Source: Candidatus Poribacteria bacterium (GTDB lineage: Bacteria > Poribacteria > WGA-4E > WGA-3G). From it: a DNA stretch of 64,000 bases. The first letter of the stretch is position 1. Every line of letters begins with the position of its first letter. Position numbers and translations under genes: made by a program. Where the stretch lies: positions 1,560-65,559 of the forward strand of contig JAJDTM010000002.1 in the NCBI GenBank assembly GCA_022827185.1. Direction: 5' to 3'. Shown here one piece after another: positions 1 through 64,000 of this stretch. The notes under the pieces are model-generated. The model was not told where the DNA came from. It did no database searches and saw nothing but the letters and a program-made list of their open reading frames with translations.

Positions 1-3000
1 TTGTTTGGATCGACACCTCACACCATGAGTCGAGTTGAGGTGCCTGGACAAGCATCAGAAACATCTAAAGAGCCAACCGTAGTCAACCCAACGAGCCGGG
101 AGAAAGCACTCGAAGGGATGAGCATTTTATATGGCACCAACAAAAACGCGAATACACGTATCCCACCGCCCATGCTGAACCTGTTCCAGCGAGGCGAGGC
201 TCTCACAACGGTGCCATCACAGTTTATCGTAACGTACGACGGTTTCACAGACGAAGCAATCGAAGCGTTTCAATATGCCGTCGATATTTGGAACGCACTC
301 ATCCGGTCACCCGTACCGATCCGGATTGACGCATCTTTTATAGACTTCGGTGGATTTGAGGATGGCACTGTTATTTTAGGCGGTGCGCGCCCCGCAAGCT
401 GGAAATCTTCCAGATCCTTGGATTTGTGGTTCCCAGAAGCACTCGCAGATAACGGAGCCGGTAGAGACATCACAGCTGGTGAACCCGATATTATCACACG
501 ATTCAACAGTCACGAAGACGCAAATTGGTACTTTGGGACGGATGGGAACACGCCATCCGGAAAAACGGATTTCGTGAGTACTGTGCTGCACGAGATCGCT
601 CACGGTCTGGGGTTTAGCAGTTTTGCGACTGTAGATAAGAGTTCAATGTGGAGATTTTCCGCGTCCTCTGAGGGCGGCAAACTCAGAGCACGCCGACCCA
701 AATTAGCGCAGATTTACGATTTCTTTATAGAAAATGGGGCAGGGAAAACTATTATGTCTTTTCCGGACCCATCCTACGCGCTTGAAAATCAATTCACAAG
801 TAACGACCTCTTCTGGAATGGCAAAAAAGGGGCGCAAGCAAACGGCGGTATTCTCCCGCACCTCTATGCGCCGAGTGCGTGGGCTGAAGGTTCAAGTTAT
901 ACCCACTTAGATGAGATAACTTTTCCAGCTGGCACCGCGAATTCTCTAATGACCGCATATCTTGACAACCAAGAAGCGATTCACACCCCCGGGCCCATTG
1001 CGCTCGGTATGCTTGAAGATATGGGATGGACAATCAACAAACCACCCGTGTTCACCGACGGCTCCACTACCACCCGCACAGTCGTGAACGGAAGTGTCGG
1101 GAAACCAGTGGCAGCGACAGATGCCGACAATGACCCACTCACCTATCATCTCAGCGGCACAGATGCAGCAGCTTTTGACATTGATGGCACAACTGGACAA
1201 TTGAAGACCAAGGCAGCACATAATTACAATACCCAGACAGCCTATACGGTAACTGTCACCGTTTCCGATGGGAGCCTGCTCAATGAAATCGCTGTCACTA
1301 TCAATGTGATCGGCACAGAAACTGAGACACCCACAAATAGCACACCGAGGTTCGTGGATGGCAATCACACCCAGCGCACTGTGGCGGAAAATACCGCGAA
1401 AGGCGTAAACATCGGGAACCCGATTGCAGCGACAGATGCCGATAACGATGCCCTCACTTATACCCTCGGCGGGCCCGACGCAAAATCTTTTGAAATTGAT
1501 AACACCACTGGGCAACTGAAGACCCGTGCCAACCTCGACTATGAAACAAAGGATACCTACACCGTAACGGTTACTGTCTCCGATGGTGGCTTGACGGTTA
1601 CCATCACTGTTATTATTATTATTATTGATCTGGACGATCAAGAAAGTCCAGTGCTTACGTTAGTTTCACAACCGCTAACAGAAACAACGCTGAACGGAAG
1701 CGTTGTGACACTGCGTTTGAACAACCGAGTCTATGAAAACTGGCTCAGCGATCCTGTAACAGTCTCTGGTATTCCGGGTGTAACTGTTAAACCGTTTGAT
1801 ATAACCCGTTTGAACGATACAGAATTGTCAGTTCAACTGACATTCTACGGGACAGACCTCAACACGGATGCCACGCTCACCTTCACAGTGAAAGCGGATG
1901 CTATCGCAAACTATGATGGTCCCGCACTCACCGCGACAGCAGAGGTCACCGCGAATGCGGAATCGGTGACCGCATCAACGATAACACCCTTAACGGAAGC
2001 GACACTCAATGGAAGTGCAGTTACATTGACGTTAGACGGCGGTGTTTACGAATCTCAGTATACTGTCGGAAACAGTGTGACAGTATCGGGTATTCCCGGT
2101 GTCACCGTTGACGGATTTAACGTGGAACGCCTCAGCGGGACGCAGGTGAACGTTGGACTGATATTTGATGGTACAGACTTTGACAGAGATGCCACGCTCA
2201 CCTTCACAGTTGGAGCAGATGCCATCGTAGGCTACAACGGCACGGCACTCACCGCACAATTACCCGTCAGCGCGGTCGTAGAAAAGACCCCAATAATAAC
2301 CGCTTATTATCCATCACGAGCCTTGACTGAGGCAACCCTTGATGAAAGTATCGTTACACTCACACTGTCAAGCGGGATGTATACGCAATCCAGTGCCGAC
2401 ATCAGTCGTGCTGTGACAGTCTCCGGTATCGCAGGTGTTACGTTTCTCCAGTCCGATGTCGTGCGCGTCAGTGATACAAAAGTGACTGTTAAACTGACAT
2501 TTGACGGTACAGACTTTGACACGGATGCCACGCTCACCTTCACACTCAGCGCAGATGCCATCACGAACTATGACGGCCCCGCACTTATCACTACAGTACT
2601 TGTCTCCGCCGTGGTCGAAGAAAGGCCTACAATCACGGCTTCGGCGACGCAACCTTTGACGGAGGCAACCCTCAATGGCAGTATTATCCGTCTAACGCTC
2701 AACAACAGCACTTACGTCCGATCTAACTTCGATATTGATAATGCTGTGACTGTATCGGGTATTGCAGGCGTTACTGTTGGATTTTTTGGAGTGGAACGTG
2801 TGAGCGACACGGTCATCATCTTTGAACTTGAATTCAATGGTAACCTTGACACCAACACCACGCTCATTTTCACAGTGGGTGCGGATGCTATTGTTGAATA
2901 CGACGGTCCCGCACTCATCGCACAAATAATTGTTAACGGGGGGCAGGAATCGGTTGTCGCATCAACTGAGACCCCGTTGACAGAAACTACGCTGAACGGA

Positions 3001-5145
3001 AGTGTCGTTACACTGACACTCAACGGGGCAATTTATGAACGATCTACCTTTGATCTCAGGGATGCTGTTGAGGTCTCTGGTATTGACGGTGCCACTTTTC
3101 ACTGGTTTGATTTGGACCGCGTCAGTGATACGGAATTGACGGTTGAATTAACATTCAGAGGCAACATTGACACGGATGCTATCCTCACCTTTACAGTGGG
3201 TGCGGATGCTATTGCCGAATACGACGGTCCCGCACTCATCGCACAAATAACTGTCGCTGGCGGCAAGGAATCCGTGGTGGCATCAACGGAAGCACCTTTG
3301 ACAGAGGTTACGCTCGATGGCAGTGTCGTCACGCTTACGCTCAGCGGGCGTACTTACGAACGATCCAGTTTCAGAATCAGAGACGCTGTGTCGGTCTCCG
3401 GGATTGATGGCGTGACAATCCCGTGGCACGAACCCGACAGAAAAAACGACACACAGATCACCATCGAACTGGAATTCAACGGCGACTTTGACGCGGATGC
3501 GATGCTCACTTTTACGGTCAAGGCAGAGGCACTGTTGAGATATAACGGTCCTGCACTCACCGTACAAGTACCTGTTACCGGCGGGCAGGAATCCATCGCC
3601 GCATCAATAGAATCTCCGTTGACTGAGGCGACCCTGGATGGCAGCGTCGTCACGCTTACACTCAGTGGTAGAGAATATGTTCGGTCTTCTTTTACCATTG
3701 AGCGTGCTGTGACGCTATCCGGCATTGACGGCGTAACCGTAGATGATATAGATCGCAACAGTGCTACGGAGATCGCTGTCGAACTGGCATTTAACGGGGA
3801 CTTCGATGCCGATGCGATACTCACACTCAATGTTGGGGCAGATGCTATAGACGGCTATAAGGGCCCCGCATTTACCGTACAACTCCGTGTCACTGGCGGG
3901 CAAGAATCGGTGGTTGCATCAACAAAAGCACCCTTAACCGAGGCAACATTGGATGGCAGCGTCGTCACGCTTACACTCAGTGGTAGAGAATATGTTCGGT
4001 CTTCTTTTACCATTGAGCGTGCTGTGACGCTATCCGGCATTGACGGCGTGACCATAGACGATGTAGATCGCAACAGTGCTACGGAGATCGCTGTCGAACT
4101 GGCATTTAACGGGGACTTCGATGCCGATGCGATACTCACACTCAATGTTGGGGCAGATGCTATAGACGGCTATAAGGGCCCCGCATTCACCGCAGAAGTT
4201 TCTGTGAGCGGCGGGCAAGAATCGGTGATCGCATCAACGAAAGCACCCTTGACTGAAGCAACATTGGATGGCAGCATCGTCACGCTTACACTCAGCGGTC
4301 GTAAGTATGTGCGGTCTTCTTTTACCATTGAGCGTGCTGTGACGCTATCCGGGATTGACGGCGTAACCGTAGAGGATGTAGACCGCAACAGTGCTACGGA
4401 GATCGCTGTCGAACTGGCATTTAACGGGGACTTCGATGCCGATGCGACACTCACACTCAATGTTGGGGCAGATGCTATAGACGGCTATAAGGGCCCCGCA
4501 TTTACCGTACAACTCCGTGTCACTGGCGGGCAAGAATCGGTGGTTGCATCAACAAAAGTGCCCTTGACTGAAGCGACATTGGATGAGAGCGTTGTCACCC
4601 TCACACTCAACGGCAGGAAGTATGAACGCTGGAATTCTACAATCAGAAGGGCTGTGTCAATCTCTGGTATTACAGGTGTTACCGTCCGGAGTTTTGATAT
4701 AGACCGTGAGAGCGATACGGAAGTCACCGTCGAGTTGACCTTCAACGGCAATATGAACACTGATAGCACACTCACATTCACCGTAGGTGCCGGTGCAATT
4801 GCAGGATACAACGGTCCGGCACTCACGGCGCAAATAACTGTTACTGCTGATAGAGAGAACGCGCTTTTAGCAAACTTCCCGAATCCGTTTAATCCTGAAA
4901 CATGGATTCCATATCAACTCGCGAAATCCACAGAGGTCACCATCACTATCTATGCAGTGAACGGACAGGTGGTTCGGACATTGGCACTCGGGCATCAATC
5001 TGCGGGGATGTATCAGAGTCGTTCCCGTGCGGCATATTGGGATGGCAGAAATGCGTTCGGTGAACCTGTGGCAAGTGGGGTCTATTTCTATACGCTCACC
5101 GCAGGCGATTTCACCGCTACACGAAAAATGTTAATACGGAAATAG
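1..5145 (+). CDS. 5'-partial giant secreted protein: zincin-like metalloprotease domain, two cadherin-like domains, about ten tandem roughly 105-aa repeats and a T9SS-type C-terminal sorting domain
   Basis: ORF runs off the window start. The HEIAHGLGF zinc-binding motif is at about nt 590. Cadherin-like signature (ATDADNDxLTY...TVTVxVSDG) occurs twice between 1080 and 1600. A roughly 315-nt repeat period runs from about 1650 to 4850. The C-terminus NFPNPFNPETWIPYQL...VYFYTLTAGDFTATRKMLIRK matches the Por_Secre_tail/T9SS CTD pattern. Confidence 0.8.
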   Translation: MFGSTPHTMSRVEVPGQASETSKEPTVVNPTSREKALEGMSILYGTNKNANTRIPPPMLNLFQRGEALTTVPSQFIVTYDGFTDEAIEAFQYAVDIWNALIRSPVPIRIDASFIDFGGFEDGTVILGGARPASWKSSRSLDLWFPEALADNGAGRDITAGEPDIITRFNSHEDANWYFGTDGNTPSGKTDFVSTVLHEIAHGLGFSSFATVDKSSMWRFSASSEGGKLRARRPKLAQIYDFFIENGAGKTIMSFPDPSYALENQFTSNDLFWNGKKGAQANGGILPHLYAPSAWAEGSSYTHLDEITFPAGTANSLMTAYLDNQEAIHTPGPIALGMLEDMGWTINKPPVFTDGSTTTRTVVNGSVGKPVAATDADNDPLTYHLSGTDAAAFDIDGTTGQLKTKAAHNYNTQTAYTVTVTVSDGSLLNEIAVTINVIGTETETPTNSTPRFVDGNHTQRTVAENTAKGVNIGNPIAATDADNDALTYTLGGPDAKSFEIDNTTGQLKTRANLDYETKDTYTVTVTVSDGGLTVTITVIIIIIDLDDQESPVLTLVSQPLTETTLNGSVVTLRLNNRVYENWLSDPVTVSGIPGVTVKPFDITRLNDTELSVQLTFYGTDLNTDATLTFTVKADAIANYDGPALTATAEVTANAESVTASTITPLTEATLNGSAVTLTLDGGVYESQYTVGNSVTVSGIPGVTVDGFNVERLSGTQVNVGLIFDGTDFDRDATLTFTVGADAIVGYNGTALTAQLPVSAVVEKTPIITAYYPSRALTEATLDESIVTLTLSSGMYTQSSADISRAVTVSGIAGVTFLQSDVVRVSDTKVTVKLTFDGTDFDTDATLTFTLSADAITNYDGPALITTVLVSAVVEERPTITASATQPLTEATLNGSIIRLTLNNSTYVRSNFDIDNAVTVSGIAGVTVGFFGVERVSDTVIIFELEFNGNLDTNTTLIFTVGADAIVEYDGPALIAQIIVNGGQESVVASTETPLTETTLNGSVVTLTLNGAIYERSTFDLRDAVEVSGIDGATFHWFDLDRVSDTELTVELTFRGNIDTDAILTFTVGADAIAEYDGPALIAQITVAGGKESVVASTEAPLTEVTLDGSVVTLTLSGRTYERSSFRIRDAVSVSGIDGVTIPWHEPDRKNDTQITIELEFNGDFDADAMLTFTVKAEALLRYNGPALTVQVPVTGGQESIAASIESPLTEATLDGSVVTLTLSGREYVRSSFTIERAVTLSGIDGVTVDDIDRNSATEIAVELAFNGDFDADAILTLNVGADAIDGYKGPAFTVQLRVTGGQESVVASTKAPLTEATLDGSVVTLTLSGREYVRSSFTIERAVTLSGIDGVTIDDVDRNSATEIAVELAFNGDFDADAILTLNVGADAIDGYKGPAFTAEVSVSGGQESVIASTKAPLTEATLDGSIVTLTLSGRKYVRSSFTIERAVTLSGIDGVTVEDVDRNSATEIAVELAFNGDFDADATLTLNVGADAIDGYKGPAFTVQLRVTGGQESVVASTKVPLTEATLDESVVTLTLNGRKYERWNSTIRRAVSISGITGVTVRSFDIDRESDTEVTVELTFNGNMNTDSTLTFTVGAGAIAGYNGPALTAQITVTADRENALLANFPNPFNPETWIPYQLAKSTEVTITIYAVNGQVVRTLALGHQSAGMYQSRSRAAYWDGRNAFGEPVASGVYFYTLTAGDFTATRKMLIRK
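1650..4850 (+). repeat. Coding tandem repeats of 315 bp (about 105 aa) unit; the three units at 3636-3950, 3951-4265 and 4266-4580 are nearly identical at DNA level
   Basis: The string ggatggcagcgtcgtcacgcttacactcag recurs at 3636, 3951 and 4266, exactly 315 nt apart. Minus-strand shadow ORFs also recur with 315-nt spacing. Earlier units are more diverged. Confidence 0.75.
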
Positions 5146-5328
5146 TTACCAGTTATCAGTTATCAGTTTTCAGTTAACTTCTTGTGGTGTTTTTGCTTGG
5201 GTATTTCTGCGTATTACTTTTTTGGTTACTACCACAGTATACCTCTTTAACTCTCACTGCGAGGCACACTGAAAGGATTTTTGAAAAAAATCCGTACTGA
5301 CAACTGACAACTACTATAAAAGGAGTTT

Positions 5329-5964
5329 ATGATGAAAACGTTGGTTGTCAATAGAAACAAAATTGTGTCACTCTTAGCGATGTTTACTTTTCTTGTCTTA
5401 ACCACAGTGCCTGCTTCAGCAGCTGAATTTGAGATAGGCACACACTTCGGGATTTCCCACCTCATTCCGGATAGTGATGATGACTTCTCCACAAGTCTCA
5501 CCTATACTCGGTTACCATCAGGCACATTTTTTGATGTAGGCTCTGCTCCGACTTCACTATACGCTACGTGGTTTCCGAGTCAACAGTTTGCTATCGGACC
5601 GGAATTTAGTCTTGGCAGAACATCAGTTTCTGCGGCGTATGGGGGCGAGAGCGAGACGGAGAGTGTAACGATATTCCATCTTGGCGGGCGGGCATCATAC
5701 TTCCTGCTCAGCCACGCAGTGTCTTCACCTTACATCTTAGGACGGGTTTCTCAGACCATATTTAGCGGTAGCGAATCGTCCTTTTTTGACGACGGGCAAA
5801 CCCTGACGAGTTTCGGGGTCGGTTTCGGGTATCAGTGGCGTATAGATGCTGCTTTTGTGCTGCGCGTAGAAGGGCAGTATCAGCGACTCTTCATTTCGGA
5901 TGAAGAGGATGACGCGAATGAGTTCTCACTGATAATCGGGATTGGCACTCGGTTCGGGAAGTAA
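5329..5964 (+). CDS. Small outer-membrane beta-barrel-like protein with signal peptide (OmpA-like or OmpW-like fold)
   Basis: N-terminal signal peptide ending ...TVPASAAEF. Alternating hydrophobic pattern. C-terminal ...GIGTRFGK typical of small OM barrels. A Shine-Dalgarno-like aaggag lies upstream. Confidence 0.45.
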   Translation: MMKTLVVNRNKIVSLLAMFTFLVLTTVPASAAEFEIGTHFGISHLIPDSDDDFSTSLTYTRLPSGTFFDVGSAPTSLYATWFPSQQFAIGPEFSLGRTSVSAAYGGESETESVTIFHLGGRASYFLLSHAVSSPYILGRVSQTIFSGSESSFFDDGQTLTSFGVGFGYQWRIDAAFVLRVEGQYQRLFISDEEDDANEFSLIIGIGTRFGK

Positions 5965-6060
5965 TTATAGTTATGGACTGTCCAGGGGTTGAATGCAGTG
6001 AACCCAAAAAATAGTGGTAGGACGAGGTTCCTGTGCCTCGCCCTTCTACAATATACACGT

Positions 6061-8769
6061 TTACATCGAAATCCCTAATAATCCGCGCGTCAACTGAAAA
6101 TCCGTATTCCCTTTGTCGTGGAGCTTCGGCGTATACTGCCGCGATGCCACCTCTACAATTAACGCTAACAACTTCTCAACATTAGCAGTCTCTAAATCCA
6201 GATCCGCGCCGTAGGTGGATTGCGTTGCGGCATCTGTGGAGACCTGAATGAGTGGCACCATTACATGCGATTGTAAGGGGGCACCGACGATGTGAGCGAG
6301 TGCCAGATCCACACCTGCTGCGCCGAGTCCTGTCAACGTTTCTGTCGGTTGGTCTGTGGGAGTTTCCATGATGTGGAAACCGGCTTTTTCGACGCGCTGC
6401 CCATACGCTAAGGATGGTGGACGGCACGACGGAGCGTGCCTACTACCTTGCACGAATGTCGCGTTTTCAGGCACGATAATTGTTCCACCCGCAGTGGTGA
6501 CTCTGTAGATTAATTGTGTTAGGGATTGAGAGACTTCCTCTGTTATCTCACCTGTTGATGTCACGGCTACACGGAGGTGTTCTAATCCAGCATTGACAAC
6601 CGGAACAGATGGTTTATCCGAAAGCGTTTCCGAAAACCAGTCTTGCACCTTCTCAATAACAGCATCAATCCCGCCATCCAACTGCACGCTCGCCCAACCG
6701 TAACTTTCCGGCGATATTCCCAACTTCTGAATCTCATGTCGGACGTGGTCGTTATGGGTTTTCTCACAACCGTGTTCAAGAAGCAGCCCAAGTGCGACCG
6801 TCGGATGCGTGAGGTGTCCAAGCATCGTGCGGGTATAAATCTCCTCAGAACGTCCACTGGAGACACCGCAGCCCTCTGTATGTGGCAGTGCTACAAAACG
6901 GGATATACCTTGCTTCTCGCCGATCTTCTGTTCATTGCAGCGGTGCGCAATCATCTCCGCAATCTGCCCAGAACAGAGGCTTGTCGGTAAGATGAGTCCG
7001 ACCTGATCCGTGCGGTAACCCGCTTCCGTTTGGAGCGCACGGAAAACCTCCAGACCTGGTAGGTGCGGTTTCCTAACCGCACCTACTCCCAAGGTCTCAA
7101 TCGGAATGGGTTCGCCGGATTTCAACTCGGATGCTGTTAACAACGGGTCTAAATCCACGGGACCCGTCTGCTTCCAATCGCGCCACAGCGAGACTTGCGA
7201 ATGCCCCGCTTTCTCACCGACTGAACGTTCACCGGACGCGACATCCACCGTCAGATCCAACATTGACTCACCGAGTTCTTCCATCGGTGTGCCGTCAAGA
7301 TACGCACCGGCGTTCACGTCCATATCCTTGGTGAGCATCTCATAACGTCCTGTCGTCGTGACAATCTTGATCGTCGGCACGAACGGGAAATTCGTGATAG
7401 AGCCGTTGCCTGTCACAAAGAAGATCATGTTGGAACCGGATGCCACCTGCCCTGCGATACTCTCTAAATCGTTGCCTGGACTGTCCATGAAATAGTAACC
7501 AGGGTTCTCCATGCGTTCACTGTAATTGATGACATAATCCAGACAAACATCCGGATGCCGTTTCATTGCCGCACCGATTGATTTAATGGCGATATTATAG
7601 AGACCGCGGAAGTTGTTACCGCCAGAAGGGTTTCCTTCTGCGGAGTGTCCATGCCACGAGACGCGTTCCTTAAACCGTTCAATCGTATTGAGGAACGTGC
7701 GCGCTGTCGGCAGGTCCCGGACGTTCTGAAGCACGTAAGCCTCTGAACCGATCAGTTCATCGGTTTCCGCGAGGTTGGCGCAACCACCGTAACGGATGAC
7801 CTCTTTTGCTACATAGGCAGCGAGCGGATTGCCTGATACTCCAGAGAACGCGTCGGAGCCGCCACACTGCAAGGCGATTTTTAGATACGTCAGAGATTCT
7901 TCAGTGCGTGGCACACTATTCACACTTTCCAACCATCCGTTAATAATTTCTACGCCGTTGGCTAAATCGGTGTCAAACCCCTCTTGTAGCCGATAGAAAC
8001 GGTGGACGACATCATCTAAAGCGTAGCCTTCGCGTAACATATATGCCTTGAGCATATCGTTCGTAACCGCTTCGGTGCCGTAGTCAACGAGCAGTATCGC
8101 ACCGATATTTGGATGGACAGTAAAACCGGCGAGCGTTCGGAGCAACATATCAATGTTATTGGGTGTCTGGCTTTCACCGCCCTCTGTATGCGTTACGGCG
8201 ACAACTCCGTCTATATTCGGAAATGTATCGGGGTTACAAACCTCTCCTACAGAACACATCTCTGCAAGTCTCCTTGCGAAACCGGAGGTACGTGAAGTCG
8301 TTCCCATGACGACGATATAGTTCCGCGTACCAACGCCACGGTTACCCGGACGTTGGTAGCCAAGGAAGGAACGCGGGGTCGTGTGCCGTGGCGCCTGCTC
8401 TCCAGGGTGGAATTCTGTTTCGTTCAGTACATAGGGCACCATCTTGTCGCTGAAGTTAGGTGTTTCTGGCAATTCAAAGGGCAGATGCCTAATGGACAAC
8501 GAATCAATCATCTTCTGATTGCACACATAGTCGCCGGGGGCAATGGAACGTATTGCATAACCGAAGGGTAATCCCCAGGACAACAAGGGTGCTGCTTCTG
8601 AAATCGACGCAATGGCGAAGCGATGTCCTTCTAAAATGGTATGCGATAGTTGAAACTGCGCTCCATTATAGCGTATGTGAGTGCCGCCTTCTAATGTCTG
8701 CGTGGCAATAGCGACGTTATCATTCGGTGAAGGAAGCCGCGCGACAGAGGTAAGATCAAAATCCATCAA
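6061..8769 (-). CDS. UxaA/GarD-family altronate/galactarate dehydratase with an extra partial duplicated UxaA-like region (902 aa)
   Basis: N-terminal SAF domain (NDNVAIATQTLEGG). The first roughly 520 aa align along E. coli UxaA from memory (GVGTRNYIVV, HTEGG, CGGSD..GNP, PTIKI). Residues about 560-800 repeat the central UxaA motifs (ILPTSLCS, ALPHTEGCG). A REP-like palindrome is embedded in-frame near the 3' end. Confidence 0.6.
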   Translation of the reverse strand: MMDFDLTSVARLPSPNDNVAIATQTLEGGTHIRYNGAQFQLSHTILEGHRFAIASISEAAPLLSWGLPFGYAIRSIAPGDYVCNQKMIDSLSIRHLPFELPETPNFSDKMVPYVLNETEFHPGEQAPRHTTPRSFLGYQRPGNRGVGTRNYIVVMGTTSRTSGFARRLAEMCSVGEVCNPDTFPNIDGVVAVTHTEGGESQTPNNIDMLLRTLAGFTVHPNIGAILLVDYGTEAVTNDMLKAYMLREGYALDDVVHRFYRLQEGFDTDLANGVEIINGWLESVNSVPRTEESLTYLKIALQCGGSDAFSGVSGNPLAAYVAKEVIRYGGCANLAETDELIGSEAYVLQNVRDLPTARTFLNTIERFKERVSWHGHSAEGNPSGGNNFRGLYNIAIKSIGAAMKRHPDVCLDYVINYSERMENPGYYFMDSPGNDLESIAGQVASGSNMIFFVTGNGSITNFPFVPTIKIVTTTGRYEMLTKDMDVNAGAYLDGTPMEELGESMLDLTVDVASGERSVGEKAGHSQVSLWRDWKQTGPVDLDPLLTASELKSGEPIPIETLGVGAVRKPHLPGLEVFRALQTEAGYRTDQVGLILPTSLCSGQIAEMIAHRCNEQKIGEKQGISRFVALPHTEGCGVSSGRSEEIYTRTMLGHLTHPTVALGLLLEHGCEKTHNDHVRHEIQKLGISPESYGWASVQLDGGIDAVIEKVQDWFSETLSDKPSVPVVNAGLEHLRVAVTSTGEITEEVSQSLTQLIYRVTTAGGTIIVPENATFVQGSRHAPSCRPPSLAYGQRVEKAGFHIMETPTDQPTETLTGLGAAGVDLALAHIVGAPLQSHVMVPLIQVSTDAATQSTYGADLDLETANVEKLLALIVEVASRQYTPKLHDKGNTDFQLTRGLLGISM
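6423..6447 (-). repeat. REP-like palindromic element copy (acggcacgacggagcgtgcctactac) lying in-frame inside the UxaA-like ORF
   Basis: Same hairpin family (GGCACG-n6-CGTGCC followed by CTACTAC) as the copies at 14844-14908, 15580-15604 and 38004-38062. It translates as GSRHAPSCRPPS within the ORF. Confidence 0.6.
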
Positions 8770-8804
8770 GTTTTCTCCTTTTGCACTGTGGGGGTACCAA
8801 AGAA

Positions 8805-9386
8805 TTAATGGCGGTAAATGCTGACTTCAATCGCGTCCTGTTTCACCCACGGCAGATCGATATCAAACCAGTGCGTTTCAGATTCATAACGTTCGCGGAC
8901 GTGTCCGAGATAATCCGCCATCGCATCAGCTCCGATACCGACGTTATCTGCCACAACGGTTGCAGGATCCGTCAGTCGCGATTCAATTGCCTGAAAGCAC
9001 GGAAAATAGTTGCTGAAGTTGTTATCAAGGAGTAGAAAATCGACAGGGTCTTGGATGCTTTTGAGTACCTCTTGTGCATCACCGAGGCGTGAATCGACGA
9101 GGTCCGCCATGCCAGCACTTTCAAAGTTTGCGCGTGCCTGCGTCGCTCGGTCAGCGTCTATTTCGATTGTTATCAAGCGTCCAACTCCAGCATCTCTTAG
9201 CACGCGTAACATCCAAAGCCCAGAGTAACCGATAGCCGTGCCACATTCAACAATCAAAGACGGTTTCGCTTTCTCAACGCAGGCGGCGAGAAATTTTGCC
9301 TTTTCTTCGCCTAACATCGGGATACTCTCTGCCTTACACTGTGCTTCGACCTCTTGTAAAACCTGATCAAACATACGAGCCTCCAT
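8805..9386 (-). CDS. Class I SAM-dependent O-methyltransferase (caffeoyl-CoA OMT family 3-like)
   Basis: LIVECGTAIGYSGLWM SAM-binding motif, ITIEIDADRA and DFLLLD motifs typical of family-3 OMTs. Confidence 0.65.
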   Translation of the reverse strand: MEARMFDQVLQEVEAQCKAESIPMLGEEKAKFLAACVEKAKPSLIVECGTAIGYSGLWMLRVLRDAGVGRLITIEIDADRATQARANFESAGMADLVDSRLGDAQEVLKSIQDPVDFLLLDNNFSNYFPCFQAIESRLTDPATVVADNVGIGADAMADYLGHVRERYESETHWFDIDLPWVKQDAIEVSIYRH

Positions 9387-9826
9387 CGGAACGCGGGTGT
9401 CCCGTGCTGAATTTAATGTCTGCTAACAGTTATGGTAAATGTTTATTATTGCGTATAATGTTCTGTTAGATAATCATACACGCGAACCTGTTTTGAGGTC
9501 AAGGGTGTTTCCGATATATCAGGGGTATTCAGTTTTACATATTCACTATAATGGATATGTCCTCCTCTGTAGGAGCGAGCTGTGCTCGCGATCTTGCGAA
9601 AAAACGTTAACTTATGTCAACCAAAACCGGAACCGGAAACTAAATAGCCCTGCGATATATGGTATGCTTAGTAATATCCGCGAAAATTTGAGGGAAGATT
9701 GTGTATAACTCTGATTTTTCTGGAAATTATGCCCTCTTTTCGTCTATAATATTGTATCGTTAAGAATTAGAATTTCCATTTGATGGGTAAATTTTAGGAA
9801 TTATTGTTCTTGGAGGTAATAGACAC

Positions 9827-10663
9827 ATGAACAAAAAACGGATCCTTTTCATAAGTATGCTCGGCATTGTGCTGCTGTGTGTAGGACTCTTTTATTCGCA
9901 TACGCAACGCCAAGCGAACTACGCAAAGACTCGTGAACTTTTTGCACCTATTTATGAATACTCAGGGCGGCTCACACCAGAGGATCAAAAGCGTTTTACT
10001 GAATTTACCAGTGCGATTGCGGGCGTTGAACCTTCCATCGCGAAAAAATACGTCTTACCCAAGCGAGAGATGCTTCAGTTGGAAGCACACAGTATGACGT
10101 TATACCGGAACAATCCTGAACTGATGTTCGTAAATAGTGCACCTTTCCACGCCGATACCGATGTCGAGCCGTATAGACGACACTTCAGTATCTTGGCACT
10201 GATCGCTAAAACCAAACTGGCGGATTTGCCTACTGATAGCAGGAAGTCGATACTCTCGCACCTTGAAACGTTCCAAAAACGCCTAACGAAAAATAGCGTT
10301 GAGGTCTACATTCAAGAGGTCAGAGATACGCCTTTTCGTCCAAGACAAAAACTTCCGACAATGCGTTTCGGCGTTGCGTCTGCACCCGGAGAAATCGCAG
10401 ACGGGATATTGGAAGCGGATGGACTGGTATTTCCTGAAGGTGCTAAACGCGGTGTTATTCAAATCACCGATATTTATGAAAACGTGTACGAAGTTGATCT
10501 GGATGCGCCTACGGGTACAGAAACGACTGAGGATACAACCGAATTGTATGCAGAAATTGACCGGATTTTTGAGCATCTGACTGATGCCGAGTTTCAAAGA
10601 CTCTCAGTTCTCAGCAAAGCAGACCGTTCGGCGGAAATCGAGAAATTGTTCCCACCAGAATAG
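9827..10663 (+). CDS. Hypothetical membrane-anchored protein
   Basis: N-terminal transmembrane segment ILFISMLGIVLLCVGLFY. No recognisable domain. Followed by a hairpin terminator. Confidence 0.45.
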   Translation: MNKKRILFISMLGIVLLCVGLFYSHTQRQANYAKTRELFAPIYEYSGRLTPEDQKRFTEFTSAIAGVEPSIAKKYVLPKREMLQLEAHSMTLYRNNPELMFVNSAPFHADTDVEPYRRHFSILALIAKTKLADLPTDSRKSILSHLETFQKRLTKNSVEVYIQEVRDTPFRPRQKLPTMRFGVASAPGEIADGILEADGLVFPEGAKRGVIQITDIYENVYEVDLDAPTGTETTEDTTELYAEIDRIFEHLTDAEFQRLSVLSKADRSAEIEKLFPPE

Positions 10664-10716
10664 ACGTGTCCGGTCATAGTGATTTGTCACATCTAAACTG
10701 AGAGGCGGTTCGTAGT

Positions 10717-10748
10717 GGCGCAATTCATTGCGCCTTAATTTTTATCCC
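10717..10748 (+). terminator. Hairpin GGCGCAATTCATTGCGCC followed by a T-rich run; member of a small palindrome family
   Basis: Perfect 7-bp stem with 4-nt loop, then ttaatttttat. An inverted copy of the same palindrome lies at 36175-36191. Confidence 0.45.
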
Positions 10749-10749
10749 C

Positions 10750-10920
10750 AGGCCCGGTAGGTTCGGTTTTGCGGCGTACACGCCCAAATTTTGCCCACAC
10801 GCGCCCAAATTTTGCTTCGCAGTGAGAAAACTTTACATTTGCGACGTGCATTCCTAACCGAACTGGATCCTTCAAAAAAAGACGTGAAACCCAATAATTT
10901 CTTAAAATTGAATGGCTCTG
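10750..10920. repeat. Composite intergenic repeat, apparently a hairpin element split by an about 80-bp insertion plus a roughly 55-bp motif shared with 39110-39164
   Basis: aggcccggtaggttcggttt ... ttcctaaccgaac matches the intact hairpin at 41644-41681. ggatcc..aaaaaaagacgtgaaacccaataatttcttaaaattgaatggctctg matches 39110-39164. acgcccaaattttgc occurs twice directly. Confidence 0.55.
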
Positions 10921-10964
10921 CCGTCTCTTGCGTTGCAGGTTGGCTTGTGCTAAACTGATGTATT

Positions 10965-13040
10965 ATGCGACAGCGAAACTCGACAAAAAATAGGATTGAT
11001 GGTACTGCCCTCATCGACACAGATTCTTTGCTGAAACCATACACTGCCCAACTGCGCGAACGGTTTGCGCACTATCAACGTTTCAAGACAGCGATTGAGA
11101 AAACGGGTGGTGTGTTAGGTGAGATTAGCCAAGGTCACCGATATTTCGGTTTCAACCGTGGTGAACATGAAGGTGAGACCGGGGTCTGGTACCGCGAATG
11201 GGCACCGGGTGCGGAGAGGCTGGCGCTCATCGGTGATTTTAACGGCTGGTCGCGCGATGCGAATCCTATGTCTGTTGATGACTGGGGTGTATGGCACATC
11301 TTTTTGCCTGACAGTGAGTATGCTGATAGGTTCACACACGGCAGTCTCGTCAAGGTGCATGTTGTCAGTAGGGACGAGGTGACCTCGCCCCTACGTGGGC
11401 TTGATCGGATTCCGGCGTATATCCAACGCGTCGTTCAGGAAGGCGATGCGGATTTCACAGGTCAGTATTGGGCACCACAACATCCGTATCAGTGGCAGCA
11501 TGAGGCACCCGATTTTGACATCAGCACCGAGGGATTGCGGATTTACGAGGCGCACGTCGGCATGGCACAAGAAGCAGAGAGAGTCGGGACGTTCGCTGAG
11601 TTTACGCAGAACATCTTACCCCGGATTGCAGATTTAGGCTATAACGCTGTGCAACTGATGGCGGTGATGGAGCATCCGTATTATGCAAGTTTCGGGTATC
11701 ATGTCAGCAATTTCTTCGCAGTCTCAAGTCGTTTCGGGACACCGGAGGCACTCAAAGAACTCATTGATACGGCGCACAGTATGGGGTTGCTGGTTATCAT
11801 GGATCTGGTACATAGCCATGCTGTCAAGAATCTCAATGAGGGGTTGAGCCGTTTTGATGGCACGGGGCATCAGTATTTTCACGCTGGCGCGAAAGGTGAA
11901 CACGTCGCATGGGATTCGCTATGCTTCGATTATAGCAAGGACGAGGTGCAACGCTTTCTGCTAAGCAATATCCGTTATTGGTTGGAGACGTATCGGTTTG
12001 ATGGGTTCAGGTTTGATGGTGTCACGAGTATGCTCTATAGCGACCACGGGTTAGAACGGGAATTTACCGGCTATGCGGATTATTTCGATGCTGGCGTTGA
12101 GTTGGACGCTATCGCTTACCTGATGTTGGCAAATGAGGTCGTCCACGCTGTTAATCCGGACGCAATTTCGATTGCTGAGGATATGAGCGGTATGCCGGGT
12201 CTCGCGCGTCCTATTGAGGAAGGTGGACTCGGTTTCGATTATCGGCTTGCGATGGGTATCCCGGATTACTGGATTCGGTTGTTAAAAGAGAAAGCGGACG
12301 AAGCGTGGCACATCGGCGAGATTTATGGCATGCTATGCAACCGACGTACAGGCGAAAAACACATCGCTTACGTCGAGAGCCACGACCAGTCGATTGTCGG
12401 TGATAAGACGCTTGCGATGCAGCTCATGGACGCTGAGCTTTACACGAACATGCGTATCTCCACGACGAGTCATCTCATCTCTCGCGGCGTTGCACTCCAC
12501 AAACTCATCCGACTTCTGACATTTAGTTTGGGGGGTGAGGGTTACCTCAACTTTATGGGGAATGAGTTTGGACACCCTGAATGGATTGATTTCCCACGTG
12601 CAGGGAACGATAACTCCTACTGGTACGCGCGCAGGCAGTGGCACCTTGTTGACGACAATACGCTCCGTTATAAGCATCTCAACGCTTTTGATCGGGCGAT
12701 GCAGCACCTTGATGCAACCTACCATCTGCTTGCTGATGCGGACATCCAATTATTATTTATACACGAGGCCGCGAAACAGATTGTCTATGCGCGGGGTGGA
12801 CTCGTCTTTGCCTTCAACTTTCATCCGAGTGCATCTGTTACAGATTGGCGGATCCCAGTGCCTGAGAGAGCGGATTACCGTCTTATCCTCAACACCGATG
12901 ATACCGTTTATGGTGGTCACGGTGCCGTAGAGGGTGTCCATTATCCGTGGCAAGATGTTGCTATGGAAGGGCAAGCACAGTCGATTCAACTTTACGTCCC
13001 TGCCCGAAGCGCACAAGTGTTAGTATCTGGTCATAAATAG
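10965..13040 (+). CDS. glgB: 1,4-alpha-glucan branching enzyme (GH13)
   Basis: GVWYREWAPGAERLALIGDFNGWS, GH13 catalytic regions (DGFRFDGVTSMLY, EDMSGMP, YVESHDQ). Length matches short-form GlgB. The true start may be a few codons downstream. Confidence 0.85.
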   Translation: MRQRNSTKNRIDGTALIDTDSLLKPYTAQLRERFAHYQRFKTAIEKTGGVLGEISQGHRYFGFNRGEHEGETGVWYREWAPGAERLALIGDFNGWSRDANPMSVDDWGVWHIFLPDSEYADRFTHGSLVKVHVVSRDEVTSPLRGLDRIPAYIQRVVQEGDADFTGQYWAPQHPYQWQHEAPDFDISTEGLRIYEAHVGMAQEAERVGTFAEFTQNILPRIADLGYNAVQLMAVMEHPYYASFGYHVSNFFAVSSRFGTPEALKELIDTAHSMGLLVIMDLVHSHAVKNLNEGLSRFDGTGHQYFHAGAKGEHVAWDSLCFDYSKDEVQRFLLSNIRYWLETYRFDGFRFDGVTSMLYSDHGLEREFTGYADYFDAGVELDAIAYLMLANEVVHAVNPDAISIAEDMSGMPGLARPIEEGGLGFDYRLAMGIPDYWIRLLKEKADEAWHIGEIYGMLCNRRTGEKHIAYVESHDQSIVGDKTLAMQLMDAELYTNMRISTTSHLISRGVALHKLIRLLTFSLGGEGYLNFMGNEFGHPEWIDFPRAGNDNSYWYARRQWHLVDDNTLRYKHLNAFDRAMQHLDATYHLLADADIQLLFIHEAAKQIVYARGGLVFAFNFHPSASVTDWRIPVPERADYRLILNTDDTVYGGHGAVEGVHYPWQDVAMEGQAQSIQLYVPARSAQVLVSGHK

Positions 13041-13095
13041 TATTAGTTTTGACAATTAGATCTTTATGTGATATAATAACTGTAAGTTATAGACA

Positions 13096-13572
13096 ATGCA
13101 AAAACGCATCTACATTGAAACAACAATTCCAAGTTCTTACTATACGTTGCGAACCGATGAAGAATCGCTTATTAGACAGAAATTGACTCGGCAATGGTGG
13201 GACGAATACGCGGATATATTTACCCTAACTTCAAGTAGTGCGGTTGAAACTGAGCTTAGACAAGGAATGGGTAAAACAACACAGGATAGACTGGCATTGC
13301 TTGAAGGTGTTGAGATATTCATTTCTTCCATTGAAATCTTGCAAATTGCACAAATATATATTGATAGTTTGATAATGCCGAAAGAACCACAAGGAGACGC
13401 GCTTCATCTGGCATTTGCCTCATTTCACAAAGTTGACGCGATGCTCACATGGAATTGTACACATCTTGCTAATCCGAACAAATTTGATTTCATCACACGT
13501 ATTAACCGAGAATTGGGATTAACAACTCCAGAATTAAAAACACCATATGACTACTTTGGAGGTGCCGCATAA
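13096..13572 (+). CDS. PIN-domain-like protein (possible degenerate toxin-like nuclease)
   Basis: N-terminal IYIETT, central DALHLAFA and C-terminal LTWNCTHL resemble PIN motifs but with acidic residues substituted (E, N). Overlaps the next small ORF by 26 nt. Confidence 0.3.
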   Translation: MQKRIYIETTIPSSYYTLRTDEESLIRQKLTRQWWDEYADIFTLTSSSAVETELRQGMGKTTQDRLALLEGVEIFISSIEILQIAQIYIDSLIMPKEPQGDALHLAFASFHKVDAMLTWNCTHLANPNKFDFITRINRELGLTTPELKTPYDYFGGAA

Positions 13573-13810
13573 AATGGAAAGGAAAATTGATCTTCGCAGT
13601 ACAGAAATGAATGAAGTCGTTAAGGAAGTTCGCGAAATGCGGATGAAAATTTCAGAAGAATGCGGACATGATCTCAACAGATTGCTTGCTTACTATCAAG
13701 AAGTAGAAAAAGAAATGCGGAAGTCCGGTAAGTATAAGTTTGTCGATCCGGAACCACCTGCTGAGAAACCCGCGACCACAGAATCAACTCGTGGTGAAGC
13801 AGCAGATTAA
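13547..13810 (+). CDS. Small charged hypothetical protein overlapping the PIN-like gene
   Basis: 87-aa ORF, Lys/Glu-rich, overlaps upstream ORF. No domain recognised. Confidence 0.3.
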   Translation: MTTLEVPHKMERKIDLRSTEMNEVVKEVREMRMKISEECGHDLNRLLAYYQEVEKEMRKSGKYKFVDPEPPAEKPATTESTRGEAAD

Positions 13811-13928
13811 GATGTTGTATTACCTTTGCCCGAATACGGGTTTCCGTATGGACGGTGTTTTCCGCTTGGAAAAATAGGGACAGCCAACCGTGACCTCTGC
13901 CACTATGGTATGTTTATGTTGGATTGCT

Positions 13929-13962
13929 GGAGCCAGACACTCCAGCATTTTTGTTTTTACAG
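13929..13962. terminator. Bidirectional hairpin terminator between convergent genes
   Basis: gctggagccagacactccagc has a 7-bp stem, followed by atttttgtttttac. It lies between the 13547..13810 (+) gene and the phyH (-) gene ending at 13995. Confidence 0.5.
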
Positions 13963-13994
13963 TTGGATCATAAAAATCCTACATACGCTTATGA

Positions 13995-14834
13995 CTATGT
14001 AGTATTATTCTCCAACGAATATTCTCGATTGCCACCAGGACCACCACCGATTGCCCATGTGCCACGGAATAGCGATTGCCGCTTCGGAGGCATCGTTTCT
14101 ATGATTTCATGGCTCAGGTTCAATCGGTGCCACTGTGCCCAGATGGAGTTGTAGCAGTTAAAGACCGCACATCGTGGGTTGTCTGGGTTCGTCCAGTCAT
14201 TTGCGGCGTGGACGAGGCTTTCAGTGAAGATAACGACAGAACCCGGTGGGCAGCTATAGTCGTCCATCACCTCACGCATACTTTCCTCCCACGGCGATTC
14301 GCTGATATTCGGACGATACTTGTCGGGACCGCCGTAGTTGAAGTGTGCCTTATGTGAGCCACTGAGGAAAGAGGTAGCACCTTGTCCTGACTTCACCTCT
14401 TCAAGCTCCCACACAACACGCGTCAACCCCGCAAAAATCTTTTCACCAGCGACCTGGTACCGCATCGCGTTCGCTTGTTGCGGTGGACGTACAACGTGCG
14501 GCAGACCGTTATCACCACGTTCCGACACACCCCAACCCGGGGGTCTCACAGTCGTAAATGACCCTTCGCATCGAAATCCATAGCAATCCTCATGTACAAA
14601 CGGATCTTCGGACAGAATTTCATTTAGGACACCTACAATTGCAGGATGGTCAAGCAAGGTTTGCAGTGCACCCTGATAACTCTGTCTTGCACCGTCATAG
14701 ACTTCCGCTTTCATCTCTTCGATTTCTGGTTCCGACAGGACGGATGGCAACAGGATCCAGCCACGAAGATCAAAGAAAAACTTCTGTTCTGGTGTCATTG
14801 CTATTGGTGTATCCGTTGTGGTTTGGTTTGACAT
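13995..14834 (-). CDS. Phytanoyl-CoA dioxygenase (PhyH) family Fe(II)/2-oxoglutarate oxygenase
   Basis: N-terminal LTPEQKFFFDLRGWILLPSVLSEPEI typical of the PhyH family. Size 279 aa. Confidence 0.7.
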   Translation of the reverse strand: MSNQTTTDTPIAMTPEQKFFFDLRGWILLPSVLSEPEIEEMKAEVYDGARQSYQGALQTLLDHPAIVGVLNEILSEDPFVHEDCYGFRCEGSFTTVRPPGWGVSERGDNGLPHVVRPPQQANAMRYQVAGEKIFAGLTRVVWELEEVKSGQGATSFLSGSHKAHFNYGGPDKYRPNISESPWEESMREVMDDYSCPPGSVVIFTESLVHAANDWTNPDNPRCAVFNCYNSIWAQWHRLNLSHEIIETMPPKRQSLFRGTWAIGGGPGGNREYSLENNTT

Positions 14835-14843
14835 TGATTTTCT

Positions 14844-14908
14844 CCTTAATGGTAGTAGGCACGCTCCGTCGTGCCGTTCACTAAAGGGGTTTACGGCACG
14901 CGGAGCGT
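14844..14908. repeat. REP doublet in inverted orientation (BIME-like) immediately 3' of the RAYT gene
   Basis: gtagtaggcacgctccgtcgtgccgt at 14844-14869 and acggcacgcggagcgtgcctactac at 14884-14908, separated by a 14-nt spacer. Each forms a GGCACG/CGTGCC hairpin. Confidence 0.75.
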
Positions 14909-14918
14909 GCCTACTACT

Positions 14919-15563
14919 TTAGATCTGATACAAAAAATACTCACCCTTCTGAAGGTGGATTGGATTTTTCTGGATGTATTGCTGGATCGCACAGAACTGC
15001 TCAGGTGAGCGTACGAGGTGATCGAAGCTCTCTTCCTGCCAAAACCGTCCGGTTTTGCCAAGCACTTTGTTGATTTTACCGGCACTGAACCTTTTCCATG
15101 AACGGCATTGTTTCAGGAGTTCTGTGGCACCTAACAAACAGACTAACAAATGAACGTGATTAGGCATAACCACGAAGTCGCCTATGTGATAACGATCACC
15201 ATTAAAGTATAATAAACTGTCCGCTACGATCTTTGATAGTTCGGGGTTTCGTAGGACGCATGCCCCGAGACCTTTATCAAGGTTTTCCATATACTGCTGT
15301 GAGAAGGTTTCATGAAATTGTTTACGGAATTTTTCTGGAAGTGTCGCCAGTTTATCTTTCCAACCCGATATTGAGGTCGTAATTCCGTGTCGTGCAAGCC
15401 ATGCTGATCGTTCGGCGTACCATCGTCGAGCTACGTGCGTAGGGAGTGAGTCTTCAGTGCGAAACGTGATAAAGTAGGTTGCTGGCAGTTGAAACCAATG
15501 TGGCAGATTTGAACCGGCTATTATAATTTGGAAATCGCTGTTCGGATCAAAGAGGTTGAACAT
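14919..15563 (-). CDS. REP-associated tyrosine transposase (RAYT; IS200/IS605 Y1 HUH transposase family)
   Basis: HUH motif region VVMPNHVHLLV, conserved FWQEESFDH and overall Y1_Tnp layout. Flanked on both sides by REP hairpins. Confidence 0.8.
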   Translation of the reverse strand: MFNLFDPNSDFQIIIAGSNLPHWFQLPATYFITFRTEDSLPTHVARRWYAERSAWLARHGITTSISGWKDKLATLPEKFRKQFHETFSQQYMENLDKGLGACVLRNPELSKIVADSLLYFNGDRYHIGDFVVMPNHVHLLVCLLGATELLKQCRSWKRFSAGKINKVLGKTGRFWQEESFDHLVRSPEQFCAIQQYIQKNPIHLQKGEYFLYQI

Positions 15564-15579
15564 AGTTGTTATGTGGTTT

Positions 15580-15604
15580 ACGGCATACGGAGTATGCCTA
15601 CTAC
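15580..15604. repeat. Degenerate REP copy upstream of the RAYT start
   Basis: acggcatacggagtatgcctactac uses a GGCATA/TATGCC stem variant with the same CTACTAC tail. Confidence 0.6.
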
Positions 15605-15606
15605 TT

Positions 15607-17499
15607 TTAAAGTGCCTGTTTCAATCCAGGCAAGAAATAATCCTTAACAACAACTTCCCAACTCATCCGGGAAGCGATGTCGTAGCCTTCTCGTAGCATA
15701 TCCTCCACATCACGGGGTTTACGCGGCAAACGTCCTAAAAGTTTCGCTGCGATGTCCCGACTATTTTCCATTTCAATCGCGTTCCGTTCCGCTAAGCCAA
15801 TATGCAGCACATCGTCCAACGATTTCGGTGGGATCTGCAGCTGCGTATAGTCAGCGACAACGATATTCGGGACTTCGCGGTTGTCGGTGGCACGTTGAAT
15901 GAAACCGCAACATCCGCACACGTTACTAACGACGCAGATTGCACCGAAACTCAACGGTTCCACCTGCGCGATTCCGAAAGGTTCATAGATAGACTGCCCA
16001 AATTCTGCATCGCTTCCCTTGCGGATGTCCATAAATTCCATCTCTATCGGCATCCGTTTTCCACAAGCGGCTTGACTCCATCCAAACTGATTCACAAAGA
16101 CGACTTTGATCGCCTTAGATTGGAGATTGAATGCGGAGACACCGTTGTTCAATTCGATTTCTGCACCGACGAGATCGGGATAACCGATTTTGTGGTGCAC
16201 GGGCCAACCGTATGCCTCCTCCATTTCGTGAATAGTTTCGTTGGATCTTCCTGTCGCAATTTCTGTGGAGAGGATAAACAGCACGGCGGTTTTATCGTTA
16301 GAGGCGAGGAGCGAATCGAGATGCATCAGCACCTGTAAATCGCGCCATAACCCTTTGCTTTTAACGAGCCGCGTTACGTGTGTGAAGACGTAATCGGGAC
16401 GGTAATCTAACAACGTTTTCGCATATTTTTGGAGCAGTGCTTTCGATGTGAGTTTCTCTTGTAGGCTCACCTCAAATGCAGGGATGCCGTTATAAACGAG
16501 GTTAATCGGAAAATCCTCAAACGACTTTGCTAAGAATCGGAGTTCATCTACGACGAGGTCTCCAACGGCGAAGATAGTATCACAGAGGTGTGCCTTGTCA
16601 ATCAGGGCGTGTTTGAAATACCAGAACGGGTCATCGAACACATCGCGGATCGATTGCCCTTGCGCTTTCGCCTGTTCTAAGGCGTTGTAAAAACGGACAT
16701 CATGACCGGGGTGTCCCTCAACGATAGGACGTATTGTCGCTACCTCGTGCGCGTAGAAGACAGTACGCATGTTCTGCGCCCCATCTACACCACCGTTGCT
16801 TTTCCGCTCAATGAGTGTTTTGAGGGCGAGCGGCATCCCCATGAATTCGTGCGAGATGATGAACACAGGGGTCGTTGTCTCTTCACCGATAATTGCTTGC
16901 AGTGCTGCATACGCGGGTTCCGCAAGACGGACATACTCCTCGAACTCCCACTCACTCTCGTAACGATTTGATTCTATTTGGAAGTGTTCGTAGAGTTGCC
17001 ATTTGAACTGTCCTGTCAGTGCTTCGTTGGTGTTTGAGACGTTCACCAAGATGACATCTGTGAGGGTTGTAATTTTCTTATTTTTATTTTCAAATTGGCG
17101 TTGTCCGTAAACGAGTTCCACATGATAGGTCTGTTCAATTTCGCTGAGAGCCTTTGCGTGGGGTGTATCCGTTATCCCCTCGCTGGCACGGTAGAGGATA
17201 GTATCCAAACTTCCCAAATCGGCACCTGGAAAGAGTGGACCCACAAGAAAGGTGCGCTCAATCGCTTCATTGTAGTTGCGGGTTGTCAGTAACCCTTCCA
17301 AGACTGCACCGATGCCCCCCATTTTTTGGATGGCTTCGTGTGTGACGTGAACAACAATACTCAAATTTTTTACCTCGCCTTGTATCTTTTGTATAGGCTT
17401 GCAAATAGGGTTATCAATGGATGAGATGAATATAAAGACGGTTTTGTAACAGTATATCTGTTGCGAAGAATTATAACACAATGTCGAAATAGATGTCAA
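15607..17499 (-). CDS. Glycogen (alpha-glucan) synthase-like glycosyltransferase, eukaryote-type (GT3-like) architecture
   Basis: HEAIQKMGGIGAVLEG resembles the GT3 glycogen-synthase N-terminal motif (vGGIytVl). A retaining GT-B layout is possible. Sits among glgB/glgP/glgC. The true start is probably downstream of the annotated ATG. Confidence 0.5.
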   Translation of the reverse strand: MTSISTLCYNSSQQIYCYKTVFIFISSIDNPICKPIQKIQGEVKNLSIVVHVTHEAIQKMGGIGAVLEGLLTTRNYNEAIERTFLVGPLFPGADLGSLDTILYRASEGITDTPHAKALSEIEQTYHVELVYGQRQFENKNKKITTLTDVILVNVSNTNEALTGQFKWQLYEHFQIESNRYESEWEFEEYVRLAEPAYAALQAIIGEETTTPVFIISHEFMGMPLALKTLIERKSNGGVDGAQNMRTVFYAHEVATIRPIVEGHPGHDVRFYNALEQAKAQGQSIRDVFDDPFWYFKHALIDKAHLCDTIFAVGDLVVDELRFLAKSFEDFPINLVYNGIPAFEVSLQEKLTSKALLQKYAKTLLDYRPDYVFTHVTRLVKSKGLWRDLQVLMHLDSLLASNDKTAVLFILSTEIATGRSNETIHEMEEAYGWPVHHKIGYPDLVGAEIELNNGVSAFNLQSKAIKVVFVNQFGWSQAACGKRMPIEMEFMDIRKGSDAEFGQSIYEPFGIAQVEPLSFGAICVVSNVCGCCGFIQRATDNREVPNIVVADYTQLQIPPKSLDDVLHIGLAERNAIEMENSRDIAAKLLGRLPRKPRDVEDMLREGYDIASRMSWEVVVKDYFLPGLKQAL

Positions 17500-17529
17500 A
17501 TCCGCGGACGCATCGTTCTGATAGTCAAC

Positions 17530-17558
17530 TTGACAACCTAATCTAAAGTCACTATAAT
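17530..17558 (+). promoter_or_regulatory. Consensus sigma70-type promoter (TTGACA-17-TATAAT)
   Basis: Exact TTGACA at 17530-17535 and TATAAT at 17553-17558 with a 17-nt spacer, about 230 nt upstream of the 17789 ORF. The leader contains a ctgcaggcggggtttaaaaccctgcag near-palindrome. Confidence 0.5.
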
Positions 17559-17788
17559 ATATACGGAACAGGACTTACGTATTTTCTATGATAACGGGCA
17601 TCCTACGTACTGCAGGCGGGGTTTAAAACCCTGCAGAAATACCCAAGCAAAAACCCTGCAAAGAGGGCTGCGTAAGTTCTATGGAAGGCTTGTGCGATAT
17701 TTTTCGCTTTTTCGGCGTAAATTGCACAAGGCATCGGTTAAAATGTATTCAATAAATCCCTCAATTTTTATATGTTTTTGGAGGTAAA

Positions 17789-18013
17789 ATGTTAGAAAAT
17801 ATTGGCAGTGTCGCGGGTGACGTGTGGCACTATCTTGAGGAGAACAGCGAAGCCACTGTTACAAAGTTGACACGCGAACTCGGCGAGAGCGAACGTACGA
17901 TTCTGATGGCGATCGGTTGGCTCGCTCGCGAAGGGAAATTAGATTTTGAGAAACGGAAACAGGGCACCTACATCACACTAAAAACACAACAATCAGACGC
18001 AGCAGCGGCATAG
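17789..18013 (+). CDS. Small winged-helix-like DNA-binding protein
   Basis: 74 aa. The pattern TVTKLTRELGESERTILMAIGWLAREGKL resembles a wHTH recognition helix-wing. Confidence 0.4.
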   Translation: MLENIGSVAGDVWHYLEENSEATVTKLTRELGESERTILMAIGWLAREGKLDFEKRKQGTYITLKTQQSDAAAA

Positions 18014-18040
18014 ATTTCGGAAGGAGAACAGATTAAAAAA

Positions 18041-20638
18041 ATGAAGCCACTTCGTCAGTTAACAGTGGTGCCTACCTTACCCCCGAACCTTGAACCGCTG
18101 CGTGAACTCGCCTTAAATCTATGGTGGACCTGGGATCGTGAAGCACTGGATCTGTTTCATCATCTTGATGCGGAATTATGGGAAAAGACCTATCATAACC
18201 CAGTCGCTATGCTCGGTCAGATTTCACAAGAACGGTTAGATGCAACCGCAGAAAACAGCGTGTTCCTTGCACGCCTTGAGGTCATCCACAAGAAGTTTAG
18301 AGAATACCATAAGACCCCTTCATGGTTTGAGACGAATCACAATGATGGGACGCTCAACGCACTACAAATTGCCTACTTTTCAATGGAGTACGGGTTGACG
18401 GAGTGCATGCCGCTCTATTCTGGGGGCTTAGGTGTCTTAGCAGGCGACCACCTAAAGTCCACGAGTTACTTAGGACTGCCTTTCGTCGCAGTCGGACTCC
18501 TCTACCAACACGGTTATTTCCGCCAGACCCTTACCGCAGATGGCTGGCAGATGGCGGATTACCCTACCAATGACTTTTACAATATGCCCATTCAGCCAGC
18601 GAAACTTGCTAATGGGTCCCCGCTTTTCGTCGAAGTCGAATATCCAGAGGGGAAAGCGATCGCCAAAGTTTGGTGTGCGCAAGTCGGACGTATCTCCTTG
18701 TATCTGCTTGATACGAATATCCCTGAAAATCAGAACGAAGAGTTGCGGAACATCACGGATTACCTGTACGGCGGTGATGAACGCCTCCGTATCAAACAGG
18801 AAATCCTGCTCGGTATTGGCGGCTACCGCGCCTTAGCAGCACTCGGTATTCAGCCCACCGTCTGCCACATGAACGAAGGGCACGCTGCGTTCCTTGCAAT
18901 TGAACGTATCCGGCAGATGATGTTGAAGACCGGCATCCGTTTTGAAGAAGCCTGCGAGGCAACACGCGCAGGAAATATCTTCACGACGCATACACCTGTT
19001 CCTGCTGGCATCGACTGGTTCCCGCCGGATTTGGTCAACCACTACTTCAACGGTTATTACCGTGAACTCGGTGTCTCCATGGATACCTTCCTCGGTCTCG
19101 GTAGGACAAATCCATCGAATACGCACAGTGAATTCAGTCCTGCGCTTCTTGCACTCCGACTCTCCGCGATGTGTAACGGTGTGAGCCAATTACATGGACA
19201 CGTCGCTCGTGAGATGTGGAAGGATCTCTGGCCCGGTACACCGGTGCATGAGGTGCCTATTGGCGCGATTACAAACGGGATTCACACGCGTTCATGGGTC
19301 TCTGGTGATATGCAGAGCCTTTTTGATAGATACCTTGGACCCCGCTGGATTGTGGAACTCACAAATCAAGCCGTCTGGACGCAAATTTCACAGATTCCTG
19401 ACCCCGAATTGTGGCGGATACACGAACGGCGGCGCGAACGCCTCATCACATTCGCTCGCCAACGACAGGAACAGAAACAGGCACTCGGCGGAAATATTTC
19501 CAAGCGCGCCCCAGAAAGCGAGAGTATGGCAACGAAAACGCTCAATTCAGCAGCATTGACCATCGGCTTTGCACGCCGATTTGCGACCTATAAGCGCGCA
19601 ACTTTGCTGTTCCATGATGTTGATCGGCTTGATAAGATACTCAACCATCCTGAGCGTCCTGTTCAACTTATTTTTGCGGGGAAAGCGCATCCGCATGACT
19701 ATGAGGGGAAATTGCTTATCCAGCGCATCGCTCGGATCGCGGCGGAACCGCGGTTTTATCATAAGATCGTCTTCATTGAGAATTACGATATTTGCGTCGG
19801 ACGTTATCTCGTTGAAGGTGTTGATGTGTGGCTGAACAACCCGTTACGTCCGAATGAGGCGAGTGGCACGAGCGGTATGAAAGCGGCTGCGAACGGGGTC
19901 TTGAATCTCAGTATCGCAGACGGTTGGTGGGCTGAGGCGAACCATTTGGGCGGCGGGTGGACGATTGACACAGGACCCGTTCCAGAGGATTCCAAATCTA
20001 CCAACAAAGCGCACGCAAATGCCATCTATGATCTCCTTGAAAATGAGATTGTGCCACTCTTTTACCAGCGGAACCCCGTTGACGATGTACCCTACGAATG
20101 GGTTGCACGGATGAAGGGTGCGATGCAGAACCTCGCGCCTGTCTTCAATACCAAACGGATGGTGTCAGAATACGCGGAACAGTTATATTTTCCGGCACAT
20201 CGGCGTTGGCAAGAACTCAATGCATCGGAGGCGAAACGCAGCATCGCCTTAGCACGTTGGAAAACTCACATTCGAGATCATTGGAGCGACCTTCGGATTG
20301 AAGAAAAACCGACCGATACCAAAGTCGCTTCCACGCAAAGTTCTGAACTTGGCGTGGGTGAATCTACAACCGTGCAGGCGGTCATCCGAACCGACGTGCT
20401 GTTTCCGCACGAACTTGCTGTTCAGATTTACCACGGTGTGTTAGATGAGGCGGGTGAAATCCATAACGGTGCAATTAGTCCTATGAAATATAAGGACGAC
20501 CTCGGCGGCGGTACCTATCTTTTTCAAGGGACGCTGACCTTGAAACAGACGGGCTTGCACGGTTATACTGTACGTGCCTTGCCGTATCATGAGGATCTAC
20601 AATCTCCACATGAGCTTGGACTCATAACATGGGCGTAA
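18041..20638 (+). CDS. glgP: Alpha-glucan phosphorylase (GlgP; DUF3417-containing alpha-glucan phosphorylase subfamily)
   Basis: N-terminal LWWTWD motif, GGLGVLAGDHLKS and the pyridoxal-phosphate region FARRFATYKRATL...EASGTSGMKAA. Length 865 aa. Confidence 0.85.
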   Translation: MKPLRQLTVVPTLPPNLEPLRELALNLWWTWDREALDLFHHLDAELWEKTYHNPVAMLGQISQERLDATAENSVFLARLEVIHKKFREYHKTPSWFETNHNDGTLNALQIAYFSMEYGLTECMPLYSGGLGVLAGDHLKSTSYLGLPFVAVGLLYQHGYFRQTLTADGWQMADYPTNDFYNMPIQPAKLANGSPLFVEVEYPEGKAIAKVWCAQVGRISLYLLDTNIPENQNEELRNITDYLYGGDERLRIKQEILLGIGGYRALAALGIQPTVCHMNEGHAAFLAIERIRQMMLKTGIRFEEACEATRAGNIFTTHTPVPAGIDWFPPDLVNHYFNGYYRELGVSMDTFLGLGRTNPSNTHSEFSPALLALRLSAMCNGVSQLHGHVAREMWKDLWPGTPVHEVPIGAITNGIHTRSWVSGDMQSLFDRYLGPRWIVELTNQAVWTQISQIPDPELWRIHERRRERLITFARQRQEQKQALGGNISKRAPESESMATKTLNSAALTIGFARRFATYKRATLLFHDVDRLDKILNHPERPVQLIFAGKAHPHDYEGKLLIQRIARIAAEPRFYHKIVFIENYDICVGRYLVEGVDVWLNNPLRPNEASGTSGMKAAANGVLNLSIADGWWAEANHLGGGWTIDTGPVPEDSKSTNKAHANAIYDLLENEIVPLFYQRNPVDDVPYEWVARMKGAMQNLAPVFNTKRMVSEYAEQLYFPAHRRWQELNASEAKRSIALARWKTHIRDHWSDLRIEEKPTDTKVASTQSSELGVGESTTVQAVIRTDVLFPHELAVQIYHGVLDEAGEIHNGAISPMKYKDDLGGGTYLFQGTLTLKQTGLHGYTVRALPYHEDLQSPHELGLITWA

Positions 20639-20642
20639 AAGT

Positions 20643-20680
20643 AGTATCTCCTGTCCTATGGGTGGGAGATACAATTTTGC
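20643..20680 (+). terminator. Hairpin terminator after glgP
   Basis: gtatctcc-n13-ggagatac stem-loop followed by aattttgcg. Confidence 0.4.
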
Positions 20681-20682
20681 GT

Positions 20683-20710
20683 TGCTCAAACTCTTTTTTA
20701 AGGGTATAAT
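20683..20710 (+). promoter_or_regulatory. Putative sigma70-like promoter for hisB-glgC (TTGCTC-16-TATAAT)
   Basis: ttgctc at 20683 and tataat at 20705, roughly 85 nt upstream of the hisB start. Confidence 0.35.
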
Positions 20711-20793
20711 AGAGGTGCGCAGCTTGAAACGAATTTTGATAAAAAACGTAATCCCAAGCAACTACTTGACCGAACCGTAAGGGACGATAAAAA

Positions 20794-21381
20794 ATGGACA
20801 GAAAAGCGGAAATTGCCCGCGAAACAGCAGAGACCCGCATCCGACTCACCCTTGACCTTGACGGAACTGGCGCATCCGACATTAATACCGGTGTCGGATT
20901 CTTGGATCACATGTTGGAACTCTTTGCCAAACATGGTTTCTTTAACCTTGAGATTGCGGCGAAAGGTGATTTACATGTAGATGCGCATCATACGACCGAA
21001 GATGTTGGCATCTGTTTGGGGCAAGCCCTTCAGAAAGCGGTACTCGACAAAGCGGGGATGCAACGGTTCGGTAGTTTCGCTGTCCCAATGTATGAATCGC
21101 TTGCGAAAGTGGACTTGGATGTCTGCGGACGACCTTATCTCCACTTTGAGACACCGCTGCGTTATGGAAAAGTCGGCGATTTTGATATTGAACTTGCCGA
21201 AGAATTTTTTCACGGATTTGTGAACAATAGCGGTACCACCTTACATATCAATGTCCCGTACGGCACGAATCAACACCATATCATTGAAGCCATCTTTAAG
21301 GCGGTTGCGAAAGCGTTGCATATTGCCACTCGTCTTGATGAAAATATTACGGGTGTCCTGTCCACTAAAGGGAGTTTGTAG
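20794..21381 (+). CDS. hisB: Imidazoleglycerol-phosphate dehydratase
   Basis: Conserved IGPD motifs: ETRIRLTLDLDGTG, GFLDHMLELFAKHG, DAHHTTEDVGI, HHIIEAIFKAVAKAL. Confidence 0.9.
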   Translation: MDRKAEIARETAETRIRLTLDLDGTGASDINTGVGFLDHMLELFAKHGFFNLEIAAKGDLHVDAHHTTEDVGICLGQALQKAVLDKAGMQRFGSFAVPMYESLAKVDLDVCGRPYLHFETPLRYGKVGDFDIELAEEFFHGFVNNSGTTLHINVPYGTNQHHIIEAIFKAVAKALHIATRLDENITGVLSTKGSL

Positions 21382-21406
21382 GACGGATGACAACTAAATT
21401 AGGAGC

Positions 21407-22705
21407 GTGCTTATGAGCAATGGGAGCGTTATTGCGGTTATTCTTGGCGGGGGTCGCGGCACACGGCTATTTCCGTTGACACGGGATCGGGCAAAACCGA
21501 GTGTCCCGATTGCGGGTAAATTTCGACTCGTGGACATACCGATTAGTAATTGCCTGCACTCAGGACTGGAAAAAATCTATGTCTTAACCCAGTTCAACTC
21601 TGTCTCCTTGAATCGACATATTGCGCAGACGTACCGCTTTGATACGTATCGCCGCGGGTTTGTCCAAATCCTCGCAGCACAGCAGACGCTGATGGGCGAA
21701 GAGTGGTATCAAGGGACAGCAGATGCCATCAAGCACAATCAACCTTACATTCTGAATCCGAGGTTCCAAGACGACCATGTTCTAATTCTTGCGGGTGACC
21801 ATCTCTATCGGATGGATTACCAAAAAATGCTGGCTGTGCACACTGAATCCAATGCTGATATTACAGTCTCTGTCATTCCCGTGGAGAAAGAGATTACAAG
21901 TGGACTCGGTATTCTCCAAGCAGACGCAAGTGGACGTATCGTCGATTTCGTTGAAAAGCCACAAACGGAGGAGGAACTCCAACGACTCCGCGTTGAACCT
22001 GAAGTGTTTACATCACGGGGCATTGCGCCACACGGTAGGGAATACATCGCCTCAATGGGGATCTATATCTTCAATCGAGAGGTCTTGCGAGAGGTGCTTC
22101 AAGATGATGCAAACGTGGACTTCGGTAAGGATATTATTCCGAAGAGCATTCAGACACGTACGGTTTCAGCCTACTTTTTCGATGGCTATTGGGAGGATAT
22201 TGGTACGATTCACTCATTCTATTTGGCGAATATTGCGCTCACCGATGCCACACCTTCGTTCAATTTCTACGATGAACAGGCACCGATCTATACCAACCGT
22301 CGGCATCTGCCGAGTACCAAAGTCAACAGCAGTAGTGTCCGCTCATCGATTCTTGCCGAAGGTTCTATCATTGATGATTCTGAACTCGATAGAACGATTG
22401 TCGGTATTCGTAGTATCATCTCCGGTGGTAGCCGAATTTACCAGTCTATACTTATGGGAGCAGACTATTATGAGTCAGATGCGTCGCGTGTTGAGAGTGA
22501 AAGGTTGGGTGTTCCCAAGGTCGGTATTGGACGGAATTGTTTGATTCAGAATGCAATTATTGACAAAAATGCGCGTATCGGTGATAATTCAGTACTTGTG
22601 AACCGAGACGGAATTGACAACTACGATGGCGAAAATTACTACATTCGGGATGGGATTGTGATTGTGCCAAAGGACGCGACGATACCGCCCGAAACTGTCG
22701 TCTAA
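21407..22705 (+). CDS. glgC: Glucose-1-phosphate adenylyltransferase
   Basis: VIAVILGGGRGTRLFPLTRDRAKPSVPIAGKFRLVDIPISNCLHSG N-terminal signature. C-terminal left-handed beta-helix region. Confidence 0.9.
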   Translation: MLMSNGSVIAVILGGGRGTRLFPLTRDRAKPSVPIAGKFRLVDIPISNCLHSGLEKIYVLTQFNSVSLNRHIAQTYRFDTYRRGFVQILAAQQTLMGEEWYQGTADAIKHNQPYILNPRFQDDHVLILAGDHLYRMDYQKMLAVHTESNADITVSVIPVEKEITSGLGILQADASGRIVDFVEKPQTEEELQRLRVEPEVFTSRGIAPHGREYIASMGIYIFNREVLREVLQDDANVDFGKDIIPKSIQTRTVSAYFFDGYWEDIGTIHSFYLANIALTDATPSFNFYDEQAPIYTNRRHLPSTKVNSSSVRSSILAEGSIIDDSELDRTIVGIRSIISGGSRIYQSILMGADYYESDASRVESERLGVPKVGIGRNCLIQNAIIDKNARIGDNSVLVNRDGIDNYDGENYYIRDGIVIVPKDATIPPETVV

Positions 22706-22761
22706 ACGATAACCTTGAATTTCAGCATTAAGGTCTGTTTATTTGAACGGGAGGATTTCTG

Positions 22762-23538
22762 ATGTACAAAGTGCTAACATTCCTAATCCTAAGTCTTTTT
22801 GCGCTGACACTTTTCGTGGCGACGCAGGTTGTAGCATTGGACACGGATGGTCTCGTCGGTGCGTGGCTGCTGGATGATGGCAAAGGAGAAACCGTTACGG
22901 ATTCCTCTGATAACGGATTGGATGGAAAAATCGCGAGAGGTAAACCGAAGTGGGTTGATGGCAAATTTGGTGGTGCGATGGAATTCGGCGGGGCTGATAT
23001 GGTAACGGTTGATGATGATAATGCGCTCGACTTGGCGGAATTCACAATTGCCGCATGGGTGAATATCCCGAAAATCTCCGGCGCGTGGCAAATTATCGCC
23101 TCTAAAGAGCACCGCGGTCCGACCGGTAGAAACTACGGACTCTTCGGTCATATTAACAGGGGCGTTGTCCACTACTCTTTCACAACAAACTCTGGCTGGA
23201 AATCGTTTGATGCCCAAACTGTTGTGACGGATGGTGATTGGCATCACGTTGCGGGTACTTACGACGGTTCAGACTTCAAGCTCTATCTCAATGGAGCGGT
23301 TGATGGGCAAGTCGCACCCGGGACGAAACCCGATAACCACGATAATTTCCTTTTTATCGGTGGCTGCGACATCGGTAACTACTGGATGACAGGCACTATT
23401 GACGAGGTAGTTCTCTATGACAGAGCCCTCAGCGAGAAAGAACTCAATGAATTAATGGAAGATGGAATGTCCGTTGCGTTAGACGTGCAACCCGGTGGAA
23501 AACTGGTGACAACTTGGAGTCGGATTAAGACTCAATAG
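22762..23538 (+). CDS. Secreted concanavalin-A-like lectin/LamG domain protein
   Basis: Signal peptide. DGDWHHVAGTYDGSDFKLYLNG matches the LamG/laminin-G-3 core. Confidence 0.55.
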   Translation: MYKVLTFLILSLFALTLFVATQVVALDTDGLVGAWLLDDGKGETVTDSSDNGLDGKIARGKPKWVDGKFGGAMEFGGADMVTVDDDNALDLAEFTIAAWVNIPKISGAWQIIASKEHRGPTGRNYGLFGHINRGVVHYSFTTNSGWKSFDAQTVVTDGDWHHVAGTYDGSDFKLYLNGAVDGQVAPGTKPDNHDNFLFIGGCDIGNYWMTGTIDEVVLYDRALSEKELNELMEDGMSVALDVQPGGKLVTTWSRIKTQ

Positions 23539-23607
23539 CGTCTAAAACTGGAACAACTCATCGGCGCGTTTACAAAGAGCGTTCCAAGGAAGGCTGACTT
23601 TAAAAAC

Positions 23608-23883
23608 ATGTCTGAATTAAGACAAAAACTTCTGGTACTACATTTACACACACCTGACCTGAATAGTAGCGTTGTCGCTTGGGCGATGTATGATGGTACT
23701 GGCGAAAAACGTCATACCACAGGTGATAGCGAGACACCCCCCTATAACTCGGTTCTGGAAGCGATGCGGGATGGTTGGCGAGTGATTCAGTTTCCACAAC
23801 AATTCCCTGCCTACCCCGGCATGGAATATCATACTTCATATCTCAGGTTTGAATATATCCTGGAGAAATTGGAGGAGATCTAA
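23608..23883 (+). CDS. Small hypothetical protein, translationally coupled to the downstream PhyH gene (TAATG overlap)
   Basis: 91-aa ORF. Its stop overlaps the next start by 1 nt. Confidence 0.35.
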   Translation: MSELRQKLLVLHLHTPDLNSSVVAWAMYDGTGEKRHTTGDSETPPYNSVLEAMRDGWRVIQFPQQFPAYPGMEYHTSYLRFEYILEKLEEI

Positions 23884-24701
23884 TGTTAGATAAAAAGTAT
23901 TTGCTTACTACGGAGCAGATGGCGAACTTCGTTGCGGACGGTTACCTCCGCTTCGATAATTTGATCCCCGATGAATTGAATAAAGCCGCACATGCTGAAA
24001 TGGAAGCCGGTGTGAGTGTCCGCGGCGGTGGCGGCACGGTTTTAAACGATGTCTGGGGCGATGATTCAGCCGTCGGCAAAGTTTTTGGGATGCCGGAAGT
24101 ACAGGGTATCGTTCAGAGTTTAGTCGGTGAGGATCCGCTCTATGATCACCATGCCGTTCACATCGTCCGTCCGCAAAATGAGATCGGACAAATTTGGCAT
24201 GCCGATGCTATTATCGACCTGCGGATGCATTTTGACATCCAATTCTTCTATTTCTCGCACGATACACCGCGTGAAATGGGTGGGACGATGATTCTACCCG
24301 GGAGCCACTATCGTCGCGTCTGCGAAACGGACATCGCGCGTTACCAAAACTTCCTCAGCCAACTACCCATCGCTTGTGACGCAGGCACGCTTTTTGTCGT
24401 GCATCACGGGATGTGGCACTGTGCACAACCGAATTTAACGGATGAGACGCGCTACATGTTCAAACTCCGTCTCAACCCGACGGTGCGTCAGTGTCAACTC
24501 TGGAACACTGATGATATCGACACGGCACCGATCCACGGTATCTTAGGCAGGAATCATAGATGGTATGGGAACGATGTCCGACTTGAGATCGTCAATCGGA
24601 TCAAGCAGTGGCGTTTCCTTATCGGCGACGATTCGTTTGATGTCGGTTACTGGCTCTCCCGGCTTGAGAACATGCCTGAGAACGTTGAAGCAGCGGCATA
24701 G
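23883..24701 (+). CDS. Phytanoyl-CoA dioxygenase (PhyH) family protein
   Basis: N-terminal LTTEQMANFVADGYLRFDNLIPDE and H..D...H iron-binding layout typical of PhyH. Confidence 0.7.
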   Translation: MLDKKYLLTTEQMANFVADGYLRFDNLIPDELNKAAHAEMEAGVSVRGGGGTVLNDVWGDDSAVGKVFGMPEVQGIVQSLVGEDPLYDHHAVHIVRPQNEIGQIWHADAIIDLRMHFDIQFFYFSHDTPREMGGTMILPGSHYRRVCETDIARYQNFLSQLPIACDAGTLFVVHHGMWHCAQPNLTDETRYMFKLRLNPTVRQCQLWNTDDIDTAPIHGILGRNHRWYGNDVRLEIVNRIKQWRFLIGDDSFDVGYWLSRLENMPENVEAAA

Positions 24702-24783
24702 TTATCTAAAAACGAAAAAGGCGCGGTTTTGAACCGCGCCTTGAAATCAATTGATGTGTAAGTTCTAAAGGCATTGCGACGTA

Positions 24784-25647
24784 TCAATCTCTGCCACCAC
24801 GTCCTCTCCTGCCACCACGGTCACCACGTCCTCCCCGAAATCTTTGTATCATTTCTCGCCGTTCCTCAGGTGAAGCGTTCCGCATCCGCTCTATCATCCG
24901 GCGCCTGTTTTGTTCAGCGTTCGCTCGCTCTCGCTGCTCCGCTTGTTCGCGCCTTGCAGCATCTGCTTGATTGCCTCTGTTTCGCTCGTTGTTATTGTTT
25001 GCGCTTTCGGAGCTACCTTCGCCGCGATCTCCACCTCTGTCACCACCGCGTCCCCGCTTAGCCGTGAGGAGTTGCAGTTCACCGATTTTGAGTGTTATTG
25101 TCTCGCCTGCTTTGTCCAAGGTTACCTGTTCGGCTTGGATGTCTGTTACTGTTATATCGCCAAGTTTTGTTCCGATGGTGACAAAGTGATGGCGATTAGA
25201 TCTCTTTTCCAGCAGTGTCGCTTGTGATATTGCCCCGTTTGCGTCAACAGCCTTGGTACCAAGCAGACTATATGCGGGTTCGTTTTTCGGAGGTGTCCAG
25301 CCTAAGGGTCGAAAGAGATTGTGATCGATGATAGTTTTGTAAAACGCTGCATTCTCTCCGAAATCGACGCTTCCTCCACGGTTTTGCCCTCGGTTTTGCC
25401 GTCCCCAAGTTCTATTGCGTTGCGGTTGGGCTTGTTCTCTCGCTTTGGCCATTGCCTGCATTTTAGCGGCATTTGTTTCTTTCATCTCTTTCATTTCAGG
25501 CTTTGTGGCGATGAACTCCGATTTCGTTTTTTCTTGTGCATAGAGCAATATCCCAAAGCCGAGGAGCAGGCATACCACACAACCGATGCCAAGTTTTGTA
25601 ATGATACTTCCTCGATTATTAGCAGTTTTCACTGGCTTTTCCTCCAT
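24784..25647 (-). CDS. Membrane-anchored protein with a PilP/GspC-like beta domain and an Arg/Glu/Gly-rich low-complexity tail (tandem paralog 1)
   Basis: N-terminal TM helix. Domain YHFVTIGTKLGDITVTDIQAEQVTLDKAGETITLK resembles the GspC/PilP HR domain. The C-terminal RGGDRGGDRGEG tail. Paralog of 25791..26633. Confidence 0.5.
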   Translation of the reverse strand: MEEKPVKTANNRGSIITKLGIGCVVCLLLGFGILLYAQEKTKSEFIATKPEMKEMKETNAAKMQAMAKAREQAQPQRNRTWGRQNRGQNRGGSVDFGENAAFYKTIIDHNLFRPLGWTPPKNEPAYSLLGTKAVDANGAISQATLLEKRSNRHHFVTIGTKLGDITVTDIQAEQVTLDKAGETITLKIGELQLLTAKRGRGGDRGGDRGEGSSESANNNNERNRGNQADAARREQAEQRERANAEQNRRRMIERMRNASPEERREMIQRFRGGRGDRGGRRGRGGRD

Positions 25648-25790
25648 TGTCTCCGACCCAGGCGCGTTTCTTAAGTGTTTTATTTTTTGAGCATTCGTAT
25701 TTCGGAAACTGGCATAGACATCCCTTTGCGACTTAAGACAGGTTCTATTGTAAAAAGGTTCTGTTTAATTTGACTGAAGAAGTCGCAACA

Positions 25791-26633
25791 TTATTTATCG
25801 CGATCGCTTTTACCACCGAACTCTTTCTTGTAATACTCCATAATTTCTTTTCGCTCTCCGTCTGATGAAGCGTGCCGCATCTTCTCCATTATCTCCCGTT
25901 TCAACGCCTCTCGTTGCGCGGCGGCTCGATTTTTCTGCTCCATTTGCCTGCGTTTTTCAGCGGCAGCCTGATTGGCTTTTTGGCGATCGTTGTTATTGCC
26001 CGCTTTTTCGGAGCCGCCTTCGCCACGATCTCCACCTCTGTCGCCACCGCGTCTCCCCTTAGCTGTGAGAAGTTGCAATCCCCCGGTTTTGAGCGTTATA
26101 TTCTCTCCCGCTTTATCCAATATAACCCGTTTCGCTTGGATGTCCTTTACTGTTATATCACCGAGTTTTGTCCCGATCGTCACAAAGTGGTAGCGATTTG
26201 ATCTTTTTTCCAAGAGCGTTGCTTGTGAGATTGCACCGTTTGCGCTGACAGCGGTACTGACCAAACTATATGCAGGTTCATTATTCGGCGGTGTCCACCC
26301 CAGGGGTCGGAAGAGATTATGGTCAATAATTGTCTTGTAAAACACTGCATTCTCTCCGAAGTCAACGCTACCGCCACGGTTTTGCCGTCCGCGGGACCTG
26401 TTGCGTTGCGGTTGGGCTTGTTCCTTTGCTTTGGCCATTGCCTGCCTTTTAGCGGTGTATGTTTCTTTCATCTTTTTCATTTCAGCAGTGTCCATCTCCG
26501 GCTTTGTAGCGATGAACGCCGATTTTGTTTTCTCTTGCGCGTAGAGCAGTATCGCGAAACCGAGAAGCAGGCATACCACACAACCGATTCCAAGTTTTGT
26601 AATGACGCTTCCCCGATTATTAGGGGTTTTCAT
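25791..26633 (-). CDS. Tandem paralog 2 of the membrane-anchored PilP/GspC-like protein
   Basis: About 80% identical N-terminal 200 aa to 24784..25647. Same TM helix, same domain, a different low-complexity tail. Confidence 0.5.
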   Translation of the reverse strand: MKTPNNRGSVITKLGIGCVVCLLLGFAILLYAQEKTKSAFIATKPEMDTAEMKKMKETYTAKRQAMAKAKEQAQPQRNRSRGRQNRGGSVDFGENAVFYKTIIDHNLFRPLGWTPPNNEPAYSLVSTAVSANGAISQATLLEKRSNRYHFVTIGTKLGDITVKDIQAKRVILDKAGENITLKTGGLQLLTAKGRRGGDRGGDRGEGGSEKAGNNNDRQKANQAAAEKRRQMEQKNRAAAQREALKREIMEKMRHASSDGERKEIMEYYKKEFGGKSDRDK

Positions 26634-27006
26634 TGCTTTTCCTCCGTGATCTTCGGTTTCCAGACGTGTTTCTTAAGACTTCCACTTCACGGGATTCCAT
26701 TTCGGAACCTCGCGTAGACATCTCTTTGCAACTTAAGGCAGACGCTAATGCGAAAAGATTTTCTTTAATTTTACTTTGTATTTTGCTGAATGTCAAATCA
26801 AATGGCTCCTAAGGTGTCGAACTATTTGAATTTATGAACCGCCCTATACATTTATTTGGACGAAAAGATTGCCTACAAGTTTATTTCAATAAGGAGAATT
26901 GATCGCTACAGGTCTTCAACTGTCATTGCAAAAAGCGTTGACTTTCCGAAAAAAATGGGGTAAACTTTATAGAAATAGATCTTTCTCATAAAAGGAAAAA
27001 CTTGAC

Positions 27007-27561
27007 ATGAAGCGTTATAGTCCGATTCAAAAATTCATCGTCTTTGCGTGTAGTTGTGTCCTTATTTTTATTTTAACAAGTCAGCATGCGGATGCGGCGC
27101 GCCGGTCTCGTGTCCTGTCGGTAGCACTCTTTGCCTCTGGTATGAGTCTCCAAGTTGGTGGCACGCTTCTTAAAGCCTCCGCTCAAGACAGTTACGACGC
27201 ATATCTCAACGCCGCAATCCAAGCGGACATCCAATCGCACAAGGACGCTTTTCTTGTTAGACGGGATGCCAGTACCATTATGTCGCGTGTCGGTCTCGGA
27301 TGTGTCGGACTTGCTGTCCTTTTCTCACTTTATAGTCAACTTGACACACCCTCGGAGTCGTCTGAATCTGCAGAAGGTGTTCTCTCTTCCGGCATCCGCT
27401 CGCAAGTCCTTAGAACAAATCTACGCACAAGCAAGATTAATTTTACGAATTATCGCTTTGGAAACATAGGGTTGTTGTCCCCGCGCGCTTCGTTCCAATT
27501 GCTGCCACACTACGATTTCCAAAGCCAGCGTGCAAGTCTAAGGCTTCTACACATTTTTTGA
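27007..27561 (+). CDS. Secreted hypothetical protein
   Basis: Signal peptide FACSCVLIFILTSQHADA. No domain recognised. First of a three-gene putative operon. Confidence 0.35.
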   Translation: MKRYSPIQKFIVFACSCVLIFILTSQHADAARRSRVLSVALFASGMSLQVGGTLLKASAQDSYDAYLNAAIQADIQSHKDAFLVRRDASTIMSRVGLGCVGLAVLFSLYSQLDTPSESSESAEGVLSSGIRSQVLRTNLRTSKINFTNYRFGNIGLLSPRASFQLLPHYDFQSQRASLRLLHIF

Positions 27562-28685
27562 GGAGTAGAATTATGCGTTTATTCCACACCTTATTCAACC
27601 GTAAGATTGGTATGCTAAGTTTTCTTATTTTCTTTGTTTTTGTTCTCTGCTATGCCTGCACAAATAGTGAGGACTTCGCGAACCCACTTGACCCAGAAAA
27701 TCTGCGCACCTCTGGTGCCCCGGATGGTCTTATGCTCTTCGCTGGGGATAAACAGGTACGGGTCACGTGGAATGATATAGGTCAGGAGGGGATTAAAGCA
27801 TACCGTATCTACAGACGTTCTACAGGGGGAACGGATGCGGCGTTTGCGTTAGTTGGTTCTGTTGACGCACCTGCGAACGAATTTATTGACACCCAAAACC
27901 TCGAAAACGACCGGCGTGATGCGGATGGACGGCTCCTTGGTTATGAATATCGTATTACATACATTGATGTCAACGATGTTGAAACACCGGATCCGACGAA
28001 CCCGCCAACTGAGAATGAAGAGCCGCGGCGTTTCTGGAAAACGGCGATCGCGACACCAAGTGTTCCACCGCCTGCCCCGACTGTAACGCTCGGCGATCCA
28101 ACGGACCTCACTATTAAACTCTTTTGGGACGGTTATGAATTTCCTTACGATTTTTCTGTCTTCCGCGTCTATGCTGCAATTGATCCCGAGGATGACAAAC
28201 CGCTCCGATTCAAACTGATCGCTGAACCGAAGCGAGATCAACTCTTCTATTTTGACCACGATTTCCAAGTCGATGGTACTCGGAAAGTCTATCGCGTCGC
28301 TGGCGTTGACGAGTTTGGTGCCGAGGCGATCACGACAGTCACCGCAGCCGCCCCAAATCTGCCACCCGCACCGCCAAGAAACGTCCGGGTCCTTTACCTC
28401 CCCCGGTCCCTATTTAACACAAAATACGATGCCGTCATTTCATGGACACCGAATATCGAACCGGATCTCGCGGGGTACCAACTCTATACCAAAGACGCGG
28501 ATGGCAATTTACTCCTTCGTCCCGCGCCCGGAAAAAAGGATCGCACTTGGACAGTCCCGGGCGAAGACCCGATTCTCGTCGGACAAGATCTGCGTTTCAA
28601 GCAGTACTTCATAACTGCCTTCGATGATACACCTGGCCCCGATGGACAACGAGACGAAAGCGCGATGGTAGAAGCAAAACCCTAA
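27558..28685 (+). CDS. Secreted protein with fibronectin-III-like repeats
   Basis: Three FN3-like segments, for example DGLMLFAGDKQVRVTWNDIGQEGIKAYRIYRR and PRNVRVLYLPR...DAVISWTPNIEPDLAGYQLY. The likely true start is the ATG near 27573. Confidence 0.45.
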   Translation: MRSRIMRLFHTLFNRKIGMLSFLIFFVFVLCYACTNSEDFANPLDPENLRTSGAPDGLMLFAGDKQVRVTWNDIGQEGIKAYRIYRRSTGGTDAAFALVGSVDAPANEFIDTQNLENDRRDADGRLLGYEYRITYIDVNDVETPDPTNPPTENEEPRRFWKTAIATPSVPPPAPTVTLGDPTDLTIKLFWDGYEFPYDFSVFRVYAAIDPEDDKPLRFKLIAEPKRDQLFYFDHDFQVDGTRKVYRVAGVDEFGAEAITTVTAAAPNLPPAPPRNVRVLYLPRSLFNTKYDAVISWTPNIEPDLAGYQLYTKDADGNLLLRPAPGKKDRTWTVPGEDPILVGQDLRFKQYFITAFDDTPGPDGQRDESAMVEAKP

Positions 28686-28715
28686 AACCGGTCTCTATAC
28701 CTAAAGGATAAGTCT

Positions 28716-29693
28716 ATGCTCGCTAAAAACAGACAATTCGGAACACAATACTCTATTTTCATTATTTGCACCTTACTTCTCATTGGTCCCACACTGTCGC
28801 TCTCGGCGCAATTGCCGGCCATTTCGCACCTCAGTACCATTCAAACTGCGGAACCGATCGGCAAGGGGGGTTCGAGTACCTCGTTTGGGCTCCTTCAATA
28901 CTCAAAAGTTGATCTGTTACCGGATCATCGGCAAAGAGTGGATATTGGTGGGTTTGAGGAATTTCATCGCGTATCGCTCCAAATCGAGACTTTCCTTATA
29001 CCGGTCAGATTCAATTACGGCTTAAGCGACGAACTTGATTTGGTGCTGGGCGGCACGTTTTCAACGGGCGGTGTACGGAAAGTTGTTCACGATTTCTATA
29101 ATGTTGCTGAAGCGGCTGATATTGACCCCGCAGCCACCGCTCACCGGGTCTATGATCAACCGCTGTTTGATGGTGTTATCGGACTCAAGTATAACATCAA
29201 ACCCGATCGGGATGATAATTTTCCAAGCATCTCTATTGGTGGCGATGCCCAGTTCGGGTTCACTGCCGATGATCGACTCAACTCAGATAATGAATTCCTC
29301 GACTATAGTCCTGCTGACGGGTTTCCGTTTATGGGAATCAATACCTATATGGTCGGTACCCAAAGACTTGGTAGCCTTTTCAAAGTGCACGCGGGTGTGG
29401 GTGTCTTCCTAACATCAAAGTTACTTAAAACGACAGACTTTTTTACGCTCAATTGGCAGGTCGGCGGTGAAATTGCGATCGCAGATAACATGTGGTTAGT
29501 GGCTGATTTCTCACGTGAACTGCCGTATGCAGGCATAAATGTAACGAACTTCATCGGACTCGCTTTCCGTTATGAGGTCTCGGATACGCTGGCATTTCAA
29601 CTCGGATTTAACAGTCAACCCGGCTTCCAGTTTAACTTGACCTTCGGTGGCGAGAAAGCACAGACACTCGGTGGCGAGAATTTGCTGTTTTAG
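28716..29693 (+). CDS. Outer-membrane beta-barrel protein (C-terminal Phe)
   Basis: Signal peptide. Alternating beta-strand pattern. C-terminus ...NLLF typical of OMP barrels. Confidence 0.45.
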   Translation: MLAKNRQFGTQYSIFIICTLLLIGPTLSLSAQLPAISHLSTIQTAEPIGKGGSSTSFGLLQYSKVDLLPDHRQRVDIGGFEEFHRVSLQIETFLIPVRFNYGLSDELDLVLGGTFSTGGVRKVVHDFYNVAEAADIDPAATAHRVYDQPLFDGVIGLKYNIKPDRDDNFPSISIGGDAQFGFTADDRLNSDNEFLDYSPADGFPFMGINTYMVGTQRLGSLFKVHAGVGVFLTSKLLKTTDFFTLNWQVGGEIAIADNMWLVADFSRELPYAGINVTNFIGLAFRYEVSDTLAFQLGFNSQPGFQFNLTFGGEKAQTLGGENLLF

Positions 29694-29876
29694 CGATGAA
29701 AATTGAAAGAACTCTTAAGGAAAATTAGTAAGAATGCAAGCAGTATCCCACAATCAGAGCCTATCCCCGTCCGATATCAACTAATCAGTAGTCTGTAACG
29801 TAGTGGAGGACGGCTCGAACACAGAAAACGTCAAGGTCTTAAACCCCGTTATTTACCCGCAAGGAAAATTAAAAAA

Positions 29877-30326
29877 ATGAGAGCAGTCGTTCAGCGCGTT
29901 AAATCTGCCAGTGTCACGGTAGAGGGTGAACTCGTTTCCGAGATTGGAGCAGGTGTACTTGTCTTCCTCGGCGTTGCGCATGACGATACCGCAACGCAAC
30001 TGGAATATATTGCCAACAAAATCGCCAACCTGCGTATCTTTGAAGATGAGGAAGGCAAAATGAATCTTTCGCTCCTCGAAACAGGAGGGGCTGCCCTCGT
30101 TGTCTCGCAATTCACGCTCTACGGTGATTGTCGTAAAGGACGGCGACCGAGTTTCATTAATGCCGCACGTCCCGAAGTCGCGAACGCACTTTATGAGGAA
30201 TTCATCGCCCTCCTAAAACAGCAGAATATCCCGACACAAGGGGGCACGTTTCAGGCGATGATGGATGTGCAACTCATTAACGACGGTCCTGTCACCATTC
30301 TATTGGATAGCGACAAACAGTTCTGA
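29877..30326 (+). CDS. dtd: D-aminoacyl-tRNA deacylase
   Basis: MRAVVQRV...SQFTLYGD with the conserved SQFTL and NDGPVT motifs. 149 aa. Confidence 0.9.
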
Positions 30327-30373
30327 TTTTTATATTACCTTGCGGTTCGATTTTTTATATTACCTTGCGGTTC
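30327..30373 (+). repeat. Perfect tandem direct repeat of about 22-25 bp (ttttatattaccttgcggttcg x2)
   Basis: Copies at 30327-30348 and 30352-30373 lie immediately after the dtd stop and about 180 nt upstream of uxuA. Confidence 0.6.
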
Positions 30374-30551
30374 GGTCAGGTGGGTTTGATAGGTTGACGT
30401 TCCACTCCGTAGATCCGCCCTCCATTACATTACGGGCTACGGTTGCTTGCTGTTTTTCATCAGAAACCCGATTTTGTTCTCACTGCGAAGCAGGGAAAAT
30501 CGGCGAAGAAACCCAATATTTAAAAAAGTACTATGTCTATAGGAGAAAATC

Positions 30552-31517
30552 ATGGCTCGGAAGATGCGTCTCGGTTTAGGTCAATTCAGTGAACTTAGTG
30601 AAGAACGGTTGAAATTCATCAAACAACTCGGTGTTGAGGATGTCTTGCTCAATACGGCACAGCTCCCCGGCACGGAGCGGTGGGAATATGAGGACATCCT
30701 TCAACTTCGGAAAGAGGTTGAAGCGGTTGGATTACGGTTGGCGGCACTTGAAAACGTGCCTGTCCCGTTTTACGATAAAGCGATGCTCGGTCTGCCCGGT
30801 CGCGATGAACAGATTGAGAATATGGCAGCCACGATTCGTAATATCGGCAAGGCTGGCGTTGAGATCTTCGGATACCACTGGATGCCGAGCGGTGTCTGGC
30901 GTACTTCTCGAACCACACCCGGTCGAGGCGGTGCTGAAGTTACGAGTTTTGATATGGACGAGGTTAAAGACGCGCCGCTATCGCATGGTCGGGTTTTCAC
31001 TGAAGCCGAAATGTGGGAGAATTACGAGTATTACATGAATGCCATCCTGCCTGTTGCCGAAGAAGCAGGCGTTAAACTGGCACTTCATCCGGATGACCCG
31101 CCTGTCGAAATTCTTGCAGGGGTGCCGCGTCTGTTCCGCAACTTTGAAGGTTTTAAACGTGGGATGGAGATCGCCGACAGTCCGATACATGGACTCGATT
31201 TCTGTGTCGGTTCTTGGTCTGAGATGGGACCGGGTGTCACGGACGCGATCCGCTACTTCGGCGAACGCGACAAGATTTTCTATGTTCATTTCCGCGACGT
31301 GGAAGGACATGTTCCGAAGTTTGCTGAATCCTTTGTTGACACCGGCAATTGCGATATGTTTGATGTGATGCGCACGCTGAAGGAAGTCGGTTTTACAGGC
31401 TTCATGATTACCGACCATGTCCCACACATCGTTGATGATACAGGTTGGGGACACCGGGGCCGCGCATATGCTATCGGATACATGACAGCCTTTCTTGAAG
31501 TCTTAACAGCGACGTAG
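30552..31517 (+). CDS. uxuA: Mannonate dehydratase
   Basis: ILPVAEEAGVKLALHPDDPPV matches the E. coli UxuA region [20 protein letters not shown]. Xylose-isomerase-like TIM barrel. Confidence 0.75.
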   Translation: MARKMRLGLGQFSELSEERLKFIKQLGVEDVLLNTAQLPGTERWEYEDILQLRKEVEAVGLRLAALENVPVPFYDKAMLGLPGRDEQIENMAATIRNIGKAGVEIFGYHWMPSGVWRTSRTTPGRGGAEVTSFDMDEVKDAPLSHGRVFTEAEMWENYEYYMNAILPVAEEAGVKLALHPDDPPVEILAGVPRLFRNFEGFKRGMEIADSPIHGLDFCVGSWSEMGPGVTDAIRYFGERDKIFYVHFRDVEGHVPKFAESFVDTGNCDMFDVMRTLKEVGFTGFMITDHVPHIVDDTGWGHRGRAYAIGYMTAFLEVLTAT

Positions 31518-31535
31518 AAATGGATAGAAAAGGAA

Positions 31536-32351
31536 ATGAACCAGCCTGAATACATTGACACCATCAAGCAGGGGGACTGTATTGAGTTGATGTCCGAAAT
31601 GCCGGATGAATGTGTTGACCTCATCATAACGGATCCGCCCTTTGCCATCGACTTCAAAGCGACGCGTCACAACTACAATCGAAAAGGGAATCGCGTCCTT
31701 CAAGGTTACAACGAGATTGAAGCGAGCGACTATCTTGCTTTTACACTTGATTGGCTTTCTGCTGCCACAAGAGTGCTAAAGGATTCCGGCAGTATGTACA
31801 TTTTTTCCGGTTGGAATCATCTGAAAGATCTCTTAATAGCCATTGATCAGTGCCAACTTACGACAGTCAATCACCTCATTTGGAAATATCAGTTTGGCGT
31901 TGTTACCAAACGTAAGTACGTAACGTCTCACTATCACTGCCTTTTTGTATGCAAAAACGATAGGAAACGGAAGTTTTATCCCTATCGTCGATTTGATAAA
32001 GATGCAAAGACTGAAGACGGTGGGTCGGCACACTACAAAGATAAAGAGGATGTCTGGGAAATTAAGAGAGAATATTGGCAAGGCGCAATCAAAACGCCAA
32101 CGAAGCTGCCCGCTGAGCTTATTAATAAAATTCTTGATTATTCCAGTCAAAAAGGCGATGTTGTTTTAGATCCGTTTTTAGGCTCTGGACAGGTTGCTGT
32201 CGTCAGCAAAATGAAGGGACGGCACTACATAGGTTTTGAGATTGTGCCAGCGTATTATGAATTTGCCCTTGACCGACTTGAATCGGGAAAATACTTAATT
32301 CAAAAAACTGAAGAGGAGCCTGTATGGGATTTATTCAGTCAGAAAGAGTGA
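31536..32351 (+). CDS. Beta-class amino-DNA methyltransferase (N6-adenine or N4-cytosine)
   Basis: Motif IV DPPF (IITDPPFAIDF) precedes motif I FLGSGQ, the beta-class order. AT-rich coding bias distinct from the flanks. Confidence 0.8.
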   Translation: MNQPEYIDTIKQGDCIELMSEMPDECVDLIITDPPFAIDFKATRHNYNRKGNRVLQGYNEIEASDYLAFTLDWLSAATRVLKDSGSMYIFSGWNHLKDLLIAIDQCQLTTVNHLIWKYQFGVVTKRKYVTSHYHCLFVCKNDRKRKFYPYRRFDKDAKTEDGGSAHYKDKEDVWEIKREYWQGAIKTPTKLPAELINKILDYSSQKGDVVLDPFLGSGQVAVVSKMKGRHYIGFEIVPAYYEFALDRLESGKYLIQKTEEEPVWDLFSQKE

Positions 32352-32358
32352 TTTTATT

Positions 32359-33024
32359 ATGGTAAATCAAAAGATAGTTGACACTGTTGAAAAATTACAA
32401 AATGCCTCTCAAAGTATGCCGAAAGTTTGGGATGGGAGAAGTGCCATTCTTGAAATGAGAGATTCTGGCTCCAGACAGTGGAGGCAAATGGAATGGATGG
32501 GGTTTTACTTTGAATTTTTGTGTCAAAAATATTTTGACGGCATAATTGATATGCCCGGGAAAAAATATGGTAGGACGGAATTCGACGCATTTCGTGAAAT
32601 TTCATGGGACTTTAAAACACATGCAGCCAATACTACAAACCATAATGTCATCACAAATGATGCGGAGGCAGTGGCAAATACGATAGATGATTACGGTCAT
32701 TATGGAATTATCCTCGCGATTGGTGAAGTGGAATACAACGACGAAGAGAGGACCTTTAAAAGATGGCATGACGAGCTGAAAGAGGGTATTAGCCAATATG
32801 AAGTCAACCGAATAAATAGAGGGGCAATGTCAAGAAGACGTAAAACCGAGTTTGTTTTATCGGAAATCCATTTCATCTGCTTAAATGACGAAACCCTAAG
32901 CCAATGTAGCGGTTCATTTCAGAAAGGTTTTAGAAATGCTGATGGCAGTCTAAGACGAACAAAAGTCATGATAAACATCCGTAAAATTCCAGATGCTGCC
33001 CTTATTGCCACTGAAGAGTTCTAA
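32359..33024 (+). CDS. Putative type II restriction endonuclease partner of the methyltransferase
   Basis: Begins 8 nt after the MTase stop in the same AT-rich block. No confident family match. Inferred from context only. Confidence 0.35.
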   Translation: MVNQKIVDTVEKLQNASQSMPKVWDGRSAILEMRDSGSRQWRQMEWMGFYFEFLCQKYFDGIIDMPGKKYGRTEFDAFREISWDFKTHAANTTNHNVITNDAEAVANTIDDYGHYGIILAIGEVEYNDEERTFKRWHDELKEGISQYEVNRINRGAMSRRRKTEFVLSEIHFICLNDETLSQCSGSFQKGFRNADGSLRRTKVMINIRKIPDAALIATEEF

Positions 33025-33469
33025 AAAAGGCTGTATCAACGGTATTGATTTACTTTCGTGCACATTTTTTATAGCAGGTGTTGCTTGCAAACAACGCAAA
33101 CAAAGATTTGACATTTTCTCAAAAATGTGGTTCAATTAAAGTGTCAGTTGGACAGGAATAGCATCACGTGCATCTCTGCACGTGTCCTGTCCACCGAATG
33201 CTATCGGTAGACTGGCCCTGACGTACCTACAAGAGTGGCACTCTTCAGCCAACGGAAATTGTCAATATATGGGGTTGTCCTCAGCCTTTTCATAAGAAAT
33301 GTTCTCCGGATGCCATTGTGTCAAGTTTAGGTAGAATCTTCTTGTGAGAAGTGCCATTGTTTGTGTTAGAAGTTGAATGTATCACGGAGCTTTTCTAAAA
33401 ACTTTATCTTGCGAGGTTCGCTAAAGAATGCGCTTTGTGGATTGAAGAAACGATAGACTGAGGTGAAAT

Positions 33470-34576
33470 ATGAATATAAGTACAGAACTTCAATATGCCG
33501 GACTAGATAACTTTTATCTTGATGCAAAAAACCCGAGACTTGGGCGTTTTCAGTCTAATAGAAATCTTTCCCAGGAAGAGGTTCTGAATTTGATGCGTAA
33601 CTGGGTTCTTGATGAACTCGCTGGATCTTATCTGGAAAACGGTTTTTGGCAACACGAGGCATTGCTGGTTGTGAAAGAAGAATTATATGGAAAGGAACGT
33701 CTTGTTGTCGTTGAAGGGAACCGTAGACTGGCTGCTCTAATCTATCTTTGTCGAGCTGTTAACGGAAATCCAGTTTCCAAAAAATGGGGTTTACTCGTTG
33801 AAAACAGAGAGGTTCCTAGAGAATTTTTCGATAGAGTTCCCTACATACAGGTTGAAACTCGCGAAACGATTGAGACATTTCAAGGATTTCGTCACACCAC
33901 CGGTATTAAAAACTGGTATCCGCTAGAGAAAACGCGATACATTGGTAGATTAATAGATGATCACGGTATGACGTATAAAGAAGTAGCTCTGAAAATTGGA
34001 AGCTATACTTCCACAGTTCGACATCATTATATCTCATATCGGTTTATCCTACAGATAGAAAGCATCTTGGAGGGATTTTCTTTTGAAGATGCTGATAGTC
34101 AATTCAGTACGCTGTACCATCTGCTTCGTAAGCGGACAGTGCAGGAGTATCTTAACATTGATCCCTCTGCAGATCCACACGAGGCCCAAACACCAGTCCC
34201 CAAAAAGAGGTTGGATGCGCTGGCGCACTTTGCACGATGGTTGTTTGGCACTCAGCAACAGCCTCCTGTTTTCATTGAACCATGGCGGATTGATGACTAC
34301 GGCAAAATTTTTGAAAACCCGGAAGCCGTACAATATTTGGAAAACAGCAAAAAACCTAACTTTGACCACGCTTTGCAGCTGGCAGTTGATGATGAGTCAG
34401 AATTGGCTTATCTTCTCAGCGAGGCGGCAGCCAACGTTAAACTCGTTGTGAATCGCATTCATCTCTATAAGAACTCTCCCGAGATCCAACGCGCTGTTGA
34501 AAATTTGGTGATTGATTACAAAGAGTTACTTGACCAGTCGCTGAGTTCCGAAATGAAACCCTTGAGTGATGATTGA
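33470..34576 (+). CDS. ParB/Srx-like nuclease-domain protein with a central HTH
   Basis: VVEGNRRLAAL matches the ParB N-terminal GxRRxxA motif. A probable HTH lies at MTYKEVALKIGSYTSTVRHH. Confidence 0.5.
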   Translation: MNISTELQYAGLDNFYLDAKNPRLGRFQSNRNLSQEEVLNLMRNWVLDELAGSYLENGFWQHEALLVVKEELYGKERLVVVEGNRRLAALIYLCRAVNGNPVSKKWGLLVENREVPREFFDRVPYIQVETRETIETFQGFRHTTGIKNWYPLEKTRYIGRLIDDHGMTYKEVALKIGSYTSTVRHHYISYRFILQIESILEGFSFEDADSQFSTLYHLLRKRTVQEYLNIDPSADPHEAQTPVPKKRLDALAHFARWLFGTQQQPPVFIEPWRIDDYGKIFENPEAVQYLENSKKPNFDHALQLAVDDESELAYLLSEAAANVKLVVNRIHLYKNSPEIQRAVENLVIDYKELLDQSLSSEMKPLSDD

Positions 34577-34783
34577 GGCCTATACGTTGTCTCTCTGAGT
34601 CCTCTTAAGTGTTGTCTCACACTTGGAGTAGAGTCTGAAAATAGGTGATCAGGTTCGCTGAGGGATGGTGCAGCTAGTTTCCACCAACTGCTCTACCCTC
34701 ATATCAGGTGGTATACGCGCGGTACCGTAAGAATTAGTGTGGAAACATAATTATCGGCTTTGCTATAAAAGGCACCTATAAAA

Positions 34784-35290
34784 ATGCTAAGGTATCAGCT
34801 ATTTCCCAGATCCCAGGGCATAACCCAGCAAATTCAATACGTTATTGAATGTTTTGAACGCACGTACGATCAGATAAAGTCTCCTGAAAACGAACTGAAA
34901 AGTGACGAAGTTTTGGACATATTGAGGTCTCATCTTGAACAGATTGGATTCACAGTAGAAACCGGGAAAGCAAAAGGGCAAAAAATTCCTGTGCCTGTTC
35001 TCTTCGGCTTGAATAATACCGTTGACCAGTCTTTCAACGCCGATGGTGTAAGCAATGACGGGAAAATAGTTATTGAAGTTGAAGCAGGCAGAGCAACTGC
35101 TAATTACGCATTTCTTAAAGACATTTTTCAGGCATCAATGATGCATGGTGTTGAATTCCTAATCTTGGCTGTTAGAAATGATTATAGAGGTGGCGACGAT
35201 TTCCAGAAAGTTTATACTTTTTTGGAAACATTATACATCAGCAGCCGATTGGTGCTGCCGCTGAAGGGAATTATCCTGATCGGATATTAA
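34784..35290 (+). CDS. Hypothetical protein (possible PD-(D/E)XK-like fold)
   Basis: 168 aa. D...IVIEVEAG resembles a restriction-endonuclease-like core, but this is weak. Confidence 0.3.
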   Translation: MLRYQLFPRSQGITQQIQYVIECFERTYDQIKSPENELKSDEVLDILRSHLEQIGFTVETGKAKGQKIPVPVLFGLNNTVDQSFNADGVSNDGKIVIEVEAGRATANYAFLKDIFQASMMHGVEFLILAVRNDYRGGDDFQKVYTFLETLYISSRLVLPLKGIILIGY

Positions 35291-35387
35291 CGGTAAGACC
35301 TACCTAAGAGCAGCCAGCAGGAGAAAACGTCTGCAACTGCCATAAACGAGAACCCATAGCCGCCCGTCAATACAAGAGGACTATAAA

Positions 35388-36161
35388 ATGGCGCAAGTTG
35401 TCCCTTTAAGATACGATACTGCATTTAAGAAAGCGTTCGGTCAACCCGAGATTTTTTGTCAATTTGCCGAAGACGTTTTAGGTATCAAATTCCATACCGA
35501 TGAGGTGCATCGCGGCTACAAGTTCCTTGAACCTATCGGGCAGGTCGATATTGAATACGATCTGTTTGCTGAGGATCCAGAATCTCGAATTGTGGTTGAG
35601 ATACAACACGTCAGAGAACGCAACTTTCGTGATCGTTCCCGCTATTATCATCGGCAGGTGAAAAATAGCAAGGCGTATCAGTTCGATCGGACAGTTTACA
35701 CGATTGTTGTTTTAACAAGTCCGTATCATGAGGACGAAATCGACTTTAGTGTGGCTATCACAGATTTCAACCTGGTCAACGAATTTAGTCGCAAAGTCGA
35801 TGTCTATCCGCATCAACTTGTATTTGTGGTCCCGCGTATGGTCAACGATAAGACCCCGTCTGGCATTAAAGCGTGGTTGGAACTTGTGTTGGATTCTCTG
35901 GATGGCGAGATAGATGAAAGCCGCTATAGTTCGCCAATTTTCGAGCGGGTGATTGATGCGGTTAAACTTGGCAATATCTCACCGGCGGAGCGCAGGGTAC
36001 TCAAAGATGAAGAGTCTTGGGAAGATACCCTAATAGATGCAAGGCAGCAGGAAAAGGAAACGATTGCACGCGCAATGATTAGTGAAGGATTAAGCACCGA
36101 GGTCATCGCAAGAACAACGGGAATTCCAGAAGCAGACATCGAAAAACTAAGGCAATCCTAA
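35388..36161 (+). CDS. Rpn/YhgA-like PD-(D/E)XK nuclease family protein (putative transposase)
   Basis: N-terminal RYDTAFKKAFG and C-terminal helix IARAMISEGLSTEVIARTTGIPEADIEKL are characteristic of the Rpn/TIGR01784 family. Confidence 0.55.
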   Translation: MAQVVPLRYDTAFKKAFGQPEIFCQFAEDVLGIKFHTDEVHRGYKFLEPIGQVDIEYDLFAEDPESRIVVEIQHVRERNFRDRSRYYHRQVKNSKAYQFDRTVYTIVVLTSPYHEDEIDFSVAITDFNLVNEFSRKVDVYPHQLVFVVPRMVNDKTPSGIKAWLELVLDSLDGEIDESRYSSPIFERVIDAVKLGNISPAERRVLKDEESWEDTLIDARQQEKETIARAMISEGLSTEVIARTTGIPEADIEKLRQS

Positions 36162-36360
36162 ATACCGAACGCGAGGCGCAATGAATTGCGCTACTACGAG
36201 CCAGGATACTTTACTGTTTGGAGGGACGCGATTCACCGCAGCGATGGGGGTTGTCTGGTTTCTATGCACAGCCTAACAGGCTATGCTACAAACGCTATCT
36301 ACTATAATCCTTCGTAATACCATGGCACGCTAAAAATAATATACACAATGAGGTGACTTC

Positions 36361-38001
36361 ATGTTTAATAGACCCCCAACCATCGGTGAATACCTACTCA
36401 GAAAACTGGAAAGTTACGATATTGGACACATCTTCGGTATCCCTGGCGATTATGTGCTGCGGTTCTATGACCTCATAGAGAAAAGTTCAATTCGGCATAT
36501 CGGGATGACCCGTGAGGACGCGGCAGGTTATGCGGCAGATGCCTACGCACGCACAAACGGGATGGGGGCTGCCTGTGTTACCTATTGCGTCGGTGGGTTA
36601 TCAATGGTGAACGCCGTTGCGGGTGCCTACGCCGAGAAATCACCCGTCGTTGTCATTAGCGGCGCGCCAGGTATCAGAGAACGCGGGAAAGATGCCCTGC
36701 TCCACCATAAAGTCAGGGATTTCCATACACAACAACATATCTATGACGAGATTACCGTCGCGACCGCGCTGCTCGATGAACCCTTTACGGCTTTCAACGA
36801 AATTGATCGGGTGCTTGATGCGGTGGATCGCTATAAACGCCCTGGCTACTTAGAACTCCCACGCGATATGGTAGATGTCCGCGGCACACTCTACCAACGT
36901 CCATCAACGGGTGGACATCTCAGTGACCCAGACACATTAGATGCCGCTGTTACGGATGCTATTGATTTCATTAATCAGAGCAAGAAACCGGTGGTTCTTG
37001 CAGGTGTAGAGGTACACAGATTTGGCTACCGAAACAAATTGACCCGGTTCGTAGAAGAGAAACGCATTCCTGTGGTGGCGACGCTCCTCGGGAAATCTGT
37101 TATCTCAGAATCACATCCGCTCTACTTGGGTATCTATGAAGGTGCCATGGGACGGGAAGAAGTCAGACGATTCGTTGAAGATTCGGATTGTGTTATCATC
37201 CTCGGGGCATTCATGACGGATGTCAATCTCGGCATTTACACGGCAAACCTCGACCGTTCGCGTTCTATCTATGCGACATCGGAAAAGATCATGGTCCGCT
37301 ATCACTCATACGAAGAAGTGATGTTTGATGACTTTATTGACGGCATCAATTCGCCGAAACTCCGAAAGCGGCGGAAACCGAATTTGGAGTGGGCACTCCG
37401 AGATTCAAAACCGTTTGTTGTCGAGCCTAATGCCCCTCTAACAGTGCGTCGGTTGTTTCGACACCTCAACGAATTTATTACCGATGGGCTGGTAGTAATC
37501 GCGGATGTCGGCGATAGCCTCTTCGGTGCTGTGGAATTGCGAATGTCTCAAGACACCGATTTTATCAGTCCTGCGTACTATACCTCAATGGGATTTGCCG
37601 TCCCCGCATCTGTTGGTGCGCAACTCAGTATGCCTAACAAACGTCCGCTCGTTATCGTCGGAGATGGTGCCTTCCAGATGACTGGCACCGAACTCTCAAC
37701 AACCGTGCGTTACGGACTCAATCCGATTATCCTGCTTTTAAACAACCACGGGTACGGCACAGAACGGCATCTTCTTGAGGGAGCTTTCAACGATATAGGG
37801 TGTTGGAACTACAGCAGCATGCCAGCCCTCTTTAGTGCGGGGCGTGGCATCCATGTCCGGACGGAAGGTGAGTTTGAAACTGCTATCAAAACTGCACTCG
37901 CTGAGACGCAGCACTTTACGCTGATTGAAGCGGAGCTCGAAAAGTTGGATACGTCACCTGCCCTTGCCCGGTTAGCAGAACGGATGTCCGGCACAGTTTA
38001 A
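36361..38001 (+). CDS. Thiamine-pyrophosphate-dependent 2-keto acid decarboxylase (indolepyruvate/pyruvate decarboxylase family)
   Basis: IGEYLLRKLESYDIGHIFGIPGDY, GYAADAYAR and the TPP-binding GDGAFQMT motif. 546 aa. Confidence 0.65.
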   Translation: MFNRPPTIGEYLLRKLESYDIGHIFGIPGDYVLRFYDLIEKSSIRHIGMTREDAAGYAADAYARTNGMGAACVTYCVGGLSMVNAVAGAYAEKSPVVVISGAPGIRERGKDALLHHKVRDFHTQQHIYDEITVATALLDEPFTAFNEIDRVLDAVDRYKRPGYLELPRDMVDVRGTLYQRPSTGGHLSDPDTLDAAVTDAIDFINQSKKPVVLAGVEVHRFGYRNKLTRFVEEKRIPVVATLLGKSVISESHPLYLGIYEGAMGREEVRRFVEDSDCVIILGAFMTDVNLGIYTANLDRSRSIYATSEKIMVRYHSYEEVMFDDFIDGINSPKLRKRRKPNLEWALRDSKPFVVEPNAPLTVRRLFRHLNEFITDGLVVIADVGDSLFGAVELRMSQDTDFISPAYYTSMGFAVPASVGAQLSMPNKRPLVIVGDGAFQMTGTELSTTVRYGLNPIILLLNNHGYGTERHLLEGAFNDIGCWNYSSMPALFSAGRGIHVRTEGEFETAIKTALAETQHFTLIEAELEKLDTSPALARLAERMSGTV

Positions 38002-38003
38002 TA

Positions 38004-38062
38004 GTAGTAGGCACGCTCCGCCGTGCCGTAACAGGGTAGTAGGCACGCTCCGCCGTGCCGTA
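38004..38062 (+). repeat. Two direct tandem REP copies (gtagtaggcacgctccgccgtgccgt x2)
   Basis: Copies at 38004-38029 and 38037-38062, in the gap between convergent genes. Confidence 0.75.
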
Positions 38063-38067
38063 TACTT

Positions 38068-38871
38068 CTACAACGCAGTGATCTTCTCACGTAAGAAGTT
38101 CGTACAGAAAGGCACCTGTTCTTCCGAAAGTCCGTGCAGCACGACTGCGCCGTCATAACCGCTCTCCTTTAGCAGACCGAGATATTGGTCGTAGTCGAGC
38201 AACCCTGTCCCCGCGGCGAGGTGTCCTGCCTGTCCGTCCGTGTCCAAATCTTTAGCGTGTGCAAGTGCAATGTCGCCGCCGAGCAGTGCGAACGCCTCAT
38301 TAAGGATTTCACGCATCTTTGGCAGCTCACCTTTGTGAAAAATGTTCGCGCCGTCCATACACACCTTTAGGTAAGGGGATTGCATCTCATCAAGCAGGCG
38401 ACGCGCTTTCTGGGCAGAATCAATTACGTTTGCGACTTCAGGTTCAAGTGCAAGCACTACGTCGTATTCCTCCGCCACTGCTAACGCCTGTTTCATGGAT
38501 TCAACGAGATCGCGCCACGCTTCTGGCGTATTGTTGTCAGGATGTGCACGCCACATGCTCTGCGGGTCGCGAGAGCCGGTGCAGAGCGTAATGACCGATG
38601 TTCCGAGCGGTGCGCAGGTCTCCGCGACAGAACGCAACATCCGCAGCCCGGCGTGGCGTTTCTCAACATCAGGGTCAATCATATTATAGGTGCCTGAAAG
38701 TGCAGAAATCGTAATCTGTCGAGCGTCCATCTCTTTGCGGATCTCGGCAATCGACGGTCCCGATGCAGGCACATGATACTGTAGATGATGGACACCGTGT
38801 TCCACAACGGCATTAAGATTCTCGGTGAGTGTTTTTCGGCGAATTGTTCCTTCCATGAGTCCAACGTGCAT
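38068..38871 (-). CDS. Sugar phosphate isomerase/epimerase (xylose-isomerase-like TIM barrel)
   Basis: 267 aa with the AP-endonuclease-2/XylI-like TIM barrel pattern (LALEPE..., HAKD). Confidence 0.55.
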   Translation of the reverse strand: MHVGLMEGTIRRKTLTENLNAVVEHGVHHLQYHVPASGPSIAEIRKEMDARQITISALSGTYNMIDPDVEKRHAGLRMLRSVAETCAPLGTSVITLCTGSRDPQSMWRAHPDNNTPEAWRDLVESMKQALAVAEEYDVVLALEPEVANVIDSAQKARRLLDEMQSPYLKVCMDGANIFHKGELPKMREILNEAFALLGGDIALAHAKDLDTDGQAGHLAAGTGLLDYDQYLGLLKESGYDGAVVLHGLSEEQVPFCTNFLREKITAL

Positions 38872-39109
38872 AAATTTCTCCTACTGAATGATGGTTTGCG
38901 GTAAGTTTAGCGTAAAAAAATAGGAATATCACAGAAAACACAACGATTATACAACACAAAGGATAAGATGACAAGCAAAATGGGGTGTCGCGTCAGAGTC
39001 ATTCAATTGTAGGTTTTGGTGTTTGGTGTTGTATTTTTCGCAGGTGGTAACACTTAATGTATGTTATGTATTAAAACAAAACGCCGAAATTTTCGCTAGA
39101 TTTCGCAGC

Positions 39110-39164
39110 GGATCCTGAAAAAAAGACGTAAAATCGAATAATTTCTTAAAATTGAATGGCCCTG
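39110..39164 (+). repeat. Roughly 55-bp conserved intergenic motif shared with 10866-10920
   Basis: ggatcctgaaaaaaagacgtaaaatcgaataatttcttaaaattgaatggccctgg is about 90% identical to 10866-10920. Both lie about 100 nt upstream of a plus-strand gene. Confidence 0.55.
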
Positions 39165-39267
39165 GTTATCGCGTAGGTGAGTACCACTGAAGTACTTCGC
39201 TATTTTGGTATCTTGACATTATTTCTACATTCATGATACGATACTTTCATTCAGGAGTGCGGAGGTA

Positions 39268-40698
39268 TTGTCTACGATGAACTCGGAATTGATTATCACT
39301 AAAATATGCAACGCTATTGATCTGATGATCGAAAGTAGTAAGCCATATAAAGGGCTGTTCCCATCTATGCTACATCCGAAAACGGGTGAGATGCTAACAG
39401 AAAAACCGCCCAAAATTCCCGGTCAAAGGGATGGTGATCGCGCGCATCTCGGCACGAACTTGATCCACGATGAACCGTTGCTCGCCACAATGAACGTGCT
39501 TGCTGAAACCGAATCGAAACCGGAATACGCCGAAGCAGTGGATCAATACTTGGAACACTTTGCCCAACGTTGCACGCATACGGCGACCGGTCTGTTCCCT
39601 TGGGGTGAGCATTCGTTTTGGCAGCTGATTGAGGAACGTGTCGGGTGTTCTCGGAATCCAGACGGTGGTGCCGCAATTCACGATCATCTGCGTAAGGTTC
39701 CGCTGTGGCTCTGGCAAAAACTGAATACATATAATCCGGCATGTGTGCAAAGTTTCGCCGATGGCTTGGATTATCATTGGACAGAAGGCGACGGACTTGA
39801 ATACATCCGCCATGCGAATATCGACACAAAAGCGCATCTCGTTCGCGGGGGGCGAGCGTGTGATTTTCCACGGCATTCAGGCTTTTATATTTTCGATTTG
39901 GTGTTCGCATATACGCAAGATCAACGTCCTGAAACCCTTCAACAGATCCAGAATTATACCGATTACTGGTGGGAAAAGCGGGACGCGCGTGGGCTTTTAC
40001 GTATTGAGAGTCGTTCACCCAAAGAGGCAGAACGGTTTTTTGAGATGAATGCGCCGACGCAGACGTTCTCATTAGGGGTAAGTCTGCTTGAATCCGCAGC
40101 ATTGATAGAATCACTTCTCCCTGAATTGGCGGATCAGATGCGGCGATACGGCTTGGTTTACATTGACGGATTTCTCGCCGCCCCGCACAACCTCGAAACA
40201 CGTGAATTTATCAGTTTATGTGAGTGTGAGACGGATCGGATTGTTGAACGTATGTCCTCTTGGGGAAGCGTCTACGGTTCGGGAACTGTGTGCAGCACAG
40301 GGGTGCTATGTCTTGCAGGATGGCGATTGACGCAGAATGAAAGGTTGATGGAATACGCACGCGCCGTTGGCAGTACCTATCTTGATGAGAAATTTCCGGT
40401 TGACCAAGTTCACGCGGAGGCGTTCAAGATTCCAGCATCGGATGCGGGTCTCACACTTGAATTGTTTGCGGATCTCTACGACATCACCGGTGAATCGGTG
40501 TGGTTGGATGGTGGCATTGAACTTGCGGAGACAGTGTTGGAGGTCTATTTTCCCGATACGCTTCCATACGGTGCATCTGCGATTGATTGGTATGAATCAC
40601 AGATGGGGGCAGCGTTCCTGATTCACGGTTTGGCTCGAGTGGCACTGCTATCACTTCATCAAACATGTCCGCTTGCACCTAATTACACGGCGCGATAG
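39268..40698 (+). CDS. Hypothetical protein (476 aa), possibly alpha-helical toroid glycosidase/lyase-like
   Basis: Long ORF with good coding periodicity. No motif recognised. Confidence 0.4.
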   Translation: MSTMNSELIITKICNAIDLMIESSKPYKGLFPSMLHPKTGEMLTEKPPKIPGQRDGDRAHLGTNLIHDEPLLATMNVLAETESKPEYAEAVDQYLEHFAQRCTHTATGLFPWGEHSFWQLIEERVGCSRNPDGGAAIHDHLRKVPLWLWQKLNTYNPACVQSFADGLDYHWTEGDGLEYIRHANIDTKAHLVRGGRACDFPRHSGFYIFDLVFAYTQDQRPETLQQIQNYTDYWWEKRDARGLLRIESRSPKEAERFFEMNAPTQTFSLGVSLLESAALIESLLPELADQMRRYGLVYIDGFLAAPHNLETREFISLCECETDRIVERMSSWGSVYGSGTVCSTGVLCLAGWRLTQNERLMEYARAVGSTYLDEKFPVDQVHAEAFKIPASDAGLTLELFADLYDITGESVWLDGGIELAETVLEVYFPDTLPYGASAIDWYESQMGAAFLIHGLARVALLSLHQTCPLAPNYTAR

Positions 40699-40805
40699 GC
40701 GCACTGAAATTACGAGGCAAGGATTAGCCTGCCTTTTTTTGTTTGTTAACAAATTTTATCAGCGGAGATTATTGGATCTCTGCCTAAAAATGTGAAAGGA
40801 AAATT

Positions 40806-41582
40806 ATGGCAAGAGTACCGATTGGTTTAGAACTGTTTTCTGTCCGAAATGAGTTAGCAGAGGATGCCCGCGGCACGATCAAAGCGGTCGCAGAGATGGG
40901 GTACGAAGGCGTTGAATTCGCGGGTCCGCCCCGACATCCCGCACAAGAGTTAAAAGGCTATCTTGACGAGTTCGGCTTAGTCTGCTGTGGTTGGCACACG
41001 CCGTTCAACCTCGTCCAAGAAGACACACTCGCTGAAACGATTGAATTCAACAAGGTTTTGGAGAACCGTTATGTCATCGTTCCGGGGATACCGGGTGAAC
41101 TGCGTCAGTCGCGAGCAGATTGGTTGAAGTTGGCAGAGGTCTTCAATGGGATCGCCGACAAACTCGCCGCACACGATATGGTGACAGGGTATCATAACCA
41201 TCACGTCGAATTTACACCGCTGGATGGCGAACAACCGTGGGACACCTTCTTCGGGAATACGAATGACGGCGTTGTGATGCAGTTGGATATGGGGAACGCA
41301 TTATCTGGTGGTGCCGATCTCGTCGGTATTTTGGAGCGATACCCGGGACGTGCTGGCACAGTCCATCTAAAACCTTACACCGAATCGATAGGTGAGACGG
41401 ACAGACACGCCGGTTTCCGTCCTATTATCGGTGAGGACAGTGTGCAGTGGGACGAGATCTTCCGTATCTGTGAGACGACCGGTGGCACGGAGTGGTATAT
41501 TGTTGAATATGAAAGCGATGCCTACCCACCGCTTGAGGCTGTTGAACGCTGCCTAACCGCATTGAAGGAAATGGGTAAATAG
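40806..41582 (+). CDS. Sugar phosphate isomerase/epimerase (xylose-isomerase-like TIM barrel)
   Basis: PIGLELFSVRN...GYEGVEFAG N-terminus typical of XylI-like TIM barrel proteins. Confidence 0.6.
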   Translation: MARVPIGLELFSVRNELAEDARGTIKAVAEMGYEGVEFAGPPRHPAQELKGYLDEFGLVCCGWHTPFNLVQEDTLAETIEFNKVLENRYVIVPGIPGELRQSRADWLKLAEVFNGIADKLAAHDMVTGYHNHHVEFTPLDGEQPWDTFFGNTNDGVVMQLDMGNALSGGADLVGILERYPGRAGTVHLKPYTESIGETDRHAGFRPIIGEDSVQWDEIFRICETTGGTEWYIVEYESDAYPPLEAVERCLTALKEMGK

Positions 41583-41643
41583 CGGTCAGCAAGAGAAGCT
41601 CGCGGCAGTTATGAGATATAAGCGTCAATTTAGCAGTGCCTTC

Positions 41644-41681
41644 AGGCCCGGTAGGTTCGGTTTCCTAACCGAACCGGGCCT
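41644..41681. repeat. Imperfect hairpin aggcccggtaggttcggtttcctaaccgaaccgggcct, the intact version of the split element at 10750-10866
   Basis: Two arms ggcccggt..gttcggtt / aaccgaaccgggcc. Located just after the 40806..41582 stop. Confidence 0.55.
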
Positions 41682-41810
41682 GAGACACAAACTGTGTATA
41701 TTCCAAAATTTTCTTGAGTCCCGTAGGGACGCTATGTTTATAGCAGCTTTCAAGCAAAGCTCAAGCCCTGTAAGGGCGGCATGTTTATATCTATGTGAAA
41801 AATCACTAAA

Positions 41811-42590
41811 TTGACCTATGGGGTAAAAATTATGAGAACCTATTGTGCAAGCACCCTCCCCTTTTCCTCTTTTCCTTTGACGGAGTTTGTTGGCGAGTTA
41901 TCTGAAGGTGGTGTGTCTGCTATTGAACTTGCCCAACCCCATTTTTCAGATGTGGCAGCCGAAACTATCGCCGAACTTCGAGAAGAGACAGGGGCCCGTT
42001 TCAAATCTCTGCTAAGCACGGTGCGAGTTGACGCACCAGACGGGATTGAAGCACTCATCTCGATTCTTGACACTGCCGAAAGACTTTCCATTCCAATCGT
42101 CAGCATCGCGAGTGGTGGCAATGAAACCGCCACGGCTCGTGAGATTGAAACGATTATTGAGCATCTCAAAACGGTCACCGAGGAAGCGGCGGCTCGCAAT
42201 CTGACCCTCGTCCTCTATGCGCACGAAGGGAGTCTCGCCTACAACCTTGAACGCACACAGCAGATCCTCAACGCGATCCCTTCCGAAAACTTTGGCTTTT
42301 ACTACAGCCCCTATCATTTCCATCGCGCTGGAGATGATCCCGTTGTTGCCTTGCAAACGTTGTCAGAACGGCTGGTGAGCGTCTATTTCAACTGCGGTGT
42401 CGATTCGCAAACAGGTAGCGAACCGTTCTGGGCACCGGAAATGGATTTCCCTGCTATCTGTCAGGAGATAGACCGCGTCGGTTACACCGAAGAAATCATG
42501 CTGATCTATTTAGGATTGAACGCGGAAACCCCACAACCGATTGTTGATGGGGTCTTAAACGCGCGTGCGAAGTTAGAAACCTACTTTTAA
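41811..42590 (+). CDS. Xylose-isomerase-like TIM-barrel protein
   Basis: 259 aa. GVSAIELAQP and YAHEGSLAYNLE resemble sugar-phosphate isomerase/epimerase family members. Confidence 0.45.
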   Translation: MTYGVKIMRTYCASTLPFSSFPLTEFVGELSEGGVSAIELAQPHFSDVAAETIAELREETGARFKSLLSTVRVDAPDGIEALISILDTAERLSIPIVSIASGGNETATAREIETIIEHLKTVTEEAAARNLTLVLYAHEGSLAYNLERTQQILNAIPSENFGFYYSPYHFHRAGDDPVVALQTLSERLVSVYFNCGVDSQTGSEPFWAPEMDFPAICQEIDRVGYTEEIMLIYLGLNAETPQPIVDGVLNARAKLETYF

Positions 42591-43064
42591 TTGCAGGTAC
42601 TTTATTGTCCCATTCCACACGTTACACGAAAACGACAGATAAAAACGGGCAAAATGTTGGGAACTTTGCTTCTCACGTTGTGCATCATGTATGATCATAC
42701 TTGTGGTTTCTCAAAACCCAATGCCAACGTGCTGTTTGTTTTCTCCAAATTTCTTTAGTATATTCCTATAATTACTCCCGTCTCTCAAAAAAATCCTTTC
42801 AAAAGTGTCCAAACGTCTTTCAGGGACATCCATTGTGTGTTTCCCTCCGTAATCGGGGTTTATCCTGCGTTCAGAACCCGATACTCGCAGAACAACTTCT
42901 AAAAATCCTGATTTTTTTGTTATTTTTTTCAAATGATGTGAGTTTTCCGTCCAAAACTTCGTCTTTAATAATAGAAGGTATGAACCGTATCGCCCTACGT
43001 AGTTTTACAAGACCCGGCATCTGATTAAGCCTTTCGGCGGATACGGACACGCCCCAACTGTTTA

Positions 43065-45602
43065 TTGGAAGGACACCTCGTGGAAAAAGAAAATGATGTT
43101 CAACTGATTCAAAGAATATTATCAGGCGATGAAGCAGCGTTTGATGTCTTGGTCCAAAGGCACCAGAAGAGTGTGCACGCCTTGGCGTGGCGGAAGATCG
43201 GCGATTTCCATGATGCTGAGGAGATTACACAGGACACATTCTTTCAGGTATACAAAAAACTCCCGACACTCACGGACCCTTATAAATTCGCTGGATGGCT
43301 GTATGTCATCACAAATCGGCTTTGTATTGATCGGATGCGGCAGAAAAATCTTACGATACAATCGTTGGAGGACACACCTGTGGAAGAAGTTGAAAAATCT
43401 TCTTATACCCATCACGTATCGGAACAACGGCATACAGAAATCACCGAGCGTCGCCGTGCTATCGTCAAAAAACTTCTTGAAAAACTCCCAGAGAGTGAAC
43501 GGACAGTTATGATCCTCCATTATCTCGGCGAAATGACGGTGAAAGAGATTAGCAAGTTCCTGGGTGTCTCTGCAAACGCAATTCATAACCGGTTGTATCG
43601 GGCACGAAAGCGGTTACAAGAGGAAGAAGCATTCCTTATTCAAGAAGTTCTCAGCAGCGTGCAAATACCAACGAGTGTAGGTCAAAACATTATGCAGCGG
43701 GTCGCTGACATAAAACTCACGCCGCAAACAACGCCAAAACCCGTTATTCCGTGGATCGCTTTCGGTACCGCTTTCCTTCTGCTCGCCTTACTCTTTGGCA
43801 CGAGCAATCAATACCTCACCCGTTTTCAGAGACCCTATAGTTTCGAGGCGGCATCTGAACCGACCATTGCTATCATTGACGCACCCGTCGTTCTTGAGAC
43901 AGACGCGAAACCCGCACTGCGAAGTCAAGTTGGACAGGATACCGCCTTAAATCAAAGAACTGGTGCAGGCTTACATGGATCTGAAACTGTCTCAACAACC
44001 GAGTTACCGATGCAGTCAGAAAATATTGAGGCATGGATGCCAGATGAAAATCTACGTCGGGCTATCAAATCTGAACTCAAACTTGGCGATATTCCGCTCG
44101 AGATAGCACATCTCCAGCAGCTCGAACGGTTACTCAGTATTGATGGCGGCATAGAAAGTATTGTGGGTTTAGAACACGCTGTTAATCTTAAATTTCTACA
44201 TCTTGCGCCCAACAAAATCTCGGATCTCACACCACTCGCAAACCTACACAACCTTCGGACACTGAAACTCTATCTCAACAGACTCGTAGACGTTTCACCC
44301 CTTGCGGGATTAGTAGGTTTAGAGACTTTGCATCTACAAAATAACAGGATCGTTGACATCTCACCCCTTGCCGGACTCGTCAACCTAAGGGATTTACAAC
44401 TCAATGGCAATCACATCGAATATTTTTCACCGCTCGCCGGATTAACAAAACTTCAGGTACTTAGGATTAACGACAACAGAGGCATCGATATTTCATCTGT
44501 CCCGACATCCAGTCTGACGGAATTTCTGTATGATCCGACCTTTAATATCCCAGAGATTCCGAACCGTGACCGGATCATGGCTCGCCAGTATCCATCCGTT
44601 TTCGCAGCTTGGCATAACATCATCAATCTACCGACGCTCTCATGGGACGAAAGATTAGTCTATCACGACTTGTGTTTCTCTAATCCTATGTTCGGGCTTC
44701 ATTGGCGGTGGACTCCTACAAGCATGAAAATCTCTGGGAATTTTCGGACAGCAAAGCAACAGCGAGATACGATGCTCAAAGAGAATCCAAATATGATTTT
44801 TCTCGTCGGGATTTATCACTATGGTACACAAGATACATTCGTTCAGCAGGCTGTTGAAGTTGCCAAATGTGGCATCTATGATGGTATCTTTTTAAATTGG
44901 TGGCAAGGCGATAGAGTTGATGCGAAAGTTGCTATACTGCAGAAAATTCGTGAAGTGGTTAGAGATGATTTTCTCATTATCGTCAACGGACTTCGCTCTA
45001 AAACTCCACACTTAGCTCCGTATGTCAACGGCATATTCATGAAAACGAGACGGTACCATCCACAGGGTTACATCCATACCGAACTTCAAGAGATTGAAAG
45101 TGCTTTGCTATGGTCAGAGAAGAATCTTCGATCTCCACAGATTAATTCCTTAGAGGGTTGGGGGCTCGCTGAAGAACCTCTGGATGCCCCACTTAACCAG
45201 CAATGGATGCGGGTCTTTACAACCTTGAGTTTAACGCATTCTGACGGCTATGTTTCGTATGTAACGGGGATTTCATCGTTAACCCACACACATCATTATC
45301 CCATTTGGGAAGGACATTCCGACGAACACGCACAAGGAAAACTACACGATCATACGCATCAGCACTACTGGTATGATTTCTGGGACGCCGATCTCGGTGA
45401 GCCAGTAGGTGGAAAAGGACAGTTCTACCGCGGTTGCGCTGGATTATTCATCCGCGAGTTTACCAACGGATGGGTCGTCTATAACCGCAGTGGAGAAGCA
45501 CAGCAGATCCAGTTGCCGAGGCAAGCCACCAGTGTCGCGAGCGGTATCACCAGCACATCACACACTGTCCCTGATTTAGACGGTGAGATCTTTGTAAAAT
45601 AG
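43065..45602 (+). CDS. Single-chain fusion: ECF sigma factor, one TM helix, LRR region and a roughly 300-aa conserved extracytoplasmic domain (domain X)
   Basis: Sigma-70 region 2 (DAEEITQDTFFQVYKKL) and region 4 (ERTVMILHYLGEMTVKEISKFLGVSANAIHNRLYRARKRL). TM helix VIPWIAFGTAFLLLALLFGT. LRRs of the 22-aa LxxLxLxxNxIxDIxPLAGL type. The C-terminal domain is homologous to those in 46676..47878 and 48186..50744. Likely start is GTG 43080. Confidence 0.75.
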   Translation: MEGHLVEKENDVQLIQRILSGDEAAFDVLVQRHQKSVHALAWRKIGDFHDAEEITQDTFFQVYKKLPTLTDPYKFAGWLYVITNRLCIDRMRQKNLTIQSLEDTPVEEVEKSSYTHHVSEQRHTEITERRRAIVKKLLEKLPESERTVMILHYLGEMTVKEISKFLGVSANAIHNRLYRARKRLQEEEAFLIQEVLSSVQIPTSVGQNIMQRVADIKLTPQTTPKPVIPWIAFGTAFLLLALLFGTSNQYLTRFQRPYSFEAASEPTIAIIDAPVVLETDAKPALRSQVGQDTALNQRTGAGLHGSETVSTTELPMQSENIEAWMPDENLRRAIKSELKLGDIPLEIAHLQQLERLLSIDGGIESIVGLEHAVNLKFLHLAPNKISDLTPLANLHNLRTLKLYLNRLVDVSPLAGLVGLETLHLQNNRIVDISPLAGLVNLRDLQLNGNHIEYFSPLAGLTKLQVLRINDNRGIDISSVPTSSLTEFLYDPTFNIPEIPNRDRIMARQYPSVFAAWHNIINLPTLSWDERLVYHDLCFSNPMFGLHWRWTPTSMKISGNFRTAKQQRDTMLKENPNMIFLVGIYHYGTQDTFVQQAVEVAKCGIYDGIFLNWWQGDRVDAKVAILQKIREVVRDDFLIIVNGLRSKTPHLAPYVNGIFMKTRRYHPQGYIHTELQEIESALLWSEKNLRSPQINSLEGWGLAEEPLDAPLNQQWMRVFTTLSLTHSDGYVSYVTGISSLTHTHHYPIWEGHSDEHAQGKLHDHTHQHYWYDFWDADLGEPVGGKGQFYRGCAGLFIREFTNGWVVYNRSGEAQQIQLPRQATSVASGITSTSHTVPDLDGEIFVK

Positions 45603-45611
45603 GCACATCGC

Positions 45612-45665
45612 CTGCGGATGTCAACGGCGATGGTGTTGATCCGTGACCTCGTCGCCATCGAAAAT
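45612..45665 (+). pseudogene. Frame-shifted dockerin remnant just 3' of the ECF-fusion stop
   Basis: gatgtcaacggcgatggtgtt encodes DVNGDGV, then a frame break, then DLVAIENN. This resembles the [20 protein letters not shown] dockerin repeats of neighbouring genes. Confidence 0.5.
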
Positions 45666-45721
45666 AATTTGGCGGAGAGACAAGCCAATTCTTACTACTT
45701 ATATGGAGAAGAATATGCCTT

Positions 45722-46567
45722 ATGAAAATTAATGGATTCATATCTACAATTATATTGACCGCATTGCTACTGATTGCCACACTCGGAGGCATCACACACG
45801 CCCAAGACGAAGAAGACTGGCTGCCGGATCCGAACCTCCGGCAGGCTATCCGTGAAGCACTCGATATCCCTGATGAGATACCGATACATCCTGGAGACAT
45901 GGAAGGATTACATGGCCTTCGCTTAATAGAAATAGAACACGATATTAGGAGTTTAAGAGGACTTGAGTATGCCGTGAATCTTAAATTCTTGGTTATCGAC
46001 AGAAGTCAACTCTCAAATTTAACGCCACTGGCGGGGCTTAAGAACTTAGAATTTTTGGTTATTGTTAGAAGTGAAATCTCAGATTTAACGCCCCTTACGG
46101 GACTCAAGAATTTACGGGACTTAAAGTTGCGTGAGAATCGCATCACGGATATTACACCCCTTGCAGGATTGGTAAACTTAGAGTTGCTGGTATTGACCCG
46201 GAATCAAATTGTGGATATAACACCGCTCGCAGGATTGATAAACCTACGACGCTTACAATTGAATCATAACCAGGTAGAAGATATTTCACCACTTCGTAGG
46301 TTGGTGAACCTACAACACTTGCAATTGCAACATAACCAGATCGTAGACATTTCACCGCTTCGCGGGTTGTTATCCCTCAAAGTGTTGAACCTCGGAGACA
46401 ATCCTATTACAGACCTTACACCCATTTACGGACTTGTCGGGATAGAAGCATTAGAGATCCAAGAGATACCTATTGACTTTGAAGAACTTCAGATACTGAA
46501 TCCAGTAGACCGTGTTGTTTGCAATATAGAAAGATCCCCCATACTGCCTCGGATTGAAAACATTTAG
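45722..46567 (+). CDS. Secreted LRR protein, the N-terminal part of a gene interrupted by an in-frame TAG
   Basis: Signal peptide. LRRs homologous to the LRR block of the 43065 fusion. The ORF ends at TAG 46565-46567, and the same frame continues into the next ORF. Confidence 0.6.
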   Translation: MKINGFISTIILTALLLIATLGGITHAQDEEDWLPDPNLRQAIREALDIPDEIPIHPGDMEGLHGLRLIEIEHDIRSLRGLEYAVNLKFLVIDRSQLSNLTPLAGLKNLEFLVIVRSEISDLTPLTGLKNLRDLKLRENRITDITPLAGLVNLELLVLTRNQIVDITPLAGLINLRRLQLNHNQVEDISPLRRLVNLQHLQLQHNQIVDISPLRGLLSLKVLNLGDNPITDLTPIYGLVGIEALEIQEIPIDFEELQILNPVDRVVCNIERSPILPRIENI

Positions 46568-46675
46568 TATCCGTCTATTTTTCAAGCGTGTGGGCTTATT
46601 GTCAACCGTCCGGAACTCTCGTGGGTAGAGCAATTAGCATCCCACGATCTGTTTTTCTGCCGTGGGGAGTTCGGA

Positions 46676-47878
46676 GTGGATTGGATTCAAGCACCAGATC
46701 GCCTGGTTCTCACACTCAGTGAGGCCAAAGTGCGCGCAAAAGAAGGACGCGATCGGAATCCAAATATACTTCTCCTTGCCAGCATAGAATTTTATGGGGC
46801 ATCCCCAGAATCGCCTTATGCACTCAGAGATGAATCGGGAAATGTAATAATAGATCACAAATGGGATGGTGCTTTCGCGGACTTCAGGCATCCTGATATT
46901 CAAAAGAGGTTTATAGAGAAGGCACACGCGATTGCGCGATGCGGGCTTTTTGATGGAATCGCCATAGATCATTGGGGGAAACCTGGACTTGGAGATATGA
47001 CCTTAGAAGAAACTGTTGCCGCAAAAGATCGCATGATACAGGCCATTCGTGATGGTGTCGATGATGATTTCTTGATACTGGTAACGACGACGAACGAGAT
47101 TATTCCGACACAGCATCATGCGGAATATATCAATGGCTTTTTCATGGAAACTATTGAAGGTTATGAGGGCGGTTATACCTACGCAGGACTCGCTCACATC
47201 GAAAACACGCTGCTGTGGGCAGAAAAAAACCTCCGAGAGCCTCAAATAAACTGTTTGGCAGGTAGGGGCGTTAGGAGCGAACTGCTGGATAGTCCGAGAA
47301 ATCTACAATGGATGCGTCTATGGACGACAATGAGTCTGACACATTCTGATGGCTATGTCATGTTTACCATGGGTGGCAACCTTGACCATCCCGCCCACCC
47401 TTTTGAATTTTTGCCAGGTCATGCGGATTGGCATGCACAAGGCAAGCGTCACACTCACCAAAACAGCCACTACTGGTATGATTTCTGGGATGCTCCGCTG
47501 GGTCGTCCGATCGGTGGTGATGAAACCAAAGCACAGTTTTATGAGGATCGCGAGGGGTTGTTTATCCGAGAATTTACTAACGGCTGGGCGGTGTATAATC
47601 GCTCCGGCTCCGAACAACAGATTGAGTTTTCGGAAGAAGTCTCCGGCTGGGACAGTGGGGTGGCGCATCAACGCCAGCATACGTTGGCGGATTTGGATGG
47701 CGAGATTTATTTGAAAGCGGAAACCCCTCCCATTGCGGATGTCAATGGTGACGGGACGGTGAATGTCTTGGATCTGGTTATCGTCGCGAATGCGTTTGGG
47801 GAAGCAGCACCGGATTTGAATGGTGACGGGACGGTGAATGTGTTAGACCTTGTGCTGGTGGCGAATGCGTTTGAGTAG
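46676..47878 (+). CDS. Domain X plus a double-repeat type I dockerin (3' part of the split gene)
   Basis: Homologous to the C-terminal domain of the 43065 and 48186 proteins. Ends [46 protein letters not shown]. Confidence 0.6.
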
Positions 47879-48185
47879 GAAACACGCCAAGTTTTTCGCA
47901 GAAATGACCGATTTTCACTGAAAAATGGTGTTCGTGCGTCTAAAATCACATAGGTAGCAAGTTAGGTTATTCTAAAATGTCGAAACACTTGACGAAACTC
48001 AAGAGACTTGAAAAATATCAGCATTAGAATATTCCTTAAATGCTTCTGCTTAACGATTGCAGAAACCTCGCCCTTTAGGGCGGGGTCTATCACGACTTCA
48101 TTATACCAAAAGGGTTCTGTTTATACAAAAAGTTACGCGATTATTTATCAGAGTCACGTTATACAAACGAATGAGGTAAATCCCT

Positions 48186-50744
48186 ATGAAAATCAAGCCC
48201 TCTTTTTACTACAGTTTCCACCTTCTTTTTCTGATTCTCTATCTCAGTCTTACCCCTGTGCACGCCCAAGACTGGCTCCCTGACCCGGTGTTACGGAAAA
48301 CGATTCGGGAATCTCTGGGTCTATCGGCAAACACACCGCTCACAAAAGACTATATGCAACAACTGATACGTCTTGATGGAAATAACAAAGGCATCACGGA
48401 TCTCAGGGGTTTAGAGTTTGCGACGAACCTAAGAATCCTGCACTTGGGAGGTAATGAAAATAATATCACAGATATCAGTCCGCTTGCCAACTTAACAAAT
48501 CTTGTAGGGCTTCATATCTGGCGTGTTCGGCGTCACGACACGCATCGGGCACCCCTCGACATCCGTCCGCTCGCCAACCTCGTTAACTTAGAGGTGCTCT
48601 CTCTGGAGCGACAGGGACTTTCGGATATAAGCGTGCTTGCGAACCTGACAAAGCTTCATAAGTTAGCACTGACGCACAACAACATCTTGGACTTTAGCCC
48701 GTTAGCAGGATTGACGCATCTGCGGATATTGTGGATAAAAAACAACTGGGGGACGGATTTGAGTCCGCTCAAAGGGTTGAATATTACAGATTTTCGCTAT
48801 GACGAAGTGTGTGATTTCACATCACAAGGGGAGTCCGTCACTGCGCGTGTTGAGAACAGGACGTTTCCGTCGATAGTCGGGCTATTCCCGAAAGGGTCAA
48901 TAGAGGAGATGACCCGGTATGATTTCCATTATGGCACCCATTTCGGATTGTGGTGGAAGCGAACGGAAACCGAGCCGACACACGGCTTAGCGATTCGACG
49001 TTCAGGGGATATGGCGCAGGCGAGAGCGTACCGCCAACAGATGCTCCAACAGAATCCAAACATGTTGTTTTTTGTGGGGGTACCTTTGCTTAATTACAAA
49101 CCTTCCAATGCGGCAACGGCTTTTCCCGCAGATTCTGATTTTTGGCTGCGAGATCGCCAAGGGAATATCATCCAAAATGAGAATGATGCGTGGCTGCTGA
49201 ACATTTTGAACCCAGCGTTACAGGATGTTCAGATTGAAAGAATTGTAGGTTTTGCAAAGTGTGGGATTTTCGATGGTGCGCTGTTAGAAGGATTTACAAA
49301 TCATGGAATTGGTGCTGTGGGCAGCCAGTTTTACCCAGTCGTAACAGATGTGCCGTTAACGGAGGAAGCGATTATTGAGGCGTATCTCCGAATTCTAAGC
49401 GAGGTCCGCGCCCGCGTTCCTGAGGACTTTTTGATCGTCGTCAATGCTACGAGAACCAGACCGACCCGTTATGCGGCATACATCAATGGTAATGTGATGG
49501 AACCGGGTTGGGATTATTCCTACAAAGGACTTGCCGAGATTGAAAGCACTTTACTTTGGTCTGAGGAACATTTCCGGGAACCGCAACTGAATTGGGCACA
49601 AGGGTTTCTTATCACCTCGGAGCCCCCGGAGAGTCCTGGGAACCGTCAACGAATGCGTCTCTTTACAACGATGGGACTCACGCACTCTGATGGCTACATA
49701 AACGTCCATTATCATTCAGCGAAGTGGCAGCGATGGGGAGACATCGCTGAAAATTACTGGTATGACTTCTATGATGCCGACCTCGGCAAGCCGATTGGCA
49801 AAACAGCGCAACGCTGCGACGACTGCGACGGGCTCTTCGTGCGTGAGTTCACCAACGGTTGGGCGGTCTACAACCGGAGCGGCAAAGCACAGACGATCCA
49901 CTTACCCGTCAAAGCCACGGGTGTCGCAAGTGGTATCACAAACACCGAACACATCGTTCCAGATTTAGATGGCGAGATGTATCTGAAACAGGCACCGAGT
50001 GTGAATAGCATCGGCATTGTCACTGTGGTTGAGGTTGCGACCGGTGCGCCAGAGGAACCGGAATCCGAATGGATGCCGGATGCCGCCTTACGCGCAGTAG
50101 TTCGGAAGGAAATGGGACTCCCAACACATATCGCTTTGGAAAAATCCCGCATGCCACAGCTGATACATGTTGATGGAAATAACAAAGGCATCACAGACCT
50201 GACGGGTTTGGAGTTTGCGACGAACCTAAGAATCCTGCACGTCGGGGGGAATAAGAATCAGATAACCGACCTTCGCCCGCTTGCGAACTTGACGATCCTT
50301 GAGCATCTCTATATCTGGCGCACACCTCCAAAAGACCCCGCTTCGGTGAGAGTTCTTGACATCCGTCCGCTCGCCAAGCTCACCAACTTACATGCACTCT
50401 CACTGGCGGGAAACGGGATTACCGATATAGCCCTACTGGCGGGCATGAAGAAGCTCGTCAAACTCATCCTTACAGATAATCGGATTGAAGACTTTAGTCC
50501 GCTGGCTGGGCTGATGAGTTTACGAACGTTGAGGATTCGGAACAACCCCGCCACAGATTTCAGCCCACTTGCCGCTTTACCCCTTATTGAATTTCAACTT
50601 GATGCCGATGTCAACGCCGATGGCTTTGTGAATGTGCTTGACCTCGTTACCGTCGCGAATGCGTTTGGGGAAGCGGCACCCGATCTCAACGGTGATGGCA
50701 TCGTCAATATTCAAGATTTAATTATTGTCGCGAATGCGTTTTGA
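48186..50744 (+). CDS. Secreted protein: LRR, domain X, LRR and a C-terminal dockerin
   Basis: Signal peptide LFLILYLSLTPVHAQD. Two LRR blocks. Domain X motifs ([47 protein letters not shown]). Dockerin [45 protein letters not shown]. Confidence 0.75.
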   Translation: MKIKPSFYYSFHLLFLILYLSLTPVHAQDWLPDPVLRKTIRESLGLSANTPLTKDYMQQLIRLDGNNKGITDLRGLEFATNLRILHLGGNENNITDISPLANLTNLVGLHIWRVRRHDTHRAPLDIRPLANLVNLEVLSLERQGLSDISVLANLTKLHKLALTHNNILDFSPLAGLTHLRILWIKNNWGTDLSPLKGLNITDFRYDEVCDFTSQGESVTARVENRTFPSIVGLFPKGSIEEMTRYDFHYGTHFGLWWKRTETEPTHGLAIRRSGDMAQARAYRQQMLQQNPNMLFFVGVPLLNYKPSNAATAFPADSDFWLRDRQGNIIQNENDAWLLNILNPALQDVQIERIVGFAKCGIFDGALLEGFTNHGIGAVGSQFYPVVTDVPLTEEAIIEAYLRILSEVRARVPEDFLIVVNATRTRPTRYAAYINGNVMEPGWDYSYKGLAEIESTLLWSEEHFREPQLNWAQGFLITSEPPESPGNRQRMRLFTTMGLTHSDGYINVHYHSAKWQRWGDIAENYWYDFYDADLGKPIGKTAQRCDDCDGLFVREFTNGWAVYNRSGKAQTIHLPVKATGVASGITNTEHIVPDLDGEMYLKQAPSVNSIGIVTVVEVATGAPEEPESEWMPDAALRAVVRKEMGLPTHIALEKSRMPQLIHVDGNNKGITDLTGLEFATNLRILHVGGNKNQITDLRPLANLTILEHLYIWRTPPKDPASVRVLDIRPLAKLTNLHALSLAGNGITDIALLAGMKKLVKLILTDNRIEDFSPLAGLMSLRTLRIRNNPATDFSPLAALPLIEFQLDADVNADGFVNVLDLVTVANAFGEAAPDLNGDGIVNIQDLIIVANAF

Positions 50745-50965
50745 AATGGAGATTATATCTTATACTATGACAATCAAAGAAATATATCGTAAATCATTGT
50801 GGTTTCAGTTGCTCCTCGCGTCGGTTGTGGGCATGCTTGTCTATAATGCGTTTACCTATAACTTGAGAATTAAGAATTTACACGACTGCTGCCAAAATGC
50901 CAGCGTGGTTGCAAACCATCTCCTTTGTGAATGGCAGACCAGCAGTAGAAACGGAGATAAACTAA

Positions 50966-53080
50966 ATGCAACTAACTAAGAAACAAAACATTTTTATTTA
51001 CTTACTCATCTTTTGTGCGACACTATTCTTCGTATTTCCACTGATAACAAGTGCACAAACTGTTAACATTCCTGACGCGAATCTTCGCGAAGCAATCAAT
51101 GAGGCACTCGGTAAAGCATCAAATGCCCAGGTTACATTGAAGGAAATAGTGACGTTAACCCGCCTTACTGCGAATAACAGAGGTATCAGCGATTTAACAG
51201 GACTTGAAGTTGCGACAGGATTGGAGAGCGTAGAACTCCAGCATAATCAAATATCCGACTTATCCCCGCTCGCGGGGTTGATGAAACTGCGTGTTATACG
51301 GATGGGCAATAACCTTATATTTGATTTATCCCCGGTCGCAGGTTTAATCAACTTGGCAAGATTAGATATCTGGGAGAATTTGATTTCCGATTTGTCCCCG
51401 GTCGCAGGTTTAACCAACTTACTATCAATAAGTTTCGGGAGTAATTCGGTATTTGACTTATCACCCTTGGCGGGGTTAAGGAAGCTTGAGAGGATAAATA
51501 TGAGCCAAAACCCGCCAGCAGACCTCTCGCCCCTTTCAAAAATAATTGGTTTGACAGGTTTTCATTCTTGGGGCACCCCTATATTAGACCTCGCGCCTTT
51601 GGCGGAATTACCAAAACTCAGCGTCATAGATATCTGCGGGGGCGAGATATCGGACCTCTCCGCTTTAGCGAACGCGACAGGTTTGAAGGAACTGTATTTT
51701 GCTGGCAATCAGATCACGGACGTATCGCCGTTGGTGGGCTTAACAAATTTGACGAGACTGAATTTTGCAGAAAATGAAATATCGGACGTGTCACCACTTG
51801 CTGGATTAACCAACTTGACATGGATACGGATTAACCACAATCCAATATCCGATCTATCGCCTTTAGAAGGGTTAGGTATACCTATTGTTCACCATAATAC
51901 CCCGGCATTTCCACCGGGCGGTCCGAAAATCGAAGGACCATGGTTATGGGTACTTGTACCGGGGGAGCGTATTGGTGGTGGAGATTTGCTGGCAGAAGCG
52001 ACGGGTGGCACAGCGACAGAGGAGAAGGTTGCTACTGTTGGTGCTGCAGAGGGAAAGTCTGTTGGAGACAATGTTTGGGTAGCCGATAACATTACCGCGG
52101 TGGGACGCAATAACATCGGTGAAATGCTGAAACGCCAAGGCGTGGGAAACGACGGAGTCGTCTACGGTTCCACCACCTTGGAGTCACCACGAGAACAGGA
52201 AACAAAAATGTTCGTCGGCGCGCATGATGGTGTTGAAGTCTGGCTCAACGGGGCACTCATTCACCAGAAATCTGGTGGACATTGGGCGGAGGGTTACCAC
52301 ACCTTTTTTCCCGTTACGCTCAACGAAGGAACAAATGTGTTGTTAGTTGCTCTTGACAACCACCACGTTGATCAGTGGCGGGCATTTTTTGGATTTGACG
52401 TTGACACAGAATATACGGTAAATTCTCCGATTTCCCGAGCTCCATCTGAAATACCTGCTTATGATGTCAATGAGGATGGGCAAATCAGTATTCTGGATCT
52501 GATTCTGGTAGGTCAAGACTTGGGAAAAGCAAAGCCCACCAACGCGCGAACAGATGTGAATGGCGATGGAACTGTTAGTATCTCGGACCTCGTCCTTGTG
52601 GCACAACATCTCGGCGAAATAACAGGAATTCCTGCCTCGCCTTCCCCCTACACCTTACGCAGCATGGGGTTAGACGCGGCAACAGTCCACACGTGGATAG
52701 CACTTGCCGAGATAGAAAATGATGGCTCGCTCGTCTTCAAGCAAGCGATAGCGAATCTTCAACGGCTTTTAGCGTTGTTGATGCCCGAAAGGACAGCATT
52801 GCTTGTGAACTATCCGAATCCGTTTAACCCAGAGACATGGATACCCTACCAACTTGCTGAACCTGCCAAGGTCACTATACACATTTATGCGATGAGCGGT
52901 GCTTTGGTCCGGAAGTTAGATTTAGGACATCAGGCTGCTGGTATCTATAGTGAAAAGAACCGTGCAGCGTATTGGGATGGTCGCAACCAACTTGGAGAAC
53001 CTGTAGCGAGTGGTGTGTATTTCTACACGTTCACTACTGGCGACTTTACGGCGACGCGAAAAATGGTGATAAGGAAGTAG
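50966..53080 (+). CDS. Secreted protein: LRR, a roughly 180-aa unknown domain (domain Y), a dockerin and a T9SS-type C-terminal sorting domain
   Basis: Signal peptide. About 12 LRRs. Domain Y (GPWLWVLVPG...KSVGDNVW...SPREQETKMF). Dockerin DVNEDGQISILDL...[41 protein letters not shown]...VYFYTFTTGDFTATRKMVIRK. Confidence 0.75.
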   Translation: MQLTKKQNIFIYLLIFCATLFFVFPLITSAQTVNIPDANLREAINEALGKASNAQVTLKEIVTLTRLTANNRGISDLTGLEVATGLESVELQHNQISDLSPLAGLMKLRVIRMGNNLIFDLSPVAGLINLARLDIWENLISDLSPVAGLTNLLSISFGSNSVFDLSPLAGLRKLERINMSQNPPADLSPLSKIIGLTGFHSWGTPILDLAPLAELPKLSVIDICGGEISDLSALANATGLKELYFAGNQITDVSPLVGLTNLTRLNFAENEISDVSPLAGLTNLTWIRINHNPISDLSPLEGLGIPIVHHNTPAFPPGGPKIEGPWLWVLVPGERIGGGDLLAEATGGTATEEKVATVGAAEGKSVGDNVWVADNITAVGRNNIGEMLKRQGVGNDGVVYGSTTLESPREQETKMFVGAHDGVEVWLNGALIHQKSGGHWAEGYHTFFPVTLNEGTNVLLVALDNHHVDQWRAFFGFDVDTEYTVNSPISRAPSEIPAYDVNEDGQISILDLILVGQDLGKAKPTNARTDVNGDGTVSISDLVLVAQHLGEITGIPASPSPYTLRSMGLDAATVHTWIALAEIENDGSLVFKQAIANLQRLLALLMPERTALLVNYPNPFNPETWIPYQLAEPAKVTIHIYAMSGALVRKLDLGHQAAGIYSEKNRAAYWDGRNQLGEPVASGVYFYTFTTGDFTATRKMVIRK

Positions 53081-53117
53081 GTTGTCGCACTTTCAACCGA
53101 TAGTTAGGAGATTAACC

Positions 53118-56100
53118 ATGAGAATTAGTAAATACCTTTATCTGACAGTATTAATATTTATCGTATTAGGATTTGGAACCGCATCTGCGCAGCAGGATCT
53201 CGCGCAAGAGGCATACACTATCCTTCAAAAGAATTGTTCGCTATGTCATGGAGAACACGGCTCCTTTACCGAGGATTTGGTGCTTGAATACACATCACTC
53301 ATCGGGAATGGGGTTATTGTCCCTGGAAATCCTAATGCTTCGGAGTTCTATAAACGATTAATTGAGAATACACCCGAAAAACCGCGAATGCCGTGGGGAC
53401 AGCCTGCGTTGTCAGCGGATGCGCTTGAGACGATTCGTCAGTGGATTGCAGCGGGTGCACCGAATTGGGAGGTGCAATATGATGTCAACTTCATTACGAT
53501 GGATGCGATGCTTTCGGTGATTGAAGATCACGTCGCGTCGCTTTCGGCATTTGATCGTCCGTCCGCTCGCTACTTCACGCTGACGCATCTCTATAACGCT
53601 GGTGGAAGTCCTGAGGCACTTGATGCCTATCGGCGTGCACTCTCGAAGTTGGTGAATAGTCTCTCCTGGGGGTTTGAAGTGATCAAGCCAGAACCGATTG
53701 ACGAACAAGAGATGATCTTTTATATTGATTTGCGCCACTATGAGTGGGATAGAAACGAAGCGTGGACGCAGATTGAACGGGAATATCCCTACAGCATTGA
53801 ATTTGATTCGGAGACACAAGCGGGTCTGCACGAAAAACTGACGAATTTACGTACAGAAATGGACTGCGAAGTGCCGTTTGTCTATGTGGATTGGTTCCTT
53901 GCTAATGCGTCGTTACCACCGCTGTACCACGATATTCTGGACCTGCCAGAAACGGATCAGGAATTAGAGGAGCAACTGGGAGTCAATGTGACGCGAAATA
54001 TCAACAATGCTCCCGGGGTTCACGTCTGGCGTGCGGGTTTCCTCAAGTCGGGTGTGTCAGGGTACAACCGTGTTGTGGAACGGCACACCTCCGACTATGG
54101 TGCGTATTGGAAAAGCTACGACTTTGCGGGGGATTCGGACGTTCAGAATATTTTTATACATCCGCTGACTTTTAGACACGACGGTGGGGAGGTCGTGTTC
54201 CATCTGCCGAACGGTTTGCAAGGGTATTATATCTCTGATGCGTCTGGGAATCGGATAAATGAGGCACCAACGACGATCGTATCCAACCCAGCGGCAAGCA
54301 ATCCTGCCGTGCGCAATGGTCTCTCTTGTATCGGTTGCCACACAGAAGGCATGAAAACGTTTGAAGATGAGGTGCGTGCGGAGATTATGCTGCGGTTCCC
54401 TGAGGGACCGGTGAAGGATCAGGGATTGCGTCTGTATGTGGAACAATCAAAGATGGATGCGCTTGTGGCGAGGGACACAGCTCGTTACAGGGGAGCACTT
54501 GAAAAGACGGGTGGTGTGTTTGGTGGTACGGTTGAACCGGTACATCGGTTCTATGAGGAGTTTCAACGTCCTGTTGAGGCTGCACACGCTGCGGCTGCTG
54601 TCGGTTTAGAGACAGAGATGTTCCGTCAAGAGATTCGAGATAAACAGCGTTTACGGGACTTAGGTTTGGCGGGGCTATTGGAGGATAGGGGTGTGAGTCG
54701 GGATACATGGACCTCCAACTTTCCCGAAGTGATTTCGGCGCTGCATTCTCCCGACGATACAACAACACAGCCGGTCGATCCAGAAACTGACCTACGTCCT
54801 GGTGATTTAGTCTCTATTCCTGATCCGAACCTTCGTGCTGTGATAGAAAGGTTGCTCGACAAAGCCCCAGGTGCTTTGATTACGGCGGCGGATATGGCAA
54901 GGTTGACGCGGATTGTTGCCGATGATGCTGGGATTAGTAATTTGACGGGACTTGAGGCGGCAACGCAGTTGGAACGCATAGAATTTCGTCGGAATTCGAT
55001 ATCCGATTTATCTCCACTGAGAGGCTTAATCCGACTCAATAACATCAAGCTCCGGGGGAATCGGATAACCGATGTATCACCGCTTGCTGACTTAGTTCGT
55101 GTGGATTGGTTAGGACTTGAGGATAACGAGATAACAGATTTATCTCCGCTGAAGGGATTAACCAGATTAAACGGGATAGGGATTTCAGGCAACCCAATAT
55201 CCGATGTATCACCGCTTGCAAACTTGACCAGTTTAGAAGGCATCAACGCTTGGCGCACACCTATCTCGGATTTCTCATCCTTGGCAAAATTAACGAGATT
55301 CAGGTGGATAGGATTTGGTGATGATAAGTCGATATCAGCACTTCCATCACTGAAGGGATTGAAAAGTTTGAGACGGTTGGAAATTAACAACTGTAGCATC
55401 TCGGATCTCTCCGGATTGGCGGAATTGACACAGTTGGAATGGTTAGGATTGAATAATAACCAGATATCGGATATATCTCCATTGCGAAATTTAAGGGGTT
55501 TAGAACATCTGAATCTTAATGCTAACATTATCGAAGATGTATCGCCGCTTGCGAAGTTAACAAAGTTAAAACTTCTACATCTTGTGAACAACATTATCTC
55601 GGATGTATCGCCGCTTGCAGGATTAACTAACTTGGAACGGTTAGACCTCCGCAACAATGCGATATCTGACTTTTCACCTTTGGAAGGATTATTGGAGGAG
55701 ACATTTGTCAGAATAGAAGGTAACACGGGTGTTCTCCGGCGAGGAGCTCCAAAGATACAAGGGCCATGGTTGTGGGTGCTCGTGCCTGTGCCCGGGTCTG
55801 ATGCCTTCCGTAACATAGATTTGCTTGCACGAGCAAGTAATGGAGATATAACCGAGCGGGAGATCGCTACAAACGGTGCGACAGAAGGGAAGTCTGTCGG
55901 TGATAACGTCTGGTTTTCCGAGAAAATATCTACGGATAGGAACAACATCAGAACCATGCTGGGTGCCCTCGGTATGTTAGAAGAGGGCAGTCGCTCGAAT
56001 CTCGTCTACGGTTCGCTCACCCTTGATTCACCACGAGAACAACAGACAAAGATGTTTGCTGGGAGCGATGATCTGCATAAAGTCTGGTTCAATGGACAGT

Positions 56101-57755
56101 TGGTTAGCGAAGCTGTCCACGGAGGGACAAGTGGTGATTACCAGGAATCTTTCCGTGTTACGTTGAAGCAAGGAAAAAATGTGTTATTAGTTGCAATATA
56201 TGATTATGGGGGTGGATGGGGAGGACATTTTGGGTTTGCGCCTGATGCTGAATATACGGTCTTATCCCCTGACACCAGATTCTCCTTTTCCACAGCGGCG
56301 ACGCGAATTAAAGTTGGCGATAGGTTCACTGTTCAGTTCAAAACAAAAAACATTTCCGACTTAGCGGGATGGCGATCTGATATTACATTTGATCCCGCAG
56401 TGCTAAAAGTCAATAACGTCCGCGAGGGTAGTTTCCTGAAACAAGGTGGTGGACGCACCCACTTCTTGAAAGGCACGATTGATAATACGATGGGTAGAAT
56501 CGCCGATGTCGGTTCTGCACGGATCTCTGAAGGTGGAGTTAGCGGTGAAGGTGCCCTGTTGTCAATTACATTCACGGCAAAGGTGAATGGTGAGAGCCGA
56601 TTGTCACTACGAAAATTTCAAGCTGGTTCCAGTACGGGTGATGCAATTTCTGATCGACCCCCTGATATGATTATTACTGTCGAGGATCCGTCGTCCTTAG
56701 ATGTAAGTGATGGCCCATTTTCCCTTTCTACGGATGTAACACCTGTTCGCCTTGGTAATACCTTTAACCTTCTTCTCAAAGCGGAAGATGTTACGGATTT
56801 AGCGGGATGGCAGACTGATATTGCGTTTGACCCCGATGTGCTTGAAACCGTTGAGGTGAACGAAGGCGATTTTCTGAAGGCGGAAGGCGGGGATACCTTC
56901 TTTTTTCAAGGCGCGATTGATAACACGGCAGGTAAAATTACAGGTCTCAGCGCAGCGAAGTTGAAGGGCGGTGGTAACGGCGCAGGTATGCTACTATTGG
57001 TTACATTCAAGGCGAAGGCTGTCGGGGAAACACGGGTGACACTTAGCAATTTCTTTGCTGGCTCCAGCAGCGGCGAAACTATCTCTTCAGAAGTTCCCGA
57101 AATTAGGATCACTATTGAGGATCGCGCGTTTTCTGCTTCGGATGTCAATCAGGACGGTCGAGTGAACGTTCAGGATCTAATCGTGGTTGCACAACATTTA
57201 GGTGCTGATGCGTCTGTCAACCGCCGAGCGGATGTCAATGGCGATGGAACTATTAACGTTTTGGACATCATCGTTATCGCACAAAATTTAGGTGAATCAA
57301 CAGCGGCTGCGCCTTCCAATGTTGCTGCTATAGACAGTTTAGAATTATATCCAGCAATGGTTCAGGCATGGATAGCGGAGGCAGAGGCTAAGAATGACGA
57401 TTCGATTGCCTTCCGACAGGGTATCGAAAACCTTCAACGACTTTTAGCGTCGCTGCTTCCTGAAAAGACAGTGTTGCTGCCGAACTATCCGAACCCGTTC
57501 AATCCCGAAACATGGATACCCTATCATCTTGCTGAAGCTGCGGATGTGACAGTGCATATCTATGCTACCGATGGGGTCTCGGTTCGGACGTTGGCGTTAG
57601 GGCATCAGGCTGCTGGCACCTATGAGCGTCGTAGCCGTGCGGTGTATTGGGACGGCAAAAACGAGGTCGGTGAGCCTGTCGCGAGTGGTGTCTATTTTTA
57701 TACCCTAACGGCAGGTGATTTCACTGCTACGCGGAAACTGTTGATACGGAAATAG
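53118..57755 (+). CDS. Giant secreted scaffold-like protein: PSCyt1-like CxxCH domain, a second CxxCH, LRR, domain Y, two cohesin-like modules, a dockerin and a T9SS-type CTD
   Basis: ATG 53118 with aggag RBS and signal peptide. CSLCH at about 53235 followed by ...PRMPWGQPALSADALETIRQWIAAGAP, the PSCyt1 pattern. CIGCH at about 54325. LRRs 54820-55700. Domain Y 55740-56280. Cohesin-like beta-sandwich modules at about 56290-56690 and 56700-57120 (DLAGW..DI.FDP.VL). Dockerin at 57130-57300. CTD at 57480-57755. The track ORF starts at TTG 53082, one base after the previous stop. Confidence 0.75.
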   Translation: MRISKYLYLTVLIFIVLGFGTASAQQDLAQEAYTILQKNCSLCHGEHGSFTEDLVLEYTSLIGNGVIVPGNPNASEFYKRLIENTPEKPRMPWGQPALSADALETIRQWIAAGAPNWEVQYDVNFITMDAMLSVIEDHVASLSAFDRPSARYFTLTHLYNAGGSPEALDAYRRALSKLVNSLSWGFEVIKPEPIDEQEMIFYIDLRHYEWDRNEAWTQIEREYPYSIEFDSETQAGLHEKLTNLRTEMDCEVPFVYVDWFLANASLPPLYHDILDLPETDQELEEQLGVNVTRNINNAPGVHVWRAGFLKSGVSGYNRVVERHTSDYGAYWKSYDFAGDSDVQNIFIHPLTFRHDGGEVVFHLPNGLQGYYISDASGNRINEAPTTIVSNPAASNPAVRNGLSCIGCHTEGMKTFEDEVRAEIMLRFPEGPVKDQGLRLYVEQSKMDALVARDTARYRGALEKTGGVFGGTVEPVHRFYEEFQRPVEAAHAAAAVGLETEMFRQEIRDKQRLRDLGLAGLLEDRGVSRDTWTSNFPEVISALHSPDDTTTQPVDPETDLRPGDLVSIPDPNLRAVIERLLDKAPGALITAADMARLTRIVADDAGISNLTGLEAATQLERIEFRRNSISDLSPLRGLIRLNNIKLRGNRITDVSPLADLVRVDWLGLEDNEITDLSPLKGLTRLNGIGISGNPISDVSPLANLTSLEGINAWRTPISDFSSLAKLTRFRWIGFGDDKSISALPSLKGLKSLRRLEINNCSISDLSGLAELTQLEWLGLNNNQISDISPLRNLRGLEHLNLNANIIEDVSPLAKLTKLKLLHLVNNIISDVSPLAGLTNLERLDLRNNAISDFSPLEGLLEETFVRIEGNTGVLRRGAPKIQGPWLWVLVPVPGSDAFRNIDLLARASNGDITEREIATNGATEGKSVGDNVWFSEKISTDRNNIRTMLGALGMLEEGSRSNLVYGSLTLDSPREQQTKMFAGSDDLHKVWFNGQLVSEAVHGGTSGDYQESFRVTLKQGKNVLLVAIYDYGGGWGGHFGFAPDAEYTVLSPDTRFSFSTAATRIKVGDRFTVQFKTKNISDLAGWRSDITFDPAVLKVNNVREGSFLKQGGGRTHFLKGTIDNTMGRIADVGSARISEGGVSGEGALLSITFTAKVNGESRLSLRKFQAGSSTGDAISDRPPDMIITVEDPSSLDVSDGPFSLSTDVTPVRLGNTFNLLLKAEDVTDLAGWQTDIAFDPDVLETVEVNEGDFLKAEGGDTFFFQGAIDNTAGKITGLSAAKLKGGGNGAGMLLLVTFKAKAVGETRVTLSNFFAGSSSGETISSEVPEIRITIEDRAFSASDVNQDGRVNVQDLIVVAQHLGADASVNRRADVNGDGTINVLDIIVIAQNLGESTAAAPSNVAAIDSLELYPAMVQAWIAEAEAKNDDSIAFRQGIENLQRLLASLLPEKTVLLPNYPNPFNPETWIPYHLAEAADVTVHIYATDGVSVRTLALGHQAAGTYERRSRAVYWDGKNEVGEPVASGVYFYTLTAGDFTATRKLLIRK

Positions 57756-57826
57756 GCGTTTGATGAACGGTAGTCGGGATTCGGGAATAGGTGCCTACCA
57801 GTTCATATTCTCCTTGTTAGGGCTTT

Positions 57827-57871
57827 TATGAAACACCCTCATTTAATTGAGGGTGTTTCATTATTCGCGGA
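57827..57871 (+). terminator. Strong hairpin terminator after the scaffold gene
   Basis: atgaaacaccctca-tttaat-tgagggtgtttcat, a perfect 14-bp stem, followed by tattcg. Confidence 0.5.
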
Positions 57872-57894
57872 GGCTTCGTACCGCAAAGACCACA

Positions 57895-57960
57895 ATGACC
57901 TCGTCGCCGTCGCAAACGCCTTCGGCAAGGATACTCTCGGTATCAACGGTGTCTGAAACC
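57895..57960 (+). pseudogene. Orphan dockerin-coding remnant in intergenic DNA
   Basis: Encodes NDLVAVANAFGKDTLGINGV*, which resembles the [15 protein letters not shown] dockerin segment. There is no upstream ORF. Confidence 0.45.
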
Positions 57961-58316
57961 CTTCATTATATACAAATTTCATCTCCGATCTTTCCCGTCG
58001 TCAATATTTTGGATCTTATCCTCATTTCATCTTTACCTCGTCCTCATCTCATTCTCATTACTCAACATTTAAGCGGATAAAAATAAAAACGTCTGTAGCG
58101 TTGTGTGCTAACACTTCCAGACTTTATATAATCTGCGGTTTATCAGGTCCCTGAAACCCGACCTGCCTTCGGGATAACTGTTAAAAAAATAGAAATTTTC
58201 ATTTTTTTTCAGATTATGCACGTTTTCCGTTCCCAAATTACGTCTTTAGAAATCAAGCGGTAAAAAAATCATTTTGTTTAACAATTTTCGTTTAATATCT
58301 GAAGGGAGAAAAAAAG

Positions 58317-58880
58317 ATGTCAAAAACTTTTAGTTCGGAAACTTTCAAAAAAACATTCGATGCCTATATCCTAAGGTGGCATATATCGGAAGCCGTCTTA
58401 TTGATTTTGGCTTTCTTACCTTTCTTGGCGTACGGCATAGCGTACTATTTGGATCTTTCATGGATACCTATCTTGGGTGACATAACTTTTGGGGCAATTT
58501 CATCTGGTATTGTTTCTTTTGGAGCCATCTCTTTTGGATTTGTTTCGATTGGGGCCATATCTTTCGGTGTCATAGCTATTGGCAGTTCGTCTTGCGGGAT
58601 CATAGCAATCGGCGCAATATCCGCGGGGGTTTTTGCTTTTGGAAATGCCTCCGCTGTTGGACTTATCGCTATTTCTACAGGTTCAACTGGGATAACTCCC
58701 CGGGTCGGTGGCACTGCTGTTGGCGTTATAGCGATCGGTCAGCATGCAAGCGGCGTATACGCGCTCTCCTATGAAAGAAAAGACAATAGCGTTTATCAGT
58801 TTTCACCGGAACGCCAAGATATAGAGGCTGTCACACTCTTTACCCGCTGTCTCCGAAAGTTTAAGAAAGCGTATGCATAA
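58317..58880 (+). CDS. Small membrane protein with tandem glycine-zipper repeats (GAISxG x about 10)
   Basis: GAISSGIVSFGAISFGFVSIGAISFGVIAIGSSSCGIIAIGAISAGVFAFG. The DNA is periodic over 58490-58650. Confidence 0.5.
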   Translation: MSKTFSSETFKKTFDAYILRWHISEAVLLILAFLPFLAYGIAYYLDLSWIPILGDITFGAISSGIVSFGAISFGFVSIGAISFGVIAIGSSSCGIIAIGAISAGVFAFGNASAVGLIAISTGSTGITPRVGGTAVGVIAIGQHASGVYALSYERKDNSVYQFSPERQDIEAVTLFTRCLRKFKKAYA

Positions 58881-59090
58881 CCGTCTTAAACTGACGTGCG
58901 GAACGATTGAAGGATGGAATTTCGGAAGTTTTAGCAGTTTATCAAGAAACAAATCCTTTATAGTGGATTTCCTAATTCCTATACATCTTCCGAACTCCGA
59001 AACCCTTATGGCACAGGAAACCAACGGTTTCCTATACTACATGTGTAAACTTATTTTCGGATTTTGCTATAATGTCTGAAGACCTAATAT

Positions 59091-61160
59091 TTGGAGGTAA
59101 AAAAGATGATCAGCAGAATTAAACGCGCCGTGGTTGTATTACTTATCCTTAGCAATTTCTCTCTGGCGTTCGCTGCACCGCCTAAAGTGACACGTTTTAC
59201 ACTCAGTAATGGTATCCGTGTTGTCAGTCTCTACGTTGAGGCATCCACGGATGTCATTATCCTCAGTTATTTGCCCCTCGGACTTGTCACTGATGGGAAA
59301 ACAAAGGCACAATGGAGCCATCTGATTGAACACTTGACACTCCGAACGACGGGACCGATTAATTACCCTTCAAGTAGTGCAGAAACGATGGCTGATAACA
59401 TGCGCTTGGAATCTATCGGGAACACCGATAACTGGACGCAGGGTTTGGAACGCCACGCAAAGTGGCTTTCGGGGTTACCGTTTTCAGAGGAGAGTTTAGC
59501 CGAGGAGTTACCGAACGCTTTGTCCGAGATTGACTTTACTGAAACGAGATTGGCGACCCACAAATGGGCATCCGCTGCATGGAACCAAGTTTTTCGACAC
59601 GGTGAAACGGATATATCCATGCGGGGTGATGTTCAATCCGCACAGTTAGGTGAATTACAAGAATACCGAGATCGGCATTTAGTCCAAGCAGATCGGGTGC
59701 TTTTGTGTGTCATCGGTGGAGTTGACTCGGAAACACTGCAGCCCGTAATGGAAACGCAACTCGGAACTATCAACCTAACAGCAAAGACGCTGCCACCAGC
59801 AACAGTAACATCGGGGGTGGTGAAAGACCGAACTGCCGCTTGGGATATCAATGTAACCCACTACATAGAAACTTACGCGATACCCCACTCGGAAGATGAA
59901 GATTATCCGGCGTTGTATATAACGAACGCGCTCCTGAACTTAGGACTCATGCAGGATACCCAACTGAAGGAATTAACGGGTTTTGTGCTCTGCAGTGTTG
60001 ATCTCGTTACACCTGAACAGACCTATCTACAGATCAGTGCTTCACTCAAGCCAGATACAGATATAGAAGTGGTTAAGCAGCGCATTAAACAGTTGATAAA
60101 CCGGCTCAAGCAGCCAGAGAACAACGCGCAGGTCGCTATGGCTGCCCCGTCACTTTCCAGGCAATTCAGTTCACCACTGGATATAGAGATGATGAAGCAA
60201 CAAAAACCGGCAGGTGTGTCAGAAACCATGATGCTTGGTAACATCGGTCTATGGTGGGGGATGCTGGAATATCAATATGGTGAGATTTTACCGCAGCTCG
60301 CGGGGGCATTTGCCAAGGTCTCTGCGGCTGATGTTGCCGATGTTGTCAATCGGTATTTAACCGAAGATGCGCGGATGACGTTAGTTCTCACACCACATGA
60401 TGCGTTTCTTGATGAATTCGGCGCGGTTAACGAAATTGAGATAAAGCAACCCGAACCGCCGCCTGCGGAGCCGATGCCGGAAGCGAGTGAAGCAGACATG
60501 ACGAGAGCCAAAGAAATCCTCGCTGCAGCAGTTGACGCACACGGTGGACTTGAGAAACTGCAAGCAGTCAAGAACATCGTCATGGAGGGGCACGCAACAG
60601 CCAATTCACCCACAGGACCGCAAATAGAAGGCACATCATACTACGTCCACCCTGACAAATTTAGACAAGATTTGAAGATGCCGCAAGGTGAAACGGCTTA
60701 CGTCTTTGATGGCACTTCTGGATTCGTGTTGACACCCATGGGGGTTCAACCAATACCACCACAGATGGCTGCCACTTTTAAAGATGCGGTTTTCCGAGAG
60801 CCGTTGTGGCTACTGACGAACCTCTCACAAAACGACATCCCGATCCAGTATGCTGGCACAGAAGACCTACAAGGTAAACCTACGTCTATTCTGCTGCTTC
60901 CGCAGCCATCTGGCGAGATGATGAAACTCTTTGTGAGCGAGGATACGCATTATATTGTGAAAATTGCCTATCCTGATTCCTCTCAAGGTATTACTGTTAA
61001 TCGGGAAACGCTCTTGAGTGATTACCGCGATGTTGATGGCGTTAAAGTCGCGTATCATGTTGTGCAGAACATAGAGGGGCAGCTCTTTAGCGAAAGCCGG
61101 ATAACACGTATTGCGTTGAACGCTGAACTTGAGGAATCGCTATTTCAGGAACCGAAGTGA
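59091..61160 (+). CDS. Secreted M16 (pitrilysin/insulinase) family peptidase-like protein with an intact HxxEH motif
   Basis: Signal peptide. TRFTLSNGIRVV M16 N-terminal signature. HLIEH inverted zinc-binding motif at about nt 59323. Two-domain length (689 aa). Confidence 0.65.
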   Translation: MEVKKMISRIKRAVVVLLILSNFSLAFAAPPKVTRFTLSNGIRVVSLYVEASTDVIILSYLPLGLVTDGKTKAQWSHLIEHLTLRTTGPINYPSSSAETMADNMRLESIGNTDNWTQGLERHAKWLSGLPFSEESLAEELPNALSEIDFTETRLATHKWASAAWNQVFRHGETDISMRGDVQSAQLGELQEYRDRHLVQADRVLLCVIGGVDSETLQPVMETQLGTINLTAKTLPPATVTSGVVKDRTAAWDINVTHYIETYAIPHSEDEDYPALYITNALLNLGLMQDTQLKELTGFVLCSVDLVTPEQTYLQISASLKPDTDIEVVKQRIKQLINRLKQPENNAQVAMAAPSLSRQFSSPLDIEMMKQQKPAGVSETMMLGNIGLWWGMLEYQYGEILPQLAGAFAKVSAADVADVVNRYLTEDARMTLVLTPHDAFLDEFGAVNEIEIKQPEPPPAEPMPEASEADMTRAKEILAAAVDAHGGLEKLQAVKNIVMEGHATANSPTGPQIEGTSYYVHPDKFRQDLKMPQGETAYVFDGTSGFVLTPMGVQPIPPQMAATFKDAVFREPLWLLTNLSQNDIPIQYAGTEDLQGKPTSILLLPQPSGEMMKLFVSEDTHYIVKIAYPDSSQGITVNRETLLSDYRDVDGVKVAYHVVQNIEGQLFSESRITRIALNAELEESLFQEPK

Positions 61161-61226
61161 ATCGGAATGATATGAAGTATTAGCAGGAATTCAGTCGTTT
61201 GTGTTGATGCATTATGGAGAGTTCTG

Positions 61227-63419
61227 ATGGATAAAGACGACGTTCAGTTGATTCATAGCACCTTGTCTGGCGACGATGAGGCGTTCGGTACCTTGGTTCA
61301 AAGATACCAAAAGAGTGTTCACGCCTTGGCGTGGCGGAAGATCGGTGATTTTCATTATGCTGAGGAGATTACGCAAGACACTTTCCTTCAAGCTTATGAG
61401 AAACTCTCGACACTCAAGAATCGCAATCAATTTGCCGGGTGGTTGTATGTTATCACCAATAATCTATGTACCGATTGGCTCCGACGGAAAAAACCTGCGA
61501 TGCAACCGCTGGGGGATGCGTCTGTGACAGCAATAGATAAGTTAACCTATGAGCGTTATGTATTGGAACAACGTGAGAGAGAAGTAACTGAGCATCGTCG
61601 TGAAGTCGTCAAACGACTCCTGGACAAATTGCCAGAGAGCGAACGTACTGTCGTAACGCTCTACTATCTCGGCGAGATGACCACCAAGGAAATTGGCAAA
61701 TTCTTGGGGGTATCGGCGAACACAATTACGAGTCGGCTTCGGCGGGCGCGGGAGCGTTTACAAACGTCAGATGAACGCTTGATTAACGAAACGCTCGGCG
61801 GTTGGCAATTGTCTAACAATCTATACGAGAACATCATGCGGGAGGTTGCTGATATAAACCCGGTATCGCCACCGACTGGAAAACCGTTGTTACCGTGGAT
61901 GGCTCTTAGTACGGCTACGGTTCTGGTTGTATTGCTGCTCGGTGTGAGTCATCAATATCTTGCGAGATTTCAGAGACCGTATAGTTTCGAGGCACAGTCC
62001 GAACCGACTATTGAAATTATTGAGGCGGCTGTTATTCTTGAGACTGACGCAAAACCGGCTATCCGCAATCAAATCGGACGGGCTGCCACCCCCAATAAAA
62101 ACAACAGTGTCGGTTCACAGATTTCTGAGGATCTTGAGGCACCTAATGCTTCTGAGGATTTCGCTACGCTTTTTGCTGCTGATGCCACCCCTGAAGTGAC
62201 CCGTTTCACTTTAAGCAACGGCATCCGTGTTGTCAATCTCCACGTTGAGAATTCCACAGATGTCATTATCCTCAGTTATTTGCCCCTCGGCCTCGCCACT
62301 GACGGGAAAGCAAAAGCATATTGGAGCCACCTCATTAATCATCTAACATTCCAAACCATGGAACCGATTGACTATAAGACAGGTAGCGCGGAGACGTTGG
62401 CTGACAATATACGCTTGGAGTTTATCGGTAATACCGACAACTGGACACGGGGTTTAGAACGCCATGCTCGATGGCTTTCTGAACTACCTTTTTCAGCAGA
62501 AGGTCTCGCTGAGGCACGCCCGAATGCCTTACGCCAGTTTGACTATATTGAAGAGAACTTGGCAACACATAAGTTGGCTTACGCTGCGTGGAACCAAGTC
62601 TTTCGGCATGGTGAAACCGATATCCGCATGCGTAGTGGCGTTCAATCGGCGCAACTCAGTGAACTCCAAGCGTATCGCGATCGACATTTGGTCCAAGCAG
62701 ATCGCGTCCTTTTGTGCGTCACTGGTGGCATTGATCCCGAAATATTGAAAGAGACTATGGAAAAACAACTCGGCGTTATCAATTTAACCGAAAAAACGCT
62801 TCCGCATCCAACAGTCCCTCCAGAGATAGCGAAAGATCAAAACGCTACTTGGGATATCAACGTAACCCACTATATGGAAACCTACGCGGTACCACACTCT
62901 AAGGACGCAGACTATCCGGCATTGTATATAGCGGGTGCACTGCTGAGTTTAGCATTCATGCAGGATACGCAATTGAAAGCATTGACAGGTGGTGCTTTCT
63001 GTAACCTTGACCTAATCACTCCAGAAGGGACTTATTTACAGATCAATGTTTCGCTGAAGCCGGATGCAGATATAGGAAAGGTCAAGCAGCGGATTGGTCA
63101 GTTGATAAACCGGTTAAAGCAACCCAAAAACAACGCGCAAGTCGCTATGGCTGCTCCCTTTTTCGCCATGCAATTCAGGGCACCCTTGGATGTAAAGAGG
63201 GTAATGCAACAGCAGCCTGTGGGCGTGTCAGAAACTATGGTCCTTGGTAACATCGGTTTACAGTGGGGAATGCGGGAATACCAGCACGGCGATGCCTTAT
63301 CCCAACTTGCAAGTGCATTTGTCAACGTCTCCGCGGCGGATGTTGCCAACGTCGTCAACCGCTACCTAACCGAAGATCGCCGGATGACGTTAGTTCTCAC
63401 GCCACGCGCCGTGGAATGA
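61227..63419 (+). CDS. Single-chain fusion: ECF sigma factor, one TM helix and an M16-like domain with HxxNH (catalytic Glu replaced)
   Basis: The sigma and TM module is about 70% identical to the 43065 gene (HALAWRKIGDFH.AEEITQDTF, QYL.RFQRPYSFEA.SEPTI.II.A.V.LETDAKPA). The extracytoplasmic part is about 80% identical to the N-terminal half of the 59091 protein, but HLIEH becomes HLINH (gaa to aat at about 62327). Confidence 0.75.
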   Translation: MDKDDVQLIHSTLSGDDEAFGTLVQRYQKSVHALAWRKIGDFHYAEEITQDTFLQAYEKLSTLKNRNQFAGWLYVITNNLCTDWLRRKKPAMQPLGDASVTAIDKLTYERYVLEQREREVTEHRREVVKRLLDKLPESERTVVTLYYLGEMTTKEIGKFLGVSANTITSRLRRARERLQTSDERLINETLGGWQLSNNLYENIMREVADINPVSPPTGKPLLPWMALSTATVLVVLLLGVSHQYLARFQRPYSFEAQSEPTIEIIEAAVILETDAKPAIRNQIGRAATPNKNNSVGSQISEDLEAPNASEDFATLFAADATPEVTRFTLSNGIRVVNLHVENSTDVIILSYLPLGLATDGKAKAYWSHLINHLTFQTMEPIDYKTGSAETLADNIRLEFIGNTDNWTRGLERHARWLSELPFSAEGLAEARPNALRQFDYIEENLATHKLAYAAWNQVFRHGETDIRMRSGVQSAQLSELQAYRDRHLVQADRVLLCVTGGIDPEILKETMEKQLGVINLTEKTLPHPTVPPEIAKDQNATWDINVTHYMETYAVPHSKDADYPALYIAGALLSLAFMQDTQLKALTGGAFCNLDLITPEGTYLQINVSLKPDADIGKVKQRIGQLINRLKQPKNNAQVAMAAPFFAMQFRAPLDVKRVMQQQPVGVSETMVLGNIGLQWGMREYQHGDALSQLASAFVNVSAADVANVVNRYLTEDRRMTLVLTPRAVE

Positions 63420-63490
63420 TATGGAGTGCTGATGGAAATCCAGTCCCAAAAATCAAAGCGTGCTTCATATAGGATCGTAAACTGTGCCGT

Positions 63491-63928
63491 TTATGCGTTG
63501 AGCACTTTTCCGAATAGATCTGTTATCTCCGCTCGGATCTGTTCTTCAACTGACGGCACCAGTGCTAACCGATAGGGACCACTGAGCGCGTGGTTCCGCG
63601 GTCCTGCCTCGTACCCCGCCCGAAGTCCCAATTCATAAGCTGCTCTTGTTGCAATATAGACTTCACTGCCATTTGTGTATCCAAAAACAAAAGTGTGTGA
63701 AAACGGCGATGTTTCGTCTGCAAAGAGTTGGTACTCCGAAAAGAGTTCATGGGATACAGACAGGAAGCAGAGCGCGTCGCCGACAGCGAATGCACTGATA
63801 GGGAAGGGTAAGGTGCGTTTTTCACCACTTTTAGCGACTTCTAATAAGGCGACGTAGCGTTCATCGTCAGGGAATTTTTTTATTAACTGCTCGCATTCCG
63901 CAACCGATGGCGGATCTCGGAACGGCAA
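63491..63928 (-). CDS. Hypothetical protein, possibly continuing beyond the window end
   Basis: 145-aa ORF convergent with the sigma-fusion gene. No motif recognised. Confidence 0.3.
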   Translation of the reverse strand: MPFRDPPSVAECEQLIKKFPDDERYVALLEVAKSGEKRTLPFPISAFAVGDALCFLSVSHELFSEYQLFADETSPFSHTFVFGYTNGSEVYIATRAAYELGLRAGYEAGPRNHALSGPYRLALVPSVEEQIRAEITDLFGKVLNA

Positions 63929-64000
63929 ATTGACGAGTTCTGAATGCGCTTTAAGCGGGGCTGCAGGAATTTCTTCCGCAGTCTTTAAGGCTTGGTGTGT

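Follow-up and report, generated by a model that had tools for sequence, protein, structure and literature searches.

Membrane-spanning ECF sigma factor fusions in Candidatus Poribacteria carry ectodomains related to neighbouring secreted proteins

Poribacteria are abundant uncultivated sponge symbionts. In the window, i.e. the whole 64-kb stretch of Candidatus Poribacteria DNA that we analysed, two genes encode single-chain proteins in which an ECF sigma factor is joined through a transmembrane (TM) helix to an ectodomain, and each lies next to genes for secreted proteins on the same strand (Table 1). Both fusions show the same domain order: an ECF sigma factor (regions 2 and 4), a cytoplasmic tether of ~38 aa, one TM helix, a conserved outer stalk of ~45 aa, a short low-complexity spacer and a variable ectodomain. 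The real start of sigma fusion 1 is probably the GTG at 43080, judging from the start-site context.

Table 1. Features of the two sigma fusion loci in the window.
Feature	Position	Strand	Remarks
ECF-like promoter motif 1 (T-tract, ATGATGTGAG, then CGTCTTTAAT)	42921..42974	+	PWM 51 bits
Sigma fusion 1	43065..45602	+	845 aa; Pfam, NCBIfam, hydropathy, motif coordinates, tblastn against paralogues
Sigma fusion 1, region 2	43149-43349	+	
Sigma fusion 1, region 4	43461-43616	+	
Sigma fusion 1, TM helix	43743-43799	+	
Sigma fusion 1, conserved stalk	43800-43937	+	
Sigma fusion 1, LRR domain	from 44034	+	
Sigma fusion 1, GHL15-like domain	44589-45599	+	
Secreted LRR + GHL15-like + dockerin paralogue of sensor 1	45722..47878	+	interrupted ORF
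Secreted LRR + GHL15-like + LRR + dockerin paralogue of sensor 1	48186..50744	+	
Secreted LRR + dockerin protein with T9SS C-terminal sorting domain	50966..53080	+	Pfam; TIGR04183 35.7 bits
Protein with PSCyt1-like N-terminus, LRRs, two cohesins, dockerin and T9SS sorting domain	53082..57755	+	1557 aa; TIGR04183 27.1 bits
ECF-like promoter motif 2, head of the operon ending with sigma 2	58202..58255	+	PWM 51 bits
Glycine-rich membrane protein, first gene of the sigma 2 operon	58317..58880	+	187 aa; no Pfam match
Secreted M16-like peptidase with intact HxxEH (HLIEH, 59319-59333) and weakly LolA-like C-terminal extension	59091..61160	+	
Sigma fusion 2	61227..63419	+	730 aa; Pfam, NCBIfam, hydropathy, motif coordinates
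Sigma fusion 2, region 2	61293-61493	+	
Sigma fusion 2, region 4	61602-61760	+	
Sigma fusion 2, TM helix	61890-61946	+	
Sigma fusion 2, conserved stalk	61947-62081	+	
Sigma fusion 2, pseudo-M16 ectodomain	62196-63416	+	

Sigma70_r2 and Sigma70_r4_2 are the sole sigma domains that Pfam finds in the two fusions, which score 99.7 and 106.3 bits with the sigma70-ECF model TIGR02937 (cutoff 42.9); by these matches both belong to the ECF (group 4) sigma-70 family. The closest solved structure to the sigma core is SigW (PDB 5wuq, E 5e-26), and the best NCBIfam match is PRK09641 (SigW), with 109-118 bits where the SigW equivalog requires 209; none of the NCBIfam equivalog models (SigW, SigM, RpoE, and others) comes near its cutoff. 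Hydropathy reveals a single strongly hydrophobic 19-mer per protein (aa 227-245 in fusion 1, aa 222-240 in fusion 2). The N-terminal modules of the two proteins are alike, as the first-pass annotation had noted, but with a measured identity of 58-60% rather than ~70%, and the juxtamembrane linker QYLxRFQRPYSFEAxSEPTI, which corresponds to the stalk, is present in both. The ectodomains are unrelated, as also claimed: the similarity ends near residue 320 and the C-terminal parts have no significant mutual match. A description of the proteins as sigma and anti-sigma factor in one is not established, because no anti-sigma domain is detectable with Pfam between region 4 and the TM helix of either fusion. 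Tether, TM helix and stalk match no Pfam family even at E <= 1, both stalks lack an Asn-Pro autocleavage motif, and in our judgement a stalk of ~45 aa looks too short for a folded periplasmic domain of the RsgI type. Alignments of the family show nearly invariant Pro and Gly residues in the TM helix and only one near-invariant Cys (C81 in region 2), region 4 being without a conserved Cys (alignments A1 and A2). An AlphaFold2 model of the 296-aa N-terminal module, built from a 24-sequence alignment, reached a pLDDT of ~80 in regions 2 and 4 and <50 at residues 183-296, and it is therefore uninformative on whether the tether folds back onto the sigma factor.

The ectodomain of fusion 2 (sensor 2) is indeed paralogous to the adjacent M16-like gene: it is 72% identical over 417 aa to the N-terminal 440 aa of the encoded protein and has no counterpart of its C-terminal 250 aa; the C-terminal extension of the neighbour shows a weak LolA_like match (E 1e-3). 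The M16 fold is retained in both (Peptidase_M16_C, 33.9 bits in the neighbour and 30.1 bits in the sensor; cutoff 23), and a family profile matches PDB 5euf ('Protease', E 5e-11), a distant match and the sole one in PDB sequence searches with the M16-like domains. In sensor 2 a degenerate HLINH (62328-62342) replaces HxxEH. None of the 16 M16 sensors has the catalytic Glu, and several also lack a His, whereas HLIEH is kept in all 14 M16 neighbours (14 species). Since the fold is retained and the catalytic Glu consistently lost, the M16 sensor is a dead pseudo-peptidase; by motif and fold the neighbour is an M16 metallopeptidase, which the sensor, by its motif, is not. In 13 of 15 species the genes for such dead and intact-motif subunits are adjacent; two species (L007, L008) have an M16 sensor but no M16 neighbour within 10 kb.

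Sequence divergence indicates that this duplication is ancient and that the sensor has been kept under purifying selection. Between sensor 2 and its neighbour dS is ~1.25 (saturated) and dN/dS is 0.14, and across species the M16 sensors form one clade and the M16 neighbours another (identity 70.4% within sensors, 71.5% within neighbours, 55-79% between sensor and neighbour). The nucleotide identity of more than 85% previously given for parts of this pair is found in one stretch of ~100 nt (62214-62313); overall identity is 73.8% and no 150-nt window exceeds 82%. The capture of duplicates, as a recent event, is thus contradicted by the separate clades and the dS value, and recent capture or gene conversion was rejected on the same grounds, with just one exact run of 32 nt. 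Identity to the own neighbour is slightly in excess in locus L011 and in the window, which small conversion tracts could explain, although the signal is not compelling.

Sensor 1, comprising an LRR and a GHL15-like domain, is likewise paralogous to adjacent genes, but it is not the close paralogue that had been proposed, being just 37-45% identical; the aligned identities are 42% to 45722..47878 and 37% to 48186..50744. The former gene is not intact but split by an in-frame TAG at 46565-46567. A neighbour-joining tree of the GHL15-like domains interleaves sensors with neighbours on deep branches, which demonstrates old paralogy without giving a count of events. Unlike its paralogous neighbours, sensor 1 has no dockerin. 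Pfam places Dockerin_1 in four proteins of the locus and Cohesin twice in 53082..57755, a candidate surface scaffold by its domain content, and with cohesin and dockerin modules on separate secreted proteins of one locus, a putative cohesin-dockerin assembly is encoded here. The type A sorting domains at the C-termini of 50966..53080 and 53082..57755, both of which pass the TIGR04183 cutoff of 23 bits, identify these two proteins as T9SS cargo at the level of profile matches. The gene 50966..53080 is oriented like sigma 1, and the two may share a transcript; the gaps between the genes on the sigma 1 side contain neither the family promoter motif described below nor a terminator pattern on the + strand. 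The idea that sigma 1 controls the dockerin/cohesin/T9SS genes is weakened, its basis being only shared orientation and one promoter motif upstream of sigma 1.

The N-terminal module belongs to a large family, with more than 1870 protein matches (the best 120 being 63-97% identical across the module) and at least 576 confirmed genomic copies. The 79 listed loci are all from Poribacteria, except one that is titled 'uncultured bacterium'. The family was seen only in Candidatus Poribacteria and is apparently undescribed; a literature search found no paper that pairs Poribacteria with ECF sigma factors or treats Poribacteria sigma factors. A query consisting of tether, TM helix and stalk retrieved only 249 matches among 1.84 billion representative proteins, and in nearly all full-length matches these parts occupy residues 185-295. 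The mean frequency of the top residue in 93 sequences is 0.81 in sigma 2, 0.84 in sigma 4, 0.77 in the stalk and 0.44 past about aa 285. The modular construction suggested by the first-pass annotation is supported: a fixed cassette of sigma factor, tether, TM helix and stalk, with a collapse of conservation around residue 285 and unrelated ectodomains beyond. At least 15 kinds of ectodomain occur in the family, including M16-like, LRR with or without GHL15-like, Kelch, WD40 (propellers in 16 of 58 diverse family members), BNR/sortilin-like, Reg_prop, Laminin_G_3, trypsin plus TPR, redoxin, transglutaminase and CarboxypepD_reg domains.

Sigma-TM fusions beside paralogous secreted genes, which the first-pass annotation proposed to look for in related genomes, turned out to be frequent, and the adjacent genes are co-directional. 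A non-sigma paralogue lies within 10 kb of 33 of the 97 sensors in the 79 related loci, against a background of 192/4757 (4%) in unrelated loci, and the likeness of sensor and neighbour is therefore not due to chance. Such neighbours recur in seven ectodomain classes, among them M16 (13/15), Kelch (8/12) and LRR (6/10). The rule that the sensor mirrors the cargo is not universal, because the largest sensor class, the BNR-like propellers, has a paralogous non-sigma neighbour in just 2 of 53 cases and none in the remaining 51.

A 54-nt motif was derived from the upstream regions of family members in other genomes; its bipartite consensus is ATGCAC ... (C/T)GTCTTTAA. The window contains two strong matches, which head the two operons, and no others; motif 1 lies ~90 nt upstream of sigma 1. 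At a threshold of 25 bits or more, 130 matches were found in 1.41 Mb of related loci (chance expectation ~0.1, by our own estimate from the score threshold), 100 of them followed, on the same strand, by a sigma fusion no more than 4 kb away. The first ORF past the motif is the sigma fusion itself in 40 cases; other first ORFs encode secreted M16, Kelch, WD40, LamG-like or trypsin-like proteins, which are domain classes of the sensors. Of the 15 M16-class loci, 14 have the motif at a distance of 0.8-2.7 kb ahead of the sigma gene, and the first ORF past it is the M16 neighbour in 10 and a small Gly-rich ORF in 4. The glycine-rich protein in the window is conserved at the equivalent position in four related loci (L001, L002, L005, L007). 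Scans for sigma-70-type promoters and for terminators between 42.5 and 62.4 kb gave sites no commoner than in shuffled sequence. The family paralogues have an almost identical promoter throughout, and therefore either cross-talk or specificity determinants must exist.

The reading that we favour, with somewhat more confidence than doubt, is that the fusions are self-regulated, membrane-tethered sigma factors of a family encountered only in Poribacteria, with proteolytic release and with sensors that share the fold of the cargo. The sigma factor would be held inactive at the membrane; upon binding of a ligand to the ectodomain the stalk would be cleaved, the helix would be cut within the membrane, and the sigma factor would be freed, as in IutY, RsiW/SigW and RsgI/SigI. 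The freed sigma factor would transcribe from the bipartite promoter of the family, and because this promoter heads its own operon, positive autoregulation might be expected. The same operon would also yield secreted proteins of the sensor's fold: for sigma 2 an M16 peptidase predicted to be active from its HLIEH motif, for sigma 1 the LRR/GHL15-like dockerin proteins and possibly, by read-through, the cohesin/T9SS scaffold. Most likely, the sensor would bind the ligand or substrate of the induced enzyme without destroying it, and such a pseudo-enzyme receptor would couple substrate availability to the making of the matching secreted protein. That the sensors were taken from the same protein families that their sigma factors control is, in our opinion, the best reading of the data. 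Release is probably proteolytic by analogy with IutY, which is freed by Prc and RseP (PMC8999054), and with RsgI, which RseP and ClpXP free and in which variable sensors accompany a conserved N-terminal part, a TM helix and a periplasmic domain (PMC10328401); the single TM helix with its conserved Pro and Gly and the conserved stalk provide a circumstantial fit to a substrate of regulated intramembrane proteolysis (RIP).

The source is a metagenome-assembled genome, and chimeric assembly at the sigma-sensor junctions had been named as a finding that would overturn the fusions. We found no support for it and regard it as practically negligible: orthologues of ~730 aa exist in 15 other Poribacteria genomes, the junction falls at the same residue in independent assemblies from many samples, including closed long-read chromosomes (OZ and OY accessions), and the stalk occupies its position in 249 representative clusters. 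Chimeras are ruled out by this conservation of the junction across assemblies. The fusions might instead be by-products of low function, formed when duplicated sigma modules landed in or beside genes, the likeness to neighbours reflecting no more than local tandem duplication. For Planctomycetes ECF sigma factors with mutually unrelated C-terminal extensions, such a model of fortuitous insertion or gene sequestration has been published (PMC7671368), many database entries of the Poribacteria family end soon past the stalk, and one neighbouring paralogue in the window has a premature stop. The evidence nevertheless speaks strongly against this explanation, which we consider very improbable, as the ~730-aa orthologous fusions are retained with conserved synteny in 16 Poribacteria genomes, dN/dS is low (0.14) with dS saturated, the fusion point always lies past the same conserved stalk and is not random, and the loss of the catalytic site is specific and consistent.

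Two further explanations accept the fusions as functional and change the mechanism. The sigma factor could work while anchored in the membrane, like one-component regulators of the ToxR/CadC type, with a ligand shifting its oligomeric state or conformation and no proteolysis. This would agree with the lack of both an anti-sigma domain and a recognisable cleavage motif, and with a tether that is moderately conserved and contains a predicted helix; it is nevertheless improbable, because across paralogues with unrelated sensors the conservation of the stalk almost equals that of the sigma domains, which a common processing or docking partner would explain better than conformational coupling specific to each sensor. 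We also know of no sigma factor that functions while membrane-bound, and the characterised single-chain case, IutY, needs RIP (PMC8999054). A little less improbable, though still unlikely, is that the sensor detects its paralogous neighbour and not the substrate of that neighbour, e.g., that the dead M16 domain pairs with the active M16 subunit, so that the sigma factor reports the amount of the secreted partner or the partner itself cuts the stalk. M16 peptidases commonly act as pairs of homologous halves. The M16 pair, apparently in one operon, is adjacent in most species, each M16 has the size of a single subunit (~415-440 aa), and since sensor and neighbour are still 55-79% identical, M16 interfaces could be retained. 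However, the LRR, Kelch and WD40 sensors do not readily fit the explanation, nor does the class that lacks paralogous neighbours, and in L007 and L008 the M16 sensor has no neighbour within 10 kb.

We tentatively suggest that Poribacteria may have expanded a phylum-specific type of one-polypeptide signalling, in which more than 15 kinds of ectodomain, acting as pseudo-cargo receptors, are attached to a fixed cassette of promoter, ECF sigma factor, tether, TM helix and cleavable stalk. The ectodomains would possibly derive from the families that the promoter of the cassette drives, including catalytically dead copies of the co-transcribed enzyme; each 'eukaryote-like' secreted family (LRR, WD40, Kelch, M16, and others) might have a pseudo-cargo receptor of its own, and all receptors might feed a common or nearly common promoter type. 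If true, this would be an unrecognised way for a sponge symbiont to read the host matrix. The family supplies a compact, single-gene transmembrane sensor with a defined 54-nt promoter and natural pairs in which a predicted active enzyme is matched by a receptor made from a dead copy. Should the release mechanism prove right, the conserved stalk would suggest that processing is common to the family, and the cassette might serve as a reusable scaffold for modular biosensors. That dozens of sigma paralogues have nearly one promoter also raises the question of cross-talk versus insulation. In addition, the model of sigma duplication plus new extension is extended from Planctomycetes to a second phylum, to which the Poribacteria case adds clear signs that the fusions are under selection, together with a rule on the origin of the sensors.

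SigW is freed from RsiW by regulated intramembrane proteolysis; in Bacillus subtilis it has a separate anti-sigma factor, and the Poribacteria sigma core scores far below the SigW equivalog cutoff. The first-pass annotation did not recognise the architecture as that of a described ECF group, but the general design is known from other bacteria (ECF57/ECF01-Gob, IutY, ECF48/52/53; PMC8999054, PMC4937300, PMC8567305), and RsgI/SigI is also related. IutY of Pseudomonas putida (ECF243), a sigma/anti-sigma hybrid whose truncated form is constitutively active, likewise combines ECF sigma factor, TM helix and periplasmic domain in a single chain (PMC8999054). It differs in having a FecR-type anti-sigma region and a TonB-dependent receptor, neither of which was detected for the Poribacteria fusions; the ~38 aa between their region 4 and TM helix have no Pfam match at E <= 1 and hence no FecR-like domain at that threshold. 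ECF48/52/53 (e.g., SCO4117 of Actinobacteria) have an ECF sigma factor followed by TM helices and an extracytoplasmic carbohydrate-binding domain, and their proteolytic activation is predicted (PMC8999054; PMC5826349); they possess a zinc-finger anti-sigma domain (ZAS) and a proline-rich region, whereas the Poribacteria fusions have neither, with no match to zf-HC2 or related families and no Cys/His cluster in the tether.

Planctomycetes ECF57/ECF01-Gob carry WD40-like C-terminal extensions on an ECF core (PMC8999054, PMC8567305, PMC4937300) and resemble the Poribacteria family in their large, repeat-rich C-terminal domains and many young paralogues. WD40 domains also occur in the Poribacteria family, in the minority of members given above, the genes of the window carrying LRR/GHL15-like and M16-like domains instead. 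Compared with ECF57/ECF01-Gob as given in secondary descriptions, the Poribacteria family differs in its invariant tether-TM-stalk cassette and in its ectodomains, of which there are at least 15 types, and it lacks the pair of conserved cysteines that connects sigma 2 with sigma 4 in ECF57 (PMC8999054), C81 being its only nearly invariant Cys. In the 'gene sequestration' described for Planctomycetes, sigma factors gain unrelated C-terminal extensions after duplication (Pinto and da Fonseca 2020, PMC7671368). The Poribacteria fusions share the conserved sigma 2-sigma 4 core and the unrelated C-terminal parts with non-sigma homologues in the same lineage, but their duplicated unit includes the TM helix and the stalk and is accompanied by the recurring promoter motif, an intact donor-like gene persists beside the fusion within one operon, and the fusions are old and under purifying selection, not fortuitous. 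In the cellulosome of Clostridium thermocellum, RsgI is processed by a site-1-like cleavage, then RseP, then ClpXP (PMC10328401). SigI, which does not belong to the ECF sigma factors, is a protein distinct from RsgI, whereas the Poribacteria sigma factor is part of the sensor chain; RsgI is cut at Asn-Pro in a folded periplasmic domain, in contrast to the Poribacteria stalk without Asn-Pro or Pfam match. RsgI/SigI, which controls a cohesin/dockerin assembly and has multiple paralogues whose N-terminal part, TM helix and juxtamembrane domain are conserved while their polysaccharide-binding sensors vary (PMC10328401), is the best functional analogue of the idea first put forward for this locus, i.e. 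a surface assembly under the control of sensors built from its own components.

Ten co-directional genes on the + strand occupy 42.9-63.4 kb of the window, and two of them encode sigma fusions in which ECF sigma regions 2 and 4, a tether, one transmembrane helix and a conserved outer stalk (together, the cassette) are joined to an ectodomain (see the table). Both satisfy TIGR02937, the general model for ECF sigma factors, and none of the specific NCBIfam sigma models reached its cutoff for either. A strongly hydrophobic 19-residue window occurs exactly once per protein (aa 227-245 in fusion 1, aa 222-240 in fusion 2) and is directly followed in both by QYLxRFQRPYSFEAxSEPTI, as quoted in the first-pass annotation. 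That annotation was partly correct, its observation being real and its figures too generous: the N-terminal modules are paralogous, at 58-60% identity over ~290-313 residues instead of ~70%, and the C-terminal parts are, as it held, mutually unrelated, the likeness stopping near residue 320.

Features of the window
Feature	Position	Strand	Description
Flank genes	6061-8769 and 36361-42590		Ordinary carbohydrate metabolism: altronate/galactarate dehydratase-like, glycogen-branching/amylase-like, TPP enzyme, three xylose-isomerase-like TIM barrels
Weak motif copy	9716-9769		12.6 bits; ~60 nt upstream of the next ORF
ORF	9827..10663		278 aa; no significant Pfam match
Motif copy 1	42921-42974		51 bits; ~90 nt before sigma fusion 1
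Sigma fusion 1	43065..45602	+	N-terminal Sigma70_r2 + Sigma70_r4_2; passes TIGR02937
Start of fusion 1	43065-43082		Probably GTG at 43080 rather than TTG at 43065; GGAAGGA ribosome-binding-like site 6 nt upstream of the GTG
Neighbours of sensor 1	45722..47878 and 48186..50744		Signal peptide and dockerin on both; 45722..47878 is an LRR + GHL15-like + dockerin gene
In-frame TAG	46565-46567		Cuts the reading frame 45722..47878 into two ORFs
Unusual 1557-aa protein	53082-57755		Planctomycete-type cytochrome c-like N-terminus (PSCyt1), LRRs, two cohesins, dockerin, T9SS sorting domain
Motif copy 2	58202-58255		51 bits; ahead of 58317..58880, M16 peptidase and sigma fusion 2
Glycine-rich membrane ORF	58317..58880		187 aa; GAISxG-like repeats; no Pfam match; first gene behind motif copy 2
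M16 neighbour of sensor 2	59091..61160		Additional C-terminal part of ~250 aa at 60411-61160; weak LolA_like match (E 1e-3, under cutoff)
Sigma fusion 2	61227..63419	+	N-terminal Sigma70_r2 + Sigma70_r4_2; passes TIGR02937

The cassette defines a large family. Used as a protein query, residues 1-296 of fusion 2 gave more than 1870 matches, of which the best 120 share 63-97% identity through the entire module, helix and stalk included; source names, where given, were all Candidatus Poribacteria. Scanning one genome per species confirmed at least 576 cassette copies and yielded one locus (L001) with 97% identity. The 79 listed loci all lie in Poribacteria genomes from sponges, except one titled only 'uncultured bacterium'; many are on closed long-read chromosomes, and their complete family genes mostly encode 570-1030 aa. 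The N-terminus that the GTG start would give fusion 1, MEKENDVQLI, is in keeping with this family. Across 93 sequences the top-residue frequency is 0.81 and 0.84 in the sigma regions and 0.77 in the stalk and drops to 0.44 past ~residue 285, which therefore marks the edge of the shared cassette. When tether, helix and stalk were used as query, 249 matches were obtained among 1.84 billion representative proteins, placed at residues 185-295 in nearly all full-length proteins found, and the members with a name or a traceable contig were Poribacteria. Domain searches revealed very varied ectodomains: M16-like, LRR with or without a GHL15-like domain, Kelch, WD40 (16 of 58 diverse members), BNR/sortilin-like and Reg_prop propellers, Laminin_G_3, trypsin + TPR, redoxin, transglutaminase, CarboxypepD_reg and Ig-like domains, and several without a Pfam match.

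With all sigma fusion genes masked, a paralogue of the ectodomain was present within 10 kb for 33 of 97 sensors, against a background of 192/4757 (4%) when ectodomains were paired with loci of other sensor classes. Because many loci are orthologous, these represent about seven independent events rather than 33. The M16 (13/15), Kelch (8/12) and LRR (6/10) classes account for most, together with four singleton classes; for the BNR-like propellers, the largest class, a paralogue was nearby in just 2 of 53.

In the M16 pair of the window, sensor 2 and the N-terminal 440 aa of its neighbour share 72% identity over 417 aa, which bears out the relationship first proposed. The nucleotide identity claimed for parts of this pair (more than 85%) is reached by only one ~100-nt stretch (86%), the overall value being 73.8%. 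The further suggestion that the sensor was built by capturing a duplicate of the adjacent gene is contradicted, as far as a recent event is concerned, by a tree of 16 M16 sensors and 14 neighbours, in which sensors and neighbours each group in a clade of their own, and by a dS of ~1.25 between the two genes of the window. Since dN/dS is 0.14 and sensors and neighbours are equally conserved between species (70.4% vs 71.5%), the pair is an ancient arrangement under selection. The HLIEH zinc-binding/catalytic motif is kept in all 14 neighbours, and the catalytic Glu is gone in all 16 sensors (HLINH, HLINY, HLVNH, NLIMR, NLIMH, SLIMH, QLINH, QLVNR), its place in fusion 2 being taken by N371; the sensor is a pseudo-peptidase next to an active paralogue. 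The M16 neighbours of most other species comprise only ~440 aa. On another Poribacteria chromosome (OZ242029.1; locus L007, 10001-17299), M16-type and LRR/GHL15-type fusions directly adjoin and there is no M16 neighbour; ~16 kb separates the two types in the window.

Sensor 1 consists of LRRs and a GHL15-like domain. It does resemble the genes next door, but at 42% (45722..47878) and 37% (48186..50744) identity it is not the close copy first described, and it lacks their signal peptide and dockerin. In the alignment, the in-frame TAG of the first of these genes falls on a Gln codon position of sensor 1; it reflects either a nonsense mutation (CAG>TAG) or an error in the consensus.

By k-mer enrichment upstream of cassette family genes we found a 54-nt motif comprising a T-tract, ATTATGCAC, a TTTTC-like element and (C/T)GTCTTTAAT, a few positions of which vary between sensor classes, among them the base that follows TGCAC and the C or T ahead of GTC. 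ECF promoters characteristically have a -10 element of the CGTC type. The window has only two strong copies. Related loci totalling 1.41 Mb contain 130 matches that score 25 bits or more, nearly always on the same strand as the sigma gene, and 100 of these are followed by a sigma fusion within 4 kb. In 40 cases a sigma fusion is the first ORF past the motif; among the remaining first ORFs, secreted M16, Kelch, WD40, LamG-like or trypsin-like proteins, TolB-like propellers and ABC-2-like permeases are the most frequent, and the regulon and sensor domain classes therefore overlap. In the M16-class loci, the motif precedes the sigma gene by 0.8-2.7 kb in 14 of 15, the first ORF being the M16 neighbour in 10 and a small Gly-rich ORF in 4; the glycine-rich ORF keeps its place behind the motif in L001, L002, L005 and L007. 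In some loci (L052, L054, L057, L067) four to seven motifs are arranged in an array, and behind each motif lies a gene for a secreted protein (LamG-like, Kelch or TolB-like) or for an ABC-2-like permease, which points to large regulon islands.

We propose, as the likeliest mechanism, that the sigma factor is kept at the membrane and that a cut in the shared stalk, followed by an intramembrane cut, would free it to switch on its own operon, the ectodomain probably recognizing whatever its secreted paralogue binds. Neither an anti-sigma domain nor a recognized cleavage motif was detected in the fusions, no protease or anti-sigma candidate was found nearby among the flanking genes, and the structure model gives no information on tether and stalk; the sigma factor may instead be active while still tethered. 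The sensor may also bind the neighbouring protein itself rather than a common ligand, which is plausible for M16 subunits. Control of the dockerin/cohesin/T9SS genes by sigma 1 is plausible, because a single motif precedes five co-directional genes, between which neither an additional motif nor a + strand terminator pattern was found.

Proteolytic release, as proposed for the Poribacteria fusions, has precedents in IutY, which unites sigma and anti-sigma factor in one chain and depends on Prc and RseP for its release (PMC8999054), and in RsgI/SigI, where N-terminal part, helix and juxtamembrane domain are conserved and the sensors vary, release proceeds through RseP and then ClpXP, and the target is a cohesin/dockerin machine (PMC10328401). 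The closest solved sigma factor to the family core is SigW. The first-pass annotation did not recognize the architecture as belonging to a described ECF group; however, both architecture and evolutionary mode have published precedents, so the general design is not new. In secondary descriptions, ECF57 and ECF01-Gob of Planctomycetes combine an ECF sigma factor with large C-terminal extensions, WD40 repeats included (PMC8999054, PMC8567305, PMC4937300); in the same phylum the sigma core was duplicated and then gained unrelated extensions (PMC7671368), and membrane-spanning single-chain fusions are known from IutY and ECF48/52/53 (PMC8999054). Compared with ECF57 as described, the Poribacteria family differs in lacking its two conserved cysteines. 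Our literature search found no paper on the Poribacteria sigma fusion family. What appears to be new, and relevant to research on sigma factors and sponge symbiosis, is the family itself, with a fixed cassette reaching through helix and stalk, a common promoter, a recurrent operon pairing with a paralogous secreted protein, and a dead-enzyme sensor.

Follow-up and report, generated by a model that had tools for sequence, protein, structure and literature searches.

The DNA directly behind the stop codon of an ECF sigma-factor sensor gene in Candidatus Poribacteria, positions 45603-45673 of the 64,000-nucleotide stretch analysed here (the window), is very probably a non-functional molecular fossil, left by a type-I-like dockerin module that formerly made up the translated C-terminus of the membrane-anchored sensor; we give this reading a probability of about 0.85.

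A candidate one-component sensor beside dockerin and cohesin genes

The sensor gene and its neighbours comprise the following features:

43080-45602, + strand: fusion gene for ECF sigma, TM, LRR and GHL15-like (domain X) parts, 840 aa from GTG 43080 (mechanical open reading frame from TTG 43065)
43149-43349 and 43461-43622, + strand: sigma-2 and sigma-4, cytoplasmic, together 43149-43622 (Pfam coordinates converted to nucleotides)
43743-43799, + strand: predicted single TM helix, aa 222-240 (IPWIAFGTAFLLLALLFGT), the sole 19-residue segment with a Kyte-Doolittle mean above 1.6 (peak 2.2)
44037-44480, + strand: extracytoplasmic LRR region (Pfam LRR_4 / LRR_8), with 47% identity to the 45722 product's LRR
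44577-45599, + strand: extracytoplasmic GHL15-like domain X, ending ...VPDLDGEIFVK (BLASTP against secreted paralogues)
45722-47878, + strand: secreted paralogue with signal peptide, LRR, GHL15-like domain and an intact two-repeat dockerin (47738-47875)
48186-50744, + strand: secreted paralogue with LRR, GHL15, LRR and dockerin
53082-57755, + strand: candidate scaffold protein, PSCyt1-like, with LRR, two cohesin stretches, dockerin and a FlgD_ig/T9SS-like C-terminus

The initial annotation had placed the stop of the sensor gene correctly at 45602, but its start, given as 43065, probably lies at GTG 43080, judging by the closest homologues (P0001 and P0002, 92% identical, 840 aa, beginning MEKENDVQ). 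An exact-protein look-up with the TTG-start open reading frame returned no match, because the real start is probably the GTG. Pfam profiles on the fusion match Sigma70_r2 (6e-15), Sigma70_r4_2 (3e-16), Sigma70_ECF (1e-6) and LRR_4 (5e-24), and none at E ≤ 0.01 corresponds to sigma region 3 or region 1. By these matches the protein has sigma-2 and sigma-4 only, as expected of an ECF (group 4) sigma-70 factor.

By BLASTP, domain X shares 44% identity with the product of 46676 and 37% with that of 48186, and in alignment it lacks one segment of ~40 aa and one of ~11 aa that are present in a close fusion relative and in the secreted paralogues. The GHL15 profile (PF14885) gives no match at E ≤ 0.01 on the fusion, 52 bits on the 48186 paralogue and 26.7 bits on the 46676 product (cut-off 27); many fusion homologues carry a precomputed match to it. 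A sequence search of the PDB with domain X returned nothing significant and no related solved structure. With its predicted C-terminus at K840, the fusion is likely a working one-component sensor, with cytoplasmic sigma-2 and sigma-4, one TM helix, and LRR and GHL15-like parts outside. It probably detects the same ligand class as the neighbouring secreted LRR-GHL15-dockerin proteins. In a search for a promoter motif shared by the sensor and the secreted and cohesin genes, the conserved element upstream of the sensor, whose core spans 42958-42975, proved to be single-copy in the window; its RNA fold is weak (-10 kcal/mol) and has no covariation support.

The secreted gene immediately downstream (45722-47878) is split in the window by an in-frame TAG at 46565-46567, and its orthologues in loci L002 and L003 are unsplit genes of 652-655 aa. 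Dockerin_1 occurs in four genes of the cluster, which also holds a cohesin gene: the 53082-57755 product matches Cohesin (PF00963, 4e-19), Dockerin_1 (6e-9) and FlgD_ig (1e-8), and these profile matches make it the likely binding partner of the dockerins. The secreted LRR-GHL15-dockerin proteins presumably dock onto it. Cohesin genes are syntenic in L001 and L002, where cohesin and dockerin are arranged as in the window.

The sequence behind the stop codon is homologous to a dockerin repeat

The gene ends AAA TAG (45597-45602), and the following features run from its stop codon to the next gene:

45600-45602, + strand: TAG stop, the first linker codon past domain X; intact dockerin-bearing genes have AAG, GCG, TCG or CAG there
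45603-45616, + strand: remains of the linker between X and dockerin, readable as GTSPA in the -1 frame, 1 nt short of an intact KVSSPT-type linker (multi-locus alignment)
45617-45637, + strand: remains of the Ca-binding loop, readable as DVNGDGV in the -1 frame, then DP*, with a 5-nt deletion specific to the window and TGA at 45644-45646
45645-45673, + strand: remains of the dockerin helix, readable as DLVAIENN(LA) in frame with the gene; DLVAIANAF in intact genes
45674-45721, + strand: old 3' flank and spacer up to the next gene, with GGAG at 45705-45708, 13 nt 5' of ATG 45722

The initial annotation had described DVNGDGV followed, after a frame break, by DLVAIENN as leftovers of a dockerin, and this reading of the letters is exact: the former occupies 45617-45637 in the -1 frame and the latter 45645-45668 in the gene's frame, with LAE next. 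The relic was placed rightly, although it reaches to about 45673, a little past the end first given. The old stop codon (ANSF* in relatives) is gone from 45674-45721, a reading that depends on the alignment.

The nucleotide comparison with intact dockerin segments proposed in that annotation gives a similarity well above chance, and the remnant is real. Smith-Waterman alignment of 45603-45721 with the first of the dockerin repeats in the 48186 gene reaches a score of 26, where dinucleotide shuffles give 8.8 ± 1.5 (n=1000; z=11.7, 0/1000), and the same kind of comparison with three other dockerins gives z values of 4.7-9.3. This first repeat, at 50607, is the top nucleotide match to the relic in the window. 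An nhmmer dockerin-repeat profile searched against both strands of the 64 kb window matches 45612-45673 at 31.6-31.7 bits (E=5e-9), ranking it next after the window's eight intact repeats; the match is the same whether the profile is built from 85 intact repeats or from 77 with none taken from the window. The relic is also collinear with the X-domain, linker and dockerin junction of the secreted paralogues. As it stands, the sequence is not a two-repeat dockerin: after the TAG there is one repeat, split over two frames by the 5-nt deletion, with the helix changed from ANAF to ENNL, and even a hand-repaired translation reaches 15.8 bits against a cut-off of 22.9 for dockerin type I (PF00404).

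Shared and private lesions of a neutrally drifting relic

Four breaks separate the window's relic from an intact module, namely the TAG, a 1-nt deletion in the linker, the 5-nt deletion within the repeat and the absence of the second repeat. Among the other loci searched with nhmmer, 18 of the 29 with an LRR-GHL15 fusion have a relic 3' of the stop, and the remaining 31, mainly ECF fusions with a Sortilin/BNR-type ectodomain, have none; none was found behind the second ECF fusion of the window (M16-like, 61227-63419). Each of the 18 homologous Poribacteria relics bears extra lesions of its own. The same linker nucleotide is missing in 10 other loci (L002, L003, L008-L011, L013, L015, L016 and L029), all from independent Poribacteria genome or metagenome assemblies, and in seven of these the first linker codon is TAG or TAA. 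Later lesions are specific to lineages: -5 nt in the window, -1 nt in L003 and L008, -13 nt in L002, L015 and L016, and +1 nt in L029. With the relic of TAG and 1-nt deletion common to 10 other loci, and with the neighbouring secreted genes only 37-47% identical to the sensor ectodomain, the loss of the dockerin is neither local nor recent.

Measured over short segments (~60-180 nt) of related sequences, mean pairwise divergence is 0.29 in the relic; in the adjacent coding tail it reaches 0.35 for third codon positions and 0.13 for positions 1+2. Minimum substitutions in the relic number 14, 14 and 15 across the three codon positions of the dockerin frame, showing no codon periodicity. The relic thus evolves neutrally, with a divergence like that of third codon positions.

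The sequences show the course of these lesions. In the ancestor common to the window and the 10 loci, the first linker codon became a stop (TAG or TAA today), for which a single mutation of a sense codon, for instance the AAG found in the intact gene, would suffice, and the deletion of 1 nt in the linker cut the dockerin off in a second way. One of the two repeats was lost next, and the 5-nt deletion in the remaining repeat and the loss of the old stop codon followed in the window's lineage, after which the relic DNA has drifted at the neutral rate. We propose that an inner-membrane sensor has no use for a dockerin, so that any disabling mutation would be tolerated and the open reading frame would contract until it stopped where domain X, which is under constraint, ends.

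Recurrent dockerin loss in a recombining family

Dockerin loss is the rule in the fusion family. In the best 120 protein clusters the dockerin is gone from 114, with 96 stopping exactly at K and 18 extending by 1-15 aa of junk, and two clusters have it intact. The stop falls at K+1 in 22 of 30 truncated fusions. Three linker classes occur there (KVSSPT, Q/ETGSS and SESGL/SVSSPT), with stops one step from AAG, CAG and TCG, and since at least three classes have a stop at one codon that different one-step mutations could produce, the loss is recurrent. A neutral ratchet could account for the shared position of the stop; so could selection for a clean cut.

Identity within the family is a mosaic, at ~90% in the ECF and TM part, 25-65% in the LRR and X part and 70-88% in the tail. 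Recent conversion of the sensor ectodomain from an adjacent paralogue was considered and rejected, since the ectodomain is 33-61% identical to local paralogues in the six loci checked and 37-47% identical to the neighbouring secreted genes in the window. The sequence comparisons show that ectodomains and 3' ends have been exchanged with secreted paralogues through recombination, and that the dockerin has been lost repeatedly. In P0006 (locus L001), the one intact-dockerin fusion whose locus was studied, positions 8401-8700 at the 3' end of the fusion gene match positions 10311-10610, the corresponding end of the L002 secreted paralogue, and L001 lacks that paralogue. This fusion is therefore a recent secondary deletion chimera with the downstream secreted paralogue and not an ancestral form, so a tethered sensor can regain a dockerin and lose it again.

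The initial annotation had derived the sensor from a duplicated dockerin-bearing LRR and X gene that lost its dockerin once tethered to the membrane. The sensor's paralogy with the secreted genes, the former in-frame dockerin and loss as the rule all stand; that the relic dates from the sensor's birth does not follow. The relic is proof of a dockerin formerly in frame with the sensor gene but no proof that this state goes back to the sensor's origin, and because loss is old and recurrent, the family is mosaic and a chimera exists, the relic may date from a later exchange of 3' ends.

In its strictest form, the duplication scenario would make the relic the original 3' end of the duplicated secreted LRR-X-dockerin gene, left by a single ancient loss and no later exchange. 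The collinearity of the relic with the paralogue architecture, the presence of dockerin relics in several fusion subfamilies and the stop at the same codon in most members all fit, yet we consider this version doubtful. The relics are too well kept for the depth of the family, their divergence being about that of tail third positions while ectodomains go down to 40-50% aa identity; the linker types behind the stop differ by subfamily, each matching secreted paralogues; the identity profile is mosaic; and L001 displays an exchange of 3' ends directly, supplying a fresh dockerin.

Alternative roles for the sequence behind the stop

The relic DNA could have taken on a regulatory role for the downstream secreted gene, as promoter, terminator or leader, as it lies inside the 119-nt spacer 5' of ATG 45722 and the part after it (~45676-45700) looks better conserved in relatives. 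Such a role is improbable: promoter- and terminator-like sites are no commoner across 42500-48300 than in shuffles, and the relic diverges neutrally with indels that differ by lineage. Just one of these sites reaches into the spacer, a promoter-like match on the minus strand (45624-45596), and an Rfam scan of 42000-59000 gave no match.

Recoding deserves still less weight, and we regard it as highly improbable. A -1 slip at A_AAA_TAG, or readthrough of the TAG, would append a dockerin-like tail to a minor isoform and yield peptides such as FVKIGTSPADVNGDG or the junction-spanning ...FVK-IGTSPADVNGDG; TAG recoding came into question because the next gene is itself interrupted by an in-frame TAG. 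The Ca-loop relic does lie in the -1 frame, the Lys tRNA could re-pair on GT[A AAA] TAG, and the -1 frame is open across one whole repeat in L009, L010 and L013. In the window, however, that frame closes after 15 codons (DVNGDGVDP*), the zero frame reads junk (AHRLRMSTAMV...) and a single repeat is left, while relatives lose key residues (DVHSGG, or DLV changed to DRV, for example). We rejected TAG recoding and readthrough because TAG ends 16 of 39 ordinary genes of the genome and the frames after the stop are broken, and -1 frameshifting because of the same broken frames and substitutions at a neutral rate without codon periodicity.

That sequencing or assembly indels conceal an intact dockerin on the fusion, a refutation the initial annotation had named, has nothing in its favour other than the frame breaks and can be dismissed: the stop would have to go, two indels be mended, the entire second repeat be supplied and several substitutions in the core be undone. 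The region has 0 mismatches between the window, an ENA scaffold and a separately assembled Logan contig of run SRR16351679, and independent genomes carry homologous relics with the TAG and 1-nt deletion in common. Agreement of the two assemblies, the relics in 18 other loci and neutral drift together exclude both sequencing error and chance as the source of the relic.

Comparison with known systems

The dockerin fossil resembles a partial pseudogene behind a functional gene, with a stop at a domain boundary followed by recognisable, frame-broken, neutral coding DNA. Unlike the usual case, it can be traced over 18 other loci with graded lesions, and the loss in the fusion family recurs in several subfamilies and is fed by recombination with intact paralogues. 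Like type I dockerins (PF00404), it derives from a 22-residue repeat of Ca-loop and helix, and the intact paralogues score as Dockerin_1; the relic differs in being untranslated, limited to one repeat and frame-broken.

Fused membrane-spanning ECF sigma factors have been described in IutY of Pseudomonas putida (ECF243) and SCO4117 of Streptomyces coelicolor (ECF52), the latter with an extracytoplasmic carbohydrate-binding domain; activation through regulated intramembrane proteolysis is shown for IutY and presumed for SCO4117 (PMC8999054). The fusion in the window likewise joins sigma-2/sigma-4, a TM helix and an extracytoplasmic domain in one polypeptide. It differs in having no anti-sigma domain (zf-HC2, FecR or RskA; no Pfam match at E ≤ 0.01), a gap of ~35 residues between sigma-4 and the TM helix, and an LRR and GHL15-like ectodomain paralogous to neighbouring secreted proteins; it belongs to the phylum Poribacteria.

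The SigI/RsgI biomass sensors of Clostridium thermocellum regulate the cellulosome, a regulon link that has been demonstrated (PMC10328401, PMC4711584, PMC6852018). There too a sigma-linked membrane sensor carries, outside the cell, a module typical of cohesin-dockerin enzymes but no dockerin, and the clustering of dockerin and cohesin genes in the window is comparable by analogy. SigI and RsgI are separate proteins, whereas an ECF-type sigma is fused in one open reading frame here, so the likeness is a functional analogy only, and the sigma-regulon link in the window is inferred only.

Implications for modular sensor evolution

Decaying pieces of a domain 3' of a stop codon are ordinary in kind; the dockerin relic has no present function and is not a working element. 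It is nonetheless direct sequence evidence that the module of a secreted effector went into a transmembrane sigma sensor, either when the sensor was built or as a later refit, and it shows that the anchoring domain is useless once that module is tethered to the membrane. The ECF / LRR / GHL15 sensors constitute an undescribed family of more than 100 protein clusters, adjoining cohesin and dockerin genes in sponge symbionts; all clusters with a named source are from Candidatus Poribacteria, and a literature search on Poribacteria with dockerin/cohesin or LRR/sigma factor found nothing relevant. Graded lesions, a natural chimera and mosaic identity together make a clear case of modular sensor evolution through recombination between tandem paralogues.

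We tentatively suggest, as a possibility well short of even odds, that Poribacteria run a cellulosome-like surface system in which LRR-GHL15 proteins dock through their dockerins on a cohesin scaffold and one-component ECF sensors exert control. The ectodomains of these sensors would be effector copies matched by repeated recombination, with the incoming dockerin discarded each time, and the most recent of these cycles would have left the relic behind. If so, an uncultured sponge symbiont would follow a logic like that of the clostridial SigI/RsgI sensors, in a fused version based on an ECF sigma.

A dockerin relic lies behind the stop codon of the sensor gene

The following features of the window are considered here:

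42913-43053: element upstream of the sensor gene
43080-45602, forward strand: sensor gene, an ECF sigma / TM / LRR / GHL15-like (domain X) fusion
45603-45673: relic, dockerin-like DNA 3′ of the sensor gene's TAG stop
45722-47878: secreted LRR / X / dockerin gene
48186-50744: LRR / X / LRR / dockerin gene
50966-53080: LRR / dockerin / FlgD_ig gene
53082-57755: gene for a 1557-aa protein with a PSCyt1-like N-terminus, LRRs, two cohesin stretches, its own dockerin, and a FlgD_ig/T9SS-like C-terminal domain
57896-58024: second, orphan dockerin relic
59091-61160: gene for an M16-like protein
61227-63419: second ECF / TM fusion gene

The sensor probably starts at GTG 43080, 7 nt downstream of a GGAGG; its closest homologs (92% identical, 840 aa) begin with MEKENDVQ, the counterpart of VEKENDVQ in the sensor. 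The protein carries the sigma-2 and sigma-4 regions of an ECF sigma factor (Pfam 6e-15 and 3e-16), one hydrophobic helix (aa 222-240), an LRR region (Pfam LRR_4, 5e-24), and domain X, which shares 37-44% identity with its GHL15-like counterparts in the secreted genes 46676 (an ORF inside 45722-47878) and 48186. These two score 26.7 and 52 bits, respectively, against PF14885. The outer part of the sensor is a paralog of the dockerin-bearing members of the cluster. Two segments are missing from the sensor's domain X (44577-45599). One, of ~40 residues, reads PYPDDWEYWLRDESGNRI...IDYTLPG in relatives and would fall between ...GIYHY and GTQDTF; the other, of ~11 residues, would follow NWWQ. The close fusion relative P0009 and secreted paralogs have both segments, and the shortening is common to 838-840-aa relatives (e.g., P0001, P0002, and P0011). 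The sensor's copy may be a non-catalytic binding module.

The sequence and ORF list give the 3′ end of ORF 43065-45602 as GAG ATC TTT GTA AAA TAG, with the stop at 45600-45602. Past this stop, the -1 frame reads I-G-T-S-P-A-D-V-N-G-D-G-V-D-P-stop, in which DVNGDGV occupies 45617-45637, and D-L-V-A-I-E-N-N follows at 45645-45668 in the sensor gene's own frame, then L-A-E. Three-frame translation places both fragments, and the frame break, exactly where the initial annotation had located them. Eight intact dockerin repeats from four genes start at 47738, 47813, 50607, 50682, 52463, 52553, 57141, and 57231 of the window. Local alignment of the spacer 45603-45721 (119 nt) with the 48186-gene dockerin scores 26, compared to 8.8 ± 1.5 for 1000 dinucleotide-preserving shuffles, none of which reaches 26 (z = 11.7); z is 4.7-9.3 against the window's other three dockerins. 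A nucleotide profile of 85 intact repeats, drawn from the window and related loci (long ORFs only), matches 45612-45673 with 31.6 bits (E = 5e-9, both strands of the whole window), where the relic ranks ninth, right behind the eight real repeats. A 77-repeat profile without the window's own repeats gives the same result. A three-way MAFFT alignment puts relic and intact genes in collinear order, with the end of domain X (DLDGEI..K) followed by the linker and repeat 1, and one 5-nt gap explains the frame break. The similarity to intact dockerin segments is above chance at the nucleotide level and, with this collinearity, bears out the proposal that the DNA is a dockerin leftover.

The relic is genuine and evolves neutrally

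The lesions are not an artefact. The window equals an ENA scaffold (ERZ23491282, 262 kb) over 12.8 kb with no mismatch, and a separately assembled Logan contig from run SRR16351679 over 4.3 kb, with the TAG and indels included. Correcting one indel would not restore the dockerin: that would require loss of the stop, repair of two indels, a full second repeat, and reversal of the core substitutions (ANAF to ENNL).

Among eight loci of the aligned group, mean pairwise divergence is 0.29 in the relic, 0.35 at third positions of the last 60 codons of the gene, and 0.13 at positions 1 and 2 of those codons. Within the relic, at least 14, 14, and 15 substitutions fall on dockerin-frame codon positions 1, 2, and 3, respectively. 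These values indicate that the relic is free of protein-coding constraint and that the gene in front is constrained, which speaks against any isoform made by frameshifting or readthrough. The window's -1 frame also stops after 15 codons, against frameshifting, and 16 of 39 genes in this genome end in TAG as an ordinary stop, against readthrough.

Related loci share the silencing and differ in later lesions

Many thousands of proteins match the fusion at E ≤ 1e-10. The best 120 clusters all exceed ~895 bits and are nearly all full-length ECF / TM / LRR / X fusions; the few source names given among them are Candidatus Poribacteria. The C-terminus falls exactly at the K of DLDGEI..K in 96 of these 120 clusters, 18 run 1-15 residues further, in some cases with legible remnants such as QVSSPTDANGDAVGK, two (P0006 and P0029) retain an intact two-repeat dockerin, and four are otherwise atypical. 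A scan with one genome per species yielded 61 loci, all but one from Poribacteria MAGs; together with three additional loci, ORF tracing left 29 LRR-X fusions and 31 loci of other types, most of them ECF fusions of a second family whose ectodomain is of the Sortilin/BNR type.

Three-frame reading reveals dockerin leftovers past the stop in most LRR-X fusions, including DVNSDESVNIFDRVAIANRF-stop in L010, TSPTDADSDGT / VNIFNPVAIENSF-stop in L003, K-stop-ETGSSMDINGDGAVNILDL-stop-stop in L020, K-stop-VSSPTDVNGDGVGNKV in L023, and a further example in L009. Of the 29 other LRR-X loci, 18 carry a relic behind the stop that the nucleotide profile detects (E 5e-17 to 5e-5); the profile detects no such relic in the 31 non-LRR-X loci.

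We aligned the window with L003, L008-L011, L013, L029, L002, L015, and L016, and with two intact genes, that of L001 and 46676. Compared with the intact KVSSPT-type linker, the window and these 10 loci are all short of the same nucleotide. In the window and seven of the 10, a TAG or TAA stands as the first linker codon; in L002, L015, and L016 this codon is CAA, one step from TAA. Further lesions comprise a 5-nt deletion inside the repeat (window only), a 1-nt deletion (L003/L008), a 13-nt deletion that removes the Ca loop (L002/L015/L016), and a 1-nt insertion (L029). Only one repeat is left in the window and the 10 loci, ending at the apparent original stop (ANSF-stop; ANAFE-stop in L029), after which related loci show old intergenic sequence and then the next gene's ribosome-binding site. 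In the window, the alignment suggests that this old stop has been lost. Two relic repeats are still visible in L004 and L006, so the collapse to one repeat came later than the silencing, which is itself older than the split of many genomes.

Dockerins were lost recurrently and 3′ ends exchanged

Linkers that follow the K of domain X
Intact secreted paralogs: K-KVSSPT (codon AAG)
Intact secreted paralogs: K-AETPPIA (codon GCG)
Intact secreted paralogs: K-SESGLETPPT (codon TCG)
Intact secreted paralogs: K-QETGTS (codon CAG/CAA)
Relics: stop-VSSPT, and the window's frame-shifted GTSPA
Relics: stop-ETGSSM (L020, L017)
Relics: SESGLKTPPTAAVNGDGVDK-stop and SVSSPTDVNGNGVGNKL-stop (L025, L024)

At least three of the intact linker classes are seen as relics in truncated fusions, and the stop is the very first linker codon in 22 of 30. 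Since a single step turns AAG, CAG, or TCG into TAG, several independent loss events are the simplest reading. A neutral ratchet could produce such convergence: with the dockerin dispensable, no nonsense mutation in the tail would be selected against, and the ORF would end at whichever lies furthest upstream, at the border of the constrained domain. Selection for a clean cut may also have caused the shared stop position.

Fresh dockerins come from recombination. In 40-residue bins, the window's protein is ~75-95% identical to the products of syntenic genes (P0021, P0023, and P0030) over the first 280 residues (sigma, TM, and stalk), 25-80% (mostly 30-60%) over LRR / X, and 70-88% over the last 80 residues; P0020 displays the opposite pattern. 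L001 (contig ERZ21862620:ctg185877l) encodes P0006, a sigma sensor that is tethered to the membrane yet has both repeats of its dockerin intact. This locus matches other fusion genes up to ~8363, and its positions 8401-8700 match the 3′ end of L002's secreted paralog (10311-10610). The DNA downstream of the P0006 gene matches what follows L002's paralog, then comes the cohesin gene, and the secreted paralog is missing. By these matches, P0006 is a natural deletion chimera (L001 8363-8718), formed by unequal crossing-over in a conserved protein block between the sensor gene and the downstream paralog, with deletion of the sensor tail, the relic, and most of the secreted paralog. It is not a surviving ancestor. 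P0029 (950 aa) may be a second chimera.

The initial annotation derived the sensor from duplication of a dockerin-bearing LRR / X gene that lost its dockerin once tethered to the membrane. The paralogy stands, but at 37-47% identity the local secreted genes do not qualify as parents. A module that hangs from the inner membrane indeed has no need of a dockerin. Given the exchange of 3′ ends, the relic may date from a later event of that kind and not from the sensor's birth; that it goes strictly back to this birth strikes us as unlikely.

The sensor gene lies beside a cohesin-dockerin set

With dockerin genes and a cohesin gene downstream of the fusion, the locus encodes a cohesin-dockerin set. 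The 53082-57755 product is a candidate surface scaffold; L001, L002, and further Poribacteria loci have cohesin genes in syntenic positions. An in-frame TAG (46565-46567), present in two assemblies, cuts the single reading frame of 45722-47878; the L002 and L003 orthologs are uninterrupted (652-655 aa). The gene has probably either become a pseudogene recently or been divided between two products, SP-LRR and GHL15-dockerin, of which the second has no signal peptide. The orphan relic 57896-58024, in the 560-nt gap past the cohesin gene's stop (57755), reads ...DLVAVANAFGKDTLGINGV-stop in one frame and VVNILDLILISS in another (nhmmer E = 1e-4 and 0.01), which suggests that a dockerin gene has vanished and that the cluster undergoes birth-and-death turnover. 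In the 48186 gene, the in-frame linker KQAPSVNSIGIVTVVEVA (49989-50030) joins domain X (after DLDGEMYLK) to the second LRR block and bears a faint likeness to a degenerate dockerin repeat; the nucleotide dockerin profile does not match it, and the likeness may be chance.

The window holds a second sensor/effector pair. The ectodomain of the 61227-63419 fusion (aa 311-727) shares 72% identity with residues 22-436 of the M16-like product of the preceding gene; that product runs ~250 residues further, and no relic of this part was found past the fusion's stop. The second large ECF / TM fusion family in Poribacteria genomes (L033-L063, e.g., L047 10001-12958; ~960-1000 aa) occurs in several copies per genome. 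Its ectodomains match Sortilin-Vps10, BNR, and YCF48-like beta-propellers, and no dockerin relic lies behind these fusions.

The upstream element (~100-140 nt) is almost invariant across fusion subfamilies with far more diverged proteins. Its core, TTCGTCTTTAATAATAGA, lies at 42958-42975, 122 nt before GTG 43080, and most relatives contain GCGAAT-N16-CGTC, with GTGAGT in the window; we take this to resemble ECF-type -35/-10 motifs. The element overlaps ORF 42701-43024, which is probably spurious, has no second copy in the window, and shows no convincing RNA fold. It may be an autoregulated promoter or operator.

The sensor's domain order resembles that of ECF sigma factors with fused membrane extensions, such as IutY (ECF243), which is released by Prc and RseP, and SCO4117 (ECF52), which carries an outside carbohydrate-binding domain (PMC8999054). 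We do not assign it to either group because no anti-sigma domain is detectable in the protein. Its logic resembles that of the Clostridium thermocellum SigI/RsgI sensors, whose outer modules are like those in cellulosomal enzymes and which control cohesin-dockerin components (PMC10328401, PMC4711584). The literature searched yielded no paper on Poribacteria dockerins or ECF / LRR / X fusions.

The relic is a new example of a well-known phenomenon, a decaying domain fragment behind a premature stop. More interesting is the sensor family around it, a variation on the known one-component ECF sensors with effector-derived ectodomains, recombination, and repeated dockerin loss.

Follow-up and report, generated by a model that had tools for sequence, protein, structure and literature searches.

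A GHL15-type glycoside hydrolase module shared by dockerin proteins and a transmembrane ECF sigma factor in Candidatus Poribacteria

Introduction

For cellulosome genes, it has been reported that xylan is sensed by the GH10 module of RsgI6 (PMC10328401). In the RsgI/SigI systems of Clostridium thermocellum, an extracellular glycoside hydrolase (GH)-type sensor on a transmembrane protein controls an alternative sigma factor of the σI type, and cohesin-dockerin multi-enzyme genes form the controlled set; RsgI has an N-terminal anti-sigma domain and a periplasmic Asn-Pro autocleavage domain. Sigma factor and membrane part are joined in IutY (ECF243), SCO4117 (ECF52), ECF48 and ECF53, which consist of sigma regions 2 and 4, a transmembrane (TM) helix and an extracytoplasmic domain; in SCO4117, the latter includes a carbohydrate-binding domain. 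Regulated proteolysis is the accepted model for this group, and fused sigma/TM proteins (IutY, SCO4117 and ECF48/52/53) are described as activated by proteolysis (PMC8999054). Catalytically dead glycosidase folds are known from chitinase-like lectins and the 4F2hc/CD98 heavy chain, which are eukaryotic, belong to other GH families and are not known to be coupled to a sigma factor.

Among characterised enzymes, the retaining endo-α-1,3-fucanases of family GH168 (Fun168A/D/E, PbFucA, Rho5174, 9nhf) overlap with Pfam GHL15 (PF14885). D184 and E254 have been named as catalytic in PbFucA, and the D206E and E264Q mutants of Fun168A are inactive (PMC11685898).

Here, we analysed 64,000 nt of Candidatus Poribacteria DNA (GCA_022827185.1, JAJDTM010000002.1, forward-strand positions 1,560-65,559), referred to as the window. 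A sequence-only reading of this DNA had proposed that an uncharacterised domain, domain X, was common to a sigma factor fusion and two secreted dockerin proteins.

Results

Organization of the locus

Pfam searches and a hydropathy scan bore out the proposed architectures, with a sigma fusion in gene A and dockerin proteins in genes B and C (Table 1). Three copies of domain X were found as described, all on the + strand, but gene B turned out to be two open reading frames, that is, a single frame split by one TAG; at homologous loci, the corresponding codon is a sense codon (ACG, GAG, GCG or ACA). Gene A had at least 120 full-length homologs with 48-92% identity, and the order of sigma regions 2 and 4, TM helix and extracytoplasmic domain in one polypeptide was kept in more than 120 homologs. 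Further downstream, genes D and E have in common a module of ~190 aa without a family name.

Table 1. Features of the locus. Positions are those of the window.
Feature	Position	Strand	Description	Evidence
Promoter-like element	42942..42967	+	GTTTTCCGT-N9-CGTCTTTA, ~100 nt upstream of gene A	
Gene A	43065..45602	+	845 aa: ECF sigma, TM helix, stalk, LRR, GHL15 domain without catalytic residues	Pfam, NCBIfam
Sigma-70 regions 2 and 4	43149..43622	+	aa 29-95 and aa 133-186	PF04542 E 6e-15, PF08281 E 3e-16, TIGR02937 E 1e-28
TM helix	43743..43799	+	aa 227-245, VIPWIAFGTAFLLLALLFG	Top 19-residue Kyte-Doolittle window, 2.2
Juxtamembrane stalk	43803..43934	+	aa 247-290, extracytoplasmic, SNQYL.RFQRPYSFEA.SEPTI..LETDAKPA	
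Gene A leucine-rich repeats	44022..44504	+	aa ~320-480	PF12799 LRR_4 E 5e-24
Domain X, copy A (putative sensor)	44577..45599	+	aa ~505-845; GHL15-like barrel and β-sandwich, without β3-α3 hairpin	
Asn611 (AAT)	44895..44897	+	Copy A, position of GH168 nucleophile Asp	HMM alignment to PbFucA D184
Lys660 (AAA)	45042..45044	+	Copy A, position of GH168 general acid/base Glu	HMM alignment to PbFucA E254
Gene B	45722..47878	+	Signal peptide, LRR, domain X, dockerin; split by in-frame TAG	
Gene B, first part	45722..46564	+	Signal peptide and LRR; N-terminus MKINGFISTIILTALLLIATLGGITHA followed by QD	LRR_4 E 4e-37
In-frame TAG of gene B	46565..46567	+	One frame runs on at both sides	
Domain X, copy B	46568..47716	+	Asp416/Thr455/Glu476; dyad intact, His-rich loop present	
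Gene B dockerin	47738..47875	+		PF00404 E 7e-9
Gene C	48186..50744	+	852 aa: signal peptide, LRR, domain X, LRR, dockerin	
Domain X, copy C	48792..49988	+	aa 203-601; Glu368/Asn420/Glu439	
Gene C dockerin	50607..50738	+		PF00404 E 8e-6
Gene D	50966..53080	+	704 aa: LRR, ~190 aa module, dockerin, FlgD_ig/Por_Secre_tail-like C-terminal domain	Dockerin E 1e-9
Gene E	53082..57755	+	1557 aa, scaffoldin-like: PSCyt1, LRR, gene-D-type module, two cohesins, dockerin, C-terminal sorting-type domain	
Gene E cohesins	second at 56748-57095	+	Two matched stretches	PF00963 Cohesin E 4e-19
Gene E dockerin	57138-57290	+		PF00404 E 6e-9

Family and fold of domain X

That one domain occurs in all three genes was supported far beyond chance (BLASTP E 6e-76 for A vs C and 1e-99 for A vs B), with 41-49% identity among the copies in a MAFFT alignment. 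It is 340-400 aa long rather than the roughly 300 aa first suggested, because it also takes in a “YPS(V/I)F” segment at the N-terminus and a β-sandwich at the C-terminus. Each of the six sequence motifs quoted for the domain was recovered, but in the form given they match either two or all three copies: KCGI(Y/F)DG and LWSE(K/E) match A and C (the former being RCGLFDG in B), (Y/F)(V/I)NG.(F/V)ME and L(F/W)TT..LTHSDGY match B and C (in A, YVNGIFMK and VFTT...), and YWYDF(W/Y)DA.LG.P(V/I)G and GLF(I/V)REFTNGW(A/V)VYNRSG are matched by A, B and C alike.

The sequence-only reading could name no known family for the domain; this was wrong, as copy C matched Pfam GHL15 (PF14885), a family that has received little study, at 52 bits (E 1e-13), compared with a gathering cut-off of 27 bits for the whole-protein score. 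Copy B scored just below the cut-off (26.3-26.7 bits), and copy A, whose match was limited to its C-terminal end, missed it as a single sequence (15-16 bits). Because copy A falls under the Pfam threshold, the sensor architecture is invisible to routine pipelines. Precomputed PF14885 matches were found for nearly all of the 120 secreted homologs listed and for about half of the sigma-fused ones. No NCBIfam model and no non-enzymatic family matched domain X, and thousands of homologs exist in other genomes, which speaks against an artefact. In Candidatus Poribacteria, domain X is a large paralogous family. Public databases leave most of its members unnamed and label a few as “hypothetical”, “LRR domain-containing” or “putative glycoside hydrolase”.

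The GH-like barrel that had been offered as speculation was also found: AF2 models of the family fold (pLDDT 89 and 87) contained a (β/α)8 barrel and, after it, a small β-sandwich subdomain, as in GH168. A family profile built from domain-trimmed sequences and compared with PDB/GH168 matched PbFucA (E 1.4e-12), 9nhf (E 1e-8) and Fun168E (E 3e-5) with 13-17% identity, and a single-sequence search of PDB gave marginal GH168 matches (E 2e-3). With the untrimmed alignment, whose profile was dominated by the LRRs of the homologs, the search had found nothing but internalins and other LRR proteins, and this alignment was discarded. Domain X is a GHL15-type glycoside hydrolase module, and its nearest characterised relatives are the GH168 fucanases; a sister family or a remote subfamily would be in keeping with these values.

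Catalytic residues

Profile alignment placed the family motifs “DGxxL-D” and “NGxxM-E” on D184 and E254 of PbFucA, respectively. The conserved columns of the family hold the GH168 catalytic Asp (end of β4), the −1-subsite Asn (β5) and the Glu (end of β6). Spacing from Asp to Asn is 46 residues in both GH168 and the domain X family, and the mapped Asp and Glu come directly after strands 162-165 and 233-236 of the AF2 model, as they do in GH168. The equivalent of WfGH168_II N218 is kept in 99% of secreted copies. Of the WfGH168_II −1-subsite set (Y99, N101, N218, W332), Y99 and N101 differ, being aligned with Glu and Arg of the family consensus “ExRxHNH” (Gly/Pro and Ser/Glu in copies C and B).

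With regard to the three local copies, copy A has Asn/Asn/Lys at the three positions and is missing the β3-α3 hairpin, where conservation with GH168 is otherwise strongest; this loss may have changed or abolished glycan binding. In the closest homologs of gene A (P0121), Glu is still found at the Lys660 position. The TAG-interrupted copy B has Asp/Thr/Glu, with Thr instead of Asn and a D416/E476 dyad that matches GH168. Copy C has Glu/Asn/Glu (E368/E439), in which Glu takes the place of the nucleophile Asp. The canonical enzyme is absent from the window; therefore, the picture of a sensor plus active enzymes rests on the family, not on the locus.

Within the family, comparison of putative catalytic residues between secreted and sensor copies, a check proposed with the sequence-only reading, revealed that they are selectively lost from sigma-fused copies and kept by the secreted family. 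The D..E pair was kept by 114 of 122 secreted vs 8 of 121 sigma-fused homologs in a first set. An independent set from species-representative Candidatus Poribacteria genomes gave a similar result, with the Asp…Glu dyad in 86/90 non-sigma vs 5/39 sigma-fused copies (Fisher p 2e-21; the counts of either set are phylogenetically non-independent). All three residues, Asp, Asn and Glu, were present in 78 of the 90 non-sigma copies at 40-60% overall divergence, and the five sigma-fused exceptions retained Asp/Asn/Glu or Asp…Glu. Nearly all other columns with at least 90% conservation were unchanged among sigma-fused copies, which also retained the hairpin in 29 of 39 cases and the acid/base Glu in 71%. 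In place of the Asp, at least five other residues were seen (N, G, S, R, E), differing by clade, and at least 11 parsimony changes were counted for the nucleophile column on a rough NJ tree without support values. On sequence grounds, loss of the nucleophile with the barrel kept points to a lectin-like pseudo-glycosidase more than to a spacer. The His-rich loop was considered as a hallmark of sensor copies and rejected, as it was also seen in 47 of the 90 non-sigma copies. Similarly, an origin of the sigma fusions in assembly or gene-calling artefacts was rejected, since at least 39 dereplicated loci were found, several of them on complete chromosomes.

Sigma module, stalk and promoter-like element

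The sigma module of gene A is of the ECF type and lacks region 3. Its stalk, which had no Pfam match and may be a processing site, is nearly invariant among the sigma-fused family. A second sigma fusion was found in the window (61227-63419); it has another sensor, and its sigma module and stalk (first ~300 aa) are 58% identical to those of gene A. Between region 4 and the TM helix lies a linker of about 40 residues (aa 187-226) with the highly conserved LLVQEVLGGVQIS..QNIMR.VADI, in which we found no Cys/His motif, Pfam match or recognisable anti-sigma (ASD/ZAS) domain, although it may hold a minimal helical element. An Asn-Pro autocleavage motif was absent from aa 246-330 of gene A, and no protease gene was found. 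Because an anti-sigma domain, an Asn-Pro motif and a protease gene were all not found, proteolytic release would be proposed by analogy only.

The promoter-like pattern upstream of gene A occurred twice in the window (the second time at 58222-58248) vs 0 expected from 100 shuffles, and was kept upstream of sigma-fusion genes at loci L001, L002 and L004 and partly at L005. This suggests that it is a candidate ECF-type autoregulated promoter. With up to three mismatches allowed, no such element was seen upstream of genes B, C or D, so the regulon proposed below follows from gene order. A generic scan for sigma-70 promoters and terminators performed no better than on shuffled sequence; given these results of the promoter searches, operon structure is likewise a prediction.

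Gene neighbourhood and the cohesin-dockerin system

The gene neighbourhood of sigma fusions is conserved. When the count was restricted to fusions with 3 kb or more of sequence downstream, same-strand GHL15, dockerin or cohesin genes followed in 35 of 36 genomes; among the 36 fusions, 25 had a downstream GHL15 gene, 33 a dockerin gene and 23 a cohesin gene. Delivery of domain X by dockerins, as first suggested, was supported at the level of domain matches: the dockerins are genuine, the two-cohesin protein of gene E is encoded downstream, and type I dockerins on the putative enzymes together with cohesins on a scaffold protein are predicted to assemble. The window also contained glycogen, hexuronate and xylose-isomerase-like TIM-barrel genes; sulfatase and fucose-utilisation genes were sought in it and not found. 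Literature searches combining Poribacteria with dockerin/cohesin or with sigma factor/LRR returned no description of such a system.

Discussion

The explanation that we favor, and that we consider reasonably probable, is that gene A encodes a one-protein transmembrane ECF sigma factor with a dead paralog of the neighbouring enzymes as its glycan sensor. The idea that domain X is sensed by the sigma fusion needs correction in this respect: the sigma protein does not sense domain X and carries its own copy as its extracellular part. The free copies (signal peptide, LRR, domain X, dockerin) would most likely be secreted endo-glycanases of putative activity and would attach through their dockerins to the LRR protein with cohesins whose gene follows immediately downstream. 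The dead domain of gene A may bind the polysaccharide substrate of these enzymes, or oligosaccharides released from it, and the binding signal would travel via the conserved stalk and the TM helix. The sigma domain would then be freed, probably by regulated proteolysis, and could drive its own promoter as well as the downstream dockerin and cohesin genes. A more general proposal, which we advance tentatively and with slightly more doubt than belief, is that Poribacteria possess a modular family of one-protein transmembrane ECF sigma factors that have a conserved chassis (sigma domain, TM helix and stalk) in common and acquire sensors by duplication of neighbouring secreted proteins. In this view, the GHL15 duplicate would have been inactivated repeatedly and independently through nucleophile loss, and the resulting sigma factors would control a cohesin-dockerin system.

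Two alternatives concern the free copies. In a narrower version of the favored explanation, they would be true GH168-type endo-α-1,3-fucanases, and the locus would sense and degrade sulfated (fucoidan-like) fucan from algae, echinoderms or sponge matrix. We regard this as rather unlikely. Tyr99 and Asn101 of the GH168 −1 subsite help hold 2-O-sulfated fucose, and because the family consensus has Glu and Arg opposite these β3 residues, and identity to GH168 is as low as given above, the substrate may not be fucan. Besides, hexuronate and glycogen genes adjoin the locus, no sulfatase lies within the window, and the literature search found no paper linking Poribacteria and GH168. It might also be argued that the family is non-enzymatic and serves adhesion or host interaction (LRR “eukaryote-like” proteins) on a glycosidase scaffold, differences among copies being drift. 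Its proteins bear LRRs and occur in large numbers in a sponge symbiont, the activities of members are putative, and copies B and C deviate at catalytic or −1-subsite positions; however, conservation of the triad and dyad in non-sigma copies would be difficult to account for unless catalysis were under selection, and the contrast with sigma-fused copies indicates that catalytic columns can change once the context changes. Such a role appears very improbable to us.

Other alternatives accept the enzymes and differ on gene A. Its copy of the domain could be a protein-interaction module reporting that LRR-GHL15 paralogs or the cohesin scaffold are present or assembled, or a ligand-free structural spacer. 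This would agree with an ectodomain (LRR and domain X) that equals the copy of a secreted protein minus the dockerin, with LRRs being typical protein-binding modules, with the absence from copy A of a hairpin that lines the cleft in its relatives, and with the dockerin present on two sigma-fused homologs (P0126 and P0149). Yet most sigma-fused copies keep the hairpin and the acid/base Glu, the nucleophile is specifically lost while the conserved residues elsewhere in the barrel are almost all retained, and RsgI6 provides a precedent for a GH module as glycan sensor, all of which make this reading unlikely in our opinion. As for release, the sigma domain might act while tethered to the membrane, like ToxR/CadC, or the ~40 aa linker might be a minimal built-in anti-sigma element whose conformation is altered by ligand; we give these two versions together only a small chance. 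Absence of an anti-sigma domain, zinc-finger and Asn-Pro motif between region 4 and stalk would suit them, as would the highly conserved linker, but proteolysis has been proposed or shown for every characterised TM-extended ECF sigma factor reviewed (PMC8999054), and a stalk common to fusions with different sensors fits a common site of processing or transduction.

If the favored explanation holds, the locus resembles RsgI/SigI in having an extracellular GH-type sensor on a transmembrane protein that controls an alternative sigma factor and, judging here from gene order, cohesin-dockerin multi-enzyme genes. It differs in that a single polypeptide comprises the sensor and a sigma factor of the ECF type instead of σI, the RsgI anti-sigma and Asn-Pro autocleavage domains are absent, and the putative sensor is a nucleophile-less paralog of the adjacent enzymes in a different, uncultivated phylum. 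With the IutY/SCO4117 group it shares the order of sigma regions 2 and 4, TM helix and extracytoplasmic domain; unlike that group, gene A has no recognisable ZAS/anti-sigma domain, its ectodomain consists of LRR and a pseudo-glycosidase, and its stalk is common to poribacterial fusions with different sensors. Compared with GH168, the poribacterial proteins are distant (13-17% identity), have the β3 Tyr-x-Asn of the −1 subsite replaced, have an activity that is putative, and add LRRs at the N-terminus, a dockerin and, in many cases, a His-rich loop; one of their lineages is sigma-fused and catalytically dead.

These observations provide a name and a testable catalytic dyad for a domain that thousands of poribacterial proteins contain. 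Its connection with the recently characterised fold of GH168 fucanases is relevant to the handling of sulfated or other matrix glycans by sponge symbionts. The sigma-fused copies also offer a clean natural experiment in pseudoenzyme evolution, in which residues are kept when the domain is secreted and the nucleophile is lost in various ways when it is fused to a sigma factor. The compact design of sensor and sigma factor in one protein could be turned into an engineered switch that responds to glycans. The locus points to a cohesin-dockerin system with a dedicated sensor outside Firmicutes. If true, this would mean cohesin-dockerin control in a non-Firmicute, uncultivated sponge symbiont, and “enzyme-turned-receptor” sigma factors that are convergent with clostridial RsgI/SigI control of cellulosomes and built from different parts.

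Domain X is a GHL15-type glycosidase-like domain

Three consecutive genes on the forward strand of the window (genes A, B and C, see table) carry copies A, B and C of one domain, domain X. That a single domain is common to the three was confirmed by alignment (41–49% identity across 340–400 aligned residues) and by BLASTP (copy A vs C, E 6e-76; A vs B, E 1e-99). The length of about 300 aa given in the sequence-only reading is too short for this span; its six motifs were all found, but as literal patterns each matched just two or three copies. Calling the domain uncharacterised was also an overstatement, because it belongs to an existing Pfam family whose structural relatives have recently been characterised. 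Against Pfam GHL15 (PF14885, “hypothetical glycosyl hydrolase family 15”; cut-off 27 bits), copy C scored 52 bits, copy B slightly less than the cut-off and copy A far less. GHL1–GHL15 date from 2011, when they were defined by computation as likely glycosidases with a TIM barrel (PMC5765458). A search of ~5.8 billion proteins gave 2123 homologs; the best 120 of these were nearly all LRR-GHL15-dockerin proteins of ~650 aa, and the named proteins among them were from Candidatus Poribacteria. The AlphaFold2 model of copy C (pLDDT 89, pTM 0.89; 50 homologs as input) is a (β/α)8 barrel with a C-terminal β-sandwich, and a Foldseek match to the GH168 enzyme PbFucA (E 3e-15) agrees with this fold. A profile of domain-trimmed family members likewise matched PbFucA (E 1.4e-12), 9nhf (1e-8) and Fun168E (3e-5).

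Gene B, previously read as one dockerin gene, does have a single frame and the full architecture, but a single in-frame TAG cuts the otherwise intact signal peptide-LRR-GHL15-dockerin gene. Related loci have sense codons (ACG, GAG, GCG, ACA) at this position. The TAG may have arisen by nonsense mutation not long ago, may be an error of sequencing or may allow read-through.

Features of the locus and other features of the window
Feature	Position	Strand	Description
Gene A	43065-45602	+	845 aa; sigma-70 regions 2 and 4 (ECF type), TM helix, LRR, C-terminal domain X
Gene A hydrophobic helix	aa 227-245		one, strongly hydrophobic
Gene B (read through)	45722-47878	+	signal peptide, LRR, domain X, dockerin
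Gene B as listed	45722-46567; 46676-47878	+	two ORFs, one reading frame
Gene B TAG	46565-46567	+	in frame
Gene C	48186-50744	+	852 aa; signal peptide, LRR, domain X, second LRR block, dockerin
Gene D	50966-53080	+	directly downstream of gene C; LRR, module without Pfam family, dockerin, sorting-type C-terminal domain
Gene E	53082-57755	+	1557 aa, scaffoldin-like
Module of genes D and E	51866-52520; 55662-56330		~190 aa, without Pfam family
Copy A residues			nucleophile Asn611 (AAT), −1 Asn641, acid/base Lys660 (AAA)
Copy B residues			nucleophile Asp416, −1 position Thr455, acid/base Glu476
Copy C residues	49287-49289 (Glu368 codon)		nucleophile position Glu368 (GAA), −1 Asn420, acid/base Glu439
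His-rich loop	45330-45440; 47390-47510		gene A (aa ~735-766); gene B
Promoter-like element	42942-42967; 58222-58248		26 nt; GTTTTCCGT-N9/10-CGTCTTTA
ORF	58317-58880		187 aa; Gly-rich hydrophobic “GAISFG”-type repeats, no Pfam match
Secreted M16_C-like protein	59091-61160		689 aa
Second TM ECF sigma fusion	61227-63419		730 aa; ectodomain Peptidase_M16_C-like (“inactive domain”) module
Cadherin-domain protein	1-5145		>1713 aa, extends past window start
Hexuronate catabolism genes	6061-8769; 30552-31517		altronate/galactarate dehydratase, UxuA; upstream of locus
PD-(D/E)XK transposase-like gene	35388-36161		

Catalytic residues are selectively lost in sigma-fused copies

GH168 enzymes are retaining glycosidases with a nucleophile Asp and an acid/base Glu (the dyad), which are D206/E264 in Fun168A, D184/E254 in PbFucA and D172/E243 in WfGH168_II (PMC11685898; PMC12534559). 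In a HMMER alignment of the family profile with PbFucA, the Asp of the motif CG(L/I)(F/Y)DGxxL-D aligned with D184 and the Glu of Y(V/I)NGxxM-E with E254 (chain positions 146 and 216, offset 38). The Asn of DDFLIxVN aligned with the GH168 −1-subsite Asn, the Asp-to-Asn spacing being 46 residues in both. In the model, the mapped residues sit right after β-strands 162–165, 214–218 and 233–236, as they do in GH168. The β3-α3 hairpin, the best-conserved stretch between the family and GH168, is also missing from copy A. Based on this hairpin loss and the residues at the mapped positions (see table), none of the three copies is a canonical enzyme. The part of gene B located 3' of the TAG retains the dyad. 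Copy C, a “secreted enzyme”, may itself be impaired, because the equivalent Fun168A mutant, D206E, showed no activity, as did E264Q (PMC11685898). The family residue at this position is Asp (GAT), which is also present in the closest ortholog of copy C (locus L009 of another genome); among the matches listed, only the homolog P0001 shared the Glu.

Gene A had at least 120 full-length homologs from Poribacteria (48–92% identity, 99% coverage). When retrieved homologs of A and C were all aligned to one HMM, the dyad was kept in 114 of 122 secreted and 8 of 121 sigma-fused homologs, the lists consisting of the homologs nearest to A and to C and the sequences being related to each other. A second, independent set comprised dereplicated ORFs from 77 loci of species-representative genomes, five earlier loci and the window. 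Here, the comparison of secreted and sensor copies proposed in the sequence-only reading showed the dyad in 86 of the 90 copies lacking a sigma domain (Asp, Asn and Glu together in 78) and in 5 of 39 sigma-fused copies (Fisher exact p = 2e-21; sequences interrelated). In secreted copies, ~95 columns reached 90% conservation or more, and of those located in the C-terminal two thirds the sigma-fused set retained nearly all. The main exceptions were the nucleophile, which was Gly in 57%, the −1 Asn and the acid/base, which were kept in 55% and 71%, respectively, a Tyr close by (mostly Ser; hmm column 225) and columns 199, 281 and 392. On a rough NJ tree without support values, sigma-fused copies formed ~9 clades, each with a nucleophile replacement of its own (Asn, Gly, Ser, Arg, Glu), and the nucleophile column required at least 11 parsimony changes. 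This pattern looks like that of a pseudoenzyme kept for binding, in which the fold is conserved and the catalytic positions are specifically freed from constraint.

Some variants were also observed. Sigma fusions P0126 and P0149, among the matches listed, had an extra C-terminal dockerin beside the ectodomain, and at another locus (L075, 12035-13219) the stalk apparently led directly into domain X without LRR. A His-rich loop of ~41 aa (HxH..GH..H..HxHxH) between SDGYV and YWYDFWDA was seen in 36 of the 39 sigma-fused copies. Of the 90 copies lacking a sigma domain, 47 had this loop, and copy C did not. Model confidence was low in this region, which may be a metal site.

Gene neighbourhood

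Gene E has a Planctomycete cytochrome C-like domain at its N-terminus and, at its C-terminus, a FlgD_ig/Por_Secre_tail-like domain that it shares with gene D; it also carries LRRs, a dockerin and two cohesins (PF00963, E 4e-19). The cadherin-domain protein has the same FlgD_ig domain at its C-terminus. The module shared by D and E (48% identity, E 3e-49; motif PKI(E/Q)GPWLWVLVP...GKSVGDNVW) gave only a faint Pfam hint of a β-galactosidase all-β domain (E 0.02). In all five neighbourhoods of sigma-fused homologs obtained via exact protein look-up, LRR, GHL15, dockerin and/or cohesin genes lay immediately 3' on the same strand; at L001 (59% identity), synteny with the window extended over ten genes. 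In the larger set, 36 sigma fusions had 3 kb or more of sequence downstream, and in 35 of these GHL15 (25), dockerin (33) or cohesin (23) genes followed, most within 500 bp. The family was essentially restricted to Poribacteria. Three contigs from sponge metagenomes labelled Chloroflexota (L027, L030, of 1.9 Mb, and L031) had GHL15 copies without a sigma domain that kept Asp/Asn/Glu (47–48% identity), which could mean that sponge symbionts exchanged the gene by horizontal transfer or that the contigs were wrongly binned or labelled.

Sigma module and proposed mechanism

In gene A, region 4 and the TM helix are separated by ~40 residues, in which no anti-sigma or zinc-finger domain was detectable with Pfam. 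Over the first ~300 residues, which comprise sigma domain, linker, TM helix and an extracytoplasmic stalk of 45 aa, gene A and the second fusion share 58% identity. The second fusion adjoins a secreted protein with the M16_C-like module of its own ectodomain and so, like gene A, has a sensor paralogous to the product of a neighbouring gene. Because the first ~300 residues are similar, the ectodomains differ and each sensor is paralogous to its neighbour, the sequences suggest a common signalling chassis with exchangeable sensors taken from neighbouring genes. In the window, the promoter-like element occurred upstream of the two sigma units only (0 expected by chance); a search upstream of genes B, C and D gave no match. 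It was conserved upstream of sigma-fusion genes at L001 (9864), L002, L004 and, in part, L005, with the consensus TTTTTTC..T.ATG...TTTCC..-N-CGTCTTTAAT in several Poribacteria genomes. Its CGTC box resembles ECF −10 elements, and the element is a candidate ECF autoregulatory promoter. The 187 aa ORF lies just 3' of the second element, upstream of the M16-like gene.

The analysis established the fold and family of domain X, the mapping of its residues, their selective loss and the linkage of the genes; enzyme activity, substrate, ligand binding, proteolysis and regulon we infer as follows. Free copies would be secreted retaining endo-glycanases assembled on the cohesin protein via their dockerins, and the sigma-fused copy an inactive paralog that would bind the same polymer or its fragments. 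The stalk and TM helix would pass on the signal, with regulated proteolysis as the most likely means, and the sigma domain, once released, would switch on the downstream genes as well as its own promoter. Among fused TM sigma factors, regulated proteolysis occurs in IutY and was proposed for SCO4117 and ECF48/52/53 (PMC8999054). GH168 similarity points to sulfated fucan as a substrate; however, this is uncertain because the β3 Tyr-x-Asn of the GH168 −1 subsite is replaced in the family and no sulfatase genes were present in the 64-kb window.

The proposed control logic parallels that of RsgI/SigI in the clostridial cellulosome, where the GH10 module of RsgI6 serves as xylan sensor (PMC10328401). 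However, RsgI/SigI uses σI, two proteins and an Asn-Pro autocleavage domain, whereas gene A encodes one ECF-type protein without such a domain. In the literature searched, we found no description of sigma-fused pseudo-GHL15 sensors and no report of cohesin-dockerin systems in Poribacteria. Domain X itself was already known as a Pfam family; what is new in the system is the way in which it brings known principles together.

Follow-up and report, generated by a model that had tools for sequence, protein, structure and literature searches.

Discussion of the LRR proteins of Poribacteria has been limited to their nature as 'eukaryote-like' repeat proteins (PMC3909097); for GH168 enzymes the nucleophile has been placed on an Asp of beta4 and the acid/base on a Glu of beta6 (PMC12534559). 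The gene considered here, located on the forward strand at 45722-47878 of a 64-kb stretch of Candidatus Poribacteria DNA (the whole of which is hereafter called the window), shares features with both, and with the internalins of Listeria. As in GH168 and GHL15, it encodes a (beta/alpha)8 barrel with a small C-terminal beta subdomain, but this barrel is fused to N-terminal internalin-like LRRs and to a C-terminal dockerin, an arrangement that lies outside the definition of either family. Its solenoid of 22-residue LRRs can be superposed on InlA, InlB and InlC2 (rmsd 1.7-2 A for some 200 residues, with up to 40% identity), although the Poribacteria protein has neither the inter-repeat Ig-like domain nor the cell-wall anchor of the Listeria proteins, and the host of the present gene is, unlike Listeria, an extracellular sponge symbiont.

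The gene is interrupted by one in-frame TAG. A TAG inside conserved coding sequence recalls pyrrolysine decoding and UAG-reassigned codes, nonetheless the likeness is superficial only: here there is no depletion of TAG among terminators and no conservation of the site, the tails behind older premature TAGs of the family decay, and Pyl genes and tRNA-CUA were not seen in the sequence at hand. Ordinary bacterial nonsense pseudogenes offer a closer comparison, with one premature stop set against intact orthologs, an ancestral codon one transition away, redundant paralogs adjoining the gene and other copies of the family progressively decayed. What distinguishes the present gene from them is that extra stops, frameshifts and a raised dN/dS are all absent and, since these secondary signs of decay are missing, it is the stop by itself that earns the gene the label of pseudogene.

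The frame opens at ATG 45722, closes at the TAG at 47876-47878 and, upon translation, shows within its 718 codons a sole interruption, the TAG at 46565-46567. An earlier note on this DNA had described ORFs 45722..46567 (281 aa) and 46676..47878 (400 aa) as lying in the same frame and separated by TAG, and translation bore this out; the second ORF begins at 46676 merely because this is the first GTG past the premature stop. The 5' part (45722..46564, on the forward strand like all features described below) comprises 281 codons, covering a putative signal-peptide-like segment read from the sequence only (MKINGFISTIILTALLLIATLGGITHAQ, approximately 45722-45805), the internalin-like LRRs and a linker ending in ...PRIENI. 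The premature TAG follows at 46565..46567, where orthologs have CAG (Gln) and the window has a C-to-T change at 46565. Past it the frame remains open over 46568..47722 (about 385 codons), beginning with the strand YPSIF and encoding the (beta/alpha)8-barrel glycoside-hydrolase-like domain and a C-terminal beta-sandwich. A type I dockerin with two DxNGDGxVN calcium-loop repeats (47735..47875) makes up the C-terminus, and the natural stop, itself a TAG (47876..47878), is in the same position as in orthologs (after ...VANAFE). The first in-frame start past the premature stop is GTG at 46676..46678, with GGGGAG 6 nt upstream, within the conserved coding sequence for RGEFGV. Since the premature stop sits one residue ahead of YPSIF, the first barrel strand, it cuts the signal peptide and the LRRs from all enzymatic parts and from the dockerin.

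Domain assignments were obtained from profile searches and from predicted structures. The 5' piece, with tandem repeats of the LxxLxLxxNxI type, matched the Pfam families LRR_4 (E 4e-37, 125.7 bits) and LRR_8 (E 4e-18, 65.3 bits), both over the cut-off. The dockerin was recognized as Dockerin_1 (PF00404, type I; E 7e-9, 36.1 bits vs. a 22.9-bit cut-off), with two visible DxNGDGxVNxxDL repeats and a match to the PDB dockerin 2y3n_B at E 3e-4. GHL15 (PF14885) was matched by the 3' piece at E 8e-6 with 26.3 bits, slightly short of the gathering cut-off of 27 bits; the downstream paralog (48186) reaches 52 bits for this family, which is over the cut-off, and the PF14885 label is precomputed on many orthologs. 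In the AlphaFold model of an intact ortholog (P0001, pLDDT 76) the repeats form an internalin-like LRR solenoid, matching the LRR domains of internalins A, B and C2 (Foldseek E about 1e-17), and the model of the part behind the stop (pLDDT 77) consists of the (beta/alpha)8 barrel, the beta-sandwich and the dockerin. The best PDB matches of the latter model were GH168 endo-1,3-fucanases (Foldseek E 2e-11, TM 0.5-0.6, 14-16% identity), followed by GH66 and GH13 enzymes. No sequence-level match to GH168 chains was returned by the PDB sequence searches, as the single-sequence search gave dockerins only and the profile search was swamped by LRR proteins; because of this result and of the 14-16% identity, the barrel domain is described as GH168-like and is not filed as a GH168 member. 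Two near-invariant residues of the family, the Asp in FDGIAIDHW on the fourth barrel strand and the Glu in FMET on the sixth, would be candidate catalytic residues in roles like those of GH168.

Two paralogs flank the split gene. The upstream one (43065..45602) encodes an ECF sigma-70 domain, a transmembrane segment, LRRs and the same GH-like domain, and ends in ...DLDGEIFVK-TAG, while the downstream one (48186..50744), with LRR, a GHL15 domain, a second LRR block and a dockerin, is intact. Compared by BLASTP with the other large ORFs of the window, the read-through product of the split gene matched the upstream paralog with 41% identity over 645 columns (E 7e-138) and the downstream paralog at E about 1e-94. 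The likeness to the 43065 protein asserted in the earlier note was found again, with one alignment running across both sides of the stop and Q in the stop column; in the three-way alignment, 43065 (RIMARQYPSVF) has Q at this column and 48186 (RVENRTFPS) has T. As the alignments run through the stop, the continuity of the frame is far beyond chance and does not reflect a chance juxtaposition of ORFs, and the proper annotation of 45722..46567 and 46676..47878 is a single interrupted gene (pseudogene or truncation allele) rather than two proteins.

Searching for homologs of the junction region retrieved 2,918 proteins at E <= 1e-5. The closest homologs are full-length (681-747 aa) and read ...RIENIQYPSIFQ..., and ten more close homologs read ...RIENIQYPS...; every named homolog, as well as all 78 loci fetched from species-representative genomes, belongs to Candidatus Poribacteria, marine sponge symbionts. 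Locus L003 is syntenic with the window, its gene being 95.5% identical at the nucleotide level, L004, L005 and L006 are about 87% identical and L007 about 88%, while L008 is 98.0% identical to the window across 13,146 bp and is therefore assigned to the same species. In L003, L004, L007 and L008 the orthologs are uninterrupted (713-722 aa) and the gene order is that of the window. The codon at the stop site is CAG in L003, L004 and L008, and Gln is encoded in L007; the surrounding codons read GAA AAC ATT TAG TAT CCG in the window vs. GAA AAC ATT CAG TAT CC[GC] in L003 and L004. With Gln in four orthologs, including the 98%-identical conspecific, and CAG wherever the codon was read, the single C-to-T transition (CAG to TAG) proposed in the earlier note is directly supported. 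Its description of the Gln as conserved holds for the closest orthologs and for paralog 43065, but not for the family at large, as the column is variable in an alignment of 100 homologs (E 43, T 35, Q 10, N 6, A 4, M 1, G 1). In the same 100 homologs the flanks are nearly invariant, with R-[ILV]-E-N two to five residues before the column and Y-P-S-x-F just after it, and the residue directly preceding the column is R or I.

The comparison with the conspecific L008 also informs on the age of the lesion. Both genes measure 2157 nt and differ by 44 substitutions and no indels, and neither a second stop nor an indel or other defect was found in the window gene with respect to the intact L008, so that the multiple additional disabling mutations that the earlier note had associated with a plain pseudogene are not present. 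When the substitutions were polarised with three outgroups, 11 synonymous and 4 nonsynonymous changes (the stop included) fell on the window branch and 12 and 5, respectively, on the branch of the intact L008 gene. Against L003, dN/dS was 0.39 in the LRR part and 0.13 after the stop, with like values between intact genes. Taken together, the lack of any other defect and the unrelaxed substitution pattern indicate that the stop is very young and, along with CAG in the orthologs, they support the very recent pseudogene that the earlier note had listed among its candidates. The absence of relaxed selection dates the lesion as very recent and does not argue against it.

The split gene is part of a large family: databases contain about 2,900 homologs at E <= 1e-5, and in species-representative genomes of Poribacteria 254 copies were confirmed. 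In a survey of 144 distinct copies, recognised by the motif DLDGE[IM]Y[LV], 120 were open for at least 480 codons upstream, ten ran off the edge of the locus and 14 were flagged; about 8-10 of the latter (roughly 6-7% of the 144) are truly interrupted or degraded, the others being naturally shorter genes. A single clean stop breaks copies that are otherwise of full length in L057 (TAG in place of the Q in an NQI repeat, on a complete chromosome), L042 (TAA) and L081 (TGA), and the L009 copy carries frameshifts. A stop also recurs ahead of the dockerin, right after ...DLDGEIYLK, in 11 copies lacking the sigma domain, ten with TAG and one (L033) with TAA; the commonest codon of intact relatives at this position is CAG. 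Of the nine copies examined, L023, L033 and L065 retain an in-frame dockerin behind the recurrent stop, whereas that of L024, L042 and L057 is half decayed and that of L026, L034 and L062 can no longer be recognised; pN/pS was 0.21-0.31 upstream of the stop vs. 0.55-0.94 downstream, values that derive from small counts. The sigma-fused paralog of the window (43065..45602) ends likewise, and is followed by a frame-shifted and decayed dockerin remnant at about 45603-45680. Programmed read-through of the recurrent TAG was considered and rejected, as the downstream dockerin is decayed in most lineages and pN/pS is raised, albeit in small numbers; the decayed tails imply that TAG really terminates translation here. 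Nonsense truncation is thus a routine fate in this family of LRR, GH168-like and dockerin proteins.

The interruption of the window gene is probably a genuine and very recent nonsense mutation, namely a C-to-T change at 46565 that turned CAG into TAG and that is fixed or segregating in the symbiont population of this host. A sequencing, consensus or assembly artefact, also among the candidates of the earlier note, would imply that the population really has CAG and that the T is an error or a low-frequency variant promoted into the consensus. The window is an exact piece of the ENA ERZ23491282 record KELL22-1_SAMN22237336_METAG-scaffold_66 (262 kb), which encodes the 281-aa product, and the TAG-bearing assemblies may all stem from one sample (ENA: ERZ23491282/SAMN22237336). 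From the study code KELL22-1 and the isolate names of the MAGs, we infer a fit with the Caribbean Ircinia study of Kelly et al. 2022, which comprised 40 Poribacteria MAGs (PMC9531527); a literature search for the accessions of sample and run gave no hits. The TAG allele was not found in any other record, every other related contig having a sense codon, and the lack of further decay would also fit an intact gene. However, a Logan contig of run SRR16351679, the product of an independent assembler, matches the window with 100% identity along 4318 bp, TAG included, so that two assemblers (ENA/SPIRE scaffold and Logan contig) agree on the base within 4.3 kb of perfect identity, and the same 400-aa downstream ORF is recorded from the contig deposited at NCBI (262,574 bp), from Logan and from ENA. 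Moreover, real strain polymorphisms far outnumber the substitution errors of a short-read consensus at normal coverage, and copies that are truly interrupted are common in the family, even in complete chromosomes of HiFi grade (L057 in OX639973.1). It may be that only a minority of the population carries the TAG or, with lower likelihood, that the consensus is in error; the assembly-level evidence weakens the artefact candidate, to which we still grant a small probability. A gene fission, leaving a functional 281-aa secreted LRR protein and perhaps also a functional C-terminal protein started at GTG 46676, appears highly improbable. The N-terminal fragment does retain the whole LRR solenoid along with the signal peptide, the GTG is preceded by GGGGAG at a distance of 6 nt, and databases hold shorter family proteins that start near the junction (P0042, 474 aa; P0058, 504 aa). 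Yet the Shine-Dalgarno-like GGGGAG and the GTG are conserved coding sequence, found also in the intact L008 allele, and therefore nothing there is adapted to a restart; the sole difference from L008 near the GTG is a change from CGC to CGT at 46661, so that GGGGAG predates the stop. The product from 46676 would, furthermore, be devoid of a signal peptide while carrying a dockerin, a module that works extracellularly, it would lack the first 36 residues of the barrel, strand 1 included, according to the secondary structure of the model, and the split was seen in no other genome.

Stop-codon recoding or programmed read-through (by pyrrolysine, a suppressor tRNA or a reassigned code), by which the full-length protein would still be made, had likewise been put forward in the earlier note and is given almost no probability here. 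A lone in-frame TAG in an otherwise perfectly preserved gene is what such a mechanism would produce, several other premature stops of the family are TAG as well, and the total lack of decay would be equally expected if some read-through kept full-length expression. TAG is, nevertheless, a frequent true terminator in the window, ending 16 of the 39 large ORFs, including the split gene itself and the upstream paralog, and at the homologous natural ends of family copies across Poribacteria it alternates with the other stops (TAA 53, TGA 34, TAG 22; n = 109). The UxuA gene of the window ends at TAG after its Pfam profile has been matched through position 348 of 352; this, together with stop-codon usage, led us to reject a genome-wide reassignment of TAG, and with TAG a normal terminator here recoding or read-through becomes very unlikely. 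Programmed recoding sites are conserved, whereas at the present site TAG is absent from every ortholog and from the 100 family members, all of which have a sense codon. The DNA past older premature TAGs decays, with frameshifts, further stops and raised pN/pS, and TAA and TGA are also found among the premature stops of the family; that TAG predominates among them follows from the ancestral codon at those positions being most often CAG and from C-to-T transitions being a common kind of point mutation. A scan of the window for stops flanked on both sides by at least 100 open codons returned 11 sites, three of them antisense to the repeat ORF 1..5145, and none besides 46565 was a true split gene, so that the further in-frame TAGs suggested as a check in the earlier note did not appear in the 64 kb. 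The same-frame neighbours 30552/31536 were rejected as a split gene, being different genes (UxuA and a DNA methylase). As to the suppressor tRNAs that the earlier note had also suggested looking for, scans showed no tRNA genes in the window and no tRNA with a CUA anticodon in 60 related loci, a weak and hardly informative test given that each covers a sliver of its genome. RNA folding downstream of the stop was unremarkable (z = -2.05), and a promoter and terminator scan gave sites no more numerous than in shuffled sequence. There is a very faint chance that the TAG is tolerated through low-level UAG read-through or a strain-specific suppressor, giving some full-length LRR-glycosidase-dockerin protein beside an abundant LRR-only form and, more broadly, that the recurrent pre-dockerin TAG of the family yields free and scaffold-bound isoforms.

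The gene struck by the recent nonsense mutation favoured here belongs to a highly expanded family of secreted Poribacteria proteins composed of a signal peptide, LRRs, a GH168/GHL15-like TIM barrel and a dockerin. Translation from ATG 45722 now ends after 281 residues, and the product would amount to no more than a secreted fragment with LRRs only. Neither the glycosidase-like domain nor the dockerin would still be made in secretable form, because the sole downstream start, GTG 46676, would give a cytoplasmic protein without the first barrel strands; both fragments are probably non-functional. With the secretable GH-like domain and the dockerin lost, the gene would represent a nascent pseudogene, or a truncation allele segregating in the symbiont population of the sponge, and the truncation is probably tolerated since the same domains are provided by many paralogs, including the two adjacent ones.

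The split gene, a member of an expanded family, is therefore to be regarded as a strain variant or as a young pseudogene of the ordinary kind, and it matters little beyond the correction of the annotation. The case should not serve as evidence for an altered genetic code in Poribacteria, and it cautions that isolated in-frame TAGs in MAGs are not to be read as altered codes. As a separate point, the resemblance of the enzyme part to sulfated-fucan hydrolases means that the family may interest students of carbohydrate use by sponge symbionts. For the family itself, which is very large and specific to symbionts, the locus cleanly captures one moment of birth-and-death turnover.

In many Poribacteria copies of the gene family to which the interrupted gene (45722-47878) belongs, a premature stop is found immediately 3' of the DLDGEIYLK motif, just ahead of the dockerin. 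The codon is TAG, or TAA in L033, and the site most often carries CAG (Gln) in intact relatives. Among the related loci retrieved, the stop lies at position 2826 in L023, 145 in L033, 761 in L065, 2689 in L024, 2898 in L042, 2494 in L057, 2826 in L026, 8504 in L034 and 2852 in L062; the corresponding region of the window is 45600-45680. In some copies the dockerin beyond the stop is complete and still in frame, in others it can no longer be recognised, and there are intermediate states. Translation through the stop was considered, and is disfavoured by the pN/pS ratio, which is higher 3' of the stop; the recurrent stop is instead read as loss of the dockerin, either repeated or inherited. For the three copies in which an intact dockerin follows in frame (L023, L033, and L065), gene conversion from neighbouring copies is a possible explanation.

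Identity to related genomes is mosaic across the paralog cluster of the window. Compared with the related locus L003, positions 45812-50859 are 95.5% identical over 5 kb while the flanks reach 88-89%, and L003 carries one more paralog, of 701 aa, inserted ahead of the ortholog. Compared with L008, a conspecific contig 98% identical to the window, identity is 98% in the interrupted gene and 99.9% in the next-but-one gene, 50966-53080 (3 mismatches in 2115 nt, a single insertion aside). Taken together, the mosaic identity and the additional L003 paralog suggest frequent recombination or gene conversion in the cluster, accompanied by copy-number change. Gene 50966-53080 is intact in the window (704 aa, LRR-dockerin-FlgD_ig), while its L008 ortholog is frameshifted by a 1-nt A insertion at about 12131 (CCGATC to CCGAATC; about 51851 in the window), which may be an assembly error: judging by its name, the contig has 3x long-read coverage. 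Another tandem paralog pair, 24784-25647 and 25791-26633, is located on the minus strand, with protein identity of 72-74%.

In each of two genes, 43065-45602 and 61227-63419, an entire ECF sigma-70 factor (regions 2 and 4) is fused to a large extracytoplasmic domain, with a hydrophobic transmembrane segment between the two; in both cases the large domain is a paralog of a secreted protein encoded nearby. In the former this domain comprises LRRs and a GH-like barrel, as in 45722 and 48186; in the latter it is Peptidase_M16_C-like, with 72% identity to the adjoining gene 59091-61160. The sigma parts are 58% identical, and the architecture of 43065 is kept in L003, L004, L007, and L008. This architecture of 43065 resembles the 'ECF sigma factors with fused regulatory extensions'.

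ORF 1-5145 (plus strand), which runs off the window start, has a 315-nt periodicity, with antisense TAGs evenly spaced at 3855, 4170, and 4485; the periodicity indicates a very large protein with tandem repeats of about 105 aa. In several large secreted proteins, namely this one and those of 53082-57755 and 50966-53080, LRRs occur together with cohesin, dockerin, FlgD_ig and Por_Secre_tail-like C-terminal domains. All three have in common a C-terminal segment of about 100 aa (66-76% identical), and the 1557-aa protein among them additionally shows a PSCyt1 match. The presence of cohesin and dockerin within one cluster suggests a cellulosome-like surface assembly in Poribacteria.
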